58,924 bases of DNA from a virus (Duplodnaviria > Caudoviricetes), in the IMG/VR virus record IMGVR_UViG_3300037119_004955, positions 1 through 58,924 of that record. One strand, written 5' to 3'. Under the pieces are notes generated by a model. The model did no database searches. It was given only the letters and a program-made list of their open reading frames with translations, and had not been told where the DNA came from. Positions 1 through 58,924 of this stretch are shown one piece after another. Position numbers and translations under genes: made by a program. Positions within the stretch are counted from its first letter, which is position 1; every line of letters begins with the position of its first letter.

Positions 1-464
1 ACCTCTTCATCACCCTCATCCTCACCAGCCAGCTTGGTAACTTCAAACGATACATCTGAGTCAGTTACCCAGTTTAGCCCAAGCCTTGGACCTGCCTGCC
101 TAAAGCAGTCAGTAGTGAGTATGACGAAGCTGTGGGTTTCATCAGCGTTGTGAAGTTGCGACGTCATCACTAGCGCGAACTCAAATCTAACCTTCTCATT
201 CCAGTGGTTGGGGCCACTCTCTGAGTGGGTCTCGAGCGTGAGTTCATCTTGAAACAGCCCTAGCCGTCCCCTGCGAATCTCCAGCCTCGCCTGTGGATAA
301 CTGTCGTCAGACCGTGGCTTTCTATCCGGATCCTTATCACCTTCCACCGTTGTGTAGTTGATACGGTTCTGCACCGGGAACACCGCAGCCCAAGCAGCAT
401 TATCCTCCAGAATCTCCCACAGCTTGCTGTGGATCTGGCCGAAGATGTCGAGGGGAGCAGCCAA
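1..464 (-). CDS. Putative tail terminator/completion protein, 5' part; continues across the circular join to 58792
   Basis: Manual translation from TTG at 464 (MAAPLDIFGQIHSKLWEIL...) stays open through the overlap to TAA at 58792-58794, about 180 aa. Lies between capsid and tail-tube genes. Absent from the ORF track. Confidence 0.75.
   Translation of the reverse strand, partial: MAAPLDIFGQIHSKLWEILEDNAAWAAVFPVQNRINYTTVEGDKDPDRKPRSDDSYPQARLEIRRGRLGLFQDELTLETHSESGPNHWNEKVRFEFALVMTSQLHNADETHSFVILTTDCFRQAGPRLGLNWVTDSDVSFEVTKLAGEDEGDEE
2..54. repeat. Terminal direct repeat (circular assembly overlap), left copy
   Basis: 53 nt identical to 58872-58924. Confidence 0.95.
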
Positions 465-467
465 GGA

Positions 468-938
468 TTATCCGTTACCTTCGTCGGCTGGCTCTTGTGC
501 CGAAAGAAGATCGATGAGGTCCGACTTCTTCACGCCTTCGGCATATTCGATGCCGTGCTTGTCGGCGACCGCCATCAATTCTTCCCTGTTCATGCGCGCC
601 AGTTCATTCTTTGACGGGATAGCATCCTCGTCAACTTCTTCGCCTTCGCCAGCCTCAACGCCTTCGTCTCCCTCGCCTTCGCCGGATGATTCCCGCTCCT
701 CGGCAGCCTTATCCAGCTTGTCGCGCATGAGGTCAGCATGTGGTCCTGGTGGTACGGCACCTTTTGTGGCCGCATCTTCCGTGGACTCGATAGCCTTGAT
801 CTTAACAAGGTCATCAATATTTGCCCCCATCGACTTGAGTTCGTCGCGACTCACGATGCGCCCTTCGCGGTATGGGCCGAGCATCGAACGTCGCACAATG
901 AAGTTGGCAGCAGGTGCCTTTTCAGTTTTCTTAGCCAT
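468..938 (-). CDS. Capsid-associated protein with acidic linker and C-terminal HeH/Rho-N-like motif
   Basis: Directly downstream of the capsid gene; C-terminal MNREELMAVADKHGIE...KKSDLIDLL; AAGGAG RBS. Confidence 0.6.
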   Translation of the reverse strand: MAKKTEKAPAANFIVRRSMLGPYREGRIVSRDELKSMGANIDDLVKIKAIESTEDAATKGAVPPGPHADLMRDKLDKAAEERESSGEGEGDEGVEAGEGEEVDEDAIPSKNELARMNREELMAVADKHGIEYAEGVKKSDLIDLLSAQEPADEGNG

Positions 939-1036
939 GACGGCTCCTTCTGGGAAAAAACAGTACTAAGTTCAAAACCGACTGATGAACATCCGATCAC
1001 CTGTCGGGCTGTCCTGTCGGATCAGTCGCGGTTAGT

Positions 1037-2092
1037 TTACAGGCCGGTCACGAGAACAACAGCGGATGGGAAGTAGATCACCGGACCACCATTGTGTCCT
1101 CGGTGCACTTCGATGTTTGCCGGGGTGCGCTTCTCGGCATTCACGCCGTTGGCGCGATCAACGACATATCGGTAACTGCCGGGACGGAAGTTGTTCGAAG
1201 CATTGCGGGTCATAGCGTAGTTGCCAATGACCGCATTGCCGGGACGATTTCCGATCAACACGCCGACGCCGTCAGCGATAAACTTCTTGAACGAAGACTG
1301 CGCCTCGCCGATTCTCTGTTGGTAACCGCGATCGTACACAATGATCTGCGGTACTTCCTGAGCAGCGAAGTAGCGGTTGAAGTCTGGCAGGGTATTCACC
1401 GTGCTGCCGTTGTTCACCAGTCGTCCGCCCATGTCAGATGCGTTGGTGTTGTTCAGCAACCGGTTAGCAGTAACAGAGTTGACGTACAGACGGGCAGCCG
1501 CGCCGAAGTCCACCGAGATACCAGACGCATTGCCAAGCTGCGCCATGGCTTGCAGGTCGCGAAGCGGAGTTGCCGTTGCGACTGTGGACCACGGAACGAC
1601 CGGAGTGTACGTCTGGAACGTAAACTGCGTGCGGTGCAGGTACTGTCCTGCTGGTGATCCGTCCACCTGGATCTCCAACACGCCGGTGGTGAGGAGTGTC
1701 CAGATCGAAGACTCCATTCGATCGTCTTCTCGCCCGATCAACTGAACGTCGTTCTCAGCGATGATGTCCGAGACGTCAATCGCGGTGGTCATGTCAATGA
1801 TCGAACCGGCACGCTTGGTGAGTTCCGTCTCGGTGACGTCGATAAACTCACCGAACACGCCGGGTTCGTACTCATAGGTGGACTCGCCGACTCGCACCAC
1901 TCTCGTGGGCTTACCGTCGAGGCCTCGCAGATGCTGGAGACCGTAGAAGTTGTCCTTCTGGGTCCACCGCACGTTGCCTGTGTTGAAGGGACGTGGCGGC
2001 ATGAGTTGCAGCCCAAGCCTGCCAGCACGGCTCGCCGTGACTAGCTCCGGCTCAATGGCAAAGTAAGCCGCCGAAGTAGGGTAAGTGAACAT
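1037..2092 (-). CDS. Major capsid protein (lambda gpE-like, HK97 fold)
   Basis: 351 aa; follows protease and decoration genes; gpE-like TPLRDL and IIVYD..Y segments and C-terminal GGPVIYFP; GGAG RBS. Confidence 0.85.
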   Translation of the reverse strand: MFTYPTSAAYFAIEPELVTASRAGRLGLQLMPPRPFNTGNVRWTQKDNFYGLQHLRGLDGKPTRVVRVGESTYEYEPGVFGEFIDVTETELTKRAGSIIDMTTAIDVSDIIAENDVQLIGREDDRMESSIWTLLTTGVLEIQVDGSPAGQYLHRTQFTFQTYTPVVPWSTVATATPLRDLQAMAQLGNASGISVDFGAAARLYVNSVTANRLLNNTNASDMGGRLVNNGSTVNTLPDFNRYFAAQEVPQIIVYDRGYQQRIGEAQSSFKKFIADGVGVLIGNRPGNAVIGNYAMTRNASNNFRPGSYRYVVDRANGVNAEKRTPANIEVHRGHNGGPVIYFPSAVVLVTGL

Positions 2093-2184
2093 GAGTTTCT
2101 CTCCAAAAGTGCTTTTGAGCTACGTTTCGTCTTTCCTGTTGCCCTCGTGCTACACATAGTGTCGGGGCATCTTCTGGGGAAAAA

Positions 2185-2943
2185 CTACCCAGGAATCAGC
2201 CAGAATCCATTGCCGGGCAAAACAACTGCGCCGGGTCGGCTGGTCGTAATGTCGCCGATGGAGCGACCGGTAGCCGCAGTCGTGACAACCTTCGTCAGGG
2301 TCTGGGTGTCGGCTGCTCCGCCGTTCACGGCGGTCGAAGTAAAGGCAGGAGCATTACCGGGTACGTTTGCAGTCAAAATGACCGTGACCGTGCCGGTCGC
2401 TGTGACCTCCTGGCTCATGATATCGTTGGCATTGACCAGGGCAACCAAAGCAGCTGCCACGTTGCCAGCAGTTGCCGCAGTTGCTGTAAACGTCACAGTC
2501 TCGGTGTTGCCGCCGCCGTCCGTAAAGATGATGCTGAAAATGTCGCCGATTTCGACATTTGTTGGAGTAAACGTCAGGACTTGCGTCGCTGGTGCGGCAG
2601 CGGTTCTCAAATCTAGCGGATCAAACGTGCCCGCATAGAAATACGGCATGGACTGGTTGCCCATGTTGAACCACGACGGGACGGCGGACGTACCAAAGTA
2701 CGCGATGCCGTTCGCATCAGTGGCGAAGTCATACATGGAGAACCCGGCGAACAGCTGCGTGCCGTCTGACGCACCGGATGCGAACGCATACATCAGGTTG
2801 TCGGCGGTCTTCTTCGCCACAGCCTGCCCTCGCAGGATTGAGATGCTAGGAGCAAACCTCCCAGCATGTGTCTTCGCATCCTCAGGCGACTGTGCCGGCT
2901 GAAGGATCCGAGAAGGATCGAACTGTTGGAATCGAGTGACCAT
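2185..2943 (-). CDS. Head decoration protein with extra Ig-like beta domain
   Basis: Between protease and capsid; gpD-like ILRGQAVAK...ASDG N-terminus; Thr/Ala-rich beta C-terminus; ATG 2943 with GGAG RBS. Confidence 0.65.
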   Translation of the reverse strand: MVTRFQQFDPSRILQPAQSPEDAKTHAGRFAPSISILRGQAVAKKTADNLMYAFASGASDGTQLFAGFSMYDFATDANGIAYFGTSAVPSWFNMGNQSMPYFYAGTFDPLDLRTAAAPATQVLTFTPTNVEIGDIFSIIFTDGGGNTETVTFTATAATAGNVAAALVALVNANDIMSQEVTATGTVTVILTANVPGNAPAFTSTAVNGGAADTQTLTKVVTTAATGRSIGDITTSRPGAVVLPGNGFWLIPG

Positions 2944-3036
2944 TTTGGTCTCCGTAAAAGTTGAATCATCAGTCAAGGGTTGAGCAGCCCTACATCACTA
3001 CCGATCATACTCCCAGACGGCGCGTTCTGGATTGTA

Positions 3037-4527
3037 CTAGGCGGCAGGCTTCTTCTGGGATGAAACAATGCCTGGCGGAAGCACGTCCACAGGAGCAAGA
3101 CCATATGTCGCCCGCTGCATGTTGTACTCCGGCAGGGTCATCGTCGCCGCAGATTCGCTCGCTGCTCCGTCACCCTTCGGGGCAGGCTGCGCACCAGTCT
3201 GCACCTTGGTGACATCGCCGTTCGGCTTCTCGCCGAGACACTTCTCGACCGTGTCCAGCGAGACGAAGATCCTGCCGTCCGGTGCCACCATTGTGACATT
3301 AGGCTTACCGGCAGGGTTGATTTCGTTCTTGAGCACTTCGGCCTGCGCCGGAGTGATCGTGCCGGACTTCGCCATGAAGTCAATCCGCTTCGCACCGAGA
3401 GCGATGGTCTGGGCAGCGATATTCGGATCAACCACTTGGGCAGTCGCCTTCAACTGAGTGATCTGATTAGTCAGGCTTGTGACCTGACCGGAAAGCGACT
3501 CCCTCTCAGTTGAGAGTTGCGTCGCACGTGCAATCACCTTGTCGGCAGTATCCGGGAAGTTACCGGGATCCGCCGACTCAAGACCCTGGATTGCTCGAAT
3601 CCGGGCCATCTGAGGTTGGGTAAACATTGCAGGGCTCCTGTCGGCGGCTGCCAGTTTCTTCCGTTCGGTTCCGCCGGTGCCGATCGGTAGCGAACTTCCC
3701 TTGCTGAAACGATCCAGCAGTTCTTCGTACGGCATGATGCCGTCAAGAAGTCCGTTTTGCAAACCTTTTTCTGCTAAAAACGTCGCGGCCTCAAATCCTA
3801 AGATTGTTTCCTTGTCAATCCCCCTATGCTCGCTCACATGCGAGACAAACATGTCGTTCACTTCTTCAACCTGCTCCGTGATGCGGTCGATTTCTCCTTG
3901 GGTAATCTTAGACCCAGGGAATCCCATCATCTTGTACTTGCCAGTCTTGATTTTGATGATCTTGACCCCATGTTTCTCGGCAAGCTTGGACGTGTCAGCC
4001 ATTATCACCGCCGTGCCGATAGACCCGACATTTGCCATCCGGTTAGCGTACACGGCGTTTGTTGAGCACCCGATTAGGTACGCTGCGGAACACATCTCGT
4101 CATCAGCGTAAGTGATAGTCTCCTTCATCTGCGACAGCTTGCTCAGCCGCTCCGCCACATCGAAAGAACCTGCAGCAGTGCCTCCCGGCGAGTCTATCTT
4201 CACAAGGACTTTCTTCGCTGATTCATCCCTCATCAACGCATTTACCGCGTGGACAATCTCCGCAGTGGGGGTACCGCCGAACAGCCAGGCCAGAATCCCC
4301 TGAGTCTTCATGACCGGACCCTTGATCTCCAACACCGCTACCCCATCGTGCAGGGTGTACGGGCGGTGACCATCTTCTGGAGGAGAAAAAGGCATCAGGC
4401 TAGAAGATACGAATCGGTGCGCGGCATAGTTCAATCGACACAGCCAGATGTTCCTCTGGGCGAAAAGAGCGTACTGCGAACCTGATCCTGATCCTGACGG
4501 TCTCAGCTTTCCTAGCTTAGTTTTCAT
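3037..4527 (-). CDS. S49 (SppA-like) prohead protease fused to scaffold
   Basis: IDSPGG, CSAAY, VGSIG and GKYK motifs of S49 peptidases; coiled-coil C-terminal part. Confidence 0.9.
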   Translation of the reverse strand: MKTKLGKLRPSGSGSGSQYALFAQRNIWLCRLNYAAHRFVSSSLMPFSPPEDGHRPYTLHDGVAVLEIKGPVMKTQGILAWLFGGTPTAEIVHAVNALMRDESAKKVLVKIDSPGGTAAGSFDVAERLSKLSQMKETITYADDEMCSAAYLIGCSTNAVYANRMANVGSIGTAVIMADTSKLAEKHGVKIIKIKTGKYKMMGFPGSKITQGEIDRITEQVEEVNDMFVSHVSEHRGIDKETILGFEAATFLAEKGLQNGLLDGIMPYEELLDRFSKGSSLPIGTGGTERKKLAAADRSPAMFTQPQMARIRAIQGLESADPGNFPDTADKVIARATQLSTERESLSGQVTSLTNQITQLKATAQVVDPNIAAQTIALGAKRIDFMAKSGTITPAQAEVLKNEINPAGKPNVTMVAPDGRIFVSLDTVEKCLGEKPNGDVTKVQTGAQPAPKGDGAASESAATMTLPEYNMQRATYGLAPVDVLPPGIVSSQKKPAA

Positions 4528-6101
4528 TATTCGTTCTCCTTAGGTCTTCCGCCCTGAGGTTCCGGAGTGCCAGGACGCTTCTGAGGCCCGGCTTGTTGTT
4601 TTGCGGCTGATGCTTCCTTTACCGCTTCCATCACGGAATCAATGTCAAACTTCTTCAGGGTGCTAAGCCCCAACAAGTTGATAAGCTGGTTAACGTCCAC
4701 CGTGGCAGCAAGTTCTCGAGCAAGGTTCGGCTCGTTCGAGAATGCCAGCAGCATAGCCTTCGCAGCCTGAACCTTCCTGTCCACAAGGGATGACGGCTTG
4801 ACCAGTATCTTGCCAATGGCCGACTGACCGTGGTTCAGTTCCAGAAGAGCGTTGGCGATACTTTGCACTGCGGAAGCAAACCACATGTCCTCTTTCGTGG
4901 CGGACATCGTGCCAGTGTCGGTGTGAACGCCAGCTTCCTCTTTCGTGCCGTGCTGCGCTTCCAATCCAGTCCTCGCCGATCGGTGTCCACCATTAAACAT
5001 CAGTTCTTCGGCGTGCTTCATCCTCTCGATGAGCCCGTTAATGGCTGGGCCATGGTTGCCGTAATCCAACACCTGCACATTGGTCAGGGATTTGGAAGCC
5101 AGTTCAGCGAGTATTCTGGCGTGCTCAAGCGTATTGCTTGTGCCCTTGACGTCGGCGACTAGGGACATGGACGGGAACCACACGCCGGGTGCTCCGGTGG
5201 ACAATGCCCTAATTACCTGTTCGGCGTTTGACTTGAAGCTAACCTGCGTTGGTTTCCCGTCTTCTCCAGGAGGTCCCGCATACGTGCCAGAAGGCGACGT
5301 CACGATAGTGACCATCCCGGTAATTTTCACACCGAGGCGCGCCAGCTGCTGAGCGCAGTCAAGCCATTCTTTCCAGGCGGTATCGCGAACGTTTTCCAGC
5401 CAAGATCTCCCGTACACATATCCGCCAGTCCCGGCGTTATCGTAAGTGTACAGGAATCCTTTGTACGGCGTGGGGATGTCAACGTAAGCCGCATCCGTCC
5501 CATCCGGTCCTGGCACGTTGTTTCGGATGCCCACCGGTGCCCCGGTCTCGTCGGTCAGAACCTGTGTGGACTCGTTGAGCAAGTCCTTTATACCTGCCAA
5601 CTCGTACTGACCTTCGGAAAACTGCCATTTAAGTTCGCAGGTGGCCCATCCGAAATCTCGCGCCGGCACAAACACCTGGCTAAGTAAAGCCAGCCTGATC
5701 CGGTCGATGTTGCGCCGCACGGTGTCCACCCATTCATCTTTGATAGAAGTGTCCTCGGTATCCAACTTTACATAATCATAGCTGGAACAAAGGATGATGG
5801 CGGTGCAGATTTCGCGGACTAGCTGAATCACCGGATGTTTCAACATCCACCGGTAAGTCCATGGACTCGCAATGTACGGATTACTCCATCCGGGAAAACC
5901 ACACGGATTAAGCGCACTCCCGCCGTTCCCAAACAGGTTCGGCCCCATTAGGAAAGCAGATTCGAAAGGCGCAGGAGTCTTGACCACTGCTCCGTTTATG
6001 CGGGCGTGGCCGTTGTGCTGATCACCGGTGTTGAGTCCCAGCAACTGCTTGCGATCAAGCGGCGTGCTGGAGAACCGACCCTTGGTTGTACGTATTCTCA
6101 C
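4527..6101 (-). CDS. Portal protein (Mu gp29/DUF935-like)
   Basis: 524 aa between terminase and protease; FGWATCELKW and YGRSWLE motifs resemble DUF935 portals. Confidence 0.75.
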   Translation of the reverse strand: MRIRTTKGRFSSTPLDRKQLLGLNTGDQHNGHARINGAVVKTPAPFESAFLMGPNLFGNGGSALNPCGFPGWSNPYIASPWTYRWMLKHPVIQLVREICTAIILCSSYDYVKLDTEDTSIKDEWVDTVRRNIDRIRLALLSQVFVPARDFGWATCELKWQFSEGQYELAGIKDLLNESTQVLTDETGAPVGIRNNVPGPDGTDAAYVDIPTPYKGFLYTYDNAGTGGYVYGRSWLENVRDTAWKEWLDCAQQLARLGVKITGMVTIVTSPSGTYAGPPGEDGKPTQVSFKSNAEQVIRALSTGAPGVWFPSMSLVADVKGTSNTLEHARILAELASKSLTNVQVLDYGNHGPAINGLIERMKHAEELMFNGGHRSARTGLEAQHGTKEEAGVHTDTGTMSATKEDMWFASAVQSIANALLELNHGQSAIGKILVKPSSLVDRKVQAAKAMLLAFSNEPNLARELAATVDVNQLINLLGLSTLKKFDIDSVMEAVKEASAAKQQAGPQKRPGTPEPQGGRPKENE

Positions 6102-7551
6102 TGTTCACCACCGTTGCTTCGTCCATACAGACGTCAAACTGCAGACCTTCCAATCCGTCCACGTAAGCGACTCCGTATCGCATAGTGTCCATTCCGTGAT
6201 TGTCTCTATCTTCAGGTACCTCCTTAGGGGTCTTGCCTTCCTTCTTCTGAGGGTAAGAGTACCCATCAAACTCAGCTGTCGTCTTAGTCGGCAGGGACTC
6301 TGCCACTAATTCTGGGTCCGTCTCATGCAGCGCGTCAGGCAGGAAGAATATCCTTGGCCGACCATCCTCCTGGACAAGAAGCCTACCACGCACCGCCTCG
6401 ATACCAGGTTCAATCGCTTTGAATGCTGGCTGCGTCGGTATTCCCGCACGTTCAAGCGTCGCCCTGTCTTCAGCATCGTGATCACAGATCGTGGCCTCAA
6501 TCTCTTCCCCTGCCGAAAGCAGTTGTATTGTCTCCGCATGATCGGCGACCAGTCTTCTGGAGAAATAGATCTCTCTATAGAGATACATCCTTTTGTCTTC
6601 GTCGATCGCCCACCACTGGCAGACGAATGGATTGATGAACCCGAAATCTATTACTCTAATCCTGCGCCATGATGCTGGCACATCCGCACGGTACTTGATT
6701 AGCGGGGTCCCGCTGTGGATGTCCTCGCTGAAATCTGGATATACCGAACCTTCGGCAGCAGCCCACAGTCCCTTAAGCAGTCGTGACTTACGCGCTCCGG
6801 TCAGCCTCGACAGCCTCGCAATATAGTTCGCGCCAAAAGCTGTTGGTGTGCCGTCAACATTGTACAGTATCGGATTGTCCTGGTGCCTGCTCCGCAGCCT
6901 AGTCATCACCTCACGGCGCGATGCCCTCTTGTTCAGCCAGTGACTCGGATACGTCGGGTTGCAGTCCACGATGATCTGCTGATAAGGCACCATCCCGTTA
7001 CGAAGTCTGGTAGTCAGATTTTCAAAGTCTTCCTCCGACGCTTCCGTCCCCTCGAAAAGTATGATAATGTCGTAGTCTGACGACATGATGCGAGTGGACT
7101 TGTCAAGGCCTCCCACAACAATGATAGATCCGTTAGGATACTTGTAACTCTGACGGAAGTTTCTCTGAGGGCCATACAATGCTGGGAAGTCCGCTTGTAC
7201 AACCTTCTCCTCATACGTCACCAGGACAGTCTCGCTAAGACTTTCGCGAGTTTTTCTAACGAGAAGTATTCTGCAACCAGGATACTTCATCGCTATGAGA
7301 TGTGCTTTCTCAAGAGCCCCGCGAGACTTCCCGGTGCCAGCAGGACCCTCGATCAAAATCTCAGGGTCCTTATTCTTCCATAGCTCCCTCGCAGCCCCTC
7401 GTGGCTCGTAGGCGCGTGACCCCACAGGAAACCTGAGGGAGGCACCTTCTGGAGAAAAAACGCCTGCGGCTGCGCTGGCGGCACGATAAACCTTCACGCG
7501 CATGCGCGGGCTACGGCTAGGGCTGCGAGGATCGAAAACCTTACACTTCAT
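6055..7551 (-). CDS. terL: Terminase large subunit
   Basis: Walker A GPAGTGKS, DCNP..PSHW coupling motif, nuclease IDFGF and DNHGMDTMRY; start is 7551 or 7503. Confidence 0.95.
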   Translation of the reverse strand: MKCKVFDPRSPSRSPRMRVKVYRAASAAAGVFSPEGASLRFPVGSRAYEPRGAARELWKNKDPEILIEGPAGTGKSRGALEKAHLIAMKYPGCRILLVRKTRESLSETVLVTYEEKVVQADFPALYGPQRNFRQSYKYPNGSIIVVGGLDKSTRIMSSDYDIIILFEGTEASEEDFENLTTRLRNGMVPYQQIIVDCNPTYPSHWLNKRASRREVMTRLRSRHQDNPILYNVDGTPTAFGANYIARLSRLTGARKSRLLKGLWAAAEGSVYPDFSEDIHSGTPLIKYRADVPASWRRIRVIDFGFINPFVCQWWAIDEDKRMYLYREIYFSRRLVADHAETIQLLSAGEEIEATICDHDAEDRATLERAGIPTQPAFKAIEPGIEAVRGRLLVQEDGRPRIFFLPDALHETDPELVAESLPTKTTAEFDGYSYPQKKEGKTPKEVPEDRDNHGMDTMRYGVAYVDGLEGLQFDVCMDEATVVNSENTYNQGSVLQHAA

Positions 7552-7558
7552 CAGGAGA

Positions 7559-7891
7559 TCAGACCTCGTCCGTGGGAACGCCAACGTACATCTTCATGCT
7601 CTTGCCTTCGGCATCGGCGACGCGAGTGGGCACCTTGCCGTTCTCACGGTCTAGGTACTCTTTCAGATGAGCGAAGTTTCCGCCAATCATCATGTTGACG
7701 AATCCCTGCGCCGCGCTGTCCATGACGGTGCCGTCTACCGGCTTACCATCCTCACCAATTTTGGTCATCCTTGATCGCAGGATTTCGTTAATCCTGCCAA
7801 GCAGGGTGATGGGAGGCCCTCCGGAGACCGGGGCACGCACTGCCCTACGGACTGGGACGGTTTGACGATAAACTCTTGTTCTCATAGCCAT
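7559..7891 (-). CDS. Putative terminase small subunit
   Basis: Immediately upstream of terL; helical, with KEYLDRENGK motif typical of small terminases. Confidence 0.65.
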   Translation of the reverse strand: MAMRTRVYRQTVPVRRAVRAPVSGGPPITLLGRINEILRSRMTKIGEDGKPVDGTVMDSAAQGFVNMMIGGNFAHLKEYLDRENGKVPTRVADAEGKSMKMYVGVPTDEV

Positions 7892-8679
7892 ACAAACACC
7901 TCGTCGTTAAACATACTTTCGAACGGATCACCTGCAACATCGGATGCGGTTACAACAGAAGCCCCCAGCGACAACGGTTCGGATTCGCCGGTCGCTGTTG
8001 CTACTTCCAGATCGATCTGTCGCAGCCCAGATCTTATCATCCCCAGAGTGTCGTAGCACCGCTTGACCATTTTGTCAATCTTGCCACCTTGCGCATCCTT
8101 CTCCCCCAAACCTCTCGCGCTGTAAAGATCGCCGAAAGCAATCCACATTACAAGACGTTTGAAGCTTTTTGGCACGTCTCCCGAAAACACAAGAGGCACC
8201 GTCACCATGCCACCCCTCATAGTGTCGTTGACGTCATCGTAGCTGTAATCAAAGCTGGATTGCACCTCATCATAGTCGATGCTAACACTAGTTCGAGTCT
8301 TGTTCGAAGCTACCTTCACATTCTCCGCTCCAAAGTACCTCTCAAACTCCGCGTAGGTGAACCACGGATGAGTCGGGACGTCTACTCCCTCTTCCGATAC
8401 CGTTTTCAGCTTTTCATACGTGATCGGCACTCCGCCAACTACAACGATCGGATAGTAGCGGTATGTCTCCCCGTCAACGAGAGCTTCGACATTAAACTGG
8501 TATAGCCCGAGACTTATTCTAGGGATAACAGTATCCACAGGCAGAATGATCTCATGGGTGTCAGCCACTTCCAACCCGTAACCTCCGCCCGGATCTCGGA
8601 GTGTCGGCGGAGCGTCAGCGTCAATCAGGTCACCAGTCTCCTGATCTCGCACCGTTATCGTGATTAGAAGGTCAGCCAT
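7882..8679 (-). CDS. Head-tail adaptor (Mu gp36/DUF1320-like) with N-terminal beta-sandwich domain
   Basis: C-terminal half (TYAEFERYFG...VPL...IAFGDLY...YDTLGMIRSG) matches the gp36 pattern. Confidence 0.65.
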   Translation of the reverse strand: MADLLITITVRDQETGDLIDADAPPTLRDPGGGYGLEVADTHEIILPVDTVIPRISLGLYQFNVEALVDGETYRYYPIVVVGGVPITYEKLKTVSEEGVDVPTHPWFTYAEFERYFGAENVKVASNKTRTSVSIDYDEVQSSFDYSYDDVNDTMRGGMVTVPLVFSGDVPKSFKRLVMWIAFGDLYSARGLGEKDAQGGKIDKMVKRCYDTLGMIRSGLRQIDLEVATATGESEPLSLGASVVTASDVAGDPFESMFNDEVFVWL

Positions 8680-10204
8680 TGTCAATCTCAGTTTCGGAAG
8701 ACTCGATCAGCACAGAGGTTACTCCGCCTCCGCCTCCGCCAGTCGGCGCTAGTTCCAGAGCGTTAGCCGTCCACTGGAAGTCCGGACCGTCAGCTACCAT
8801 CATCCCGTCAAGGGCAGTCAAAGTAGAGTCTGCATTTAACGCTGCTTGCGCCCCTACACCGGCATCTGTTACTATCTGGGCGTGAGTGGCTGCGGACAGC
8901 TGGACCCCGTCTCCAAACGAGTTTGACACCGTATGGGAAGCCCTCAGAGCGTCCCACACAGCCGCAGCCGTCGCAGACCCGTCCAGGTCGTTGAAACCTG
9001 TTACACCGATGTCCTTGGCTAGCACTATGTTGTCTCCAGAAGTAAGCGTCCTATCAGGGTATTCCCAAACAATGCCAGCAATAGTGTCGATCTGAGCACC
9101 GTCTATTGAGCTAGCATGGGCGACCACCTTCTGGGAGAAAAGAGCAAGAGGAGCGATTCCAAGCCATGTGACCAGGTTCGCGTTCACAGGGTCAACTACC
9201 GAATCCACACTACCGACGACGTTCCCGTTTACATTACCACCCAAGTTTCCCGTCACCGATGCGACACTACCAACGACGTTGCCGCCGACGTTCCCCACCA
9301 CCGAGGCTACCGTCCCTGTGACGTTTCCTCCCACGTTCCCGGTCACAGAGCCCACTGCTCCGGTCACCGAAGCCACACTGCCAGCGATGTTTCCCAGCAC
9401 GCTCCCGACGCTACCGACAACGTTACCGGCCACGTTGCCCGCCACTGAAGCGACACTACCTGCGACGTCCCCGAACATCCCACCGATGACGTCCCCGCCC
9501 AGATCTCCTAGTACCGAAGCCACACTGCCGTTGACGTTGCCCGCAACGCTGCCTCCTACTCCACCTACCACTGACCCGACTGTGCCGGTAACATTGCCAC
9601 CAACGTTACCAGTCACACTGCCTACTGCTCCAGTAACGGAAGCTACGCTACCGCCCACATTGCCGGTGACGCTACCTACTGCCCCCACGACACTACCGAC
9701 TGAACCGGTCACATTTCCACCAACGTTCCCCGTCACCGAGGCTACACTACCCCCCACATTGCCGGTCACTGAACCTACCGCACCAGTCACCGAGCCGACG
9801 CTGCCAGTCACCGAACCTACACTGGTCATGAAGGCTGTCGCACTCTGGTTGTTAGTAGCTGTTAGTTCAATGACAAGATCGGCCTGATCCATGTTCGTCG
9901 CGCCACGTAGACTCACTACCGACATGTCGGCTCCTGATGCTATCGCAGCATCAGGCACGTCCAGACGGTACACCCCCTTCATATTGGTAGAGTCCACTTC
10001 CTTGAACCCACCGCTGGTGAACGCAGTCGTTGTGGCAGCTAGCGTGACTAGGGTGATCTGCACCGGCGCACTTCTGGTGCGAACATAATACGCAGTCAAC
10101 CCTGCCGAATCAAAGACCAGTCCGGTCAGCGGTGCTCCGAAGACGTCCACGATCTTAACGTATACGGTCTGCGAGGTTGTCCCGGCCAGTCTGCTTATCA
10201 GCAT
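8672..10204 (-). CDS. Virion fibre-like protein with long V-x-G-(S/N)-V repeat tract
   Basis: About 220 aa of VGSVTG/GNVGG repeats between globular domains. Confidence 0.7.
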   Translation of the reverse strand: MLISRLAGTTSQTVYVKIVDVFGAPLTGLVFDSAGLTAYYVRTRSAPVQITLVTLAATTTAFTSGGFKEVDSTNMKGVYRLDVPDAAIASGADMSVVSLRGATNMDQADLVIELTATNNQSATAFMTSVGSVTGSVGSVTGAVGSVTGNVGGSVASVTGNVGGNVTGSVGSVVGAVGSVTGNVGGSVASVTGAVGSVTGNVGGNVTGTVGSVVGGVGGSVAGNVNGSVASVLGDLGGDVIGGMFGDVAGSVASVAGNVAGNVVGSVGSVLGNIAGSVASVTGAVGSVTGNVGGNVTGTVASVVGNVGGNVVGSVASVTGNLGGNVNGNVVGSVDSVVDPVNANLVTWLGIAPLALFSQKVVAHASSIDGAQIDTIAGIVWEYPDRTLTSGDNIVLAKDIGVTGFNDLDGSATAAAVWDALRASHTVSNSFGDGVQLSAATHAQIVTDAGVGAQAALNADSTLTALDGMMVADGPDFQWTANALELAPTGGGGGGVTSVLIESSETEIDNG

Positions 10205-11253
10205 GCTGCACCACCCGTCATCCTAGACGCTCTGGTCACCCGCACTAGCTCTCTGGTGAGGAGGCACATTCTGGGGAGAGTAGCCCTATCGTCCGTCCAC
10301 CCACCACTGCCGTTGTCTATCGTACCGTAGATCATGTTGTTCGCATACCCTGCTGCCTGTAGGTCCGCGTACGCAGACCCGTCCTGGATGTTCCAATACG
10401 CGGGAGTGGTAGAGTTGCCGGTGAACGTCGTTACCACCCTGTAGTTCGTGCCAGCCTTCAACTTTATGTCCGGTATTAGGAATCCCTGCGCTCCTGCTTG
10501 TGAGTTCGTCGGAAACGCATCCGCAGCCCTCACCAGTGTGCCAGCAGGAGCAGTCGTCCCCTCATAAAACTCTAGATTACCCATACTGGCCGGCACGTTC
10601 ATCCTTACTCCGAAGACTGTGACCGGCGAGTCCAGCGACTCGATCCTTAACCCTCTCCTCAGTTGGTTACTGGCATAGTTTGCAGTCTGGGTGTACGGCA
10701 CGCCATACAGTATGGTCGTCGTCCCGTCCGTGAACCGCAACACCACCGTAGGCCATCCTGCTGTCGTGGGCGTGCCGGACGTCCAGGCGTTCGAGGTAGT
10801 GTGAGCCAGGAACATCGGCTGCTGCGCACCGATCTGTCCCACAAGCGATCCCTGTACTGTGGGGAAGTTCGTGGCCGGACTACCGTCAGCGTTCGCTATC
10901 GTCACCCAGTACACCACTCCGGCCGTCACGGTGAATGGCGAACCAAACGTGTACTTGTTCCACCGGTTCGCAGTCCCGTTCCACGCAGCAGTCACCGTCG
11001 AGTGATTGCCAGCTGCCGGCACTGTGGCAGACGATCCGTATGCCCGAAGCTGCACGGTGACATTTCCAGCAGCACCGGAGGAGGCAGTCGTGAAGATGTA
11101 GACGTCCACAAGGGGCAACGATGCTGGAGCCACAAAACGCCATCCCTCTCCAGAGTTAGCCGACGAGAGCGCGACGTTATGGTTCGTCCCGATGTTACCG
11201 GGACTTGCCCCAAGGTAGGGGCAGTTGATCATTCCGCCTAGAAAGTCCATCAT
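10198..11253 (-). CDS. Putative virion structural protein (two jelly-roll-like beta domains)
   Basis: Thr/Gly/Asn-rich beta-strand composition; in the late operon. Confidence 0.55.
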   Translation of the reverse strand: MMDFLGGMINCPYLGASPGNIGTNHNVALSSANSGEGWRFVAPASLPLVDVYIFTTASSGAAGNVTVQLRAYGSSATVPAAGNHSTVTAAWNGTANRWNKYTFGSPFTVTAGVVYWVTIANADGSPATNFPTVQGSLVGQIGAQQPMFLAHTTSNAWTSGTPTTAGWPTVVLRFTDGTTTILYGVPYTQTANYASNQLRRGLRIESLDSPVTVFGVRMNVPASMGNLEFYEGTTAPAGTLVRAADAFPTNSQAGAQGFLIPDIKLKAGTNYRVVTTFTGNSTTPAYWNIQDGSAYADLQAAGYANNMIYGTIDNGSGGWTDDRATLPRMCLLTRELVRVTRASRMTGGAAC

Positions 11254-11291
11254 ACGTCGTCCGCCTAGTACGCCTTCACATCAACATTGTC

Positions 11292-12302
11292 CTACATCTT
11301 CCGGACCTGAGAGCTAAAGTTCTTGATGCGCCAGTTGCCACGCTCCCGATACTGGAGGATAGCGCTGTCATGTAGTTCGACGTTGTACGCAAAGAGACCA
11401 GCGATGTCAGTGTCGATACGGTAGTTGCTGGCGAACAGTTCTCTGTTACGTCCAGCATTGTCATCGTTTAGTTCGTTCCACTGGTTCGTCATGTCCACGC
11501 GAGACCCGCCAATAGCCCCGTCCACAAAGTAGTACAGCCATCTCGCGAACGAGCCCTCGATCCCCATGTTATCTATCCGCAGCAAGTTCTGGACGCCCAC
11601 CAGCTGTATCAGCCCATCCTGAGCAGACTGATCTACGATACCGTTAAAAGCGCAGACCCATCCAGAGAACGAAGACTTCTGCCGTGCTGTGCCGATGTAC
11701 ATCGCGTCGGCTTTACGCCCGGCATACACCATCTGAATGTTTGTCACGTTGTGTCGATAGTTGGTGTATGATATTTCTCCGCCTCCCATGACTTGCCCGA
11801 CAGACCCTCCGCTCTTGTGTCGCAGGTTGTGCATGTCCATCGCATAGCAGCCAAGCCCTGTCGTACTCGGATCGTCTGATCCCCACCGGAACCCTATGTT
11901 GTCGATCTCGATGCCCTGGGTCTCGTGCGCGATACAGGTCTCGGACAGTCCGATAGCACATTTCGGCTGTACATCAAAGTCTGTCCCACCTACGTCTACG
12001 ATCATATCCGACACCTTGCCGTTGGTGTAGAAGCCATGACCGTTGACGGACTCGAACAATGCTACCGGCATCCCATTCGTCGTAAACAGTCTGGTGCCGA
12101 GTCGCTCTCCACGCAGCCATACTCCTGGCTTAATGAGCAGCGGCGTAGCTGCGATCTCGATGTCGCCAATAGGTAGCTGCACAACACCGCCATACGTGCC
12201 GGATCCATGAAAGATCCTCGACCCATCGGTAGCTGCTGCGTTGGCAGCATCTATCGCTGCTTGGATGTCGGCTTGATCTGCGCCTGGGTCAAGAATACTC
12301 AT
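11292..12302 (-). CDS. Pectate-lyase-like beta-helix protein (tailspike/depolymerase candidate)
   Basis: DQADIQAAIDAA...GGVVQLP.G...LLIKPGVWLRG is the typical beta-helix N-cap. Confidence 0.7.
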   Translation of the reverse strand: MSILDPGADQADIQAAIDAANAAATDGSRIFHGSGTYGGVVQLPIGDIEIAATPLLIKPGVWLRGERLGTRLFTTNGMPVALFESVNGHGFYTNGKVSDMIVDVGGTDFDVQPKCAIGLSETCIAHETQGIEIDNIGFRWGSDDPSTTGLGCYAMDMHNLRHKSGGSVGQVMGGGEISYTNYRHNVTNIQMVYAGRKADAMYIGTARQKSSFSGWVCAFNGIVDQSAQDGLIQLVGVQNLLRIDNMGIEGSFARWLYYFVDGAIGGSRVDMTNQWNELNDDNAGRNRELFASNYRIDTDIAGLFAYNVELHDSAILQYRERGNWRIKNFSSQVRKM

Positions 12303-13285
12303 GCTCCGCCACCTTCCACCGGGAATACATACGGTGTAGACGTAAAGGGACTATCGAAGTGCCATCCGGTCACCGGCTCGCTGGTAACCGTCAGCGTCCT
12401 ATCCTGGATGGCACCGCCGGGAGAGTACGTGATTGTCACGAAGTCCGCGCTCTTGTCGAATATAGAGACTGGCGTCCCCATGCCGGATACCTGAAACATT
12501 GAAATGTCCGCCCCGGTATCAGGCTGAGCACTCATTGTTGGTTCAAACGTAAATGTCACTCTCGTCGAGGTTGTCTGCTCAGCAAAGATCAGAACCGTCT
12601 CTACTGTTGGCTCCACAGTAGTGCCGGTGGTCGGGACAATGAGGAACGAGTCTCCGAACGTCAGACCAGACGGAGCAGCATCAATCACATACGTCTGTGA
12701 ACCGGTGGAGTTCTCTGGGACAACCACTTGTATGATGTTGGCTCCCAAAGAAGTCGGCGTCGCGCTCACGTACTGCCCACCGATCTCGATCTCGTAAGGA
12801 ACCACCCCTGGGGTGATCGCTACCGTAGTGGTGAACGTCAGGCTGAACGTATTGGTTCCAGTTCTGGCCACCGACACAAGAGTGCCGGACACCGGAGCGA
12901 TGATGTCGGTAGAGGTGTTGCCGATATGTCCGTGTGTGATGTTTGCCGAAATACTCACCCCGACCATACCACGCATCCTAACCTCTTTTGCCTCGGCGTC
13001 CAGATACACGTCCACATCGCTCAGATTGTCTAGTTTGACATTATCTTCCAGAAGATGGTCTATCACAAAGTCGCCATCCTCCTCTACTTTCAGTGCATAT
13101 ACGTGACGAATCCACCCTCCCCCGACGAACCCATCCGCCCTCTTGAGCGCAGCGTTGATCTCATAAAAGTGGTAACCAGGACTTAACGACACAGATGCTA
13201 CGGTCTCGATAGTGCCGCCGTCAGACTCTGGACTGACGTTACTTGAGCTACTCCCGCTCCCGCTACCTGCTCTGTAGTATAGCAT
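12299..13285 (-). CDS. Putative structural protein with Ig-like domains
   Basis: Beta-rich, Thr/Ser-rich, 328 aa; ATGA-coupled to the downstream gene. Confidence 0.55.
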   Translation of the reverse strand: MLYYRAGSGSGSSSSNVSPESDGGTIETVASVSLSPGYHFYEINAALKRADGFVGGGWIRHVYALKVEEDGDFVIDHLLEDNVKLDNLSDVDVYLDAEAKEVRMRGMVGVSISANITHGHIGNTSTDIIAPVSGTLVSVARTGTNTFSLTFTTTVAITPGVVPYEIEIGGQYVSATPTSLGANIIQVVVPENSTGSQTYVIDAAPSGLTFGDSFLIVPTTGTTVEPTVETVLIFAEQTTSTRVTFTFEPTMSAQPDTGADISMFQVSGMGTPVSIFDKSADFVTITYSPGGAIQDRTLTVTSEPVTGWHFDSPFTSTPYVFPVEGGGA

Positions 13286-13355
13286 AGATCACCGCAACCA
13301 TCTTCTGGAGAAAAACAGACTAACCTACCACTGCTGCTACTAGCTGCCGGTCCGA

Positions 13356-13748
13356 CTAGAACCCGAACTGCAACTCCACTGTGCATCCGTCATCGCTCTT
13401 GGCATAGAACTTCACCGCGCCGGTCCCCTCAAAGTTGAACGTGAACTGAAAGTCGTCACCGTCCGCCGTAGTCCAAAGTCCCTCGGTGGCAGACTGCATC
13501 ATCTCGGACACCAGATCCCAGTCCGAGTCTTCCATCGCCGTCACGTACGTACCTCCGTTGTAGCTGGCACAGTCCATGCGGAACCCTGTGAGATCACCGC
13601 CACCACGCACCTTTCCGGTGACCCTGGTCACTCCCGGCAGCAGACTCACATCTACCGTCGCCACCAGTTCAAACTCGTCGTTACCCGACACCGTGACGGC
13701 ACCGGTAGTCTTCGCACCCACGTTGTCGAGAGACAGAGACGTTGACAT
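13356..13748 (-). CDS. Hypothetical beta-sandwich virion protein
   Basis: AGGAG RBS; late operon context. Confidence 0.55.
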   Translation of the reverse strand: MSTSLSLDNVGAKTTGAVTVSGNDEFELVATVDVSLLPGVTRVTGKVRGGGDLTGFRMDCASYNGGTYVTAMEDSDWDLVSEMMQSATEGLWTTADGDDFQFTFNFEGTGAVKFYAKSDDGCTVELQFGF

Positions 13749-13777
13749 GACTTCTCCTACCTGATGTAGATAGCCGA

Positions 13778-15427
13778 CTAACGTTGAGGTTGAGTTGCCG
13801 GCACTGAATGAGCCTTCGTCTTCACAACGTTACCATGCTTGTCGAGTTCGGTCTCCGTGATCACAATGGTGCCGGCATCTTCTGGAGGTAAAGGTGGGAC
13901 AGTCGGGTCAGGACGAAGGCCGACCTGAGTCCATACCTCACTGCTTTCGCTTGTCCCCTTCAACGCCTTGAACCCGAACTCCCACTTGTTCTCGCTGATG
14001 TCAGGCGGGTCTGGCGGCACCTTCACATCCATCTTGTTCACGCCGTCCGGGAGGGTGCCGATGTTCTCCCAGTCCGTGCCGCGCGTCCGACGCATGATGG
14101 TAAGCACGCCTGGCTCTCTCGTTATCTGCCACGTGAGCGTCGAGAACGAATACCAGGACTCAGCGGTGAAGTTCAGCGTAGGTAGTGTGGTCGGCGGTAT
14201 CGGTGGTATCGGCACGACTGGGCCTGTCGTAGCACGAGGAGGGGTGGGTGGCATCTCGGATAACGGCCTGTTCGTGTTTGGTCTGCCAAGATCGACCCAC
14301 GTACCGTTGCCGCCATGACCAGATGGTTCTCCACCCACCGCTGCCCCGCCATACCACTCAAAGCTATCGCCGTACGAGATAGCAGTGCTGCGCTTGTCTC
14401 CCTTGAAGGCATAGTTCTCGTATATCGGCCTATTCTTGCCGCAGGTCACGATACCAGCGATACCGATACCGCCGTAAGTGTTCCAGCGGCAGTACCCGGA
14501 CAGGCCAGCATCCTCGATGAAGTAGCTACCACGCAACACACCGCTGCTGTCCTTCTGTCCGGGTCCACCGTTGTTGATTCGTCCGTCCAGGAAGTTCTTT
14601 TCGATCACGACGTTGTGCGAGAACTGGAGCGGCACAGACACGTGCATTCCGTCCCAAAACTGCTGCCACTTGGATGCGATGATGTTCTCCGCGTAGGTGA
14701 ACGCACCTCCTGGGTTCGCCAGCGTGCAGCCGTGATCTTGAGCCTCCCACGACATCCTGCGTAGGTTCGTGAAGTAGTTTCCCCGTACCTCAAAGCCGTG
14801 GTGCCGGCCATCGGAGTGACCGCCATCGTGCACCCTGTCAAAGAGGTTCCACGACACCCTCCCACCCACGTTCCACAGGTCGTGGGCACGATCAGAGTTG
14901 AGGGAGTTCACGTACCGGTTGTCCTCGGACACAAAGTTCTCGTTATATCCGTACGCCCGCAACGCGATACGGTTGTAGTATGAGCCGTCATACCCCCACG
15001 TGAACGTACACTTTCGCCACTCCATGTCTTTGGACCCATCCATCCAGAAGAGTCCGTTGTTGCTCACAAACATCAAGTTCTTGAACTTGGCACCCACGAT
15101 ATTCTGCACCGCTGCAGTCCATGCGTGACAACGCTTGTTCTGCTGACCCAGAGCAGCATCTTTCGGCACCACACTCCAGAGGACGGCACTTTCTGGAGAT
15201 GAACAGGTGTAAGTTATGTCGCCGCGGAACACGACGGATCCGTTCAAGTTTGTCGTGCCGGCGGGGAACATGATGATTGATTTAGGTGCGGCAGCGTTGA
15301 TAGCGTTCTGCACCGACACCAGATCATCCCCACCATCATTTGTGGTGTGCGTGAGGGTGATGGTCTGTCCCACGCACGGCAGGCAGGCGACAGCAAGGAC
15401 GATGGAAGCCGAGACTGGCTTGATCAT
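13778..15427 (-). CDS. Secreted right-handed beta-helix protein with Pro linker and FN3-like domain
   Basis: Signal-peptide-like N-terminus, VQNAINAA...IMFPAG N-cap, Asn-rich coils, C-terminal PATQP. Confidence 0.7.
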   Translation of the reverse strand: MIKPVSASIVLAVACLPCVGQTITLTHTTNDGGDDLVSVQNAINAAAPKSIIMFPAGTTNLNGSVVFRGDITYTCSSPESAVLWSVVPKDAALGQQNKRCHAWTAAVQNIVGAKFKNLMFVSNNGLFWMDGSKDMEWRKCTFTWGYDGSYYNRIALRAYGYNENFVSEDNRYVNSLNSDRAHDLWNVGGRVSWNLFDRVHDGGHSDGRHHGFEVRGNYFTNLRRMSWEAQDHGCTLANPGGAFTYAENIIASKWQQFWDGMHVSVPLQFSHNVVIEKNFLDGRINNGGPGQKDSSGVLRGSYFIEDAGLSGYCRWNTYGGIGIAGIVTCGKNRPIYENYAFKGDKRSTAISYGDSFEWYGGAAVGGEPSGHGGNGTWVDLGRPNTNRPLSEMPPTPPRATTGPVVPIPPIPPTTLPTLNFTAESWYSFSTLTWQITREPGVLTIMRRTRGTDWENIGTLPDGVNKMDVKVPPDPPDISENKWEFGFKALKGTSESSEVWTQVGLRPDPTVPPLPPEDAGTIVITETELDKHGNVVKTKAHSVPATQPQR

Positions 15428-15463
15428 TGTTTTTCTCCAGAAGATGCTTCGCGATCGCGGTCA

Positions 15464-15550
15464 GCTTAGCTTATCGGAGCTTATCGGAGCTTATCGGAGC
15501 TTATCGGAGCTTATCGGAGCTTATCGGAGCTTAGCTTATCGGAGCTTAGC
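15464..15550. repeat. Tandem repeat of TTATCGGAGC (7 copies plus TTAGC partial units)
   Basis: Six contiguous copies at 15471-15530 and one at 15536-15545. Confidence 0.95.
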
Positions 15551-15552
15551 AG

Positions 15553-15735
15553 TCAGCTTTGAGCAGCCGCTACCACTCGCACCTCGTGCGGCGCAGGAGC
15601 GTGACCCACATAGTAATCACATAGCACCTTCCACCGAGCATTGTCGCCTTCCGGGAGGTGTGGGTTCGGGTCACCGCCGCTAAACATCTGACGGGGTTCC
15701 AGACGCTCTACGAACGTGGGACGCAGGACGTTCAT
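15553..15735 (-). CDS. Small LEPR-xLL motif protein
   Basis: VERLEPRQMFS near the N-terminus; ATGA-coupled to the upstream gene. Confidence 0.65.
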   Translation of the reverse strand: MNVLRPTFVERLEPRQMFSGGDPNPHLPEGDNARWKVLCDYYVGHAPAPHEVRVVAAAQS

Positions 15736-16145
15736 GACTTGTCTTTCTGAGGTTCTTGGACCTCTGACAACGACTTCTTAGGACCACTTAGTATCTCCCC
15801 CAGACGGCGCTCCACCCGCACCTGAAAGATCGTGAGCACGATCAGGCAGTACGGACCAATCACACGTAGAAGGACCGCATCAAAGTGATTGTCGAGGTGG
15901 AGGGTGTGGATACGATGAGCAGATATGGCACCGCCCCACAACGCCAGGGATGTGATCACCCAATACGTAAGGGCTGCGCCGATATGTAGCTTAGTCAGCA
16001 TGCGGATGCCTTCACAGTCACGACGCTGGAGGACCCTTTTTCGGTCTCGCCACTCTTTTACTACGAGCAGGGTCTGCCACACCAGAGCCATGAGCGTCAC
16101 CGCTAGCATCGCTAGGTTCACGACGTTCCAGTTTAAGGCCGGCAT
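15732..16145 (-). CDS. Membrane protein with three TM helices (holin-like)
   Basis: Three hydrophobic segments, charged C-terminus, AAGGA RBS. Confidence 0.55.
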   Translation of the reverse strand: MPALNWNVVNLAMLAVTLMALVWQTLLVVKEWRDRKRVLQRRDCEGIRMLTKLHIGAALTYWVITSLALWGGAISAHRIHTLHLDNHFDAVLLRVIGPYCLIVLTIFQVRVERRLGEILSGPKKSLSEVQEPQKDKS

Positions 16146-16392
16146 ATAAGTCCTTGAAAAAGTCTTCTGTGAACTTAAGACGCGCTTCTAGTGACTCAGA
16201 GCCATCAGCGGAAATCGACCTAGTTTTAGCTTTAGCTCGCTGTAGCTGTATCTCCGCATTGAGGTTTTCTTCGACCTGCTCGACGTACCACCCCGGCACA
16301 AACCACTTCATCCAGATAGCTACGATGACCATCACCAGGATGGCACCTGGTAGTCCGAACGTCCTGACAAGATCATTCAGTTCTTCGGCCAT
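16018..16392 (-). CDS. Holin/spanin-like membrane protein
   Basis: N-terminal TM (FGLPGAILVMVIVAIW) followed by coiled coil. Confidence 0.5.
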   Translation of the reverse strand: MAEELNDLVRTFGLPGAILVMVIVAIWMKWFVPGWYVEQVEENLNAEIQLQRAKAKTRSISADGSESLEARLKFTEDFFKDLYAGLKLERREPSDASGDAHGSGVADPARSKRVARPKKGPPAS

Positions 16393-16525
16393 GTCGGCAT
16401 CTTCTGGAGAAGAAGCTGAGGGCGGGTCACCGAATACCGTCCTCAGCTAGGGTACCGTAACGCACGGGACCCACCCTCGGAAATACTTTCTCCGTGCCAT
16501 CGGGGTATTGGTTATCAAACATCCG

Positions 16526-16780
16526 TCACCTCGGAGCGGCAGGTCGAGGACGCTCCGATGCTGGGATATCATTTTGAAACTTCAGCACGGCACTTCCTCC
16601 AGTCGATATCAGCGTCGGTGATGATAGGGCGGAGGGAGCGGCAGAGTCGCCGGTGGTGGATGAATCATGGCTGAGGGTATGTCGAGAACAACCTATAGTG
16701 CCGGTGATGGCGAGAATCGTCAGAATCAATAGGACGATAGCAGCGACTAAGTATGTGATGTTTTCTGAGCGTTTAGTCAT
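16526..16780 (-). CDS. Putative lipoprotein
   Basis: Basic N-terminus, hydrophobic stretch, lipobox-like TIGC; ATG 16780 with GAGGA RBS. Confidence 0.55.
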   Translation of the reverse strand: MTKRSENITYLVAAIVLLILTILAITGTIGCSRHTLSHDSSTTGDSAAPSALSSPTLISTGGSAVLKFQNDIPASERPRPAAPR

Positions 16781-17085
16781 GATGCGCCGTCCTCTGGAGG
16801 AAAACATGACGAGGGTCGAAGACGAGGATCGTTGAGCGTAGAGGAAAACACGACGAGCCTGCCGGCAGGAAAGACCGATGGCCGGAGGTCCTAGCTTGCT
16901 CAGGGCTCGACCGCGCTTCAGACTCGCCGTGAGTGCCGTGAGTGTCGAGATCGCGCGCCGCATTAGCGGCGAAGCCGCACTCACCCTGAGTGCCGTGATT
17001 GCTGACGCTGAGATCGCGCATCGCATGAGTGCTGATGCGTCGATGATAGGAACCCGCTTTTCGCGGCTGGAGGGGCGAGGCTGAG

Positions 17086-17115
17086 GCTATAAAGCCTTTC
17101 AACATGCGCAGTCAA
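17086..17115 (-). promoter_or_regulatory. Candidate leftward (late-operon) promoter
   Basis: TTGACT-N18-TATAGC on the minus strand upstream of the late operon. Confidence 0.3.
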
Positions 17116-17448
17116 TGGCAGCAAGGCGGGGTTTTAGCAAAAGTTATTTACGCGGTCGCGTAAATACGCAAAAAACAGTAAAAAGGGATGATAGTGATAA
17201 CTATAGCAAATAAGCGCGGTGACGTGACGGTTAAAAGTGATGATAGCCTAAAACGTGATGTGGGTGGGGACGAGTAAAAGTGAGGAGAGGCTAGAACGTG
17301 ATGCGTTTAAGGGTACGGGCTAGAGGAGAGGAGAGACTAGAACGTGATGCGTTTCACGGGAGAGGGAGACGCCGGGATCCGCGCTTCCATGCGCCGCGGC
17401 GAACCGGGAGGGGCCTGAAAAAAAAAGCTTTTTTTTCGGCTTTTTCTT

Positions 17449-17477
17449 TTGCTTTTCTCCCGGCTTTCGGTTAAACT
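17449..17477 (+). promoter_or_regulatory. Sigma70-type promoter P1
   Basis: TTGCTT-N17-TAAACT with upstream A/T tracts. Confidence 0.75.
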
Positions 17478-17552
17478 TCCCCCTTCGGAAGCGCGGCCCG
17501 CCGGGCCCGCCCGAAAAAAAGTTCAACCCCGCGCAGCGGGAAAGGAAACGCC

Positions 17553-17735
17553 GTGGCAGACTCCCTAGAAAACCTTTTAGCCCTTCAAGCCGGACTTTTG
17601 GCCGCGCAGGAAAAATTGGCTGAAACCGAAAAACTTTCAGCGGGCTACGCCAAGCGCGTTCTGAAAGAGCAAGGTTTGGTTAAAGTTCTGGAAGAAAAGT
17701 TTGCGGCCGCCAAGGCAAACTTCGGTAAAAAGTAG
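17553..17735 (+). CDS. Small coiled-coil early protein (paralog of 18615-18818)
   Basis: GAAAGGA RBS; shares KLAETEK..GYA.RV.KE and KF.AAKA.FGKK with the paralog. Confidence 0.75.
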   Translation: MADSLENLLALQAGLLAAQEKLAETEKLSAGYAKRVLKEQGLVKVLEEKFAAAKANFGKK

Positions 17736-17794
17736 GCCGGGGCCGGGGGGGGCCCTTGCCTTTTCTCTAACTCTCAGAAAGGAGAGGTTACAGG

Positions 17795-18022
17795 TTGACA
17801 GGACCAAGAAAAGCTCTTTGTGAGGCCCTTCGACTCTGGGCAGTCGAGGGAACTCCTCCTCACCCGTCCGTGTTTCGCGCAGCCTCTGAGGCTGCAGTCG
17901 AGGGTCTCGACTGTGACTCAGAGGGGCAGCCTCCCGACAGCGTGCAAGAAGCTAGACTGCACCTGCTGTGTAACGCGCTCGACGAAGTTGAGCGAGACTG
18001 GGAGGTGCCTCCCGGCTTCTAA
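17795..18022 (+). CDS. Hypothetical early protein
   Basis: GAAAGGAGAGG RBS upstream; TTG start. Confidence 0.55.
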   Translation: MTGPRKALCEALRLWAVEGTPPHPSVFRAASEAAVEGLDCDSEGQPPDSVQEARLHLLCNALDEVERDWEVPPGF

Positions 18023-18130
18023 CCGAGACCCTCAAGCCAACCCGCTTCTGCAAGGAACAGGAGCGGGCTGCTTGAAGGTTACGTTATGCAACCCCTAGAA
18101 AAAAAAAGCGTTTTTTTCCCGGTTTTTCTT

Positions 18131-18159
18131 TTGCTTTTTCCCGCCCGCCCGGCGAAAAT
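18131..18159 (+). promoter_or_regulatory. Sigma70-type promoter P2
   Basis: TTGCTT-N17-GAAAAT; upstream region similar to P1. Confidence 0.65.
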
Positions 18160-18227
18160 CGGGCCTCGCCCGCCCGGCGGCGCGACCCCGGTTCCAGGGA
18201 ATGGAACGAAACGAGAAAGGAAACGAC

Positions 18228-18485
18228 ATGCCAGAGGACACGAAAAAGGACAGCCCGCTTTTGCGGTGGGCCAAGCACATTCGACAAGGAGAGAACACCC
18301 TAGCGGCCCTCGCCTTGCACGAGGCGGTTCAACAGGCAACCGGCACAAAAGTTGGGGAAACAACCGTCCGGGTTCAAGCCACTCCAAGGGAGTACTTGTG
18401 CCGGATGAAAAGCCTTTTCAGGCTAGCAGCCGACGAGGCCCTGGAAGAAGAGGTTAAAGGTTACGAAGCCCGCAACCCCGGTTAG
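18228..18485 (+). CDS. Hypothetical early protein
   Basis: GAAAGGA RBS before ATG 18228. Confidence 0.65.
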   Translation: MPEDTKKDSPLLRWAKHIRQGENTLAALALHEAVQQATGTKVGETTVRVQATPREYLCRMKSLFRLAADEALEEEVKGYEARNPG

Positions 18486-18614
18486 TCCCCCAAGCCAACC
18501 CGCCCCAGCAATGGGACGGGCTGCTTGTGGAACTTCCACCCGGTTGTCCTGCCCGGTAAGACAGGACAGAACCCCTCAACCGTCACCCACTGGGTGCGGG
18601 AAAGGAACCGTATC

Positions 18615-18818
18615 ATGGCAGAGGCAACCAAGCCAGCCAAGGGCTCATTGGACGAACTGTTCGCACTCCAACAGGAGATGGATGCAGCCAACCGCAAGTT
18701 GGCCGAGACTGAGAAGGCATCCAAGGGTTACGCGAATCGCGTGATCAAGGAGCGTGCCATCGCGCAGGACCTGGAAGCCAAGTTCACGGCTGCCAAGGCA
18801 TCGTTCGGCAAGAAGTAA
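18615..18818 (+). CDS. Small coiled-coil early protein (paralog of 17553-17735)
   Basis: GGGAAAGGA RBS; clear similarity to the paralog. Confidence 0.75.
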   Translation: MAEATKPAKGSLDELFALQQEMDAANRKLAETEKASKGYANRVIKERAIAQDLEAKFTAAKASFGKK

Positions 18819-18904
18819 TCAGCCGGAGGCCGGAGCAACCCTCTCCTGGAGAAAAACCAGGAGAGGCCTCTCCGACAACCTGTTGGTTGCGGGAAAGGAC
18901 TGTT

Positions 18905-19090
18905 ATGAGGAACCCAAGAACGGGACGGGTCCGCTTGGACACGGAGTCCGCCTACCAGGAGGCGACTGCTGGTCGCGATGAGGAAGTGCCGGTGCGCTTC
19001 CTTGCCGAGGAAGGCAACGGCTGGGATTATATCGACACCAGTTGCCCCGGCCAACCCAAGGATCCGGATTACGAATACGGCCCGGATTAG
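18905..19090 (+). CDS. Hypothetical acidic early protein
   Basis: GCGGGAAAGGA RBS. Confidence 0.6.
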   Translation: MRNPRTGRVRLDTESAYQEATAGRDEEVPVRFLAEEGNGWDYIDTSCPGQPKDPDYEYGPD

Positions 19091-19166
19091 ACACCCGGAG
19101 CAACCCTCTCCTACCACAGGAGAGGGCTCTCCGATTGTCTGATTCTGGACACGGAAAGGAGTTTCT

Positions 19167-19376
19167 ATGGATCCGATTCGAGTGGCAGTGCCCGACAGCA
19201 AGGCGGTGCTTTGCGCGGTCATTTCGCCTGCTGGTCAATTCGACACGCCCAAGATTGAAATCTGGGCACGAGACCCGGCTATGGAGCCGGACGACAGCCG
19301 TCTTCCCACCAGAAAGGAAATCGCCGACGCAGGAATGGCGCTCGTCAGTTTCATTCAAGACGCTCTGCCGGGATAA
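19167..19376 (+). CDS. Hypothetical early protein
   Basis: GGAAAGGAG RBS. Confidence 0.65.
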   Translation: MDPIRVAVPDSKAVLCAVISPAGQFDTPKIEIWARDPAMEPDDSRLPTRKEIADAGMALVSFIQDALPG

Positions 19377-19464
19377 CGGGTTATTGAACCGGCTAGCGGA
19401 TCCCTCCCCTGGATGTTCCGGGGGAGGATTCCGACGGCTTGTTGCTGCGGGAAAGGACTGTATC

Positions 19465-19692
19465 ATGTACGATGAGAACGAAGACCGATACGATCGTTGC
19501 GAGGATGAGGACAGCGGATGTGACTTTGCTGATCCCGGAGGTAGGTCCGCGTTGCGTGCTGCTTCCAAGAGGAACCCACGCAACCTACCGTGTCCCACGT
19601 GTGGGGCACCAAACCGCCTGACGCCAGCGGATCGTGCTCGCGGGTACCAGTGCGACAGTTGTGCTGATCGTGCTGAGAGGGGAGGTGACTAA
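19465..19692 (+). CDS. Small zinc-ribbon protein
   Basis: CPTC...CDSC; GCGGGAAAGGA RBS. Confidence 0.65.
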   Translation: MYDENEDRYDRCEDEDSGCDFADPGGRSALRAASKRNPRNLPCPTCGAPNRLTPADRARGYQCDSCADRAERGGD

Positions 19693-19694
19693 CC

Positions 19695-19925
19695 ATGTAC
19701 GACACCGACACCAGGATGTCAGCGATACTCGACATCACCCTGATCACAGGGTGTCGCCTCCCTCTGGAGGACCGCACCCAATTCTCTCATGCGTTCCAGA
19801 AAGCGTTACATCAGTATCAGAACGACGCGCGCCCTCAGTTTAAAGCCCTGAAATTCGAGGCCTTAGCTAAGTGCGTGCTCGCGTGGGCTGATCACGCTAT
19901 CGATCTCCGACTAAAGTCTCGTTAG
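19695..19925 (+). CDS. Hypothetical protein
   Basis: GGAGG RBS; tight packing with neighbours. Confidence 0.55.
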   Translation: MYDTDTRMSAILDITLITGCRLPLEDRTQFSHAFQKALHQYQNDARPQFKALKFEALAKCVLAWADHAIDLRLKSR

Positions 19926-19963
19926 GTGACGAGACCCTTTGATGAAAGGATAAGGATAAGCTT

Positions 19964-20296
19964 ATGGCTACTAAGCAACAGATGTTCGATCGTGCTAACC
20001 ACATCAGGATCCGAAAGGTACAGAAGGTCAAGTCAGGACATCATGTCCTCACGACCGGCGGGACTGTCGCCTTGAACGTGAGGCCATACATCCCTCCCTC
20101 GAAGCAAGAAGAGGCGAGGGCCATGGGTGATAACTATGTCCCCTATCCCAGCAAATGGGGATGGGTCGGCGACATGCTAAGAGGCGGGACAGTACGCTTC
20201 AGCCAGGATGCGGTGGACATTGCCGCCCCTCCTGGAATCTTCGAACAGGCCTGCATCTACTACGGGAGAGATGTCAGGACCCAGAGAGCATCGTGA
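19964..20296 (+). CDS. Hypothetical protein
   Basis: AAGGA RBS. Confidence 0.6.
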   Translation: MATKQQMFDRANHIRIRKVQKVKSGHHVLTTGGTVALNVRPYIPPSKQEEARAMGDNYVPYPSKWGWVGDMLRGGTVRFSQDAVDIAAPPGIFEQACIYYGRDVRTQRAS

Positions 20297-20310
20297 TCCT
20301 TTCCCGTTTG

Positions 20311-20345
20311 GGACCTCGGTGCTGAAAAGTGCCGGGGTCCATTTT
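20311..20345 (+). terminator. Putative intrinsic terminator
   Basis: 13-bp stem (with GU pairs), GAAA loop, followed by ATTTT. Confidence 0.5.
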
Positions 20346-20381
20346 AGTCGCTTAGGGAGAACCATCTTCTGGAGATAAATA

Positions 20382-20720
20382 ATGCTGAACGATGAGTTGC
20401 GGCGGCGGATTGTGTCGCTCGAAGAGGCGCATAACCGCCAGAGGCCCCTTCAGGTGGTTCTAGACGGTTCCGGTCGGTATAGGGGTTCGATCCCCGAGGT
20501 GAGGCCTAAGGAACCTGCAGCATCGTCCTCAGAGCCTGGAAAGAACCCTTACGGACATCCGGTGTGGGGTGCGGTGTCTGGGGTGCTGAAAGGCAGTTTT
20601 AACGTCGAAAAGAAACTAGCGGAGTCTCTGGCGAGGGGTTGGGTAGAATCCCACCCTCACGCGGGGATGGAATCATTGGAGACTGCAGTGCGAGACTGTT
20701 TGGCGGAACTAAAGCACTAA
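20382..20720 (+). CDS. Hypothetical protein
   Basis: GGAG RBS lies within a dispersed-motif copy. Confidence 0.55.
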   Translation: MLNDELRRRIVSLEEAHNRQRPLQVVLDGSGRYRGSIPEVRPKEPAASSSEPGKNPYGHPVWGAVSGVLKGSFNVEKKLAESLARGWVESHPHAGMESLETAVRDCLAELKH

Positions 20721-21544
20721 TCATGCGAGATGATCGCTTCAAACGTCGCTGCCTTTCGTGTTTGGGTGCCTGTACACCTCCAAATCATTCGAATACGCCT
20801 CCCAAAGTTCCTTTTACCCACTCCCACCCCTCAAAAAGGCGTAACTTCAGCTTCTTACGCATAACTTCCTATAGTTACCGTAGTACGGATGAAAAAGACC
20901 CCGACAACTCGGGGGGTCTACAGAGTCACCTTTACCTTAAACGTAACTTAACTTACTACTACTCAAGAAGCTTCATGGCTGCAGTCGTCCTAGACGGTGC
21001 GTACGGTCAACCCATTTTACCAAAAAAAGGGGTGTCCATTGGGAAACGAAAATACGCGCGTTTAGCAAAGTTGCGGCGCTATCACCTACCGAAAGACACG
21101 GCCCAAAAGCGAAAAACAGCTATAAACCACTGCCCCATCAAGCCTTTACCCCCAAAAGCGCCACGGGCGAAAAAGCCTCTTACGTACGATTCGCGACGAT
21201 CGTCCCATACCCCTAAAAACAACGGCGAGGTCTCGTCCCGTAGTAGTACGTTTGTACATTCATCGTACGCATTGACATCTCTAATACCAGTTATCAAAAC
21301 TCCACGCAAATCCCTGCGATCATCCCAGAACCCCCATTGCCCCAAGCTGTCGCCTCAAAAACGTCAAATAACTAAACAGAGAGCCCTTATAGAACTACTA
21401 GAACGCGGTTACCCCTTCCTATACCGCTCCTCTCGCCTTAGTTATAGCCCTGATAACGAGTTTCGTAGCGCTCCTCCCCTGAGTCCGAGCCCGCTACCCC
21501 AAGTCACTCCTGCGAAAAAAAAGCGAAAAAAAGCGAAAAAACTT

Positions 21545-21573
21545 TTGCTTTTTCGCCGCCCGTTGTTTACACT
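21545..21573 (+). promoter_or_regulatory. Sigma70-type promoter P3
   Basis: TTGCTT-N17-TACACT with three phased A-tracts upstream. Confidence 0.75.
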
Positions 21574-21721
21574 GCTTTCGCGAGGTCGGACCCGCCCAAC
21601 CGAAAGGAGAGACTTGTGTCTCTTCAAGGATCAAAGGGTTCGCCTCTTTACTTCCAGAAGATCCCTCTTACCTACGCGATTGGTCAGGTAGAGAGTGGAA
21701 ACCTTCCGGGAAAGGTAGTCC

Positions 21722-22036
21722 ATGTTCACTGAAGCCCAAGCACGCGACGCCCTGCGACGTCTAGCTGATGACGCCATAAGAGTGCAGGATGCCTGCAATC
21801 TCTCTGGCGTGGCCCAGAGTTTTGCCGAAGCCTGCATCACCCTTCGCCTCATAGCCCAGGCCCTCGGCCTCCCCGGCGATACCGAATGGTGTAACCGACA
21901 TCCGATCGTCACCCTCTGGGTGGACAAGCTCTGTGATCTCAACGGCCACTGCGGTCCTGCCTCCGCCCTCAACGATGAGTACTCGCAAGCAGTCAAGATT
22001 GTGCAGGATATTGCTCACAACGGTAAGATCGTCTAA
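21722..22036 (+). CDS. Conserved-looking phage hypothetical protein
   Basis: GGAAAGG RBS; VQDACNLSGV...HPI motif. Confidence 0.65.
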   Translation: MFTEAQARDALRRLADDAIRVQDACNLSGVAQSFAEACITLRLIAQALGLPGDTEWCNRHPIVTLWVDKLCDLNGHCGPASALNDEYSQAVKIVQDIAHNGKIV

Positions 22037-22063
22037 CCGGCGTATTCACAAGGAGTTACAACC

Positions 22064-22363
22064 ATGCCTCGCCCCACAAAGTCCAAGCCACCCGAACGGT
22101 GGCTCCCCAAGACAACCTTGATCAGAGACGCGCTCTACAATACCTCGAACCAATCTGGTTCATCCCCAGAATATGCTAAGGGCGTCGTCTTGGGAGTCGT
22201 CTCCACTCTGATGGCAGCAGGGTGTGACTACGACACCGCCATCAAGTTCGTCTCTCGTCACCTTCCCCATGGCGTCACGAACGATCGCGTCCCCAAAGAC
22301 TGGCTCGTGGACCTGGAAATGATGCCGCCGTCGGAACCATCTTCTGGAGAAAAAGGAGCGTAA
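22064..22363 (+). CDS. Hypothetical protein
   Basis: AAGGAG RBS. Confidence 0.65.
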   Translation: MPRPTKSKPPERWLPKTTLIRDALYNTSNQSGSSPEYAKGVVLGVVSTLMAAGCDYDTAIKFVSRHLPHGVTNDRVPKDWLVDLEMMPPSEPSSGEKGA

Positions 22364-22366
22364 GTC

Positions 22367-22609
22367 ATGGGTCCCGATTTATCAGTCATGTATACCGACG
22401 ATCAAGGCGAAGATCAGGAACTGTACAACGAGGCTGCCGCCTCCCACATACTCGCTAACCGCGCACGCGGTGAGACCGAAGTCGATGACTCTATGGAGGA
22501 CGAGTTCGCTGCATTGTGCCAAAGTTGGTACATCCCGTACTACCCTCCCAAGTATCGCCCGTCAAAGTACGAGATCGTGAATGGTCAGGTAACGAAGAAA
22601 GGAGTCTGA
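22367..22609 (+). CDS. Hypothetical protein
   Basis: AAGGAG RBS. Confidence 0.6.
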   Translation: MGPDLSVMYTDDQGEDQELYNEAAASHILANRARGETEVDDSMEDEFAALCQSWYIPYYPPKYRPSKYEIVNGQVTKKGV

Positions 22610-22611
22610 AC

Positions 22612-22887
22612 ATGCTCGCCAAAGTTATACAATTAATAGCCGACATCAAAAAGGATGTGGAGTATTGCGCCTACTGTAACGATATGGAAAGCCATCGCCC
22701 CGGTCGCCGCACGCCGGCAGTCCGCAACTGGCTAGTGGCGTTCGAGATAATTGCCCGTCACTGCTTTTACTCCAGAATATGCCGACTTCGGGGTCACCGC
22801 CTAACCGAATCCGGTGTAAGTGTCGAAAACGGCACCTCCCGCATGTCTTGCTCAAGGTGTGGCGAAGACTGGGATGTGCAGTGGTAG
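22612..22887 (+). CDS. Cys-rich hypothetical protein
   Basis: CAYC, CRLRGH and CSRC motifs; AAGGAG RBS. Confidence 0.55.
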   Translation: MLAKVIQLIADIKKDVEYCAYCNDMESHRPGRRTPAVRNWLVAFEIIARHCFYSRICRLRGHRLTESGVSVENGTSRMSCSRCGEDWDVQW

Positions 22888-22939
22888 AAACGAGTGACTC
22901 TAACAGTGTAGTAGTTTTCTCCAGAAGGAGGTTAGCCCG

Positions 22940-23668
22940 ATGGCTGACGATCGTGAAGTGATAGTTAACCGAATCAAGAAACTGATGGCTTACGCATCAG
23001 ACGGTTCTGCTACCGAAGCGGAAGTCGAGGCTGCCACCGGTCGCGTGCGTAAGTTGATGGACGAGTGGAACATCGCTCACTCCGAGATATCAACTAATCA
23101 CGACGCTGCCGAGACTGCTTACCAGAGCATCATCGAGGTGTCCTGCTTCGATCGCGCCAACGCGGTGCCGAAGTTCTTCCGGAGGCTAGCCCACGTGCCG
23201 GACAAGATCTGCGACACTAGCCATTACCTCGACAGCCGTGCCGATCCGAAGAAGCCGGGTAAGACCCGCGAGCACGTCGTGTACTATGGCCTGCCGCGTG
23301 ACGTCGAGGTGGCAGTAGCTCTCTTTAGAGAGTTACTCGCTACCTGCCACGCCATGACTTGGTTCCGCTGTGGTAAGGAAGGCTGGGGCGCAGACCACAA
23401 CAGCTACGCCATGGGCTTCGCCGATAGGCTCCTCGAGCGTGCCAAGGCCCAGCTGGCTGCCTCCCAAGTCGCTTGCAACACAACCGCCATAGTCCTGGTG
23501 AAGGGTAATCTGCTCAAGCGTTACCATGACAAGATCGGCCTAAGCCCGATGCGTTCTCGAGCAGGGCGCATGTCTGGCGGTAAATACGATCAAGGTTACT
23601 CCGACGGCGCAGGCGTCTCTCTGGGGGTAAACCAGATCAGTCGCGCTCCGAAAGGTCTCTTAGATTAG
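22940..23668 (+). CDS. DUF2786-family protein
   Basis: RIKKLMA...EVEAA...KLMDEWNI N-terminus and SY..GF motif. Confidence 0.75.
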   Translation: MADDREVIVNRIKKLMAYASDGSATEAEVEAATGRVRKLMDEWNIAHSEISTNHDAAETAYQSIIEVSCFDRANAVPKFFRRLAHVPDKICDTSHYLDSRADPKKPGKTREHVVYYGLPRDVEVAVALFRELLATCHAMTWFRCGKEGWGADHNSYAMGFADRLLERAKAQLAASQVACNTTAIVLVKGNLLKRYHDKIGLSPMRSRAGRMSGGKYDQGYSDGAGVSLGVNQISRAPKGLLD

Positions 23669-23714
23669 CTCAGAACTTCATTGGGTTTCATCCCAGAAAG
23701 TAGTAGGTTCAAAG

Positions 23715-24002
23715 ATGTCAAAGCGTAAGTTCGAACGAATGCAGCACGCCGAAGGCCACCTCAAAGACTGCATGGACGTCTTAGTCGGGTGGGTCCAGTG
23801 TCGGGTACGCACCGGAGAGTACGACACTAACCAGTACGCGCTCTGCGAGGATGCCGCCGATGTCTTCGACCTCCGACGTGCCGACGGTTCCCTTCCCGAC
23901 TGGTTGCCGAGGATCGTCCAACACGAGATGTCTGTTTACGCACCTAATCTCAGCAACGAACGTCAGCTGAACCCAGATTACGGTCTAGATTACGGTCGGT
24001 AG
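23715..24002 (+). CDS. Hypothetical protein
   Basis: ORF in an operon-like run. Confidence 0.55.
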   Translation: MSKRKFERMQHAEGHLKDCMDVLVGWVQCRVRTGEYDTNQYALCEDAADVFDLRRADGSLPDWLPRIVQHEMSVYAPNLSNERQLNPDYGLDYGR

Positions 24003-24038
24003 GATTATATTGGGTTTTCACCCAGAAAGAGGTGCTCT

Positions 24039-24512
24039 GTGGATTCAGTGTTAGAAAAGAAGATGGACGAGACTACACTCGTGACCATGGCTGTGCCATA
24101 CCTAATCACAGAAGGGAGGGTGTGGAACCTATTGGTGTCGGCGTTCGAGGGAGGTAGCAACTACTGGTACTGCGTGGACAACACTAAGCTGATCACGCCA
24201 GGAGGGGAGATCGATGTGTCGAAAAAGAGCCTGCGCAAGCTAGTAGGCGAACTCTCCCACACTCACGTCGAATACCTCCACCAGATCCCGCTCATACCGG
24301 GATACGGATTGGTAATGCTCGACGCGAGCGATGACGGCCCCGGCGAACGTACCAAGTACCCCCTGACCCGCGAACGTCTTCTGGCAGGTCTCGAACTGAT
24401 GGTTCTACACCACCCCACTCACTTCACCAATTTCCTGACACAAAACGATGACGCCGAGACCGCTGATGTGTTCCTTCAGCTGTGCGTGCTCGGCGAACTG
24501 ACGTACGGGTAA
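24039..24512 (+). CDS. Conserved-looking phage hypothetical protein
   Basis: AFEGGSNYW and DAETADVFLQ...GELTYG motifs. Confidence 0.65.
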   Translation: MDSVLEKKMDETTLVTMAVPYLITEGRVWNLLVSAFEGGSNYWYCVDNTKLITPGGEIDVSKKSLRKLVGELSHTHVEYLHQIPLIPGYGLVMLDASDDGPGERTKYPLTRERLLAGLELMVLHHPTHFTNFLTQNDDAETADVFLQLCVLGELTYG

Positions 24513-24517
24513 CCATT

Positions 24518-24796
24518 ATGGCCACAAAGTTTTACAAAGGACATCCTCCGCCTTCTGACGTACATGCCTACCTCACCGGCGGCGGACCGTTCGATGGCGA
24601 CGTCACTACCGTGAAAACGTTGTTCCAGCGACCGCCCACTAGCATCTGGCTACGCACCAGTCGCGGAAAGGTGCACTACTGCTACTCGCTGGTCCCAGGT
24701 GCACTGGCTTCCGATACAAGGATCAACGCGCTGGTGTACCGTTTTTCTCCAGAAGAGACCGCCGCAGGTCCGGGAGACAAAGCACCTAATGGCTAG
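24518..24796 (+). CDS. Hypothetical protein
   Basis: Fills the gap between neighbours. Confidence 0.5.
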   Translation: MATKFYKGHPPPSDVHAYLTGGGPFDGDVTTVKTLFQRPPTSIWLRTSRGKVHYCYSLVPGALASDTRINALVYRFSPEETAAGPGDKAPNG

Positions 24797-24965
24797 ATGG
24801 ATACCAATCGGTGACCGTGTTTATCTCCAGAGAGGTAACCACGACCTCCGTACACTGCGTAAACAGTACAAGGCTTACAAAGCGAAGTACTCCGGCACTA
24901 TGACGTTCGAGCGATGGCTCGTGTTTTCTGGAAAAGTATACGTATCTAAGAAAGGACAGAGATGA
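24789..24965 (+). CDS. Small basic hypothetical protein
   Basis: GGAG RBS; overlaps both neighbours. Confidence 0.5.
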   Translation: MARWIPIGDRVYLQRGNHDLRTLRKQYKAYKAKYSGTMTFERWLVFSGKVYVSKKGQR

Positions 24966-25477
24966 CGATTATAAAACAGAAGCTTGGTGGCGAACCAACA
25001 GACATAGCGTCTAATAGCCCGATTCGCAGAGGAGTTAAGCAAGGAGGGAAAGTGAAACGCCCCACATTAATAAGCCTTCGCGGAACACTGCTTAACGCAG
25101 CGACCAATCTCGATAGACTTGTAGTTCTGACTGGCGGTGATGATTTAACGCAAGGCGATTATTACGCCTCTGCGCTGCGCGAAATCGCAAGGCACGCCGA
25201 ACAGGTTGAAAACGGCGAATCTAGCCTGATTGATTTTGCGTCCTTTTACTGCCTTTGCCCTCGTCGTTCCCCGCCCACGAATTTAGGGAACGCGCAAGCG
25301 GATAGAGAATCCGGCGAGGCAATGGCTTGTATGAGGTTGCTTTTGTTGGCGGACTGGTTCGATAGGGAAACCCCCAATCATCCAGAGTGGAAAAGCGATG
25401 AAGTGCAAAGGGATTTAAGGGATTTGGCTTCCCGCATAAGCAAAAGCGCCGTCGCGAAAGCCGAGAGCCAACAGTAA
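24962..25477 (+). CDS. Hypothetical protein
   Basis: ATGA coupling; AAAGGA RBS. Confidence 0.5.
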   Translation: MTIIKQKLGGEPTDIASNSPIRRGVKQGGKVKRPTLISLRGTLLNAATNLDRLVVLTGGDDLTQGDYYASALREIARHAEQVENGESSLIDFASFYCLCPRRSPPTNLGNAQADRESGEAMACMRLLLLADWFDRETPNHPEWKSDEVQRDLRDLASRISKSAVAKAESQQ

Positions 25478-25502
25478 ACCAATCAACCAAACAGGAGCAC
25501 TT

Positions 25503-26159
25503 ATGCCAAACCATTGTGAAAACGATCTGACGATCATCGGCCCGTTGCCCGATCTGGAGTCATTTCTTGCCGGATGCGAGGTCATTGACGACAACGGAGA
25601 AAAGATGCTGCGCATTTGCCGAGGTCATTACCCAATGCCGGGGAGCTTGTGCGTGGATAGCATTGCGTCCAGCAACGCGGAGGGCGCTTATGCCGCGAAG
25701 TACGGCACTCAGGAGCAGCTTGACTACTGGTTGAATATGCCGTGGGCACCGGGCAAGGGGATTGTTGACCGCGCTACGTTGCTGCGGCATTTCTGTGAAC
25801 AAAGGCCGGATGCGGAGTTGCAAGCGGATTGCCGTCGTGACAATCTCCAGAAGTACGGCCACGCCGACTGGTACGATTGGGCGTGTGAGAAATGGGGTAC
25901 GAAATGGGGCGACTACGAGACAGAGAAGGAATTGGTTATCCAGAAACCGGGCCGGTTGCCGCAGGTTACGCTTCACTTCCGTTCGGCGTGGAGTCCGCCA
26001 ATCCCGGCGTTGCTGCATATCAGCACGAAATGGCCAACCCTTACATTTGACTTAGCATATTTTGAAAGTGGAATGGGGTTCAAGGGCACGGCTCGCATTC
26101 GCGGCGGCCATGAGCACGAGAAAACGCACGGCAAGTATTCGGGGAGTCGCGGAGGATAA
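25503..26159 (+). CDS. DUF1281/YubB ferredoxin-like protein
   Basis: MPNHCEN, WYDW...WGTKW, F.SAWSPP and YFESGMGF motifs. Confidence 0.8.
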   Translation: MPNHCENDLTIIGPLPDLESFLAGCEVIDDNGEKMLRICRGHYPMPGSLCVDSIASSNAEGAYAAKYGTQEQLDYWLNMPWAPGKGIVDRATLLRHFCEQRPDAELQADCRRDNLQKYGHADWYDWACEKWGTKWGDYETEKELVIQKPGRLPQVTLHFRSAWSPPIPALLHISTKWPTLTFDLAYFESGMGFKGTARIRGGHEHEKTHGKYSGSRGG

Positions 26160-26384
26160 AAACGATTCTCTGTTCCTGTTCCCCGTTCAGCGTGACAGTA
26201 GCTAGGGGTCGCGTCCTAGCGCGGGGTTATGTCCAAAATCATCGACTATCTATTCGCCCGCGTCAAGTCTGTCGAGACTTACAAAAGCCAGATCGAAAAT
26301 ATAGTGACGGCGGTGATGATGACTAACGTTATCTAAACCGGTCGCAGACGTGAGAAAAAAGATTTGAAAAAAACGAAAAAACTT

Positions 26385-26413
26385 TTGCTTTTTTGGCAGC
26401 CCCGGTTTACAAT
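26385..26413 (+). promoter_or_regulatory. Sigma70-type promoter P4 (upstream of csrA)
   Basis: TTGCTT-N17-TACAAT with phased A-tracts. Confidence 0.8.
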
Positions 26414-26433
26414 GCCGGCTGCGAAAGGATTCT

Positions 26434-26652
26434 ATGCTTGTGTTATCGAGACAGCGCGACGAGTCGATCATGATCGGTGACGACATCAAGGTCACCGTCG
26501 TGGATATAAGGGGTGATAAGGTGCGGCTAGGCATCGAAGCTCCAAGCGATGTGTCCGTACACCGCCGAGAGGTGTATATCGCCATCAAGCGTGAGCGGGA
26601 GGCTAACCAGAAAGCATCCGATGCGCCACCCAGCGGTGATATGACTGAGTAG
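26434..26652 (+). CDS. csrA: Carbon storage regulator CsrA
   Basis: MLVLSR...[30 protein letters not shown] is canonical CsrA. Confidence 0.95.
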
Positions 26653-26667
26653 TTCAATCGAAAGAAA

Positions 26668-26919
26668 GTGGTGAACCGTATGAAAGGTGCAGTGATGGAT
26701 ATGACAAAGACCATTGGTCGGTTCCCAAGGGACCTGGCTGAGAAGCTGATCAAACTTCTCCCACACGAGTGGCCGGGGCTGGAGCTATCTCTGGAGAAAA
26801 ACCCAGCCAACCCACAGTTACCCAACCTCGTGATTGCGAATGGGAACCGGGTGACCACGAACTCAATGAATGCGATCAGAAAAGCGTGTGCGGTGGCGTA
26901 CGCGCTCCACGGCATTTAA
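26668..26919 (+). CDS. Hypothetical protein
   Basis: ORF downstream of csrA; start uncertain. Confidence 0.5.
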   Translation: MVNRMKGAVMDMTKTIGRFPRDLAEKLIKLLPHEWPGLELSLEKNPANPQLPNLVIANGNRVTTNSMNAIRKACAVAYALHGI

Positions 26920-26979
26920 CCACGGCCACCTCTAACTGGTTTTTCTCCAGAAGAGGTTGCCCCTTTTAGGGGATGCGAT

Positions 26980-27252
26980 ATGGCTACCGACCCAGACACA
27001 AGAGAGCATCGTCGTCGAAGTAAGATCCGCACATCGGCGGCACGTTGCTGCCGAGCACGCGGTCATACGATGAGTCGCTTCTCCACGCATACCGTCACAC
27101 AAGGTATCGCGAAGTGTCGCGTGTGTAAGATGGAAGTGATTGTGAACTACAAGCCGACACCGAATGAGACAGAGGCAGCAGGTCCCGCCCTAGCTCTGAC
27201 TTGTTCTAAGCCGACTCCTCACCCAGAGGACGTCCCTCTGACGGCTGCTTAA
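26980..27252 (+). CDS. Cys/His-containing hypothetical protein
   Basis: RGHTM...CRVC motif. Confidence 0.55.
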   Translation: MATDPDTREHRRRSKIRTSAARCCRARGHTMSRFSTHTVTQGIAKCRVCKMEVIVNYKPTPNETEAAGPALALTCSKPTPHPEDVPLTAA

Positions 27253-27260
27253 GGAGACCG

Positions 27261-27476
27261 ATGCGACAAAAAGAGGAACATGATCCAGTGGTTGTGCAGG
27301 AGATAGAGGCAGCTGCCGCGAAGGCTGGTATCTCCGACGACAACAAGCGAATAGTCATGAGAATCGCAATGGTGATAATGGACCACATAACCACCAGAGA
27401 GCAACAGCGTCAGATCCTTACCGGCCTCAAAATCTGGTGCGACATAACGCTGCGAGTAAATGATAGCAGTAACTAA
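27261..27476 (+). CDS. Hypothetical protein
   Basis: AAGGAG RBS. Confidence 0.6.
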   Translation: MRQKEEHDPVVVQEIEAAAAKAGISDDNKRIVMRIAMVIMDHITTREQQRQILTGLKIWCDITLRVNDSSN

Positions 27477-27500
27477 CCGACTACTCGAAAGGAGTATGCG

Positions 27501-28118
27501 ATGCGTGCAACATGTTTGAAGTATGGCCGGGATTTGAAGGTAGGGGACATCTACCTCAATCGCGGTTACGAATGGGTGATCGACAACATCACACCAGAGC
27601 CTGACCACGGAAAACTGGGCCGGCACGTGGTGCGGGCGCATTGGTCCGGTTACGGTAAGAACCCTTGCTACCGCACCGACAACATATTGGCAGGTCTTCA
27701 GGACGGCGAGCACTGGGTCGTCGTGGCAGATCCTGTTCTTCCTCCGCCGTACCTCACCCATCTGGTGAAGATTGTATGGGGACAGCCAGACGTCGAGAGC
27801 GACGACACCGCCCGTCGCATCATCCCCACCGCGATAGATGCTGGCGCCTACGGGATCGCGAACCCCATCCGCCCTAGCGGCGAGTACCACGACGGCGACC
27901 CTTACTTCGTGCGGATCACTGGAGTGCGCAATCGCAAGAGGCAGATGGTTCTGATGGGGAAGGTAATTACCTGCATGCCATCCGAACTCGAACTGGCCTC
28001 AGCATCTCTGGGGCAATACCAGCCTGAACCTGGCGGCAAAATCCCATTTACTCCGTGTAGCATTTACAACGTCATCGGCACCGTATCCGGGAGGACTCAA
28101 TGTCGTCACCCGAACTGA
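27501..28118 (+). CDS. Hypothetical protein (SH3/KOW-like N-terminus)
   Basis: GAAAGGAG RBS; DLKVGDI motif. Confidence 0.6.
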   Translation: MRATCLKYGRDLKVGDIYLNRGYEWVIDNITPEPDHGKLGRHVVRAHWSGYGKNPCYRTDNILAGLQDGEHWVVVADPVLPPPYLTHLVKIVWGQPDVESDDTARRIIPTAIDAGAYGIANPIRPSGEYHDGDPYFVRITGVRNRKRQMVLMGKVITCMPSELELASASLGQYQPEPGGKIPFTPCSIYNVIGTVSGRTQCRHPN

Positions 28119-28447
28119 AAACTAAACCGCCTAAAACGCTGCAAGAGATGGACCTCGATCGCAGGTTGCGAATCATAGAGATGACTTACGGGATTTGCAG
28201 CGTGTGTGGCCACGAGATAACGCACGACATGACCGAGCCATTTGCGTCCTGCAGCAATCCAGCGTGCGTGAACGCCGGCACTATGGAGTGGACCGGTAAC
28301 CCTCCCATCATCAGCCAGTTGCGTAGCGACCTCTGGGAGATAGATCGCTCCCGGCGTCGTTGGAGGCGCGCAGCCTTATTTGAATTAGTGTGCTGCGTAT
28401 GGATCTTCGCGTGCTGCATCTACCTCGGTATCACGCTTAGCAAATAA
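28100..28447 (+). CDS. Zinc-finger protein with C-terminal TM segment
   Basis: CSVC...CSNPAC; hydrophobic C-terminus. Confidence 0.55.
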   Translation: MSSPELKTKPPKTLQEMDLDRRLRIIEMTYGICSVCGHEITHDMTEPFASCSNPACVNAGTMEWTGNPPIISQLRSDLWEIDRSRRRWRRAALFELVCCVWIFACCIYLGITLSK

Positions 28448-28456
28448 GGAAAACAC

Positions 28457-28753
28457 ATGAAAAAGAACCATCACCCAGTCAGTGAGCCCCGTCGCCCCGG
28501 CAAACCAAACATTCAGCGCGTCAAGAGAGGCATGCTACGGGACATAGCCTTAATGGTTGGCGCAGATATGAAGGAAGTTGATCGTAAGGTGCTAGCGTCG
28601 TCAGTGAGAAATCGCGAAATCCGTCAAGCGGCTTTACAGATCCTCTGCGCGACGCTAGCTTCACAAGCTGAATACGAGCGTATCGAACACGTTGTCGATG
28701 CTGCTTACTCGACTGCCCGCACTTTCGTGGCGCGAGGGGAGGAGTTGCGATGA
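28457..28753 (+). CDS. Hypothetical protein
   Basis: AAGGA RBS. Confidence 0.55.
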   Translation: MKKNHHPVSEPRRPGKPNIQRVKRGMLRDIALMVGADMKEVDRKVLASSVRNREIRQAALQILCATLASQAEYERIEHVVDAAYSTARTFVARGEELR

Positions 28754-29082
28754 AAGAGAGACTAGTACTAGTAAGGTTAGATTGTCCGGACGACGAGGAC
28801 GCAGAAATCACGCGGAGGCGTGTGCAGAATGCCTTGAAGGTAGGCATCGGCTTTGTCTCCGCAGACATCACCGGGGCGCAGTCAAAGCACAAGACCAACA
28901 TGACCGCACAGCTGGAGATCGATCACCTTCGCGGCGTCCTCTATGTGCACGCGCTAGAGGGTCCTCTGGCGGGACGATCTGTCCTGCGCATCTGTCGCCT
29001 CCCCGCTCCGATACCTGAGGACACACAACTCGACATCACCCACATGCACGCGGCTAGCTGGAGAGGCGGTGACGACGAATGA
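28750..29082 (+). CDS. Hypothetical protein
   Basis: GGAGGAG RBS; ATGA coupling. Confidence 0.55.
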   Translation: MKERLVLVRLDCPDDEDAEITRRRVQNALKVGIGFVSADITGAQSKHKTNMTAQLEIDHLRGVLYVHALEGPLAGRSVLRICRLPAPIPEDTQLDITHMHAASWRGGDDE

Positions 29083-29330
29083 TCTGGATTGATGAAACCG
29101 TCGACCATCCAGTATTCGCGGGTGAAGCGCGTCTTGTGCCGGAGTGTGAAATTGTAGTTGACGACACCGGCCAGATCGTCACCCGCGACTGCTGCGCATT
29201 TTTCCCCAGAAGTGGCGTCGCCACCTTGTATTGCAGAGACTCATCTGATAGGTTGATGCTGCTATACAAGGGTGGTCGCCGTTTCGGGATCAGAAAGACC
29301 TTTGTGAGAGCCAAGATTGTGCGACTATGA
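29079..29330 (+). CDS. Hypothetical protein
   Basis: ATGA coupling on both sides. Confidence 0.5.
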   Translation: MIWIDETVDHPVFAGEARLVPECEIVVDDTGQIVTRDCCAFFPRSGVATLYCRDSSDRLMLLYKGGRRFGIRKTFVRAKIVRL

Positions 29331-30307
29331 AAATTATAGACGAAGACATCTATCGCCCATTCGAGTATGCCAAGTACAAAGCGGAGCGAGACAAGATCAA
29401 CCACCTGCAGCGCAGGCGCGATGCCGGCACTAAGCCGGACGGGCGCAAGGTGCCGCGTAAGCCAAAGAAGGGTGCGCTAGCCGAAGTCTGGTTCGATATC
29501 TTTCGCGCCAACGAGCTACTGCACCCTCTGGACAAGTTGACCGATATGGAAATCAATCTGCTAATGGTGCAGATCTTCCCACACAAGCATCCAAGGTTCT
29601 ACAGGGGAGTGTGGATATATCGGTGGAGGTACAACAAGGGCCTGCTTGCGCTAAAGGAGCGTCAACCTCCGCCTCCGCCGGGTGCCGAAGCGTGGCGTTA
29701 CACCAGGGTCCCATACAGTTTTTGCCCAGAATATGCCACCCCCAAGGACATAAAAGGGTGGACTAGGTGGATGTACCATCTGGAGAAGATGCTGACCGAC
29801 AAGATATGCTCCTCCATAACGGCGGATCAAAGGGCGTACGACATGTCGCTCGAATCGATCGACTCCATCTTCGCCAGGTTTCCTGGTAAATCTCCCCGGT
29901 CAGCTGATGATGTTCTTCTACCAGGACGAGTAGTGCGTTGTAGGGCTGGAGGTTCCGCCGTGGAGGTTGTGTACGAGGATTCGCCCGGTAAAGCAACCCC
30001 TCCAGCGAAAATAGAGCATCCGCAGCTGACGATGCGAGGGTACGAGGCCTCGGTGAGGCAGGAATGTGCCTACGAGCTACTGCGGCTGCCAGACGGGCGG
30101 GAGGTCATCGTGCCGAACCGCACTTTCGACCGGGCAGTCCGTTCATCGCTCACCCGGTACGTGGCCGAGGCAGAAAAGGCTGCTGCTGCGAACTGGAAGG
30201 CTTGGAACGCGACTGGGGATCCGCCCAAGTTGCCGGTCTGGCTGTACAAGATCATCGAGCGAGGATTTGACTCCGCCCGACACGTATACGAAAGCGAGCA
30301 CAGATGA
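29327..30307 (+). CDS. Hypothetical protein, putative DNA-binding; shares a domain with 34416-35033
   Basis: F..F..N...TD....FP....YR..YN.G pattern. Confidence 0.55.
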   Translation: MKIIDEDIYRPFEYAKYKAERDKINHLQRRRDAGTKPDGRKVPRKPKKGALAEVWFDIFRANELLHPLDKLTDMEINLLMVQIFPHKHPRFYRGVWIYRWRYNKGLLALKERQPPPPPGAEAWRYTRVPYSFCPEYATPKDIKGWTRWMYHLEKMLTDKICSSITADQRAYDMSLESIDSIFARFPGKSPRSADDVLLPGRVVRCRAGGSAVEVVYEDSPGKATPPAKIEHPQLTMRGYEASVRQECAYELLRLPDGREVIVPNRTFDRAVRSSLTRYVAEAEKAAAANWKAWNATGDPPKLPVWLYKIIERGFDSARHVYESEHR

Positions 30308-30852
30308 GTGAAATCATGACGCGAGCAGCTTTGAACGCGAAATACGAAATCGTGGTGGGAGACAATCTGCCGTTGAGTCAAAACTTGCAGGCCAGCATCA
30401 TCCGCTCTCACCTCGCCGCCCTCGACGAGATCGACCGGCTTAATGCGTGGCACCGAGCCGGGGATAAACTGCCGGACGCTGGAGTGCTGGTCTTGCTCGC
30501 TCAGGTATCCACGGCAATGCCGGGAGGGTATTTCCGCTCTACTGTAGCGCTGTGTTGTTCAGGCAAATACTGGAGTCACGACAGCTGGAACGGCACTCTT
30601 CCGATTCACCCGGATGATCTGTGGATGGATCTCCCCGCCCCCATGCCCGAGACAAAGGTGGGAGTCGATGAAACTGTTGGTATCGATTCGATGATCTACT
30701 TGCCGAACCAGCCAAGCTATCGCTGCGAGTGCGGCTGTAACGTATTCCGCAAAAGCAAGCTGAACGAATACAGATTCAAGTGTAACGCCTGCGGAGCATG
30801 GCACGTTGGCGGTCCCGCCCCCATGCCCGCCGAGAAAGAGGTGCAGAAATGA
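30304..30852 (+). CDS. DUF551-like mosaic protein with zinc ribbon
   Basis: W....KLP.....VL...WMDLP pattern plus CECGC/CNAC. Confidence 0.55.
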   Translation: MSEIMTRAALNAKYEIVVGDNLPLSQNLQASIIRSHLAALDEIDRLNAWHRAGDKLPDAGVLVLLAQVSTAMPGGYFRSTVALCCSGKYWSHDSWNGTLPIHPDDLWMDLPAPMPETKVGVDETVGIDSMIYLPNQPSYRCECGCNVFRKSKLNEYRFKCNACGAWHVGGPAPMPAEKEVQK

Positions 30853-31070
30853 GCAGCAACTTTCCACCGGGATACAGCGAGGACGGAGACGCGATCACTC
30901 ACGGTCGCGATTCCGCGATGTATCAAGAGCTTTGCCCAATCAAGGAGAAGTTCGATAAGTGGGCCGAGGCTTTTGGAAAAGAGTTTTTCAGCGTGACGAT
31001 GGAACAGGATGTAGCGAACGTCGGGATTCTTCTTGAGCACATCGCCCACGAACTCAACCAACCGCTTTAA
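30849..31070 (+). CDS. Hypothetical protein
   Basis: GAGGTG RBS; ATGA coupling. Confidence 0.55.
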   Translation: MSSNFPPGYSEDGDAITHGRDSAMYQELCPIKEKFDKWAEAFGKEFFSVTMEQDVANVGILLEHIAHELNQPL

Positions 31071-31082
31071 GAGGGACCAACC

Positions 31083-31307
31083 ATGATCGACCCCGCAAGA
31101 TTATCTGAGGACGACGTTGGCCGACTCGTGATTTATCACCGCGAGCATTGCAACCGAGAGGAAGGCAAACTCTCAAGCTGGAACGACAAGTTTGTATTCG
31201 TTCGGTTCAAAGGTCCGGGCGGCGAAGCATGTGAACCATCCGACGTTTCATTCGCGCTCGGCAATGGAGTTTACGGAATGGGAAAAGCAAAGGAGCCAAC
31301 GCCATGA
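31083..31307 (+). CDS. Hypothetical SH3-like protein
   Basis: DVGRLVIY...EEG.LSSWNDKFVFVRF. Confidence 0.6.
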   Translation: MIDPARLSEDDVGRLVIYHREHCNREEGKLSSWNDKFVFVRFKGPGGEACEPSDVSFALGNGVYGMGKAKEPTP

Positions 31308-31600
31308 GCAGCAGATTCGCGAGAGAAGCGGCGGATAAGTTTTACAAAGTCTGCTGCGACGACTCGGTTTGGTTTACCGAGTGGCTTGCCGAGATCATCG
31401 ACACCCAATACGCCCCGCTGATTGCGGCGATAAGAAAGGTAAGTATGGTGAGAAACAGTTTGGCATCACGCAATCAGCTAAATCGAGCGATAGGTAGACT
31501 TTGCCGGCAACTCGCCCTTCACGATCAGGAGACAACATCGAAGGAGAGAAGTAAAAAAGATCACGACGAAATGATCCGAGATTACAGGAGAGAAATGTGA
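31304..31600 (+). CDS. Hypothetical protein
   Basis: AAGGAG RBS. Confidence 0.55.
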   Translation: MSSRFAREAADKFYKVCCDDSVWFTEWLAEIIDTQYAPLIAAIRKVSMVRNSLASRNQLNRAIGRLCRQLALHDQETTSKERSKKDHDEMIRDYRREM

Positions 31601-31614
31601 AAGGAGCCAACACC

Positions 31615-32100
31615 ATGACCGACCAACCACGACGGACGGATGCGGAGATAGACGATTTCTTGACTGTGGCCGAAGCAATCGAAGCCGAAGCCACGCCGGG
31701 ACCGTGGAGAGCCGCCCCGATGGAGGAACTTTTCCCTGAATGCAAGGACAAGCCATACGCGAAGCAATGGGGCTGCGCTTGGCCCCACAAAGAGCGAGAG
31801 ATGGGCAACGAAGCCGATGCGAAGTTCAAGGCTTACGCCCGCACCGCTCTGCCTCAAGCCCTCGCCATCATCCGACAGCTTCAAACGCAACTCGCGGAGG
31901 CACGGGCGGTGATAGCGAAATTAAGACGCGAGGTAGAGAACATTGATGGCGAGGATGACATTGTGTTTAAGGGGCACGTTCTCAAAGTGATTGACACCGC
32001 CCTCGCCGCTCAATCCGCCGACGATGCGAAGCGGGGAGAGCAAAAAACCGACAAATCCAAACCATCACATCCCAGCAACGATGAAGGAGAAAAGGCATGA
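31615..32100 (+). CDS. Ead/Ea22-like protein
   Basis: ATPGPW...ADAKF.A.AR..LP motif followed by coiled coil. Confidence 0.65.
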   Translation: MTDQPRRTDAEIDDFLTVAEAIEAEATPGPWRAAPMEELFPECKDKPYAKQWGCAWPHKEREMGNEADAKFKAYARTALPQALAIIRQLQTQLAEARAVIAKLRREVENIDGEDDIVFKGHVLKVIDTALAAQSADDAKRGEQKTDKSKPSHPSNDEGEKA

Positions 32101-32642
32101 GAGTTAAGACCGTGGCTGCGGCAATATTCCCTCCCTTGTTCAAGGTCTTGTCACCGGACATTGAGGTATGGAGGTTCTTTTGGAAAGGAAAGAAGGGCAA
32201 CCGATATTCCCTAAGACCGTCCGCCCCCTTCACCGGCACCGTAGACAAGGCTATTACTTACGCACGTAAACAATGGCCTAACCTACGAGGTCAAATCGAG
32301 ATCGAGGAGGTCACCGTACATAAGGAATATCACGAGGCCCTCAAAAACCAAGAGTTCCGAGATGTGGTTGCCGGCAGGCAGCACCTGTACTACTTTGTAT
32401 ACTGGCGTTCCGATACGAAAGGACCGCATGGATTCCTTAACTTCTGTGGTCTGGCCAAGGCACACAGCCGCGCCCTTGCCGAAAGCGAGGCCTTACGCCG
32501 TTATGGGCTTATCAGCCGTCGCCTCACGGTCTTGCCTTGCCACCCCGGCGATCGAGACAAAGGCGAACTGGACCTTCTGCATCGGGCTGCTTCTACTCCA
32601 GAAGTGGCGCGCCTCTCGCTGCGGGTTCGGAGGGCTAAATGA
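32097..32642 (+). CDS. Hypothetical protein
   Basis: AAGGAG RBS; ATGA coupling. Confidence 0.6.
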   Translation: MRVKTVAAAIFPPLFKVLSPDIEVWRFFWKGKKGNRYSLRPSAPFTGTVDKAITYARKQWPNLRGQIEIEEVTVHKEYHEALKNQEFRDVVAGRQHLYYFVYWRSDTKGPHGFLNFCGLAKAHSRALAESEALRRYGLISRRLTVLPCHPGDRDKGELDLLHRAASTPEVARLSLRVRRAK

Positions 32643-33016
32643 TTTCGGAGTCGAAGGAGATTGACGGATACGAAGTATCTTTGAAGGACATCGTGCGCTT
32701 CCTATCGTTTGTCAAGGAAGACGAAAAAGGGTGCTGGGTGTGGCAAGGACACCGCGACGCTAAAGGGTATGGTCAGTTCTGGTGGAACGGAAACCCAGTA
32801 TGGGCTCATCGTTTCGCGCATGCCATATTCATCGGTATCGTTCCAAAGAAGCATCATGTGCACCATAAGCATGGGTGTCGCAATCCGTCATGCTGCAACC
32901 CGGAGCACATCCAGCAGATAACCCACAAAGCAAACTCAAAGGACGGTGCGTGGGTGCGCGAACACCGTAGGAAGATACTAGTGGACGCGACCTGCCTTTT
33001 ATTCGAAAGGGACTGA
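32639..33016 (+). CDS. HNH endonuclease
   Basis: CWVWQG...GYG...AHR...HH...CRNPSCCNPEH...N. Confidence 0.9.
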   Translation: MISESKEIDGYEVSLKDIVRFLSFVKEDEKGCWVWQGHRDAKGYGQFWWNGNPVWAHRFAHAIFIGIVPKKHHVHHKHGCRNPSCCNPEHIQQITHKANSKDGAWVREHRRKILVDATCLLFERD

Positions 33017-33019
33017 ACG

Positions 33020-33547
33020 ATGATATTTAAAGTAATCTCCGGCGGACAAACCGGTGTGGATATCTCAGGACTCCGCGCCGCCAAAAGTCTGGGCATAGAA
33101 ACTGGGGGGTGGATGCCACGACAGTACATGACTCATGATGGTTCTCACCCAGAATACGCTACCGAGTACGGTGTAAAGGTATTTGGTAGTTATAAAGATC
33201 GCACGTGGATGAACGTAAAGGCTTCCGACATCACCATCCGCATTGCGAAGGATTGGAACTCTTCTGGGGAAAACTGCACGCTCAATGCTTTGAAACATTA
33301 CGGTAAGACTTACTGGGATGTGGAGGTTGCGAACAATGGCGACGATGGACAGCTAATGTTTGTAAACTGTGTGAAAAACTCCATCGATGTAGTTTCAACG
33401 TTGATAGTTGCCGCAAAGCCGTACCAAAAAATCACAACTGTGAACATCGCTGGCAATAGTGAGAAGACCTGTCCAGGTATCGAAGAAATATCGCTTGTAT
33501 TTCTAACGGAACTATTCAAAAAGGTACTGCAATGGGACTCAAAGTAA
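33020..33547 (+). CDS. SLOG-superfamily protein (putative molybdenum-carrier family)
   Basis: ISGGQTGVD..GL.AA...G..TGGW.P, RT..NV..SD and NIAG motifs. Confidence 0.8.
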   Translation: MIFKVISGGQTGVDISGLRAAKSLGIETGGWMPRQYMTHDGSHPEYATEYGVKVFGSYKDRTWMNVKASDITIRIAKDWNSSGENCTLNALKHYGKTYWDVEVANNGDDGQLMFVNCVKNSIDVVSTLIVAAKPYQKITTVNIAGNSEKTCPGIEEISLVFLTELFKKVLQWDSK

Positions 33548-33792
33548 AACGTGTCGCCACTGCTCCGACAGGCGTAGTTACCATTGGTAAACTTGCCATG
33601 GGAGACTTGTTCTGCTTCACAGATGACCCGTCGAAGCTATGCTGGAAAGATCCGGAGTACCACGTGCCGGGGAAGACTTGGTACAAAGTAGTTGGCGTCG
33701 TCTCACCGGATAGTCTCTTTATGTGGCGCGTGAGCGATTGGTCGGCCCATTATTGCGCGGCGGACCTCGCCGTTATCCCTTTCAAGCCATGA
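33532..33792 (+). CDS. Hypothetical protein
   Basis: ORF packed between neighbours. Confidence 0.5.
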   Translation: MGLKVKRVATAPTGVVTIGKLAMGDLFCFTDDPSKLCWKDPEYHVPGKTWYKVVGVVSPDSLFMWRVSDWSAHYCAADLAVIPFKP

Positions 33793-34286
33793 TAATAAAA
33801 GTTGACAAGACTCCAATCCTGTTTGAAACGATAGCTCACAGGGATTTCAAATGCGCGGTGTGCAAAGGATGGATAAGAAGAACTCAATGGATGCTTGTGG
33901 AGCAGCATCTTCTGGGAGTAAACATATGGCATCATGGATGCTGCCCTCGACCGGCACTCGCAAAAGGTACCGCATCGCACAACCGGGTGGAGTTCAAACA
34001 GATGGGGAGCCGGATGGTGTGGGCACAGTTCGACGGAAACGATTACTACGACGTGATACAAAGACCACTGACTGGATTCAACAAGGTGAGAAACCAAAGA
34101 ATACTAGCCATGCCGATGTTCTCGTCATTCAAAAATCGCATCATAATGCTCGGCGGCCACAACACAATAGCGGATGCATTCTTCTGCTGCCAGCAGGAAG
34201 CGGTGTTCAAGATATATGCCAGTAGAAACTCAAACGAGCCGCTGGAACGACAAGGTGTTTTTCAGAAAAAGTTTTTGCGTTTTTGA
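33789..34286 (+). CDS. Hypothetical protein with CxxC...HxxC zinc motif
   Basis: CAVC...HHGC; ATGA coupling. Confidence 0.5.
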   Translation: MIIKVDKTPILFETIAHRDFKCAVCKGWIRRTQWMLVEQHLLGVNIWHHGCCPRPALAKGTASHNRVEFKQMGSRMVWAQFDGNDYYDVIQRPLTGFNKVRNQRILAMPMFSSFKNRIIMLGGHNTIADAFFCCQQEAVFKIYASRNSNEPLERQGVFQKKFLRF

Positions 34287-34297
34287 AAAGATTTGTT

Positions 34298-34326
34298 TTG
34301 CTTTTCGTTCTCGTTTCGGTTAAAAT
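34298..34326 (+). promoter_or_regulatory. Sigma70-type promoter P5
   Basis: TTGCTT-N17-TAAAAT. Confidence 0.8.
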
Positions 34327-34415
34327 GGGAAGCGTTCGGGCGGAAAAAAGTAACCGCCGCGAGGAACCGATACCGCCCCGGATATCCTTGCGAGCATGTT
34401 GAAAGGAAAGACGTC

Positions 34416-35033
34416 ATGGGACTGAAAGTTACTCGACCCGCAGGCACTGTGCCGAATAAGGCTCCGGCTGCCAAGGCAGCCAAGGCTCCGAAGGAACCCA
34501 AGCCAGCCCGACCCAAGATCTCCGCCACCGATGAAGAGATCATGGCTCTGTGCGCAGGGAAGTTGAACCCTCGCGACTACAAGGGCACGGCGCAACAGGA
34601 CGCACTCACGCAGGTCTCGGAAGATGGCAAGGCAGTCGGTCGTCCTCTGGGGGTATCCACCGGACTGCCCATCCAGCTGGCCTTTGGATACATGTTCCAG
34701 GAAAACCAGAAGGTCGCGTCCGCGTGTCGCATCAAGGGACTTGGTCACGCCACCGATGAGAAGTGCTCCGCGTGGATCAAGCGCGAGTTTCCTGGACGAG
34801 GTGCCGGTACCTTTGACAACATTGCCTACTGTCGCCGATACTTCAATAACGGTCAAGGCACCAAAGGCAACAAGCCGAAGTGGACCTCCGACCGGTTCGA
34901 CGACAACGGCGCAGCGATGGCCCCCGGCACTCGCGGCTTCAGCAAGAAGGAAGCCGTGCCTGCGAAGGCTGCCGTCGCCACCAAGCCGGTACTGGCGAAA
35001 CCCAAGGTAGTCGCCCGAAAGGCTGCGGCCTAA
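34416..35033 (+). CDS. Putative nucleoid/DNA-binding protein with Lys/Ala/Pro-rich tails
   Basis: Own promoter, GAAAGGA RBS, histone-H1-like termini; core similar to 29327-30307. Confidence 0.6.
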   Translation: MGLKVTRPAGTVPNKAPAAKAAKAPKEPKPARPKISATDEEIMALCAGKLNPRDYKGTAQQDALTQVSEDGKAVGRPLGVSTGLPIQLAFGYMFQENQKVASACRIKGLGHATDEKCSAWIKREFPGRGAGTFDNIAYCRRYFNNGQGTKGNKPKWTSDRFDDNGAAMAPGTRGFSKKEAVPAKAAVATKPVLAKPKVVARKAAA

Positions 35034-35042
35034 TCACGATTT

Positions 35043-35171
35043 GGATCTGACGGCGCACTATGGTTAAGTGCCAGTGATGACGATGGACCCGGCTAGGTGT
35101 GGTCATCCCCAGAGACTTACGTCTCGTTTGAGGAAACCGGGTGAGCAGGTTCGAATCCTGCCGTCAGATTT
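35043..35171 (+). ncRNA. tRNA-like structured RNA (acceptor, D and T arms; no canonical anticodon arm)
   Basis: ATCTGACG/CGTCAGAT closing stem, GCACT/AGTGC D-like arm, GCAGG-TTCGAAT-CCTGC T arm. Confidence 0.65.
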
Positions 35172-35209
35172 GTTGCGAAAAAATATTTGAAAAAAGTGCA
35201 AAAAAACTT

Positions 35210-35238
35210 TAGCTTTTCAAGAACGTTTCGGTTAAGCT
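35210..35238 (+). promoter_or_regulatory. Sigma70-type promoter P6 (replication operon)
   Basis: TAGCTT-N17-TAAGCT with A-tracts; same architecture as P1-P5. Confidence 0.6.
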
Positions 35239-35290
35239 GTACGCTCACGCATCCCAGGTGGGGTGGCTCGTCGGTTAGCCACCTCACCCT

Positions 35291-36790
35291 GTGGTGCAAA
35301 AACCTAGGAAAGACACCGTGCCGGCTACCACGGAACTGCTCACTAACCCCGTCAACGCGCGCCTATCAAGGCGTTATGATCCTTTCTCGCCGCCCGCGAG
35401 GCCTCCACTCGCCCATCAGGTAGAATGCCTGAAGCGAATGAGAAGGCCTCGTGTGCTATGCGGCGCAGAGACACGCCTCGGCAAGATCACGATGTTTTTC
35501 CACTGGCTCCACCTAGCGAAGGTGGCTGGCCCTACGCTAGTAGTTTCCCCAATCTCAGCCCACGATGGATGGGTGTCCGACGCTGAAGCGGATGGTGTAG
35601 AACTATTGCAGTATTCGGATGGAGCCGCCCGAGTCCTCGACCGCTTTCTCTCCAGAGAAACGCGCACCCCTTTCTGTGTACTCACCAACAGCGAACAACT
35701 ATTCACCACAAAGCGACGTTCAGAGTCTGGCGCAGTGGAGTTAAAATCTATCGCTCAAATGCCATGGGCCGCGATATGCTACGATGAGGTTCAAGGACTG
35801 CGCAACGTTCGCTCGCAAAGGTTCTCTGCCATCTGTAGCCTGCGAGAACCGATACAAAATCGCTGCGCCCTCACCGGACAGCTACGCCCAGAAAGCCTGC
35901 TGGATCTGTATGGGCAGATGTTCTTCCTACACGGCTTCTTCATGGGATGTCGCAACTTCTGGCAGTGGCGTAGCAAATACTTTGAACTGAAAGGATATGA
36001 CTGGGTGCCGAAGCCGGGCATGGCTGACCTAATCAAAGCAGCTGCTCACTCCAACGGGGCAGTAATGACGAGGAAGGAAGCCGGCATTGAGATACCGGTG
36101 ACCGTCCGTAAAGAAGTGGTGCGGATAGATCCTTGGGAGAAGAAGATATACAGTTATGTGCGTAAGCACTGGTACTGGCCCGACAAACAGCTGAGCACGA
36201 AGTTTGCTGTCGTGACTTACGCATGGCTGTCAATGATCTCTGGGGGATCATACGCTCATTTACTCCCAGAAGGTGCGCCCCGTCAATGGATACCGGCGAA
36301 GCGGTTAGCTCTGCTGCGAATGCTCGCGAATGAGCCAAGGCAAGTTGTGGTGGCATACCGCTTCAACAAGGAGTTAGACGACTGTTGGCTATTCCTGGAG
36401 AAAAACGGAATCAAAGTGTCGCCGCCAATAACCGGCAGAATGAGTCGCGCCGATCGGGCTGCGCACTGCCGGATGTTCCGGAGGGGAGATTACGACGTGC
36501 TGCTGGCGCAGGCGAAAGCAATTAACTTAGGGGTGGACCTAGCTTGCGCCTCGGTGCTTGTGTGGTATTCCGTGGTGCTGGACAATCTTAGCTTTAAGCA
36601 GGTGTCCGACCGGCTGTTCCACCCACTCAAGAAGACAAGCATTGAAGTAGTATATCTGGTGGCGAAGGACACAGTTGACGAAGAGAATGTCGAACTGCTG
36701 CTGGACAAGCGTCTCGACTCCAGACTGTTCCAAAGTCGTCTGCATCGTAAGATAACCGACATCGTAGGAAAGAGGCCCTTGTGCGCGTGA
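35291..36790 (+). CDS. SNF2-family helicase-like ATPase
   Basis: HQ Q-motif, RLGK, YDEVQ, LTG, DLYGQ..FL, GVDL..A and Q..DR motifs. Confidence 0.85.
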   Translation: MVQKPRKDTVPATTELLTNPVNARLSRRYDPFSPPARPPLAHQVECLKRMRRPRVLCGAETRLGKITMFFHWLHLAKVAGPTLVVSPISAHDGWVSDAEADGVELLQYSDGAARVLDRFLSRETRTPFCVLTNSEQLFTTKRRSESGAVELKSIAQMPWAAICYDEVQGLRNVRSQRFSAICSLREPIQNRCALTGQLRPESLLDLYGQMFFLHGFFMGCRNFWQWRSKYFELKGYDWVPKPGMADLIKAAAHSNGAVMTRKEAGIEIPVTVRKEVVRIDPWEKKIYSYVRKHWYWPDKQLSTKFAVVTYAWLSMISGGSYAHLLPEGAPRQWIPAKRLALLRMLANEPRQVVVAYRFNKELDDCWLFLEKNGIKVSPPITGRMSRADRAAHCRMFRRGDYDVLLAQAKAINLGVDLACASVLVWYSVVLDNLSFKQVSDRLFHPLKKTSIEVVYLVAKDTVDEENVELLLDKRLDSRLFQSRLHRKITDIVGKRPLCA

Positions 36791-37356
36791 AAACGGCCAA
36801 ACCGGACCCACAGCCCGCAGCTGGAGGGTTCTTTCAAACTGGGAAGCGGCAACCGAGCCTCCCGGCACGCGGGACTGTCCTAGGCGTTGACTCAGGCGTG
36901 GGAGGGGCTGGATATGCCGTGGTTGGATACCTGGGCAAGGTGGTATCGCTTGAGAGCGCGGTAATTGTGAACACTAGCCCCAAAGAGTTCATGGCCGAGA
37001 GACTGAGGCAAATATGCGCTCCGTTGCGTGGGCTGATAGTATCGCTCGGAGTCAAGAACGTAGTGATTGAAAAGCCAGTGGTGTACGGCAACGAGATAAG
37101 CCAGGCTGCCGCCGTGAAGGGTGACCTGCACACGCTGTCGTTCAGCGTAGGTGCGATATGTCTCTGCTGTCTCGAGGCTGGAGTGTCGGCGGAAAACATT
37201 GAACTGATAAATCCAAACCAATGGAAGGGGCAACTGAGTAAGGGGCAGGTTGCGGAACGAGTGTATCCGCTAGTTGATCAACACAGGTTCTCACTTAAAA
37301 GCCACTCGATCGATGCTGCCGGCATTGCTCTATGGTGGTTAGGAATGTTTGTATGA
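36781..37356 (+). CDS. RuvC-like Holliday junction resolvase
   Basis: VLGVDSG...GYAV, VVIEKP, P.QWKG and DAAGIA motifs. Confidence 0.85.
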   Translation: MRVKTAKPDPQPAAGGFFQTGKRQPSLPARGTVLGVDSGVGGAGYAVVGYLGKVVSLESAVIVNTSPKEFMAERLRQICAPLRGLIVSLGVKNVVIEKPVVYGNEISQAAAVKGDLHTLSFSVGAICLCCLEAGVSAENIELINPNQWKGQLSKGQVAERVYPLVDQHRFSLKSHSIDAAGIALWWLGMFV

Positions 37357-37769
37357 AGTTATCCGACACTGACATCTGTGCGTTACGCTCGGCTGCCGAC
37401 ATGGTACATAATACTGACTTCAGACTCGATGAGGTAGTGACGGCATGTAGGATCACCGACAAACGTCTGCATTTCGGCAGCGCGTTCTCGATCCTTCGCG
37501 CCGCCACCCGACTGGCTGGCGAAGCCGGTGAGTTTTGCAACGAGATCGGCAAGGTGGCATGCGCAGTCGGCCCCGGCTTCGAACTCACCGAGGAGCAGAA
37601 GAAGCGAGCCTCGCTCGAACTGTTCGACGCTTTCTGGTACATCCTCAAGAGTCTGCGCGAGATCGATGTTTCTCCCCAGAAGATGCTTGAGCTAGGCTTT
37701 ACAAAACTGGCCGATAAGTTCTCACAAGACAGACAGGAGTTAGAAAATGTTGAACCAACAGGACATTGA
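37353..37769 (+). CDS. MazG-like nucleotide pyrophosphohydrolase
   Basis: LAGEAGEFCNEIGK...ELFDAFWY. Confidence 0.8.
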   Translation: MKLSDTDICALRSAADMVHNTDFRLDEVVTACRITDKRLHFGSAFSILRAATRLAGEAGEFCNEIGKVACAVGPGFELTEEQKKRASLELFDAFWYILKSLREIDVSPQKMLELGFTKLADKFSQDRQELENVEPTGH

Positions 37770-37941
37770 TAAGCTGGCAGAATTAGTTGAAAAAATGGGC
37801 CAGCATATCCAGAAGCAGATAAAGTGCACGATGGTGTCGGTGAAGCTGGCCGGCATGATCGCTCACAACAACTCTGCTACTGACCCAGACGAGATCTATT
37901 CGCAGGCCAGCTTTGAAGAGTTAGCAAAGGAACTGGAGTGA
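37747..37941 (+). CDS. Hypothetical protein
   Basis: AGGAG RBS. Confidence 0.5.
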   Translation: MLNQQDIDKLAELVEKMGQHIQKQIKCTMVSVKLAGMIAHNNSATDPDEIYSQASFEELAKELE

Positions 37942-38516
37942 TCGAACGCCGCCTGAATCTTCTCGGTAAACCCACCGCCCTGTCGTGGGCTGCGCACATT
38001 CTACCTTGGAACTTCTGCACCAAGTGTGATATTGCAGAACGTTGCAAGCATAAAGTCCTCGCTGCTGGAGTGCTGCCTTGCCAGGTGCTGTTCATCGGCG
38101 AAGGCCCAGGTGAGAACGAAGATAATACCGGCATGCCTTTCGTAGGACGTGCCGGCGACGTGTTGCAAAAGTGGATCGATCAATCGCTTTCCGTCACGCA
38201 GTATAGCTACGCAATCACCAATGTTGTGGCCTGTCGCCCTACTAGTCCGGAGGGGATAAATCGTCCCCCAACCGCATTCGAGATAGAAAACTGCAAGGCA
38301 CGTCTGATCAAGACTATCTCGATAGCGAATCCAAAAGGGATTGTACTGTTAGGAGGTATTGCAAGGGACAATCTACCAAACTCATATGCTGGAGAAACGC
38401 TCCACCTTTACCACCCGGCGTATATGTTTCGCGTAGGCAGTCGAAACTCAGATCTGAGTGACAGCCAGGCTGCTAGGTTAACTGATTGGGTCAAGCATCT
38501 TCTGGAGAAAAAATGA
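37938..38516 (+). CDS. Uracil-DNA glycosylase family 4 (Fe-S)
   Basis: CTKC, GEGPGENED..G.PFVGRAG, TNVVACRP, NRPP..EI..C and HPAY motifs. Confidence 0.9.
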   Translation: MIERRLNLLGKPTALSWAAHILPWNFCTKCDIAERCKHKVLAAGVLPCQVLFIGEGPGENEDNTGMPFVGRAGDVLQKWIDQSLSVTQYSYAITNVVACRPTSPEGINRPPTAFEIENCKARLIKTISIANPKGIVLLGGIARDNLPNSYAGETLHLYHPAYMFRVGSRNSDLSDSQAARLTDWVKHLLEKK

Positions 38517-39628
38517 GAGTAGCACTAGCCAAGAAGAAGATGCCAACCGTTCGGTGCCCGCGCAGCTTGGAGTGGGTGCCGAATGATGGCTTGTTCCAAG
38601 GGCGCGAGGAATCGATATGGAACTTCTGGCGGGATGGGGTGACTGCGACTCTCGGTGCGAAGTTCCTCGAATGCAACTACCAGTGTTATCTGATGTTCGT
38701 GAAAGGACTCCGTGCTAGAGAGGTTCCAATCTCGCTGGAGTTCGGCACTGCGATGCACTGGTGTCTAGAACAGATCTACACCCAGTTCCGCAACAGCGGT
38801 AAGAAGTTATGGACGCTGGTCGAGGTTATAGGAATCGCTGCTAGGTACATGGATCGTTGGCGGAGGCTCAACCCGATGCCAACTAAGAGCCAGACCGCGA
38901 TAATGGAGCACGCCATCGGGATGGCCGAGATAATCCTGCCGAGGTATCTTGAGGTGTGGAAGTCTGACTTCGATCCGAAGATCAAGTCGGTGGGCGGGGT
39001 CATTTCTCCAGCGAAGTATCTATCTCTGGAGGAGAAGTTCAAAGTGATGTATACCTATCCGGATGGGCGCAGTGTGCCGCTGCAAGGGAAGCGCGACGTA
39101 AAGTTTGAGAGTGCCGCCGGAATCAAATACATCCGCGATACTAAGTGCCTTTCCATAATCAAAACTAGTGACATACTGGCGACGATACAGTATGACTTTC
39201 AACAGATGCTCTATCTGACGTGCGCCCGCGCAGAAGAGGAAGCAACAGGAATGGATCCAAAGAGAATGACTAAGGGTATCACGATGGATATTATCCGTCG
39301 CCCCGGTCAGAAAATAAGTAAGTACAGGACGCTGCGCGATCTTCTGGAGAAGGTACGAGCCGAAGTGCAGAACGCCAAGAAGGTGGATCACTACTTTGTA
39401 CGCCCGCAAGCATTGGTGTCGCAGTTTGAAATCAAACGATGGGCGGATATGGTGCTGCATCCCACAATGCGAGCGATACGGGAATGGTGGGAAGGAAAAC
39501 GTCCACTAAGTATCACCCCGGCGGCACTAGCCGGCAAGTATGGCATCAGCCCTTATCTCGCGCCGACTAATGGGGACTTCCGAAACACATACGTGTGTCC
39601 AGTGGTATTCCCAGAACTGGAGGATTAA
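38513..39628 (+). CDS. PD-(D/E)XK exonuclease (RecB/Cas4-like)
   Basis: FGTAMH..LE, GKRD, IRDTK and Q.MLY motifs. Confidence 0.8.
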   Translation: MRVALAKKKMPTVRCPRSLEWVPNDGLFQGREESIWNFWRDGVTATLGAKFLECNYQCYLMFVKGLRAREVPISLEFGTAMHWCLEQIYTQFRNSGKKLWTLVEVIGIAARYMDRWRRLNPMPTKSQTAIMEHAIGMAEIILPRYLEVWKSDFDPKIKSVGGVISPAKYLSLEEKFKVMYTYPDGRSVPLQGKRDVKFESAAGIKYIRDTKCLSIIKTSDILATIQYDFQQMLYLTCARAEEEATGMDPKRMTKGITMDIIRRPGQKISKYRTLRDLLEKVRAEVQNAKKVDHYFVRPQALVSQFEIKRWADMVLHPTMRAIREWWEGKRPLSITPAALAGKYGISPYLAPTNGDFRNTYVCPVVFPELED

Positions 39629-39629
39629 C

Positions 39630-39866
39630 GTGGTACGCACAGGAACAATCGTGACCGGCGGAGTTTTGCCGTCCGGAACAAGAGTGAGAATAAATCTAGT
39701 AAGCGTAATCGCCGTGGATGGAGAAGGTGGCTATCGAGGCCACCCACCCATAGCGTATTTTCGCCCAGAAGATGTCGCCCTAGACCAGGAGACCACACAT
39801 GCCGTTGATGGCCAAGAGATCCGTGCTGGCAAAGAAGGAAATAAGCTCCCTTCTACCCAGGCGTAG
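39630..39866 (+). CDS. Hypothetical protein
   Basis: GGAGG RBS before GTG 39630. Confidence 0.45.
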   Translation: MVRTGTIVTGGVLPSGTRVRINLVSVIAVDGEGGYRGHPPIAYFRPEDVALDQETTHAVDGQEIRAGKEGNKLPSTQA

Positions 39867-40704
39867 CCCAATCATCGATACTTTATCTCTGCCGACAGAG
39901 AAGAGCGAGGCTTCGCACAATATTGAGGACTATCTGTACCTCATTCACGGTCTGAAGAAGATCGGCAAGACCACATTCTCCATCCAAGGCGGAAATGTGT
40001 TACTGCTGACCTTCGACCCGGTGGAACCAGCGTACGAGATATTTCAACGGCACTGCCCGAACTGGGAAACGTTCGAGGGATACATCACCCTGCTGGAGCA
40101 AGCTGCTGCGAATGGCTCGTACCCGTATTCGCGCGTAGTGTTCGACCGCACCGACATAGCGTATCGCGAATGCCAAAAGTATATATGTAAGAAGGCGAAG
40201 GTGCGTCACCCCACTGAGGCGAATGATTTCGGTATGACTTGGGACGAGCTATACAAGACGTACGAAGGGGCGGTCAAGAGACTGATGGCCCTCCCCGGCG
40301 GATGTTGGTTTCTCTGCCACTCCGAAAATCAGGAGACAGAGAACCGCAAGGGTGAAAAGCATCAGCTGCTTGCGCCAATGATGAAAGACAAAGCGTCGGA
40401 GGCAATCACTGGCAGGGTGCAGGCTTGGTTTGCCTACACCTATGACGGATCCGACCGGGTGCTTGTAACCCTGGGAGACGAGCGTACAAATGCAGGACAC
40501 AAAATCAAGGGACACTTTCTGACCCAAGACGGTCGGCGGGTGCGCGAAATATACATGGGCGAAAACGAAGAACAGTCGTGGGACAACTTCGTAAACGCAT
40601 TCAACAACAATCAGACTTACGCTACCATCGCCGAGTTGCGCGCAGCAAAGGTGGCGGAGAAACGACTGAAAGGAGGCGGACTAAAGATTAAGCGCGCTGT
40701 GTGA
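39799..40704 (+). CDS. Sak4-like AAA_24 ATPase (recombination)
   Basis: LIHGLKKIGKTT, VVFD and FLCH motifs; between exonuclease and SSB genes. Confidence 0.8.
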   Translation: MPLMAKRSVLAKKEISSLLPRRSPIIDTLSLPTEKSEASHNIEDYLYLIHGLKKIGKTTFSIQGGNVLLLTFDPVEPAYEIFQRHCPNWETFEGYITLLEQAAANGSYPYSRVVFDRTDIAYRECQKYICKKAKVRHPTEANDFGMTWDELYKTYEGAVKRLMALPGGCWFLCHSENQETENRKGEKHQLLAPMMKDKASEAITGRVQAWFAYTYDGSDRVLVTLGDERTNAGHKIKGHFLTQDGRRVREIYMGENEEQSWDNFVNAFNNNQTYATIAELRAAKVAEKRLKGGGLKIKRAV

Positions 40705-40730
40705 TCACAATTTCTGAGAAGGAGCCATCA

Positions 40731-41591
40731 ATGGCTATCGCGAAAAAAGCAGCGGCACCGGTTGCAAAAGCAGCCCCCGCTAAAGTTACGAAGTCAGCAC
40801 CGGCGGTGAAGAGTGCAATGAGTGACGTGGAAAAAGCCTTGCGCGCTATGAAGGACAAATTCAACGCAGCGAAGGAAGCGAGTAACCGTCCGCAGTCCGA
40901 TACTACGCTGACCCATGGCCCGCACATCTGCCGCCTCACTGACGGTGACTTGAAGGTCACCAAGTACGGGCTGTCCATGGTGCTCGAGTGGACCTGCGTT
41001 GAAGAGGTGGAGACCGGCGAGAAAGCAGTTTCAATGCACAGTTTCGGCGAGGCGGACTACATGGAACGCTCGCTCCGCACGCTTCGCATGCTCGGAGCCG
41101 ATGTGGACTCGATCGTGCCCGAGAATCTCCACACTGCGTTGCCTGCCGCTGTAGCTGGCGTCATCGAGGCGCAGCCGTTTGCCAAGATCGGCGTGAATGT
41201 CACCGACTCGGCGGTGAAGGCGTACGTCAACGACGTACTCACCGAGGAGGAAGCCGCTGAGTTCGCAGCTGCTGCCGACTCAATCGCTGAACCCGCTGCC
41301 GAGGAGGAGGTTCCTGCTGAGGAGGAAGCCCCTGCCGAGGAGGAAGCCCCCGCTGAGGAAGAGGCTGCCGCAGAGGAAGCTGTTCCAGATGACGAAGAGG
41401 TGAACATCGGCGACTCGGTGCGGTTCGAATGTGTTCCGCCTACCACATGGAAACTGCCAGCCAAGAAGACAGTCTTCACCGGCAAGGTGACGGCCATAAA
41501 CGAGGCCGAAGGCAAGGCCACCGTGAAGGAAGATAAGACCGGCAAGAGCGTCGTGCTCACCGGTGATCGAATCGAGAAGATCCTGACCTGA
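40731..41591 (+). CDS. Single-stranded DNA-binding protein (DUF669-like) with acidic linker and C-terminal SH3/KOW-like domain
   Basis: OB-like core after Sak4; EEEAPA repeats; AAGGAG RBS. Confidence 0.6.
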   Translation: MAIAKKAAAPVAKAAPAKVTKSAPAVKSAMSDVEKALRAMKDKFNAAKEASNRPQSDTTLTHGPHICRLTDGDLKVTKYGLSMVLEWTCVEEVETGEKAVSMHSFGEADYMERSLRTLRMLGADVDSIVPENLHTALPAAVAGVIEAQPFAKIGVNVTDSAVKAYVNDVLTEEEAAEFAAAADSIAEPAAEEEVPAEEEAPAEEEAPAEEEAAAEEAVPDDEEVNIGDSVRFECVPPTTWKLPAKKTVFTGKVTAINEAEGKATVKEDKTGKSVVLTGDRIEKILT

Positions 41592-41689
41592 AGGCGTCCC
41601 ACGCCCCACTAAGGATTGGACCGCAGGCCGGAGAGGGTAGGGAGTAGTCGCTCTGCCCCTCCGGTCTGATCTTCTGGAGGAAAACAAAC

Positions 41690-42238
41690 ATGAAGTTTTA
41701 CATCGCTGCTCCGTTTTTCAACGACGTACAGTTGGGTGCAGTCAAAGCACTCGAACTCATCATCGAGGAACACGGACATCAGTATCATTCTCCCCGCCTA
41801 CACCCACGTAACGCTGGCGCTAGTAAGCTTGAGAAGCTGACGCAGGATCAGGCTGAGGAGATCTTTCAAGACGACGTCAAAGGCATCGTGCATTCGAATG
41901 CCGTCATCGCCACCCTTGACTGGCTACTCCCAGAGAATGACGTCGTCCAGCATGTCAGAACTACCGGTAGCGAAGTCAAGGTTACGCCGCTTAACCTCCC
42001 CGACACCGGCACCGTGTTCGAGATGGGCTATGCCTACTCATACGGCAGGCCCATCTTCGGGCTTACGTACCGACCAGTCGGAGACCGCCTCAACCTGATG
42101 CTAACGCAGTCTTGCAAGGCCGTGATCTACGGTCTTGATCAGCTTCGTGGTTTTATGTCGAGCGTCAAGACTGGGGTGGCAGGCGACATCTCCTGGGACA
42201 GAACAATAATAGGCGGATGGAAAGGTGAGCACCGATGA
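41690..42238 (+). CDS. Nucleoside 2-deoxyribosyltransferase/nucleotide N-glycosidase family protein
   Basis: YIAAPFF, IFQDDV..I, D.GTVFEMGYA...GRP and NLML motifs. Confidence 0.9.
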   Translation: MKFYIAAPFFNDVQLGAVKALELIIEEHGHQYHSPRLHPRNAGASKLEKLTQDQAEEIFQDDVKGIVHSNAVIATLDWLLPENDVVQHVRTTGSEVKVTPLNLPDTGTVFEMGYAYSYGRPIFGLTYRPVGDRLNLMLTQSCKAVIYGLDQLRGFMSSVKTGVAGDISWDRTIIGGWKGEHR

Positions 42239-42897
42239 AACTGTCCATCGAAGCAATGATGCGTGGCCAAGCCGCAAGGCTTCGAGCCGTTCAACGCTAC
42301 AGTACCTGCGACGTCCACTATCCAGAGAATGTCGCCGAGCACTCGTTCCACGTCGCCTTCTACGCGCTGATGGTCGGCACGTGGTATCTGGATAACGCCA
42401 CCAAGGACCGCATCAGCAACGTGTATTATGATGGCGATTTGTCTCTGGAGAAGTTGCTAAGCCGAGCGATACTCCACGATCTGGAGGAGGCTCGCACCGG
42501 AGACTTCCCGCGATCTTTCAAGCATTCATCCCAGCAGTTGATGCACCAGCTGGACCAGATGGCTAGTGATGCTTTAGTGTCGATACTCGGGGAACTGTGC
42601 CCAGACGCTTTCTCCGCCAATAGCACGGTAGGTGCAAACCTCCTGTCTCACTGGGAAATGGCTAAGGATGAAACTCTCGAAGGTAGTATCATCCTGTTCT
42701 GCGATTACCTTGCCGTTCTCTCATACGTAATGCGAGAGATAGATTCAGGCAACTACTCGATAGTCCGGCATGTGGCGGAAATGGATAAGTATGCCGAAGA
42801 GTTCAAAAATCAAAGGTTTGACTTCATCCGACCTCTCGTTAGCGAGTCGTGGGAACTCCACCAAGCAGTTCTCAAGATCGGACCTAGTCAAACTTAG
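42235..42897 (+). CDS. HD-domain nucleotide phosphohydrolase (YfbR/DatZ-like)
   Basis: RY...ENVAEHS, AILHDLEE..TGD and CD.L motifs. Confidence 0.9.
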   Translation: MKLSIEAMMRGQAARLRAVQRYSTCDVHYPENVAEHSFHVAFYALMVGTWYLDNATKDRISNVYYDGDLSLEKLLSRAILHDLEEARTGDFPRSFKHSSQQLMHQLDQMASDALVSILGELCPDAFSANSTVGANLLSHWEMAKDETLEGSIILFCDYLAVLSYVMREIDSGNYSIVRHVAEMDKYAEEFKNQRFDFIRPLVSESWELHQAVLKIGPSQT

Positions 42898-43267
42898 GAA
42901 ACAACGCGAGGCGATGTACGGCAACACTGCGCATAACATGCGCACGCTGGGCATCGCCTTCACTTCGCTAATCGAGGCGCAGTACGGAATAAGGCTTCCG
43001 TACGCGATTCCTCCCCACGTGGCTGCGCTTGTGATGGTCCATATCAAGACGGTGCGCGCCTGTGGGCCGACGTACCACGGCGACAATTACGACGACGCGC
43101 ACAACTTTCTAACTTTTGCACAGGAATGCGATGAACATATTACTAACCGGCGGCACAAGCGGAATAGGAAGAACGATAGAGCGAAAATTGCGGGAACAGA
43201 AGCACAAGGTATTCGTGGCGGGAAAGGGGGAGCAGTCAGATTACCAGGCGGACTTCAACACCTGTGA
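42791..43267 (+). CDS. DUF6378-like protein
   Basis: R...YG....N....VA..M...K..R......DNY.D..N pattern; overlaps both neighbours; start uncertain. Confidence 0.65.
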   Translation: MPKSSKIKGLTSSDLSLASRGNSTKQFSRSDLVKLRKQREAMYGNTAHNMRTLGIAFTSLIEAQYGIRLPYAIPPHVAALVMVHIKTVRACGPTYHGDNYDDAHNFLTFAQECDEHITNRRHKRNRKNDRAKIAGTEAQGIRGGKGGAVRLPGGLQHL

Positions 43268-43871
43268 CGAGGAAGGAGTAAAAGACATATTCGAGGACGC
43301 TAGTGACGCGATGGGCGGACCGATCGAATGTCTTATCAACAACGCCGGTTGGACGAATATCGATTGGCTAGAAGATCAGGATCCGAGTAAGATGAGCGAG
43401 AACATCAGAGCTAACTTGATATTCCCTATGTTTTTCTCCAGAGAGATGGCGCGCCTAACGCCGGTATCTCCTGGGGGAAAAGCGGGTCTGCGAAAGAGAA
43501 TCATTAACACTGGGTCGATGGCCACCAAGATGTCAATGCGGGCGAGTGCCCCTTACTGCGCTTCCAAGGGTGGGCTGGAAGCGTTCACTCGCCAGGCTGC
43601 AAAGGAATTTGCCGGCAGGAAACCGATAGACATCTTCATGGTATCCCCGTGTACTATTGCCGACACCGCCATGTCCGAGCAGGTAGTCCATGATCTGGTA
43701 AGGACTAGGAGAATGACCGAGGCAGAAGCTCGCAAGTATGCTATGCAGTCTCCGCTCGGTCGCGTCGCCACTCACGAGGAGGTGTGGAGAGCCTTTGACT
43801 TCTTCGTGAATAGAGCAACCTCAGCGTACTCCGGAACTGTATTATACCTAACAGCAGGGATGGGACTATGA
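43131..43871 (+). CDS. Short-chain dehydrogenase/reductase (SDR)
   Basis: TGGTSGIG, INNAG, catalytic S...YCASK and PLGR motifs. Confidence 0.92.
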   Translation: MNILLTGGTSGIGRTIERKLREQKHKVFVAGKGEQSDYQADFNTCDEEGVKDIFEDASDAMGGPIECLINNAGWTNIDWLEDQDPSKMSENIRANLIFPMFFSREMARLTPVSPGGKAGLRKRIINTGSMATKMSMRASAPYCASKGGLEAFTRQAAKEFAGRKPIDIFMVSPCTIADTAMSEQVVHDLVRTRRMTEAEARKYAMQSPLGRVATHEEVWRAFDFFVNRATSAYSGTVLYLTAGMGL

Positions 43872-44086
43872 CAAGGAAAGAACTAGTTATAGCAGTAATC
43901 ACCAGATGTATAAAGCACGATGATTCTGATCCCGACGTGATCATCGCAAGGCTAGCTAAGGATATCGGCAAGGCCAACTTAATAAGCTTTATGACCATGC
44001 CGATCAGGGACATAGTTCAAACACTCGGCGAGCTAACGATCCAAGAGGCGTACGAGATATACAAAAAGTCGAAAGGAGAAGCATGA
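43868..44086 (+). CDS. Hypothetical protein
   Basis: ATGA coupling on both sides. Confidence 0.55.
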   Translation: MTRKELVIAVITRCIKHDDSDPDVIIARLAKDIGKANLISFMTMPIRDIVQTLGELTIQEAYEIYKKSKGEA

Positions 44087-45354
44087 AAGCCAAGATCACT
44101 TTAATGGCGTGGACGCAGCCGCTCATCGAGACGATCTACTGTGAATGGGAGTTGAGTCGATCCGAGGGACCGGTGCCGACTCCGCAGGAGGTGCGGCAGC
44201 TTATCGCTGATGAAAGAATGGTCTCGCGACTGGCCCGGCAAAGAGGAGTAAGCCGCGAGCAAGCCACCGAGATGTTCAAGAGCCATGAGTTCTCGGTCGA
44301 GTTCATCCCAGAAGATCCTCCACTCCCGATGATGGATTATGAGCGTAAGGTGCGGAAGGTGTTCGAAGACTGTGTGCAGATGAAGGTGCCCTTGGCGGAG
44401 ACGGTGGGGTTCGTATTCGCGCTCGAAAACATCTCTATCTCACTCCGCGAACAGCTAGTGCGGCACCGCGTCGGACACAAGTTCGGACCCAACTTCGCAG
44501 TCGGGCTCATGCCAGATGAGCCGTCGTCAAGCTATTGGTCCCAGTCGATGCGGGCGTATAACGTTGGGGCGTTCGCCAAGAACAAGCAATATCTTGTGCC
44601 GACATGGATCGAGGAGCATCTCAACGACCAGATTAATAATCCTGGCATTATGATGGCTGGCGGGGACAAGTGCACGGTGGAGACCGTATATCGAAGGGGG
44701 ATGCGGATGGCAGAGGAACACTACCGATGGCTGATCGAGGCTGGTTGTCCTCCAGAAGATGCCCGCAACCTGCTGCCTGTCGGTATTAATCACCGTCTCA
44801 CATGGTCCTGCAACCTGTCCTCTCTCGTGCACCTGCTCAGCAAACGAGGGTGCTGGATCGCCCAGATGGATATGTGGGAGCCGATCGTCCGCGGTATCGT
44901 GGATGAACTCTGTACCAAAGTGGACCCGTACTTTCGCACCCTGATCGACCCGCCGTGCGTGAGCGGGAATGAGTTCGTCGGCTGCAAGTTCCACAAGGAG
45001 AACAAAGAGTACATTAAAGGAACCGATCCACACTACCCCTGCCCACTCTGGCTACACAACCATGAAGACAAAGTGAGCGAAGGAATCAACGAGGCACAAT
45101 ACGGGCAAGAGACGTGGGGGTGGAACCATTCCCTGGGTGAAAACAAATCGGTGCCTGTAAAGGCGAAGAATGCGTCGGGCGGCCAGATCACCGCTTCTCC
45201 CAGAAGATCGTACGTAAGTGGGGAGCGGAAGATAGGCGAGTCCAAGACCGAAAGTCTCCGTCGTGAGTGGGATGGGTTCGCCAAGCGTAGGGAAGTTTAC
45301 GCGAGTCTGTGGGGGCGTGATCCTTACACTGGCAAAAGGGTTAGGATGGGTTAG
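44083..45354 (+). CDS. thyX: Divergent ThyX-like flavin-dependent thymidylate synthase family protein
   Basis: EQLVRHR, SQSMR, EDARNLLP and R.C..AQ motifs; has insertions and a Cys-containing C-terminal extension. Confidence 0.8.
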   Translation: MKAKITLMAWTQPLIETIYCEWELSRSEGPVPTPQEVRQLIADERMVSRLARQRGVSREQATEMFKSHEFSVEFIPEDPPLPMMDYERKVRKVFEDCVQMKVPLAETVGFVFALENISISLREQLVRHRVGHKFGPNFAVGLMPDEPSSSYWSQSMRAYNVGAFAKNKQYLVPTWIEEHLNDQINNPGIMMAGGDKCTVETVYRRGMRMAEEHYRWLIEAGCPPEDARNLLPVGINHRLTWSCNLSSLVHLLSKRGCWIAQMDMWEPIVRGIVDELCTKVDPYFRTLIDPPCVSGNEFVGCKFHKENKEYIKGTDPHYPCPLWLHNHEDKVSEGINEAQYGQETWGWNHSLGENKSVPVKAKNASGGQITASPRRSYVSGERKIGESKTESLRREWDGFAKRREVYASLWGRDPYTGKRVRMG

Positions 45355-45396
45355 AACTGAATAAAAGGAAAGACATGCTCTCTCGAGGACCGTACA

Positions 45397-47559
45397 ATGT
45401 CAAGGTTGATAGAAGGGGACCTGATAGCGTTTGACACAGAAACGACGGGGCTATACCCATGGAAAGGAGACAAGCCGTTTGCGTTTTCATTCTGTAACGA
45501 AAAGTTTGAGACCGCGTACATCGAGTTCGAAGTAAATCCGTTCAACCGCCAGCCGATCGTAGATCACGACGCACTGGACCTGGCTAGGAAGGTACTGGAA
45601 GATGAGTCCGTTGTCAAAGTAATGCACAACGGTAAGTTTGACGTGCGCATGTGCGATATGGGATACGGCATACATCTGGCCGGTCCTGGCGGGAGGGTTA
45701 GTCAAGGAGGAGACTTCGAAGAAACAATGTTCGCAGCGCATTGCTGCAACTCCCTCGAGCCTACTCTCAAACTCAAAAGGCTCGGTGATAAATACACCCC
45801 GGTGAGTTCAGCCGATGAGAAGGAGTTAAAATCATGCGTCACCAGACTGCGCAAGAAGGCTGAAAAGCTTGGCTGGATGATCAAGATCGAACCGCGCCTC
45901 AAGCCAGAGGGGGAGGTGAAGAGGAAGAAGGATGCTGAGGGCCCAGCTGACTACTGGATACCGTACACGCTCCACCGTCGCCACCCAGAACTCTGTTCCG
46001 AATACGAATCAACGCTGTGCGAGAAGTACGCGGTGTTCGACGCAGTCCGCACAATGTATCTGCATATCCTGTATCGCGACCTGCGGGAGCGGCTGGACGT
46101 AAACCACACCTACCAGTTTGAAAAAACCATATGGCCAATAGTTTACCATATGGAGTATCGCGGCGTGCACGCCTTCCCGGACAAGCTTGAAGATCGGATG
46201 AATGACTGTATCAAGGCGCGCGCCGATCTCTGGAAAAGAATCATCGCTATCAACGATGGACCGCTGAATACCGGCAAGTACTCGGACATGTACAACTACA
46301 TCTACAACATTTGCGAGATACCGTTTGACGAGCGTTGGATGACTAAGAAGTCCCACAAGCCGTCCACCGGTCGCAAGGTGATGGAGATGAATCGCGCTGA
46401 CGAGCGTATTGACATGGTCATCAAGTACAAGGCTAACGGCAAGGCTTTTGATTACTTCGCCGACTATCAGCGGTTGTCTGTCCCAGAAGGTGCCGGCACC
46501 ATCTTACACCCGGATTTCCAGCAGATAGGACCCAAGACCGGACGGTTCGCTTGTCGCAGCCCGAACATCCAGCAAGTCACCGACATTTCCAGCGCGACAT
46601 CGCTCGAGCCTCAAGACATTCGCTGCGTGTTCGGTCCTCGCCCCGGTTACGTGTGGTTCCACAATGACTACAAAGGAATGGAAGTCAACGTGTACGCTGA
46701 TTGCTCGCAGGAGCCTAACATGCTCCGAGCCATCGCCGAAGGCCGAGAGATTCACGATGAGGTCACGAACCGTGCTTGGGGAGGTCGAGGAAACGAACGA
46801 GGTCTAAAGGAGTGCGTACACGTACTGGGGTTGGACGGCACTGACCCAGGCAATAACGATGACTTGGTCAAGCTACTGCGGTCGTGGAGTATTACCCCAG
46901 GTCGTAAGCTGCCGGTGCAAGAAGCGTATGATATCGCTGATGCCTGGATGAGAAAGTTCGACTGGGATATCGTGAAGGCTCAAGCAAGCATCGGAAAAAA
47001 GGTCACCAAGAATAAAGCTAAGATGGTGACCTTCCTGAAGATCTATGGCGGGGGCGTGGATGGTGCAATGACTTTGCTCAAGATGAGCAGAGAAGAGACG
47101 TATGACTTCCTACAGCACTACAACAACACCTTCCCCCGAATCCCAGAATACCAAGCAGAATTATCTGAGCAGGCTAAGCTAGATGGGTACGTCAGAACTT
47201 TGTATGGCAGGCGTCTTGAAGTTCGCCGCTACAAGGCTTATCAAGCGGTGAACTACGTTGTACAAGGTACTTCCGCCGACCTGCTCAAGGCCGCCATGAT
47301 CAAATGTTCCAACCACTTCCATAGAAACTGGCTAGACGCTCACATCATTATGCCGGTACACGACGAACTAGCTTTTGAAATCAACAGGCGGGATATGACT
47401 TATCGACTCGCCAACGAGATCTGCGACTTTATGGAGGACACCGATGGAAATATAAACGTGCCGATGAAGGTTGATCCCTCTCTTGTGACCGAGCGGTGGT
47501 CAATCAAGGAAAAGGTTACGCTTGATAGGAAAGCGTGGGCATTGAGGAAGGCGGCATGA
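45397..47559 (+). CDS. Family A DNA polymerase with 3'-5' exonuclease
   Basis: DTETTGL, HN.KFD, YA..D, TGRFAC..PNIQQ, DY..ME, K...F...YG, QGTSAD and VHDE motifs. Confidence 0.95.
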   Translation: MSRLIEGDLIAFDTETTGLYPWKGDKPFAFSFCNEKFETAYIEFEVNPFNRQPIVDHDALDLARKVLEDESVVKVMHNGKFDVRMCDMGYGIHLAGPGGRVSQGGDFEETMFAAHCCNSLEPTLKLKRLGDKYTPVSSADEKELKSCVTRLRKKAEKLGWMIKIEPRLKPEGEVKRKKDAEGPADYWIPYTLHRRHPELCSEYESTLCEKYAVFDAVRTMYLHILYRDLRERLDVNHTYQFEKTIWPIVYHMEYRGVHAFPDKLEDRMNDCIKARADLWKRIIAINDGPLNTGKYSDMYNYIYNICEIPFDERWMTKKSHKPSTGRKVMEMNRADERIDMVIKYKANGKAFDYFADYQRLSVPEGAGTILHPDFQQIGPKTGRFACRSPNIQQVTDISSATSLEPQDIRCVFGPRPGYVWFHNDYKGMEVNVYADCSQEPNMLRAIAEGREIHDEVTNRAWGGRGNERGLKECVHVLGLDGTDPGNNDDLVKLLRSWSITPGRKLPVQEAYDIADAWMRKFDWDIVKAQASIGKKVTKNKAKMVTFLKIYGGGVDGAMTLLKMSREETYDFLQHYNNTFPRIPEYQAELSEQAKLDGYVRTLYGRRLEVRRYKAYQAVNYVVQGTSADLLKAAMIKCSNHFHRNWLDAHIIMPVHDELAFEINRRDMTYRLANEICDFMEDTDGNINVPMKVDPSLVTERWSIKEKVTLDRKAWALRKAA

Positions 47560-49709
47560 GAGTACGCAAAAACAAAAGCTACCTCGCTACGCTCGCCCGA
47601 CTCGGCATATCGGTCGAAGATGCTGGCGACGAGCAGTACCGTGGAGTGTGTCCGTTTTGTGGAGACCAGAATAAGGATGATGCGGACCACTTCTACATAC
47701 ACGAAATGAGCGGACAATGGGATTGCAAGAAGTGTGGCGCCAGGGGAAACATGTTCAGCTTTCTTACTAAGCTAGCAGCTAAGTTTCACAGGCAGGTCAC
47801 TGAGACCGAGTGGACATTTCTTTCCAGAAATAGGGGCATCCCTTCCGAGGCGTTCAAGCTTGACGGGATTGGGTTCAACCTCGGCCAATGGTGGTTGCCG
47901 GTAAAGTCCGAAACCGGGATGGTGCGTGATATGCCCCATTGGACCCCAGAAGGGAAGATGATAACGCTTGACGGATGTGAAACTCAGCTGTGGGGAGCAG
48001 AGGAACTCGTCAAGGCTCCAGCCGGTGCCAAGGTTTGGGTGTGCGAAGGTAGATGGGATGGCCCAGTGTGGCGGTGGTTGCTCTGGAAAGCGAACAAGCA
48101 CAAGCATGTAGTGGTGGCGGTGCCGGGTGCCAACACCTTCAAAGACCAGTGGGTTGAATGGTTTAAGAAAAAGTCGGTTATACTGTGTTATGATAACGAC
48201 ACCCCAGGAGACAACGGCGCGGAGCGTGCTGCAGAAAAACTTGAGGGCACCGCTGCTGACATTAAATATCTTTGCTGGCCAGAATCACTACCATCCAAGT
48301 GGGACCTAAGGGATCAAGTAAAGTCTGGGCTCGAGCAGAAGAAATCTCCGCAAGATATATACAGCAGCGTTAACTCAATCGTTCGATCAAAACACAGACG
48401 GGCATCTTCTGGAGAAAAAAAAGCTGATCAAACTATCGGCCCGCCGATATCGTTTGAGAAGCTAATCGAAATGCAATCCAAATGGGTCGAGATGCAACAG
48501 GACCTAAAGGATGGGTGGGCAGTGTCCCTCGCGACTTGTCTTGGCAACGAGGTGTCCGGCGAACCTCTGTGGATATATCTAGTGGGGCCTCCGGCTAGTG
48601 GCAAGACGCTAATACTCCTGTCCCTGCAAACGGCGGAGCGATGCGTGTTCAGGTCAACTATTACCCCAGCTGGTCTGGTATCCGGGTTCAATACTCATCC
48701 TGATCCTAGCCTGCTGCCAAAGCTGGACGGCCGTACTGCCATCTTTAAGGACGGCACCGAACTGCTGGCCATGCATCAGGATGCTCGTCGGGAAGCTTTC
48801 TCAACCTTGCGCGGAGCCTATGACGGATTTGTCAGTAAGAGTTTCGGCAACGGAGTGATCCGCGAATACAAGCTGCACTTCAATATGCTGGTGGGCATAA
48901 CTCCAGCCATCCACGCCGACAATCAGGCCACGATGGGAGAGAGGTTTCTGAAGTTCGAAATACGGGAGGACCTAGCCACGGTCGAGGCTCAGATCCGCGC
49001 CGCTGCCAGCAACCTCACGTATGAGGAAGCCATGAGCGAGGATATGCAGGAAGCGTGCAATCGTTTTCTAAATAGAGAAGTTGATGACAAGAAGCTGCCA
49101 ATGATCAACGAGGATATGATGGACAGGATAGTGGCGCTATCCCGTATGCTGGGAATGCTTCGCGCCAAGGTAGAGAGGACAGCCGGAAGAGATCCTGAGC
49201 TAGCATACCGACCCACGTATGAACTTGGCACCAGAATAGCTAAGCAGATGTGCAAGATGGCTCGGCTCCTTGCTTTCGTGTACGGCTTGGACGCTGTGGA
49301 CGAATCGGTATACAGGGTTATAAAGAAGCTTGCGATTGATTCGTCCATCGGCTACCACATGGACATTGTGCGCAACTATATGAGAGACGGCAACCCAGGT
49401 CGTTCTCTCCCAGAAGTAGCCTCGATGAGCAGGATTCCTATTGATACCTGTAGGGCTAGGTTCAAGGACTTGGAGAGCCTAAACGTTCTGCGCCCGCTCA
49501 CCAGAGAGGAGAGCGCGGCGTATCAGGTAAGTCAACTTGGTCTTGTGCCGGCAAGGTGGAAAGTTTCTCAGCTGGTAGTATCCTTGTGGCAGCGGAGCAT
49601 GGCGAAAGGCGGTCCCAAAACCCCCATCCGACTCAGAAACAATGCCGACGCCAACGGCAGCCACGTAGCCGGTTCCAAGGGGCTAAGGGTCCGAACGGCC
49701 CGCCTTTGA
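47556..49709 (+). CDS. Primase (zinc finger + TOPRIM) fused to MCM-like AAA+ helicase
   Basis: CPFC...CKKC, CEG..D and YDND..G motifs; GPPASGKT, TPAGLVSG, LRGAYDG and ERFL motifs. Confidence 0.85.
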   Translation: MRVRKNKSYLATLARLGISVEDAGDEQYRGVCPFCGDQNKDDADHFYIHEMSGQWDCKKCGARGNMFSFLTKLAAKFHRQVTETEWTFLSRNRGIPSEAFKLDGIGFNLGQWWLPVKSETGMVRDMPHWTPEGKMITLDGCETQLWGAEELVKAPAGAKVWVCEGRWDGPVWRWLLWKANKHKHVVVAVPGANTFKDQWVEWFKKKSVILCYDNDTPGDNGAERAAEKLEGTAADIKYLCWPESLPSKWDLRDQVKSGLEQKKSPQDIYSSVNSIVRSKHRRASSGEKKADQTIGPPISFEKLIEMQSKWVEMQQDLKDGWAVSLATCLGNEVSGEPLWIYLVGPPASGKTLILLSLQTAERCVFRSTITPAGLVSGFNTHPDPSLLPKLDGRTAIFKDGTELLAMHQDARREAFSTLRGAYDGFVSKSFGNGVIREYKLHFNMLVGITPAIHADNQATMGERFLKFEIREDLATVEAQIRAAASNLTYEEAMSEDMQEACNRFLNREVDDKKLPMINEDMMDRIVALSRMLGMLRAKVERTAGRDPELAYRPTYELGTRIAKQMCKMARLLAFVYGLDAVDESVYRVIKKLAIDSSIGYHMDIVRNYMRDGNPGRSLPEVASMSRIPIDTCRARFKDLESLNVLRPLTREESAAYQVSQLGLVPARWKVSQLVVSLWQRSMAKGGPKTPIRLRNNADANGSHVAGSKGLRVRTARL

Positions 49710-49785
49710 CCGGAGAACGTTTATACGCACGCCTGCGGGTTCCGTTAAGGCCTCAAAACGCCCCCACCGGGGTTAGAAAGGGTTT

Positions 49786-50190
49786 ATGAACTCATGGGCT
49801 TATCAGACGCTGCTTCAGGCGGTTGAACCGATGATCGGTCGCGGCTTGTTCATAGTCCTAAACGAGAATGGTAAGCTACTCCGCATGGCGTTCGCCGGGC
49901 ACTCCAATGAACTACGCCGCGAGGGGGAGTTTCCCATGCTAGTGCATCGCCCATGCTCGTTCAGGTTTATCACGCTCGTGATGACCGGGGACACAATCTC
50001 CACATGGTGGCTGGTATCTTCTGGGGAAGAACCACTCGGCTACGCCCATGGAGAACAGTCGCGAGCAGCAGCAGGGTACGCCCGCAAACTGTTTCCATGG
50101 GCGGTAGGCCGAATGGATCTGACAGAGGTTCCGAAGTCTGGAAAGTTCATTAGTAGTAGTCGAAACCACCTGCTACATCCCACCGAATAA
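49786..50190 (+). CDS. Hypothetical protein (last gene of the plus arm)
   Basis: GAAAGG RBS; converges with the late operon. Confidence 0.5.
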   Translation: MNSWAYQTLLQAVEPMIGRGLFIVLNENGKLLRMAFAGHSNELRREGEFPMLVHRPCSFRFITLVMTGDTISTWWLVSSGEEPLGYAHGEQSRAAAGYARKLFPWAVGRMDLTEVPKSGKFISSSRNHLLHPTE

Positions 50191-53125
50191 GAGAGTCTTC
50201 TCCGGCACTGATCCACCCGAACACAGCTTCCTCACCACCGGCTGGATAGTCTGGCCAGTTCGGGCACGCTCCCAAGCTACCGATCTCCCCCACCAGTCTC
50301 TCGAAGAACGAGTCGTCTGGCGCGGACGTCGTGAACAGGCTCCACTTGTTGTCTCCCAGAACTGGGTCCCCCTGACCGTCAAACTCATCATTCGGTCCAG
50401 TTCCGTACGGAGCAGTCTTTAGATACGCCTCGAACGACACCTTCTTCCTTCGGTCTCCTGAGCCGTATGCTATCTTAGCATGCTTCATGCGGCGTTGCAT
50501 CTCGTACAATGCTGCTGGTCCAGAACACGTATGATTCGCATGAGCCTTCTTGTTAAAGGCATAAGGACCGTCTGCAAAGATAACGTGGCTCTGCCCTGCT
50601 AAGAAGTTCGTCGTAGCCTCTGCCATCGCATCGGCATCCGTGTGTGGGTCACAACCACCGCTCGTGTCGGTAATAGGTTCGCGTGCAGTGCCGACGCCGT
50701 GGTTGTCCGGCGTGCTATGCGTAGGCTCCTCTGGAGGATAGATGTTTGGGTCCGGACAGTCCGGCCAGTCCTCGTAGTAGAACGCGCCTCCCGAAGTCTT
50801 CACCAGTTCTTTGAGACTCTGCACGATCTCATCCATCACGTGCTCGCCGAAGTAGTCTCCATTCATGACCCAGCCGTATCTGGTCACGATAGTCGGTGGT
50901 ATTTTGGTCTGGTTTTCTCCAGAAAACTCGCCGGTCGGTTCGATCCAAGATCCGCTGCTTCGTTCCCAGGTGGTCCCCGGTTGTCGTTCCAATACCTCGC
51001 AAGTCCATCCCACATCAACTGTGAAGGCCTGGTCAGCGTAGTAGAATGTGTCGTTGTCGTTGTGCGTGATCGTCACATCGTGCGTGGTAGTTCCGTCGTC
51101 CTCAGTGATGCGCAACGTCCGATTCTTCCAATCATTCAGGATGTGCGCAGGTTCGTAGATGCGGTAAGCCTTACCGTTCGCCGTCGTGCTAAGTGCTTTT
51201 GTCCACGTTAGCGTACCGGAACCGTAAGTGGTGGTTAACACAGGTCGCCGTTCCCATACTCCCGCTGACGTTTCTACCTCCACGATAAAGTTGTTCCACC
51301 TACCGGTCGCGGTATTCCACAGCCCGGTTCCGGCTTTCGTCGAGTCGGACAAGCTGGTCGTGCTGCCCCCGGTGGCTGTACCGGTCTCGGTGCGCAGAAC
51401 CCCTCCAAACAGGTTCAGCGACGAGTCCCTGAAGAACCATATGTCTCCCTCTGTTGCGATACCAGACGGCGTCAACCTGTATCCAGTAAAGAAGGCATCG
51501 CGGTATTCTATATCATCGGTCGGGGTCTCATCTCCCAGAGTAGGGTCCCCGTGATTGTCTCCTCTGTATCTTGCGAAGTCTCCGTTTACAAGAGCAACTG
51601 TATCAGTAATAGTGCCGTGATCGTTGAACTCCGCGTAAGCATTGCTAGCCGCGCGGGTAGTCCACGATCCGGGATCGGTGTCGGTCGGCGGAATGACAAT
51701 GCTGGGTCCGCTAAAGTCTGGGAGGAAGCCGGTCTTTTCGTACATGTATCGGAACTCTCTCGGGATACGTCGCGTGCGTCCGAGAGAGATTGTGATCTGA
51801 TGACCATCATCTGTCGGCTCGAAGTCACTAGATTGGAGTACGGTTGCGCTGGTGAGGGTTGCGGCGCCATCCGCGAGCAGTTCGTTTGTGGTAGCGTTGC
51901 GTATCTCGTACCAACAGGGATGCGGATAGAAGGGTGCAGTCACAGAACCCACGTTGATCTCAGTGCTGCTCACGTAATCCACAGAAGTGACCACGTAGTG
52001 TGCGAGCGAGTTCTTCAAGAGTATCGCGGTGGACAGATGGATGATGTGCTCATAGCCGCTATGGTCTTTGTTCTCGTAGAACGTCCCCGCAAAGATGTCC
52101 ATCCAGGTTTGGCAGAACCGCAACGACTTTGCGACGTTCGGATTCAGGGGCTCGTCGTTCGGAGTATTACACTGATCGTCAAACTCAATCCAAGGGTCCC
52201 GGTCAAAGATAGTGACGACTTCTTCTTCATCGCAAGACTCCCCAGTCAGGATGGTGGTTGTATCTCTGGGGTAAAGAGGTAGTGAACCTATTTCTCCCAG
52301 AAGATCGCCCTCGAGTGGGACATGTGTGGACACGTTGTTTCGCGTCCCTCGATACCATATTTGGGTAGAAGCTTCTCCTCCAGACACTATGTTGGGGCGC
52401 CACTTCTTGAGATGCTCCACTACGACGAAGCTGGCTCCGACGTTCGGAGTCCACGACATAATGTCAAACGTCAGCACGGTAGCGGTATTGCTGATGATCT
52501 GAGCGCGATGCCAGAACCCGTCCGTCCCCACCACCAGTACATCCATGTCTTCGAACTGGTCTGTAGTCCAGGTCTGGGCGGTATCGGTGAGGGTGGACGT
52601 TGTGCCAGAAGTAACCGATCCGTTCCCTTTGATGCTCGGTCCCGGCCATTCTGGCCACCGCGTCAGATAGAAGTCCCCGTTTCGCTTGATGATAGTCGCG
52701 TCCCACCCTACCAGTTCAGAGAGGTCCTCTACGATGCCGAACGCGACGTTATCGCGTATGTCGGAGATAGTCAGAGTGTCGGAAGTATTAGAAGAGATCT
52801 GAGCGCGGATCAAGTCACTGGGATCAGATTCGAAACGGCGGTAGATCACGACGTCATAGTCCGAAGGGTAGTATGCCACGCCATCGTTATCTATCCAGCG
52901 ATCGGTGACCCACGACACTGGTGCTTCGCCGGGCTGTGATTCAAGCTGTAGTGTTGTCGCGGTGACGGCAGCTATCTTTCCACCACTCCAGTGAAAGCAT
53001 GATCTGGGGAAAGACGCCTGACCGATCGCGAATGCCCTCTCGTTCAAGGCATGGTAGATCGTCATTATGTTCGCGTAGGTAAGCGGGTTCCCTGCCGCCG
53101 GATAGATGTCGTCAAAACCTGGCAT
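50150..53125 (-). CDS. Large tail tip/receptor-binding protein
   Basis: 991 aa after tape measure; repeated G.ATGGTT.TL.D...W...beta modules. Confidence 0.65.
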   Translation of the reverse strand: MPGFDDIYPAAGNPLTYANIMTIYHALNERAFAIGQASFPRSCFHWSGGKIAAVTATTLQLESQPGEAPVSWVTDRWIDNDGVAYYPSDYDVVIYRRFESDPSDLIRAQISSNTSDTLTISDIRDNVAFGIVEDLSELVGWDATIIKRNGDFYLTRWPEWPGPSIKGNGSVTSGTTSTLTDTAQTWTTDQFEDMDVLVVGTDGFWHRAQIISNTATVLTFDIMSWTPNVGASFVVVEHLKKWRPNIVSGGEASTQIWYRGTRNNVSTHVPLEGDLLGEIGSLPLYPRDTTTILTGESCDEEEVVTIFDRDPWIEFDDQCNTPNDEPLNPNVAKSLRFCQTWMDIFAGTFYENKDHSGYEHIIHLSTAILLKNSLAHYVVTSVDYVSSTEINVGSVTAPFYPHPCWYEIRNATTNELLADGAATLTSATVLQSSDFEPTDDGHQITISLGRTRRIPREFRYMYEKTGFLPDFSGPSIVIPPTDTDPGSWTTRAASNAYAEFNDHGTITDTVALVNGDFARYRGDNHGDPTLGDETPTDDIEYRDAFFTGYRLTPSGIATEGDIWFFRDSSLNLFGGVLRTETGTATGGSTTSLSDSTKAGTGLWNTATGRWNNFIVEVETSAGVWERRPVLTTTYGSGTLTWTKALSTTANGKAYRIYEPAHILNDWKNRTLRITEDDGTTTHDVTITHNDNDTFYYADQAFTVDVGWTCEVLERQPGTTWERSSGSWIEPTGEFSGENQTKIPPTIVTRYGWVMNGDYFGEHVMDEIVQSLKELVKTSGGAFYYEDWPDCPDPNIYPPEEPTHSTPDNHGVGTAREPITDTSGGCDPHTDADAMAEATTNFLAGQSHVIFADGPYAFNKKAHANHTCSGPAALYEMQRRMKHAKIAYGSGDRRKKVSFEAYLKTAPYGTGPNDEFDGQGDPVLGDNKWSLFTTSAPDDSFFERLVGEIGSLGACPNWPDYPAGGEEAVFGWISAGEDSLIRWDVAGGFDYY

Positions 53126-53128
53126 CGT

Positions 53129-53572
53129 TCAAACCGTCCCGAATCGGAAGAGGTCCCATCCCGGCACATGGTCTTCGACCATCTGGTGTATTTGTCCTTG
53201 TTTCAATCCCATGTCTTCTGCCCCTCCGCCACCTAAAATCAAGAGTAGGTCACCTACTGGGGAAAAACAAGCTAAAGCCTTATCAGTCGAGTCGTCCGGT
53301 GTGCCGAGCCAGATCTCTATCTCTTCTCCGATCAAGTCCCCGTCCAGAGTGTGGACAGTAAACGTTAGCGGGTCTCCGGCGGGGTCACTCAAGTTCACCG
53401 GGAAGGCTCGCCCGCCGGTCATCATGGGCTGCGAAGGCGTGCCGTTAGATTCTGTTTGATAGTTCAGAGCATCTACGATCTCATTAGTCGTGTTCGTGCT
53501 GGCAATTTTGCCGGGAGTCTTTCGGGAAACCAGCTTGCCTACAATCTTGTCTTCTGTCAAGTAGTCGTTCAT
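53129..53572 (-). CDS. Tail protein
   Basis: Position in the tail module. Confidence 0.55.
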   Translation of the reverse strand: MNDYLTEDKIVGKLVSRKTPGKIASTNTTNEIVDALNYQTESNGTPSQPMMTGGRAFPVNLSDPAGDPLTFTVHTLDGDLIGEEIEIWLGTPDDSTDKALACFSPVGDLLLILGGGGAEDMGLKQGQIHQMVEDHVPGWDLFRFGTV

Positions 53573-54402
53573 GCGAATCCAAATAGTGCTTCAAAGTCAG
53601 TTTCCGGGTATGGATCAGCCCTAATGATGCCGTTCGCTATGTGAGTGCCGTAAGAGTACGGAATTGACATAAGCGCGGTTATCAGGTCTGGATCTATGTC
53701 GATGTACTTCCCGGTTATAGTGTTTCTTAGCGTCCCAAACGTGGACCAGCTTTCGAGATTCTTTGTGGCAGCAGTTAACTGCCTGGACCAATATCCAGAA
53801 TACTTGGAATCCTCCGCCTCAGTGCCCTCTGTTCGCCAATACCCTGCCGGCAACCCTTGCCACGTAGCGTCATTTACATAACCAGTAAACTCCCCGGTGG
53901 CGTCTGGTGGGTCGCCGGTATTTAGTACCGTAACCGATATAACTCTCGTCGGCATGCCGAATCCCATAGGAACAACGTCTTCTGGGACGTTCTTAGTGGC
54001 ATCCAGCGGGTCCACGTAAGCGACGGTTAACTTTTCGCGGGTACCCGGCAGGTAGTGGCTAGTAATCTGGGTTATGCCACTTGATCTCCGTATGATGTAG
54101 GCCGAAGGATTGGTTCCCTGAAACGTAGAATACTGCAAAGCGACTCGCACTTGATCTTTGGTTATCGCCAGAATACGACACCGCTGAAAGATCAGTTCCG
54201 GATGCTCGACGTTATACACGGAATTCGGAACGGCATGCCCAGCAGCCTGCAATGCCTCTAACGCTTTGAACATAACTTCCTCGTCTGGACATCCTTCTAC
54301 CTCTATCTGCGTGATCAGACCTGTGCGCACGTAAGCCTGCGACTGCTGGCCGACCACTTCCAGTTCGGTTCCCTCAACGGTATCCATTTTGACGATAGCC
54401 AT
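53569..54402 (-). CDS. Distal tail/hub-like protein
   Basis: Immediately downstream of tape measure. Confidence 0.55.
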   Translation of the reverse strand: MAIVKMDTVEGTELEVVGQQSQAYVRTGLITQIEVEGCPDEEVMFKALEALQAAGHAVPNSVYNVEHPELIFQRCRILAITKDQVRVALQYSTFQGTNPSAYIIRRSSGITQITSHYLPGTREKLTVAYVDPLDATKNVPEDVVPMGFGMPTRVISVTVLNTGDPPDATGEFTGYVNDATWQGLPAGYWRTEGTEAEDSKYSGYWSRQLTAATKNLESWSTFGTLRNTITGKYIDIDPDLITALMSIPYSYGTHIANGIIRADPYPETDFEALFGFA

Positions 54403-56675
54403 TACTCCACCGCTCCCGCTAGCGCGTCTTTGAACCCGTTAGTCAGACCTCTGATTATGTCATCTTTCGCCTTCTCAATCACCGCAATGACCTTGTTCGG
54501 ATCCTGTACATCTCTCACGTTAGTGATAGACTGTCGTCTTGGGTCGAACTCCTCACCGCGGAACGAGAACAGGTATGACCGCTTCAGGTTATCCAGTTCC
54601 AGCATCGAGTTCTCGGCGATAGCCTTACCGATATCCTGTTCGCCCTTGCCGAACTGTATCGCTGCCTTAATGATCCCCCTCGTCCTGATCGTAATTGCTT
54701 CCGCCCCGATCTGATCAAACCTACCGGTAGCGAGTAGTGCTTCCTTCTCACCGGTTAGCTCAACCTTCGTCAGTATGCGGTTATCCTGATACTCCCTCTC
54801 GGCTTGTCTGGCGGCTCGCGCTTCCTGGGATAAAATAGCTACAGCGGCAGGATTGAGCATCGGCACGCCGCCCGGACCAGTCTTCATCAGCGTGTCCAGC
54901 TTAGCTAACTCATTGCGAAAGCCACCGGATAGTTGGGCCATCTCGGCAGCATGGGACATCCTCTTTTCAAGAAAGTCTGATACAGCAGCAGATGTGCGGT
55001 AATTTGACAAACTCTGCGCCGTTTGCGACTGCGTCTGATTGAATGCTTCGTGTACGCCAAGTTCAGCAAGCCTAATCGCCGTGTCACCGGTAGTGGCAGC
55101 GACAGCGACAGCCGCTGGATCAGCGAACCCAATTGCCGGGAGACCGAAAGGCCTCATTCTGCCGACTATCCCACCGCTTTGAATAGCAGCAGACAGTATC
55201 AAATTATCCTTGTTCTGCCTTGCAAGCGTTAAAGCAGCATTGGCCTGAGCAAGGGGGTTAGAAGCATTGGCAGCTATTGTGACTTGCGCTTGCCCAGAAA
55301 GTATCGCCGACACACCCTCTATCTTCATCAGCGATCTATAATTGTTCTCTGCTATGTTGATGTCTTCTTGTCTTCTGCCAACTTGTAGCCGTTCCTTTTC
55401 CAGATCCTGCCTCAAGGTGGCAAGGCGATTTCGGTTAGCGTCAGTATCACCCAACTTTTTCATGACGTTGGTTTTGAAGAAAAGAACGCCAGGTACCCCA
55501 GTAGGAACTGCAGTCTCCTGATTCATTAACGTCTCTAATTCCATTATCGACTGATTAAAAGCGTCCTCCTTTACGGAAAATTCTCCGGCTACCGTGCGGC
55601 GAGCAGATTCAAACTGGTAAATACCTTGAGTTGGTACCACTGCCGCCGAACCAGCGGCGGTCAAAGCGATACGTGAAGCGCGCCTCTCCTTCTGGGAATT
55701 AAGCAGTGCTATCGTACCCATACTTTGATTAGTTATTGATGCGGGGCCTAACTCAGCCAAGTCAGCCAGAAATCCGAGTCCTCCGCCAATGACACCAGAA
55801 AACTGCGATTGCATTCCCCTTTGGCTAGCCTCAAGATACTCCACCATGGTGGTCGCTTGAGCCATTTCGGCGCGCTCGCGCCCCTGGGCCATGCTAATCT
55901 GTCCAGCCTCCCAAAGTCCGAACATGACGCTGTACACCCCGGACATTCCAATCCCTAAGCCGCCGGACCCTCCTCTGCCTGCTCCGCCAGCTGGAGGTCT
56001 CCCCATTCCCCACCATGGGGGAAACCCTCCTCCCATACCTCCTCCCCGGTTGCCGTGCCAAGGCGGAGGAGGGCGTCTTACTCCGGTACCTCCTGGCCCA
56101 GGCAACATTCGCTGCGCAGGGCCAGTCCAAGTACTAAACGTTGATATTACCTCCCCCTCAAAGAAGTCTTCGTTTCCTCCGCCCATCGGCGGTGGCGGTG
56201 GTAGGAATCTTCCTCCCCCACCTGCTCCTCCCCTTCCACCTCCGCCTCCCGGTAAAGGTAGGAACATTCCCCCTCCGCCGCCACCTACTGCGGCAGCGGC
56301 GTACTGAGCATTGCTCAAACCGCCGGATGACATAGCGGCGACGTAAGGGGCAAGGGGGAAATCCGCAGCAGAGAGTGCGGAGTATCTTGCGTCGGAGGCA
56401 GCAACAAACTGCCCAGATGACCCCCGCCATCTTCCGGCGTTTGTATCGAGAGTATAAGTGGACCCGGAACGGGTTATAGCCGCCGTCAAGCGATCCATAG
56501 AGTTCGCGAGGCGATCCACCCCCATGGACGTGCCGATGCGGCCAGAACCCCCTGGCTCGCTGCCAAAGGTCATGCCAGCCTGTCCGCGCGCCTCTCTGGC
56601 AGCAGCTTGAGCGTCGAACTCGGTCCAGTCTCCCCGGACTCGGAACGTTAGAGGTTCGTCTCCAGCTTCACTCAT
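54402..56675 (-). CDS. Tape measure protein
   Basis: 757 aa, Ala/Gly-rich and helical, after the chaperone pair. Confidence 0.7.
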   Translation of the reverse strand: MSEAGDEPLTFRVRGDWTEFDAQAAAREARGQAGMTFGSEPGGSGRIGTSMGVDRLANSMDRLTAAITRSGSTYTLDTNAGRWRGSSGQFVAASDARYSALSAADFPLAPYVAAMSSGGLSNAQYAAAAVGGGGGGMFLPLPGGGGGRGGAGGGGRFLPPPPPMGGGNEDFFEGEVISTFSTWTGPAQRMLPGPGGTGVRRPPPPWHGNRGGGMGGGFPPWWGMGRPPAGGAGRGGSGGLGIGMSGVYSVMFGLWEAGQISMAQGRERAEMAQATTMVEYLEASQRGMQSQFSGVIGGGLGFLADLAELGPASITNQSMGTIALLNSQKERRASRIALTAAGSAAVVPTQGIYQFESARRTVAGEFSVKEDAFNQSIMELETLMNQETAVPTGVPGVLFFKTNVMKKLGDTDANRNRLATLRQDLEKERLQVGRRQEDINIAENNYRSLMKIEGVSAILSGQAQVTIAANASNPLAQANAALTLARQNKDNLILSAAIQSGGIVGRMRPFGLPAIGFADPAAVAVAATTGDTAIRLAELGVHEAFNQTQSQTAQSLSNYRTSAAVSDFLEKRMSHAAEMAQLSGGFRNELAKLDTLMKTGPGGVPMLNPAAVAILSQEARAARQAEREYQDNRILTKVELTGEKEALLATGRFDQIGAEAITIRTRGIIKAAIQFGKGEQDIGKAIAENSMLELDNLKRSYLFSFRGEEFDPRRQSITNVRDVQDPNKVIAVIEKAKDDIIRGLTNGFKDALAGAVE

Positions 56676-56868
56676 ACGGAATCAACCAATCTGCGTAGTA
56701 AGTTTTGAACCGTTTCATGAAGAACAACTTCAAACGTTCGGACTCAGCTTCTACCTCCTCTTTAATATGATCGTCGTGTCCAAGCTTCCAAGCGCGATTG
56801 ACTGGCAAAGCATGCATCAGTCTTTCAAACATCGCTATGGTGAAGCGACCAGCTGGGCCATATACCAT
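56668..56868 (-). CDS. Tail assembly chaperone, second part (gpT-like)
   Basis: Lies in the -1 frame relative to the upstream chaperone, before tape measure. Confidence 0.5.
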   Translation of the reverse strand: MVYGPAGRFTIAMFERLMHALPVNRAWKLGHDDHIKEEVEAESERLKLFFMKRFKTYYADWLIPYE

Positions 56869-56912
56869 TTCGAACGTGGCAAGGGTGGTGGCCCAGTCTT
56901 CTGAACGAGCAG

Positions 56913-57431
56913 CTAGGTGCCTCCTCCTGGCTGCTTCGTAGGGTCCTGTTCCGGCTCCCTGTCCTTGTTACGCGGATTCGTTTCGGATCGGTCGTCCATG
57001 TCGGCGAGTGCCCACGCGAGGCTTAGCACCCTACCGATACTATTGCCTGAGGTCAGCATCTTGTCAATCACTCCATCTTCAAGCGGAACATCCTTCCCCA
57101 TCGGTCCCACCCACTTCGCTTTCTTGAACTGTTTGGAACACACTGACTTCGCTCCGCCCGGTGCCAGCAAATACTTCTTGATGGAGTGGTAGTCCGGCGG
57201 ATCCTGCGGATAAAGAGTGAGGTACTCCCTCTTCTGAGCATCATTCAACCCGGCAGTCACCGTGGTAACTCTTTTCTCCAGAAGATCGTTCCCCAGCGAG
57301 TCAAGATCGTCGATGGTAAGTTTTGGTACTTCGTACGTTCCGACGCCTTCGATATCTACAACCAGCGGAGCCATTCGAGCCTGAAGATAATGCATGGGTC
57401 TTTCCTTTTCAAACGTGGACGGGGTGAGCAT
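56913..57431 (-). CDS. Tail assembly chaperone (gpG-like)
   Basis: Between tail tube and tape measure; ends DPT. Confidence 0.65.
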   Translation of the reverse strand: MLTPSTFEKERPMHYLQARMAPLVVDIEGVGTYEVPKLTIDDLDSLGNDLLEKRVTTVTAGLNDAQKREYLTLYPQDPPDYHSIKKYLLAPGGAKSVCSKQFKKAKWVGPMGKDVPLEDGVIDKMLTSGNSIGRVLSLAWALADMDDRSETNPRNKDREPEQDPTKQPGGGT

Positions 57432-57473
57432 CTTCTGGAGAAAAACAATAACCGTGTCCGATCGACCGACTGT

Positions 57474-57920
57474 CTACGGCGGAGGCGTGCGGTCCCAGGT
57501 GACTACGTACGCGCCTTTGCTTAGGAACCTTGCGGAGATACGCATGTTCTGACCGGCAATCCTGATGGCCGATGCTTCGGTGAAGTTTGCATCCAGGGCG
57601 ATAGTGCAGCCGGTGTGGTACGTGAGTAGGAGTGCGACGCCTTGCGGTGCCGGGATAAGAGGCCCTGATGACGGCCCATCAAACTTGCCGAGTCCGCTGG
57701 CACTGCCCACAAGCTGCGAGCGTCCAGGTTCCTGATCCGCGCTACCCTCATTGCAGAAGGTATCGGCGCGAGTCATCTCGGTGAGTTCGGTGACGTCGAA
57801 GGCATCGAGGATACACTTGTAAGAGTGAATCTCTACGCCGTCGTCGATTGTGAAATCGGCGGTGCCGCTCTTCCCAGTGATGGTTTGCGACGTGGTGTCT
57901 GGTACTAGCGTGCCGGGCAT
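57474..57920 (-). CDS. Major tail tube protein
   Basis: 148 aa; ITGKSG...D.T..C....PG...GS.SG tube-like pattern; AAGGAG RBS. Confidence 0.7.
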   Translation of the reverse strand: MPGTLVPDTTSQTITGKSGTADFTIDDGVEIHSYKCILDAFDVTELTEMTRADTFCNEGSADQEPGRSQLVGSASGLGKFDGPSSGPLIPAPQGVALLLTYHTGCTIALDANFTEASAIRIAGQNMRISARFLSKGAYVVTWDRTPPP

Positions 57921-57938
57921 TTGAATGCTCCTTTTACG

Positions 57939-58343
57939 TTATGGCCGAATGCGGCCAGACTTCATGCCTTGGGCATAGTACTTTTTGAACTTTGCCCGAG
58001 CATCTCTCGCTATCTGCCTTTTGGACTTAGCCCAGAACGGTCTAGGCTCCATGTTGGAAGTTCCGTGTTCAAGCCACTTTGAATGTCGGGCTCTGGTACG
58101 AAAACGAAGGTCTTCGATGGTGCTGGCTTTCGACACCACGTTGTAGCTGATACCGTTCCACAGCCTGCTTCTATCGCGACGTGGGAACTCATAAGGGTCA
58201 GATCGGATTATGGTTCCGCCAACCCTCTGCACCCGGATGCCGATGTTCTGCCGAATGTGCGCTACCCCCTGCTTCCCTATCTCTTCAAGAGCCTTCTTGG
58301 AAGCACGGCGGGATTTAGCAGATACATTGCTACGAAAGGACAT
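57939..58343 (-). CDS. HK97 gp10-like neck protein
   Basis: P.RD...L..GI and LEHGTSNMEPRPF motifs. Confidence 0.8.
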   Translation of the reverse strand: MSFRSNVSAKSRRASKKALEEIGKQGVAHIRQNIGIRVQRVGGTIIRSDPYEFPRRDRSRLWNGISYNVVSKASTIEDLRFRTRARHSKWLEHGTSNMEPRPFWAKSKRQIARDARAKFKKYYAQGMKSGRIRP

Positions 58344-58792
58344 CAGCCTTCTTTCATCTTCTCTGCAGCAGGTTTCGCACCGGTTCCAGTCTTAGGCTCC
58401 TCCCATTCGGGAGATCCCGTACCACCGGTCAGGTCGATTTCCTTGCCGCCGGTCATAAACACGGTCTCAGTTACGCCGCCTCCCGGAGCAGCGCGTACCA
58501 GACCCGGCACTTCCGTGAGTTTCTCAGGAACCGTGATTTCGACCTTCTTTGCTCCGGGGAATGCATTGACCCGCTGGTACATCCTAGCGAGGCCTTCTGC
58601 ATCAAGAATACCCCCGCCCACCGCTACGTTGTGATGGGTCACCTTGTCGTTGTGATGCGTGACCTTCACCCTGAATGACAGTCTTCCGCCAGGACGTCGC
58701 CTCACAACTCTCGGGGAGTTAGGATCCACGTCCTCTGGATCTCTTTCACTACCTGCCCCTCCTGCTCCCGCAAGTCTTGGATCCTTAGCCAT
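58343..58792 (-). CDS. Hypothetical protein in the head-tail region
   Basis: Coupled to both neighbours; internal KVTHHN duplication. Confidence 0.55.
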   Translation of the reverse strand: MAKDPRLAGAGGAGSERDPEDVDPNSPRVVRRRPGGRLSFRVKVTHHNDKVTHHNVAVGGGILDAEGLARMYQRVNAFPGAKKVEITVPEKLTEVPGLVRAAPGGGVTETVFMTGGKEIDLTGGTGSPEWEEPKTGTGAKPAAEKMKEG

Positions 58793-58924
58793 TACGATCC
58801 TTTCAGCAGCACTCCGTCTATCTCACCGGACATTGCTACTAAAAATGTTGTCATTGTTCTGACGTGCGCATCCTCTTCATCACCCTCATCCTCACCAGCC
58901 AGCTTGGTAACTTCAAACGATACA
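58792..58924 (-). CDS. 3' part of the junction-spanning tail terminator-like gene
   Basis: In frame with 1-464; TAA overlaps the ATG of the next gene (TAATG). Confidence 0.7.
   Translation of the reverse strand, partial: VSFEVTKLAGEDEGDEEDAHVRTMTTFLVAMSGEIDGVLLKGS
58872..58924. repeat. Terminal direct repeat, right copy
   Basis: Identical to 2-54. Confidence 0.95.

Follow-up and report, generated by a model that had tools for sequence, protein, structure and literature searches.

Motif and genome-wide excess

The window, that is, the whole 58,924-nucleotide stretch of DNA analysed here, is a soil phage genome (99% complete) that carries a real, clade-wide DNA signal, the 17-mer CATCTTCTGGAGAAAAA and its variants, and there is strong support for selection on this motif as nucleic-acid sequence. 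Six exact copies are present, starting at 13299 (+), 15430 (−), 22338 (+), 38496 (+), 48403 (+) and 57429 (+), against none across 100 dinucleotide shuffles, and 29 copies lie within three mismatches of the 17-mer, against 0.07 expected. An iterated matrix, with the threshold set at 0.5 hits per shuffled genome, gave 63 sites (33 on the + and 30 on the − strand), and a second, wider matrix gave 66. The resulting density of about 1.1 per kb agrees with the roughly one copy per kb of the original prediction, and all 26 positions listed there have a copy within 3 bp, six with no mismatch and 20 with one to six. The sequences analysed were assembled contigs. Gene maps were made throughout with a simple ORF caller, and a number of thresholds (300 bp, top half) were set only once the data had been inspected.

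Intergenic DNA, only 7.5% of the genome, holds 15 of the 63 sites, and the remaining 48 lie wholly within ORFs. The latter number compares with 0.73 (sd 0.88, maximum 4) in 100 codon-order shuffles and with 6.64 (sd 2.36, maximum 13) in 100 synonymous-codon shuffles, so that the motif shapes the choice of codons as well as the peptides themselves. The lack of an excess inside coding regions over codon-preserving shuffles was named beforehand as what would refute the prediction; the excess was found, and the two kinds of shuffle back the predicted selection on the nucleic acid.

Four bases, C7, T8, G9 and G10, are invariant in 63/63 sites and A16 is present in 61/63. The consensus literally reads TTCT-GG-AGAA, as the proposed inverted-repeat core had it, but conservation is asymmetric: the AGAA arm is weak (A/G 35/28, G 38, A 35 and A 47 of 63 sites) while TTCTGG and the A-tail are conserved. 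Hence the motif is not a true dyad, and the premise of a parS/matS-like dyad symmetry is unsupported. A G-rich 5′ flank lengthens the motif to about 27 bp, beyond which flanks are not shared; variation within it consists nearly entirely of transitions, and no second conserved block, as in a two-part promoter, was seen around the sites. At about 27 bp, with its asymmetry and four invariant bases, the motif has the size of a protein site and not that of a restriction or Chi word.

Placement of the copies

Coordinates are followed here by strand and iterated-matrix score. Many copies abut start codons, as predicted, but an RBS-like placement, 0-12 nt ahead of a start, is restricted to six sense copies. 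Sense copies at gene starts are the exact 17-mer that provides the RBS (GGAGAAAAAcaATG) of ORF 13778-15427 (15430..15446, −, 34.5), the RBS of ORF 20382-20720 (20363..20379, +, 29.7), the exact copy 12 nt ahead of start 22367 (22338..22354, +, 31.6), a copy 3 nt ahead of the in-frame ATG 33926 of ORF 33851-34225 (33906..33922, +, 27.5), the exact copy that encodes the end of the UDG-like gene (HLLEKK and stop) and supplies the RBS adjoining start 38513 (38496..38512, +, 27.8), and the RBS 5 nt ahead of start 41690 (41668..41684, +, 25.1). Another sense copy is intergenic (18840..18856, +, 27.0), and its 5′ half pairs with a downstream CCAGGAGAGG to give a 10-bp hairpin with the loop AGAAAAA.

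Antisense copies at junctions or ahead of starts are found from the head module onwards. At MCP|g468 the GGAG end is an SD 5 nt before start 938 (944..960, +, 26.3), and at g2185|MCP both junction and orientation are identical in the relative G001 (2168..2184, +, 28.7). An exact intergenic copy lies 13 nt ahead of start 13285 (13299..13315, +, 31.8), another copy 5 nt ahead of start 16392 (16398..16414, +, 27.6), and an intergenic one has a GAAGGAG end that is an SD 9 nt ahead of start 22940 (22914..22930, −, 22.1). Intergenic copies also precede starts 23715 (23686..23702, −, weak, 12.6), 24039 (24015..24031, −, 20.2), 26980 (26940..26956, −, 30.5) and 39799 (39758..39774, −, 24.4); one copy lies 32 nt ahead of the HNH gene start 32639 (32591..32607, −, 22.4), and in the exact copy at 57429..57445 (+, 34.0), also at a junction, the CAT is the first ATG of ORF 56913-57431.

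The peptides read at intragenic copies were those predicted. In the head module, antisense copies occupy the final codons of the protease gene (3049..3065, +, 25.8) and its N-terminal part (FSPPED; 4371..4387, +, 28.9), a conserved TerL stretch (YFSRR; 6551..6567, +, weaker, 17.5) and the variable N-terminal extension of TerL (FSPEG; 7443..7459, +, 30.3), and two weaker sense copies lie within the portal gene (4834..4850, −, 18.4; 5259..5275, −, 16.9). Antisense copies follow deep within ORF 8672-10204 (9125..9141, +, 27.2) and twice within ORF 13778-15427 (13876..13892, +, 26.5; 15187..15203, +, 25.5), the latter being the inverted partner of 15430; a weaker sense copy within ORF 12299-13285 (13041..13057, −, 19.3) is the inverted partner of 13299. 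A sense copy at 16788..16804 (+, 24.4) belongs to the early region.

Further antisense copies were located at the 3′ end of ORF 20639-21691 (21647..21663, −, 24.1), within ORFs 22064-22363 (22159..22175, −, 21.9), 22612-22887 (22765..22781, −, 25.1) and 29327-30307 (29719..29735, −, 22.7), at 24742..24758 (RFSPEE; −, 26.1) and, intragenic, at 29199..29215 (−, 23.7). Sense copies lie within ORF 26668-26919 (26785..26801, +, 21.4) and, weak, at 23615..23631 (+, 16.9) and 24922..24938 (+, 12.8). The cpYpsA-like gene has an antisense (33142..33158, −, 19.4) and a weak sense copy (33258..33274, +, 14.2), the SNF2-type helicase gene two antisense copies (35645..35661, −, 19.4; 36259..36275, −, 25.9) and a sense one (36389..36405, +, 20.6), and the MazG-like gene an antisense copy (37669..37685, −, 26.3). 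A sense copy marks the 3′ end of ORF 41690-42238 (42187..42203, +, 21.2). Within the SDR gene an antisense copy (43431..43447, −, 18.4) has its inverted partner 34 bp away, the sense copy at 43465..43481 (+, 22.4). The ThyX-like gene carries an antisense copy (44301..44317, −, 18.3), another in a conserved stretch (CPPEDARN; 44745..44761, −, 27.3) and a sense copy in its C-terminal extension (45127..45143, +, 20.7).

In the DNA polymerase gene a sense copy (46224..46240, +, 19.2) and a weak antisense one (46476..46492, −, 16.6) were found. The primase-helicase gene has two antisense copies (47817..47833, −, weak, 16.9; 49403..49419, −, 23.0) and, in the linker between its Toprim and helicase parts, an exact sense copy (ASSGEKK; 48403..48419, +, 31.3); this linker also carries copies in the relative G003, one of them in the opposite orientation. 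Sense copies are located in ORF 49786-50190 (50015..50031, +, 26.4), in the 991-aa ORF (50349..50365, −, weak, 18.6; 50912..50928, −, 19.4; 52290..52306, −, weak, 18.5) and in ORF 56913-57395 (DLLEKRV; 57271..57287, −, 22.6). Antisense copies lie in ORF 53129-53572 (53251..53267, +, 21.6) and, weak, in the 757-aa ORF (54819..54835, +, 16.2; 55686..55702, +, 17.0). The LLEK peptide was confirmed in the UDG-like protein and in the nuclease.

Orientation was analysed over four genomes. Intra-ORF sites (108/174) are balanced, with 55 antisense and 53 sense, whereas junction copies are 46 antisense versus 20 sense (p=0.002). Among strong (top-half) sites the late regions have 34 antisense versus 7 sense and the early regions 20 versus 27, and strong copies at the late-gene junctions of the head module are always antisense in all four genomes, partly at identical junctions. 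Several antisense junction copies offer GAAGGAG or AAGAGG 5-9 nt ahead of a start, the copy-to-start distance of antisense copies spanning 5 to 76 nt. Of 33 pairs of close neighbours, 27 are inverted. The map of the genome is either circular or permuted; no polarity was found along it (two-breakpoint test, p=0.19). Two of the four genomes space their sites a little more evenly than chance would (CV 0.81, p=0.046; CV 0.71, p=0.038), which does not hold for G003 (p=0.46) or G005 (p=0.40).

Conservation in related phages

All six related records with shared head genes carry their own variant, with the core TTCTGGRGAA and differing flanks, at 0.5-0.8 per kb. Matrix sites number 29 in G001, 41 in G003, 38 in G005 (these three being complete or near-complete), 22 in G004 and 9 in G002, and G006 has repeated 10-mers with this core. 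The core is kept despite divergence to 54-59% capsid identity and a GC content of 48 to 60%. Intragenic positions, however, turn over, orthologues having no shared positions; copies arise by substitution within aligned, conserved peptides and not by insertion, and in ThyX the conserved PLED/PVED of the relatives is turned into the PPED that fits the motif. The exact 17-mer occurs as a single copy in 51/51 stretches of a viral collection, and in each of the 80 matches listed from a metagenome collection (of at least 119 stretches) and from a genome collection (of at least 120). Such single, scattered exact matches among those listed from three public collections indicate that the motif belongs specifically to this phage lineage.

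Discussion

The best explanation, which we put forward tentatively, is that the copies may be sites that a sequence-specific DNA-binding protein, conserved in the clade, recognises across the whole genome, in likeness to stoperators and Cluster O repeats. The reading of a phage DNA-binding protein gains support from a core conserved in six records while the flanks diverge, the same pattern as that of stoperators, whose reader co-diverges with its sites; a host factor as reader is equally compatible with the conserved core. The original prediction of binding sites thus keeps its place as the best reading, but no binding protein was found among the scanned ORFs: HTH, repressor, sigma, integrase and ParB gave no match in 64 of 88 candidate ORFs (Pfam and/or PHROGs), many of them, including four large ones, without any match. 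This is consistent with the absence of repressor and integrase noted before. As for the two candidate readers proposed, the 34416-35033 protein is conserved in G001, G003 and G005 and has a confidently predicted fold (pLDDT 87.5), but not a recognisable DNA-binding one, with no Foldseek match at E≤0.001 and a best VIA Z of 3.4, under the tool's stated noise level; the 29327-30307 protein is present in only one relative. Against a protein site it also counts that three quarters of the sites lie inside genes, which a regulator seldom requires, and that the late antisense bias would be explained by an RNA-level or transcription-linked function as well.

An RNA-level element, in which the sense form would be a strong RBS and the antisense form a pyrimidine-rich anti-RBS or regulator element in intercistronic mRNA, inverted copies pairing to control translation or processing, is unlikely. 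It would account for the six sense copies ahead of starts, far above random placement, for the SD-like ends and antisense excess of junction copies, most marked at late top-half sites, for the inverted neighbours and for the predominance of transitions. Nevertheless, most sites are intra-ORF, balanced in orientation and unconserved in position, the antisense-to-start distance is loose, the motif has no Rfam match, and inverted neighbours differ from each other as much as random pairs do (mean 12.4 versus 12.0 differences, p=0.69), giving no compensatory signal; avoidance of deletion-prone direct repeats would also explain the inversion. Another reading is a promoter or other transcription signal, with the reverse complement TTTTTCTCCAGAAGATG pointing with the late genes and read by an RNA polymerase that the phage encodes or modifies, comparable to the many late promoters of T4. 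The one-block layout of about 27 bp, as in promoters of single-subunit polymerases, would fit, as would the head-module junctions, whose strong copies all point with the genes in this orientation, and the finding that sigma-70-like promoters are no more frequent in 1-20000 than chance predicts (7 found versus 9.0 expected). Yet exact copies occur in both orientations, about half of the early top-half sites would fire antisense, intragenic sites turn over, and the 64 scanned ORFs include no RNA polymerase or sigma factor, although four large ones lack any match; we regard this reading as distinctly unlikely.

Density kept while positions turn over, no overall strand bias, the slightly even spacing in two genomes and the circular or permuted map would all suit a density-selected signal of self-identity or recombination, Chi- or uptake-like, that labels phage DNA for an enzyme translocating along it (the helicase of the clade together with its PD-(D/E)XK nuclease, for instance, or the terminase), and so protects it or aids recombination or packaging at any permuted end. 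The clade retains an SNF2-type helicase, a PD-(D/E)XK nuclease, an AAA_24 protein and a RuvC-like protein. Known Chi and uptake words, however, are 5-12 nt long and features of host genomes, polarity was not found, two genomes are not evenly spaced, and the late orientation rule would need a separate explanation, making this quite unlikely. Nicking or base modification, by the HNH endonuclease (32639-33016) of the replication module, which has a copy 32 nt upstream, or by the nucleotide-metabolism cluster 41690-45354, with its deoxyribosyltransferase, HD phosphohydrolase, SDR and long ThyX-like genes, is very improbable. In tf, T5 and phiKMV-like phages every nick site is on one strand; here copies are on both, which disfavours the nick sites once proposed, and nicking at about 60 places, on either strand and in part at opposite-strand sites 34-150 bp apart, would break the genome. 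The HNH orthologue, moreover, is found only in G001 and not in G003 or G005, which still carry the motif. Lack of function, in which biased gene conversion or some other drive would have spread a short sequence that persists where it is nearly harmless, is extremely doubtful: turnover and placement where proteins tolerate change agree with it, but copies are built by substitution in conserved peptides, flank sharing ends at about 27 bp, and the core persists through the divergence of the clade.

In the protein-site model that we propose, one clade-conserved protein, putatively phage-encoded, would bind the copies on double-stranded DNA along the entire genome, acting as a silencer or roadblock or as an architectural factor. 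Side effects would influence placement: the sense form, whose GGAG plus A-rich tail makes it a strong ribosome-binding site, would be excluded from the highly expressed late operon unless exactly ahead of a start, and close direct repeats would be avoided because they are deletion-prone. Selection would act mainly on the genome's number of sites, copies emerging via point changes where coding tolerates them, in linkers, variable termini, PxED- or LLEK-like peptides and gene junctions, and then being lost again in relatives.

Motif structure and excess within genes

The 17-mer CATCTTCTGGAGAAAAA is present in six exact copies in the window, all at the places where the original prediction had put them, against no match in 100 dinucleotide-preserving shuffles, and in 29 copies when up to 3 mismatches are admitted, against 0.07 expected. 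At each of the 26 coordinates named in that prediction a copy lies within 3 bp (six exact, 20 with 1-6 mismatches), and the peptides quoted at the copies are correct. An iterated position matrix, with its threshold set at 0.5 hits per shuffled genome, defines 63 sites in the window, 33 on the plus and 30 on the minus strand. With a wider matrix the number rises to 66 and the density is about 1.1/kb, in agreement with the rate of roughly one copy per kb that had been estimated.

In the logo of the 63 sites, C7, T8, G9 and G10 are invariant (63/63 each), and T5 (56/63), T6 (55/63), A16 (61/63) and A17 (55/63) are strongly conserved. The motif had been described as an inverted repeat, a description that the conservation pattern does not support: the bases of TTCTGG are kept in 55-63 of the 63 sites, whereas those of the AGAA arm, the supposed second half-site, are kept in 35, 38, 35 and 47, and the two flanks are dissimilar. 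On the 5′ side G is found at positions −7 to −3 in 26-35 of the 63 sites; position −1 is never T, and position +18 favours C. From the conserved TTCTGG, the weak AGAA arm and the G-rich flank it follows that the motif is an asymmetric block of about 27 bp, devoid of dyad symmetry.

On a permissive map of 88 ORFs, which cover 92.5% of the genome, 48 of the 63 sites lie wholly within ORFs, in every frame and in either orientation, and 15 are intergenic, though intergenic DNA makes up 7.5% of the genome. Shuffling the codon order of the same ORFs (n=100) left 0.73 intragenic sites (sd 0.88, maximum 4), and exchanging synonymous codons while maintaining the proteins unchanged (n=100) left 6.64 (sd 2.36, maximum 13), to be compared with the 48 observed. 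Codon choice and peptide sequence are therefore both bent towards the motif, and the excess inside coding regions supposed by the original prediction proved to be large when measured against these two kinds of codon shuffle.

The window genome

The window is rated 99% complete in IMG/VR. Its last ~53 bases repeat its start, and the public assembly of one run contains it as a contig of 58,864 bases, circularly permuted relative to the window. The six runs in which the phage was found are soil metagenomes, with no RNA run among those listed. Assembled contigs from four runs represent the same phage, and the sole listed differences, at 26488-26505, come from short foreign-looking contigs; the four runs are thus without strain variation.

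Late genes occupy the minus strand at 1-16.4 kb and 50.2-58.9 kb and include those for the major head protein (MCP, 1037-2092), the protease (3037-4527), a portal-like protein (4527-6044), the terminase TerL (6055-7551) and a neck protein (57939-58343). The plus strand carries the early and replication genes, among them an HNH endonuclease (32639-33016), a cpYpsA-like protein of the SLOG type (33020-33547), a SNF2-type helicase, a RuvC-like protein and a MazG-like protein (37353-37769); a UDG-like protein, a PD-(D/E)XK nuclease and an AAA_24 protein are encoded on the same strand. For replication the phage encodes a family A polymerase and a primase-helicase of the T7 gp4-like zinc-finger/Toprim kind. 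A plus-strand cluster at 41690-45354 is devoted to nucleotide metabolism and encodes a nucleoside 2-deoxyribosyltransferase, a YfbR-like HD phosphohydrolase, a short-chain dehydrogenase (SDR) and a long ThyX-like protein of 423 aa, whose N- and C-terminal extensions are absent from the orthologues in two related records (G003 and G005). Together with the nearby cpYpsA and MazG-like genes, this cluster may point to a modified DNA base.

Protein scans against Pfam and/or PHROGs covered 64 of the 88 ORFs, many of which gave no match, and returned no repressor, HTH regulator, sigma factor, RNA polymerase, integrase, ParAB/parABS or methyltransferase. The window contains no tRNA and no Rfam family, and in positions 1-20000 sigma-70 promoters and intrinsic terminators occur at chance level. 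Four large late minus-strand ORFs are without Pfam or PHROG match (13778-15427, 549 aa; 8672-10204, 510 aa; 50150-53125, 991 aa; 54402-56675, 757 aa), so that an unrecognised enzyme, such as a polymerase, could be among them.

Repeats of other kinds were also noted. At 41289-41377, within ORF 40731-41591, tandem repeats of 18/36 bp encode an acidic Pro/Glu/Ala-rich repeat. At 15468-15542 lies a perfect 10-bp tandem array, AGCTTATCGG repeated 6.6 times plus one further unit (seven exact units, minus strand); it is intergenic, with ORF 13778-15427 and the exact motif copy at 15430 lying directly downstream, and the public assembly of the same phage breaks the circle within it (15497/15504). Its period of one helical turn suggests iterons, or a pac/terminase site. 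At 18840-18866 a motif copy lies within a perfect hairpin, CCTCTCCTGG-AGAAAAA-CCAGGAGAGG, and after about ten further copies CCAG or CCCA comes next, so that the A-tract is the loop of a short CTGG/CCAG stem.

Related phages and the common core

Searched against viral, metagenome and genome collections, the exact 17-mer was present once in every stretch among the matches listed, in scattered taxa, and on this ground a host-wide or widespread word was discarded; records with several copies may still exist among further matches in the metagenome and genome collections. The DNA polymerase found no close relative in viral contigs, its best match in a cultured phage having 23% identity. TerL has many relatives at 52-60% identity, and the closer ones, seen as proteins, are encoded on metagenome contigs of 55-60 kb. 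A TerL profile recovered 80 viral loci, just two of them with further head genes in common with the window, and a capsid profile added four records. The capsids of the resulting clade records are 54-59% identical to that of the window, and one complete record (G001) has 21 proteins in common with it, in conserved order. In a search for a Planctomycetota host, no capsid relative appeared in 401 sampled genomes, a result that is uninformative for a lytic phage.

The 10-mers that recur most often in each clade record are all variants of the motif word. Per-genome matrices gave 29 sites in G001 (62.2 kb, complete; consensus TTTCTGGGGAAGG), 41 in G003 (58.9 kb; gccacTTTCTGGGGaagA), 38 in G005 (55.9 kb, complete; CatcTCCTGGGgaaAaA), 22 in G004 (36.6 kb; consensus as in G003) and 9 in G002 (11 kb; TTCTGGGGggaAg), with 66 in the window (ggCATCTTCTGGAgaAAAA), where the density is the highest in the clade; the shortest record, G006, is of 7 kb. 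Site variants within the clade include AGAAAAA, GGAAGG and GGAAATAG. The consensuses agree in the core and differ in the flanks: TTCTGGRGAA is thus characteristic of the clade, and the flanks are specific to each lineage.

The relatives carry other repeats as well. A second dispersed repeat, the palindrome ACACCGAAAWTTTCGGTGT, occurs in 25-26 copies in G001, mostly at gene boundaries and often adjoining a TTCTGG-type copy, and in five copies in the 11-kb fragment G002 (L306 positions 2383, 4371, 6122, 8474 and 10491). The window has none, its single match at 2 mismatches being at chance level. In G005 yet another word recurs, resembling AAGTGCTTGTATTTGC and present in about six copies; it bears no relation to the main motif.

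Placement of the copies

Placement was analysed on conservative gene maps of four genomes; these, like the permissive map above, were made with a simple ORF and codon-model caller. Inside ORFs there is no orientation bias (55 antisense and 53 sense), whereas the copies not wholly in an ORF are mainly antisense (46 versus 20, p=0.002), as are the junction copies when the window is left out (30 versus 13, p=0.014). Among the stronger half of the sites, a cut-off that, like the 300-bp limit used below, was set after inspection of the data, 34 antisense and seven sense copies lie in late regions, and 27 antisense and 20 sense copies in early regions. In the conserved head module all strong junction copies of the four genomes are antisense; the MCP|g468 junction is shared by three to four genomes, and g2185|MCP, protease|portal and the TerL N-terminus/g7559 by two to three (g468, g2185 and g7559 being window genes named by coordinate). 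Over the window as a whole the numbers are 26 sense and 37 antisense (p=0.21).

Six sense copies of the window (15430, 20363, 22338, 33906, 38496 and 41668) are located 0-12 nt before a start codon, and the remaining genes have ordinary GGAG- or AGGA-type sites. Since such copies supply GGAG and an A-rich spacer before the start, the sense form makes a strong ribosome-binding site for this host. Start association describes a small part of the set: six of the 63 sites are of this type, 48 are wholly within ORFs and 37 are antisense.

The positions of intragenic copies differ between orthologues. The copies are not insertions; they are found in linkers, in variable termini or as substitutions in conserved peptides, for instance CPPEDARN where the relatives carry PLED or PVED. 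Neighbours within the post hoc limit of 300 bp are inverted in 27 of 33 pairs in the four genomes (p=0.0003), and in 15 of 20 without the window (p=0.04). Inverted neighbours show no excess of similarity over random pairs (p=0.69), which led us to reject an RNA duplex between them. A Chi-like switch of strand polarity along the genome was not detected by a two-breakpoint permutation test (p=0.19), and two of the four genomes, unlike the remaining pair, have a spacing slightly more even than random (p=0.046 and 0.038).

Candidate readers

The protein encoded at 34416-35033 is the sole unknown, non-structural protein kept in all four genomes, at 38-42% identity and with 98 homologues. Its fold is predicted with a pLDDT of 87.5. 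It gave no Pfam or PHROG match, no useful Atlas match and no Foldseek match at E<=0.001; the best VIA score, Z 3.4, is below the noise level of the tool, and many of the weak rows are winged-helix domains. We regard it as a lead to the reader, not as evidence for one. Next among the candidates come further ORFs without assigned role that are kept in the clade, at 7559-7891, 7882-8679, 53569-54402 and 57474-57920.

Two other proteins were discarded. The minus-strand gene 468-938, directly after the major head protein, has a Rho_N/HeH-type motif at its C-terminal end (Pfam 29.4 bits, above the cut-off), and the PHROG matches of the region are to an Arc-like repressor or endonuclease VII. This general nucleic-acid-binding tail is seen only in the window and in the G003 orthologue and was not detected in G005 or G001, contrary to what would be expected of a clade-wide specific reader. 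The HNH endonuclease (32639-33016) has an orthologue in G001 only.

Comparison with known systems

Dispersed phage repeats are known but mostly unexplained, and nearly all come from cultured actinobacteriophages and Pseudomonas phages. We place the motif among them. The words of the motif matched unrelated primers only in the literature, and a phrase search returned only the paper on Cluster O phages. Outside phages, the uptake words USS/DUS and Chi, of 5-12 nt, reach densities near 1/kb in both orientations and are also read through by genes in more than one frame; the consensus of USS extends asymmetrically beyond a hard core, and the positions of such words turn over while density is kept. 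These words, however, are features of bacterial chromosomes read by the host machinery, whereas the present motif is longer and was seen in the phage clade only, its 10-mer core occurring at about 0.01/kb in three unrelated bacterial genomes.

The stoperators of Cluster A mycobacteriophages, sites of L5-type repressors, are described as asymmetric, present in tens of copies per genome, variable in consensus between related phages and subject to an orientation rule at intergenic sites (PMC6550527, PMC9283540), all of which is also found here (63-66 copies). They are, however, 13 bp long, predominantly in one orientation and tied to the immunity repressor of temperate phages. The motif is of 17-27 bp, about 75% of its copies are within ORFs, its bias is confined to junctions and late regions, and no repressor, integrase or parABS was found among the 64 of 88 ORFs scanned. 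The 17-bp repeats of Cluster O phages (Corndog) are reported as perfect 7-bp inverted repeats in more than 30 copies across a phage not evidently temperate, about a third in coding regions, and protein binding in some process apart from the initiation of transcription is proposed for them (PMC4351075). The palindrome ACACCGAAAWTTTCGGTGT of G001 and G002 resembles them; the motif of the window, which is without that palindrome, is asymmetric, has about double their density and lies mostly within genes. In Cluster K, start-associated sequences are conserved words that contain the Shine-Dalgarno sequence and immediately precede the start codon in a subset of genes (PMC3203893, PMC4351075); six of the 63 copies are of this kind, the rest being antisense or deep in genes. 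The nick sites of T5, phiKMV-like and tf/LUZ24-like phages are short conserved scattered words with variants between relatives, all on one strand and 4-14 in number (PMC3517423), unlike the 33 plus and 30 minus copies of the motif. The motif departs from each family in a feature that defines it: a single orientation for stoperators (nor did the 64 of 88 ORFs scanned yield a repressor), a dyad for Cluster O repeats and parS-like sites, a fixed position before the start for start-associated sequences, and one strand for nick sites.

A proposed DNA-level signal

We tentatively favour that the motif is read by a sequence-specific DNA-binding protein co-diverging with its sites. As no reader protein was found, we infer it from the size and asymmetry of the sites, their absence elsewhere among the matches listed, and the conserved core with diverging flanks; a similar pattern of co-divergence is described for stoperator-repressor pairs (PMC6550527). 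In the proposed model, with which the placement of the copies agrees, the signal would be read on the DNA, the number of sites would matter more than their place, and side effects would shape placement. The late operon, being heavily expressed, would exclude the sense form except where it serves as a real ribosome-binding site. Close direct repeats of 17-27 bp would invite deletion in a phage with its own exonuclease and annealing-type proteins, so that the surviving close pairs would be inverted.

A role of the motif at the RNA level would cover the ribosome-binding subset and the late-region bias, but it leaves 108 unbiased, fast-turning intragenic copies unexplained and the pairing test gave no covariation, which makes it unlikely. 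A Chi- or uptake-like self signal accounts for density, turnover and strand balance; being without known precedent at such length, it is rather unlikely. Reading the motif in the reverse-complement sense as a promoter fits the head-module junctions, but it requires a polymerase or sigma factor, of which none was found in the 64 of 88 ORFs scanned, and implies massive antisense firing in early regions; this, too, we hold to be rather unlikely.

Nicking or base modification at the sites runs against the one-strand rule of the described nick systems (PMC3517423), the copies here being 33 plus and 30 minus, and the HNH gene is missing from two motif-bearing relatives, so that it is very improbable. 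Least probable of all is the spread of the motif by drive without function, which fits poorly with copies that arose through substitutions within conserved peptides, and with a motif that has persisted at GC contents of 48-60%.

Besides the co-diverging protein favoured here, it is conceivable, albeit unlikely, that the motif is a density-selected signature of phage 'self', a clade-specific word at about 1/kb in both orientations. A phage-encoded translocating or coating factor would then tell phage from host DNA, in order to protect it from nucleases, to replicate it by way of recombination, or to begin headful packaging at whichever permuted end is present. The motif would thereby be the virus's own equivalent of Chi or of an uptake sequence.

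The motif is unusual in its density, in that three quarters of its copies are accommodated within coding sequence, where they constrain the choice of codons and even of amino acids, and in keeping the same core across a clade of uncultured soil phages diverged to 54-59% capsid identity. With the site variants that occur naturally across the clade, the reader protein could be sought by co-variation, and it could be tested cleanly whether phages maintain signals of identity or silencing over the whole genome. Were the motif merely the site set of a regulator, it would still constitute a new stoperator-like system outside the actinobacteriophages.

Follow-up and report, generated by a model that had tools for sequence, protein, structure and literature searches.

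Does the row of coupled genes directly upstream of the DNA polymerase in this virus supply ordinary nucleotides or a modified one? Contigs from three shotgun runs on soil cover the window (the whole 58,924-nucleotide stretch analysed here) in full. A first-pass annotation had proposed that the row is a new DNA base-modification pathway. The nearest cultured-phage relatives of its genes lie in viruses whose thymine gives way to a bulky modified base, and so production of an unusual DNA base by this soil phage is probable, although the route has yet to be worked out by anyone. With a probability of about 0.55, we predict from the gene content that positions 41690–45354 form a compact, conserved phage module whose product is a C5-modified deoxyuridine nucleotide formed ahead of replication.

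Gene order and conservation of the row

The six coupled genes upstream of PolA described previously are real and lie on the plus strand at the positions first assigned to them, the 72-aa ORF being counted among the six. Their order is NDT, YfbR/DatZ-type HD hydrolase, DUF6378, SDR, 72-aa ORF, a 423-aa divergent ThyX and then PolA.

33020–33547: cpYpsA SLOG protein gene
37938–38516, plus strand: uracil-DNA glycosylase (UDG) superfamily gene within this replication module, for context (PF03167, 7e-24)
41690–42238, plus strand: nucleoside 2-deoxyribosyltransferase (NDT) family protein, nucleoside type, 182 aa (PF05014, 7.5e-15)
42235–42897, plus strand: YfbR/DatZ-type HD phosphohydrolase, 220 aa (PF12917, 7.5e-19)
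42770–43267, plus strand: DUF6378 ORF, 165 aa (PF19905, 9.2e-8)
43116–43871, plus strand: classical short-chain dehydrogenase/reductase (SDR), FabG-like, 251 aa (PF00106, 1.3e-25; PF13561, 1.5e-21)
43868–44086, plus strand: unannotated open reading frame, 72 aa
44083–45354, plus strand: long ThyX-like flavoenzyme, 423 aa (PF02511, 1.5e-20, residues 88–264 only)
45397–47559, plus strand: family A DNA polymerase with 3'-5' exonuclease, PolA (PF00476, 1.1e-55; PF01612, 4.3e-9)
47535–49709, plus strand: primase-helicase

The matches to PF05014, PF12917, PF19905, PF00106, PF02511 and PF00476 each exceeded the curated cut-off. The HD start overlaps the NDT end by 4 nt, the DUF6378 ORF overlaps or abuts HD and shares about 137–152 nt with the SDR gene, and a 42-nt gap separates the ThyX-like gene from PolA. 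The 72-aa ORF is translationally coupled at both ends through 4-nt overlaps with the SDR and ThyX-like genes; it had no family match in Pfam or PHROG and no ortholog in 64 related loci. The DUF6378 start is uncertain (42770, 42791, 42815 or 42914), and the conserved core starts ahead of Met49; the AF2 model of four helices (pLDDT 85.9) gave no significant match in a structure search. The UDG-superfamily gene has an ortholog in 9 related loci, and the action of UDG in cis or in trans is a topic raised for T-modified phages in the accessible part of PMC13697223.

The absences noted earlier were borne out in the window, in which neither purZ (PF00709) nor ThyA (PF00303) was matched and the 58 ORFs scanned gave no Pfam match for the queuosine pathway. 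The same scan yielded no Pfam match to a kinase or glycosyltransferase, and no recognisable dNMP kinase, 5-HMUDK or aGPT-Pplase.

The order NDT-HD-(DUF6378)-...-ThyX-like-PolA was kept in every one of the 25 related loci of group A that have enough upstream sequence, and in 29 related loci PolA immediately follows the ThyX-like gene; this arrangement exceeds chance. Several phage lineages that are unrelated to one another have the triad of NDT, HD and ThyX-like genes, adjoining either PolA or DnaE. Among 79 NDT-seeded viral loci, only 19 of which belong to group A, HD was present in 70, a ThyX-profile match in 67 and both in 63, with a median NDT-to-ThyX distance of 1.1 kb; the set was the closest 80 of 255 NDT loci, so these counts hold for this NDT clade only.

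The genes accompanying the triad vary. The group A cassette between DUF6378 and the ThyX-like gene holds an SDR, a SAM methyltransferase or unknown genes, or alternatively a radical SAM/SPASM gene (in 11 loci) or a second divergent ThyX paralog (in 5). In 33 loci of group B, a MazG/dUTPase_2 and NT5C fusion, a non-homologous replacement, lies directly upstream of the ThyX-like gene, and the surroundings include a class-III aminotransferase, an FAD/NAD oxidoreductase, a thymidylate-kinase-like gene and DnaE. Of the SDR, ThyX, NDT and HD combination suggested for a neighbourhood search, the last three recur together, but the SDR has orthologs in only 5 of 31 related loci (L002, L003, L038, L053 and L055).

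The ThyX-like protein and its relatives in phages with hypermodified thymidine

The ThyX called divergent by the first-pass annotation is genuinely so, and around it lies a conserved nucleotide module linked to the polymerase. The protein scored 62 bits against the TIGR02170 thyX equivalog, below the cut-off of 87.9. Its family comprises 275 clusters at E≤1e-30 and is virus-only: a search of 185,579 prokaryote species genomes gave none. The top Foldseek matches of its AF2 model (pLDDT 86.8) were all ThyX, and the UMP/dUMP methylase PolB (4p5b) was also among the matches. Its fold and its RHR, Ser-x-Arg and Arg motifs agree with canonical ThyX (T. maritima TM0449); R127 is invariant, H128 and R129 are nearly so, and R157, R228, R255 and Q261 are also invariant. 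Since the RHR, Ser/Arg motif and other arginines are kept, the protein could be an ordinary flavin-dependent thymidylate synthase. However, it has 423 aa against about 220–240 aa in canonical ThyX, and it carries an insertion of about 20 residues downstream of RHR and a C-terminal module with four near-invariant cysteines (C257, C292, C301 and C320), both of which the canonical enzyme lacks. Other residues replace the NAR-stretch Arg and the SHAQ His of TM0449.

A profile comparison linked the protein to the type represented by SP-15 gp130 and YerA41 gp081 (99.5% probability, E 5e-23, C-terminal module included). The profile of this group C type matched SP15_130 (4.6e-70), YerA41_081 (1.6e-75) and Carin-5 gene 049 (1.2e-70), whereas LIS04_124 belongs to the same type as the window protein (1.4e-44). 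SP-15, YerA41 and Carin-5 have all been shown experimentally to contain C5-hypermodified thymidine with a linker of the dihydroxypentyl type, according to the available portions of PMC13697223, PMC12686479 and PMC9023294. Pyrimidine modification, as first proposed, is therefore partly supported, from comparative genomics alone.

SP-15 DNA carries 5-(4',5'-dihydroxypentyl)uracil, and its genes 127–130 encode NDT, an orf, an SDR annotated as 'acyl carrier protein reductase' and the Thy1 protein gp130, the same three enzyme families in the same order and mutually adjacent as in the window. Like the window protein, gp130 is a long ThyX-like protein with the C-terminal module, but it is of the two-lobed group C type. 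Pairwise similarity was weak (ThyX 2e-4, SDR 3e-4, NDT 8e-4), the group C SDR profile did not match SP15_129, and orthology of the two SDRs is not demonstrable. The HD gene of SP-15 lies about 25 kb from the row, unlike that of the window. SP-15, a myovirus of 222 kb, has a UDG-fused polymerase, a canonical ThyX (gp9) in addition to gp130, and a 10-gene sugar cluster (PMC5977210); the 59-kb phage of the window lacks all three. LIS04, a relative of SP-15, has the window's ThyX-like type in a corresponding NDT–ThyX-like cluster near PolA; LIS04 also encodes a ThyA (8.5e-113). The pathway is not wholly new: Kropinski et al. (2018) had hypothesised that gp130, a ThyX homolog, is an hmdUMP synthase and placed the adjacent reductase among the DHPU genes (PMC5977210).

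In YerA41 (Yersinia) and Carin-5 (Cobetia), T is replaced by a phosphoglycosylated base of about 1 kDa with a 104- or 88-Da linker, and these jumbo-like phages have DNA that resisted sequencing and genes more dispersed than in the window. Both share with the window a ThyX-like gene, NDT and a YfbR-like HD; Carin-5 also has a FabG-like SDR 3 kb from its ThyX-like gene, and YerA41_081 lacks the cysteines of the window protein. The window genome was recovered completely in shotgun contigs; therefore, its DNA is not refractory to sequencing, unlike that of YerA41. All 6 cultured phages tested had NDT, and 5 of them had HD. The YerA41-type NDT matched only 8 of 50,697 phage records, seven with a ThyX-like gene; the eighth, Geobacillus GR1, has the order NDT-Trx-HD-glycosyltransferase...ThyX.

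NDT, HD hydrolase and SDR

The best PDB match of the NDT was a true NDT (6evs, 5.9e-12). The window NDT keeps the catalytic Glu (in PDTGTVFEMG), an Asp located six residues before that Glu, and the Asn of NLM; among 14 orthologs, D105, G107, T108 and E111 do not vary and N135 hardly varies. Because the Asp and Asn that bind the 5'-OH are retained, the protein looks like a nucleoside transferase and not like the DNPH1/MilB-type nucleotide glycosidase first suggested; the rule separating the two types is taken from the accessible section of PMC12884076. The HD protein matched phrog_7076 'dATP triphosphohydrolase' (1.2e-16), YfbR (2paq, 4.2e-7) and DatZ (6zpa, 5e-3), and scored 48 bits against the NF003009 5'-deoxynucleotidase equivalog (cut-off 122). 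Only about half of the thymine is replaced in SP-15 (PMC5977210), so exclusion alone cannot account for NDT and HD. In Enterococcus VPE25, an NDT occurs with deoxyguanosine kinase and PnuC, a plain salvage context.

The Z-genome (2-aminoadenine) module, PurZ-DatZ-MazZ/DmtZ-DpoZ, shares its logic and part of its toolkit with the window: in the portion of PMC12884076 available, a YfbR-like HD (DatZ), the NDT-family DmtZ and a small pyrophosphatase-like protein adjoin a family A polymerase. The window lacks PurZ, its NDT has the Asp and Asn that DmtZ is described there as lacking, and its biosynthetic enzyme is ThyX-like, so the target would be a pyrimidine.

The best NCBIfam and PDB matches of the SDR were FabG and ketoreductases, all far under equivalog cut-offs. 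It is a generic FabG-like enzyme and a variable accessory of the module; an SDR also adjoins the ThyX-like gene in SP-15. Its presence in so few related loci leaves the suggested folate/pterin reductase (FolM/PTR1) role without support.

A proposed route and its alternatives

The gene families, cross-lineage linkage and homology to the SP-15, YerA41 and Carin-5 genes are established, and the following route would fit them. The ThyX-like enzyme, keeping its nucleotide- and flavin-binding arginines, would add a carbon unit at C5 of dUMP, giving not, or not only, dTMP but a hydroxymethyl or longer-chain derivative. The side chain may then be tailored by the variable neighbours, the SDR in the window and radical SAM, aminotransferase, FAD oxidoreductase or methyltransferase gene products elsewhere. 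Phosphorylation of the product by host or phage kinases would give the triphosphate, with which the neighbouring PolA, the presumed user, would replace thymine in part or completely. HD and NDT may act on the deoxynucleotide pool, HD converting dNMP or dNTP to deoxynucleoside and NDT handling the deoxyribosyl group, and would either drain competing dT/dU nucleotides or feed the pathway.

A possible, though less favoured, explanation is ordinary thymidylate supply with deoxynucleoside salvage: the long ThyX would be the phage's flavin-dependent dTMP synthase, HD and NDT would salvage dNMPs of host origin through dephosphorylation and exchange of bases, rebalancing the four deoxynucleosides, and the SDR would be an unrelated auxiliary. 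The conserved catalytic and binding motifs agree with this, as does the assembly of the DNA from standard metagenomes; the window and 10 related genomes (five near-complete in group A, five complete in group B) contain no thymidylate-synthase-like gene besides the ThyX-like one, and NDT has been interpreted as a salvage gene in cultured phages (available part of PMC11981692). However, among the 58 window ORFs scanned there is no deoxynucleoside kinase that could bring the products back into the pool, salvage leaves unexplained why variable tailoring enzymes occur at exactly that position, the same ThyX-like types stand alongside a canonical synthase in SP-15 and LIS04, the protein falls under the thyX equivalog cut-off, and its cultured-phage homologs include three proven T-hypermodified genomes.

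It is rather unlikely that the ThyX-like enzyme makes only 5-hydroxymethyl-dUMP, with 5-hmdU, or a post-replicative derivative formed by unrecognised genes, as the final base and HD/NDT destroying dTMP/dTTP as in classical thymine exclusion in hmdU and dU phages. This would accord with the published gp130 hypothesis (PMC5977210), the DatZ/YfbR family of the HD, the group B MazG and NT5C fusion (dTTP to dTMP to dT) and the dTTPase/dUTPase-type pool control established in hmdU-derived systems (PMC13458397, in part). Known hmdUMP synthases, however, are ThyA homologs, roughly half of the thymine in SP-15 remains unreplaced (PMC5977210), and a nucleoside-type NDT, rare in the phage database and co-occurring with the ThyX-like gene, exceeds the need of a disposal step. 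The ThyA-based thymidine hypermodification systems (PhiW-14, SP10, ViI, M6 and SH-Ab 15599) resemble the C5 route proposed here in pre-replicative chemistry on dUMP, dTTPase/dUTPase pool control and tailoring by PLP, radical SAM and FAD enzymes, as the accessible parts of PMC8989533 and PMC13458397 describe; they start with a ThyA homolog and use 5-HMUDK and aGPT-Pplase after replication, none of which was found in the window.

Conflict systems often contain NDT and SLOG folds, and a cpYpsA gene is present, but it is very improbable that HD, NDT and the cpYpsA protein degrade or rebuild nucleotides against host dNTP-depletion or nucleotide-signalling defences, with the ThyX-like gene linked merely by co-location in the replication module, as the linkage of NDT and HD to that gene is tight and persists across lineages with different polymerases and in jumbo phages.

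Gene block upstream of PolA

The IMG/VR record of 58,924 bp comes from an uncultured soil virus and has an estimated completeness of 99%. Its stretch at 41690-47559 was fully contained in contigs from three soil metagenome runs, and no RNA run was listed among those containing it. A replication module on the + strand spans about 35.3 kb to 49.7 kb, ahead of and including the block. Its genes were as follows.

Genes of the replication module, with family matches
Before the block, +, SNF2 helicase, RuvC, UDG, PD-(D/E)XK nuclease, AAA_24 and SSB-like genes (family matches)
41690-42238, +, NDT (PF05014, 7.5e-15)
42235-42897, +, HD (PF12917 YfbR-like, 7.5e-19; phrog_7076 'dATP triphosphohydrolase', 1.2e-16)
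42770-43267, +, DUF6378 ORF, start uncertain (PF19905, 9.2e-8)
43116-43871, +, SDR (PF00106, 1.3e-25)
43868-44086, +, 72-aa ORF without a family match
44083-45354, +, ThyX-like (Thy1) protein of 423 aa (PF02511, 1.5e-20, residues 88-264 only)
45397-47559, +, PolA
47535-49709, +, primase-helicase

The first-pass annotation had described a coupled gene block upstream of the polymerase, and Pfam and PHROG matches confirmed this arrangement together with the families and coordinates; 4-nt overlaps were present at four junctions of the block. The absence of PurZ and ThyA that it had noted was also upheld: PF00709 gave no match at E<=0.1 in this 99%-complete record, in a search whose control was positive in 14/14 genomes, and PF00303 gave no match in the window. 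Among the 58 window ORFs scanned, of which about 35 match no Pfam family, there was no Pfam match to a kinase, a glycosyltransferase or other nucleotide-metabolism genes, nor to 5-HMUDK or aGPT-Pplase. A comparison of the window DNA with cultured phages found no nucleotide similarity.

The NDT (nucleoside deoxyribosyltransferase) scored 55.5 bits against PF05014 (cut-off 28.8). Its nearest solved structure was a true deoxyribosyltransferase (6evs, 5.9e-12), and the catalytic Glu motif DxGTxxE(M/L)G was visible in the alignment to it, with D105, G107, T108 and E111 invariant across 14 orthologs. Both the 5'-OH-binding Asp (D105, six residues ahead of the Glu) and Asn (N135 of NLM) were conserved. 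According to excerpts from PMC12884076, these positions are uncharged in dAMP-specific DmtZ and DNPH1-type hydrolases, and the Asp and Asn are missing in DNPH1, MilB and DmtZ, which take 5'-phosphates. Judging from its residues, the most likely substrates of the window's NDT are deoxynucleosides, and the HD next to it could provide these.

The HD protein (68.5 bits against PF12917; cut-off 25.9) carries the metal-ligand motif, in which EHS and HD line up with YfbR (2paq). YfbR was its nearest relative (4.2e-7, versus 5e-3 for DatZ); the phrog_7076 match carries the dATPase name, and the score against the NF003009 equivalog was 48 bits, under the cut-off of 122. The AlphaFold model of DUF6378 consists of four helices. 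A PDB profile search with DUF6378 gave a chance-level match alone, and Foldseek gave no match at E<=0.001. The best Z in VIA-align was 5.7, and the values for the MazG-like structures 2p06 (Z 5.0) and 4qgp (Z 4.8) were within noise; hhalign against the MazG and NT5C fusion of the group B loci (next section) returned a probability of 0.3%. On these results, a MazG-like role is no more than a possibility. PF19905 had no match in four cultured phages, and neither did the control. The SDR (short-chain dehydrogenase/reductase) has the YxxxK motif and is FabG-like. The best 25 of its 187 NCBIfam matches and its top PDB matches were FabG, ketoreductases and dehydrogenases, well under the equivalog cut-offs, and no FolM or PTR1 entry was among these listed matches. 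By sequence, it is classed as a generic FabG-like enzyme.

In the window, the DUF6378 ORF extends about 137-152 nt into the SDR, in a different reading frame. The overlap is 127 nt in L038, another of the phage loci compared, and only 4 nt in L002 and 16 nt in L003. The conserved core of DUF6378 starts ahead of the first ATG after the HD stop, so the start is ambiguous.

Elsewhere in the window, a circularly permuted YpsA (SLOG) protein is encoded in the early region at 33020-33547 on the + strand (PF12694, 8.6e-22). Its fold is related to that of NDT and likewise binds nucleotides, and an ortholog was present in 0/64 related loci. Further early genes, for DUF2786/DUF7168, a DUF1281_C ferredoxin-like (Api92-like) domain and an HNH endonuclease, lie at 22940-23668, 25503-26159 and 32639-33016, respectively.

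ThyX-like protein and the loci that carry it

The Thy1 domain of the ThyX-like protein scored 74.3 bits (Pfam cut-off 24.8) over residues 88-264 of 423, and the NCBIfam thyX equivalog TIGR02170 scored 62.2 bits, under its cut-off of 87.9. The best cultured-phage match was in Listeria phage LIS04 (3e-19, 59% of the protein). No full-length match was found among cultured phages, and the C-terminal 169 residues matched LIS04 alone, weakly, by tblastn. A large protein database held 33 relatives, the window's own included. A full HMMER scan of 1.84 billion representatives, with a profile built from 78 sequences, returned 275 clusters (50% identity) at E<=1e-30. No member was found among 185,579 prokaryote species (one genome each), so the family offers no host or prophage clue. 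By these searches, the ThyX-like protein belongs to a distinct family found only in viruses.

In the family alignment, Q124 and R127 are invariant and H128 and R129 of the RHR motif (127-129) are nearly so. An insertion of about 20 residues separates RHR from WSQ(S/T)MR (S155-x-R157), of which R157 is invariant, as are R228, R255 and Q261. Four cysteines (C257, C292, C301 and C320) are near-invariant, and an LWGRDPxTGE motif lies near the C terminus. In comparison with T. maritima ThyX (TM0449), the 'NAR' Arg and the 'SHAQ' His are substituted in the protein of the window. Functional roles are presumed for these ThyX residues (RHR, Ser-x-Arg, the arginines, the NAR Arg and the SHAQ His). Every listed Foldseek match of the AlphaFold (AF2) model (pLDDT 86.8) was ThyX or PolB, at E of about 1e-6 and a target-normalised TM of 0.58-0.72; the predicted fold is that of ThyX. 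No fusion to NDT, HD or SDR was found among 174 family proteins. Six long members (P0041, P0042, P0047, P0114, P0144 and P0150; 627-871 aa) have a ThyX-like core interrupted by insertions of about 280-330 residues, which look like inteins or mobile insertions.

A locus search seeded with the single protein returned no related locus; an alignment-based search showed that 64 IMG/VR loci carry the family, in two contexts designated A and B. The 31 loci of group A lie in genomes of about 40-65 kb and share the synteny of the window. NDT and HD were present in 25/25 group A loci with enough upstream sequence and DUF6378 in 23/25; the remaining six loci break off no more than about 2.5 kb from the ThyX-like gene. 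The stretch from DUF6378 to the ThyX-like gene is occupied by a cassette of variable content. Five of the loci and the window had an SDR in it, and 11 had a radical SAM/SPASM gene. Its other contents were a SAM methyltransferase, unknown genes and, in 5 loci, a second, more divergent ThyX-like paralog.

The second paralog (293-302 aa) is encoded at L006:7739-8647, L021:319-1227, L048:1800-2681, L050:1759-2643 and L064:6284-7165. It has R-x-H-R in place of RHR and 'SESHQL' in place of 'SQSMR' and keeps the cysteine module. It may be a heteromer partner or carry out a second reaction.

The 33 loci of group B lie mostly in genomes of 80-116 kb, several of them complete, with terminal repeats. Their gene order is MoxR ATPase, CobT-VWA, two unknown genes, FAD/NAD-binding oxidoreductase, a MazG/dUTPase_2 and NT5C fusion (NT5C being its deoxy-pyrimidine 5'-nucleotidase part), ThyX-like gene, class-III aminotransferase, thymidylate-kinase-like gene (phrog_761, 2.5e-6) and DnaE. 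Thus, pyrophosphatase/nucleotidase activity adjoins the ThyX-like gene in both groups, via non-homologous proteins. Like the window, 10 related genomes of groups A and B had no ThyA match (PF00303), and the Thy1 matches in group A and B genomes were to the ThyX-like gene or genes only.

A scan seeded with an NDT alignment yielded 255 loci, the best 80 of which included 79 new ones. Among these 79, HD was present in 70, a ThyX-like profile match in 67 and both in 63, at a median NDT-to-ThyX distance of 1.1 kb, and group A accounted for only 19. A third context, group C, has the order AEP primase, UvrD, ThyX-like, NDT, HD, (endoV-like), DUF6378, DnaQ and DnaE, with an SDR added in some members. 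Its ThyX-like protein (about 355 aa) has no Pfam match, and aligned with the window family by hhalign with 99.5% probability (E 5e-23, 198 columns), over a span that takes in the C-terminal KRxCWIAQ...C...C...PC module. Group D has a further ThyX-like type, alongside which a canonical 225-aa ThyX is encoded in L107 and L121.

Related genes in cultured phages

When a group C protein was used in tblastn, matches were obtained in Xanthomonas phage phiXF1, Yersinia phages YerA41 and vB_Yru_GN1, and Bacillus phage SP-15. The following proteins matched the group C profile.

Cultured-phage proteins matching the group C ThyX-like profile
SP15_130, 4.6e-70
YerA41_081, 1.6e-75
phiXF1_88, 2.4e-94
Vibrio phage Va2 QPB08579, 1.6e-46
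Carin-5 gene 049, 1.2e-70

The ThyX-like type of the window itself is represented by LIS04_124 (profile 1.4e-44; pairwise with the window 2e-26), and LIS04 was the only cultured carrier of this type found. The DNA of SP-15, YerA41 and Carin-5 is T-hypermodified by experiment, and its linker is of the dihydroxypentyl type, bearing phosphate and sugars, as described in parts of PMC13697223, PMC12686479 and PMC9023294.

The neighbouring genes were also found in these phages. The gene order in SP-15 is NDT (127), 128, 'acyl carrier protein reductase' (129, an SDR) and the Thy1 protein (130), and that in LIS04 is PolA ... HD/PDEase ... NDT ... ThyX-like. NDT adjoins the ThyX-like gene in phiXF1 and in three Vibrio phages, Va2 among them. 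PF05014 matched in 6/6 cultured phages tested and PF12917 in 5/6 (all except Va2). Among 50,697 records, the YerA41 NDT had 8 matching records, 7 of which contained the ThyX-like gene; the eighth was Geobacillus phage GR1. In Kropinski et al. 2018 (PMC5977210, section 3.2 and Table 2), gene 129 is placed among the dihydroxypentyluracil (DHPU) genes of SP-15. The NDT goes unmentioned in that paper, whose text has 0 occurrences of 'deoxyribosyltransferase' (PMC5977210).

Orthology of the window SDR to SP-15 gene 129 was considered and was not borne out: the group C SDR profile matched the window SDR (3.5e-21) and missed SP15_129.

In GR1 (L152, 23909-29720), the order is NDT, thioredoxin, HD, glycosyltransferase, further genes, P-loop NTPase, RNase HI, nitroreductase and ThyX; the last two genes encode an NAD(P)H nitroreductase/dihydropteridine reductase and an FAD-dependent thymidylate synthase. 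This cluster is a candidate for another base-modification cluster with the same triad. By its matches to PF05014 (4.9e-15, above cut-off) and to the local NDT profile (1.2e-22), YerA41_086 (L147:12410-12946), which carries the annotation 'mannosyltransferase', belongs to the NDT family; its Carin-5 ortholog (61% identical) has a nucleoside deoxyribosyltransferase annotation. Two 'hypothetical proteins' of Va2 were a ThyX-like protein of group C type (L146:4748-5881, 1.6e-46) and an NDT (L146:5890-6492, 8.5e-28), with dUTPase next. An adjacent ThyX-like/NDT pair also occurs in Vibrio phages 1.031.O and 150E35-1, and the DNA of these three Vibrio phages may be modified.

Proposed pathway and alternatives

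From the gene families, linkage and homology found here, we infer on what the pathway of the window acts, what it makes and which parts HD, NDT, SDR and DUF6378 play in it. With a probability of roughly 0.55, the block would encode a pre-replicative pathway to a deoxyuridine nucleotide modified at C5 in the manner of SP-15 and YerA41. HD and NDT would act on the deoxynucleotide pool, the ThyX-like enzyme would form the C-C bond, variable neighbour genes would tailor the product and PolA would use it.

Several observations run against this pathway. The ThyX motifs of the ThyX-like protein are intact, its gene is the only one of thymidylate-synthase type in groups A and B, and the NDT of Enterococcus phage VPE25 stands in a plain salvage context. 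Ordinary dTMP synthesis combined with salvage is possible, if rather unlikely, as the function of the block. On this point, SP-15 has a canonical ThyX (gp9) in addition to gp130 and LIS04 has ThyA (8.5e-113) in addition to LIS04_124, so the ThyX-like protein is not the sole thymidylate synthase there. Also against the modification pathway, the window is without a kinase or glycosyltransferase, its proteins are remotely similar to those of SP-15, and its DNA was assembled readily from shotgun data.

A second alternative, which overlaps the C5-modified deoxyuridine pathway and which we regard as improbable in its own form, is that the ThyX-like protein is an hmdUMP synthase acting with thymine exclusion. 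In the part of Kropinski et al. 2018 (PMC5977210) that deals with gp130, this protein 'has no homologs' and is hypothesised to make hmdUMP; in our search, SP15_130 had 10 matching records among 50,697. A counter-defence role of the block appears highly improbable.

For the C5-modified deoxyuridine pathway, we also considered a specific and decidedly speculative route, in which HD and NDT, instead of cleaning the nucleotide pool, would deliver 2-deoxyribose as a five-carbon donor that the ThyX-like protein couples to C5 of dUMP. HD would convert a dNMP to a deoxynucleoside, from which NDT would free or transfer the 2-deoxyribosyl group. The ThyX-like flavoenzyme would join the resulting five-carbon aldehyde or oxocarbenium to dUMP C5, in place of the one-carbon unit supplied to ThyX by CH2-THF or formaldehyde. 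The flavin, together with the SDR in phages that have one, would then reduce and deoxygenate the chain, giving a 5-(poly)hydroxypentyl-dUMP, the dihydroxypentyl linker found in SP-15, YerA41 and Carin-5. If true, this route would account for the co-occurrence of the ThyX-like gene with a nucleoside-type NDT and a deoxynucleotidase, and for the dihydroxypentyl chain itself. It would also fit the ribose label in the SP-15 side chain and the triphosphate-level synthesis that are named in the titles of 1978 papers by Walker & Mandel cited in PMC5977210.

Hypermodified thymidine and the base of SP-15 are already known, and for SP-15 a ThyX homolog is already suspected. The dihydroxypentyluracil chemistry of SP-15 has been known since the 1970s and similar linkers were recently shown in YerA41 and Carin-5; for synthesis of the C5 chain, the relevant parts of these recent papers name only 'a thymidylate synthase homolog' (PMC12686479, PMC13697223). 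The literature surveyed on phage base modification and ThyX yielded no prior description of the virus-only ThyX-like family. Nor did it yield one of the family's link to a nucleoside-type NDT and a YfbR/DatZ-type HD in at least four phage lineages (NDT or HD genes may appear in supplementary gene tables of PMC12686479 and PMC5977210), of its occurrence in small soil phages, or of the variable tailoring cassettes. The window adds a ThyX-like family of at least 275 clusters, in viruses only, which travels with NDT and HD across small soil podovirus-like phages, phages of about 100 kb with DnaE, and jumbo phages. Its six-gene version is a minimal, tractable set for reconstitution. If the modification pathway is true, it would be the first DNA-modification route built on a ThyX instead of a ThyA scaffold. 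A large number of metagenomic phages would then stand out as carriers of modified thymidine, and the enzymes would be a possible source for C5-functionalised nucleotides.

A separate observation concerns group B. In cluster c7 (L049:6311-7306), the FAD/NAD-binding protein whose gene precedes the MazG-NT5C fusion matched the FAD-dependent cmnm5s2U oxidoreductase part of MnmC weakly and far under the cut-off (NF002481, 8.8e-4). Together with the adjacent class-III aminotransferase, this match is a lead toward aminomethyl-type C5 chemistry.
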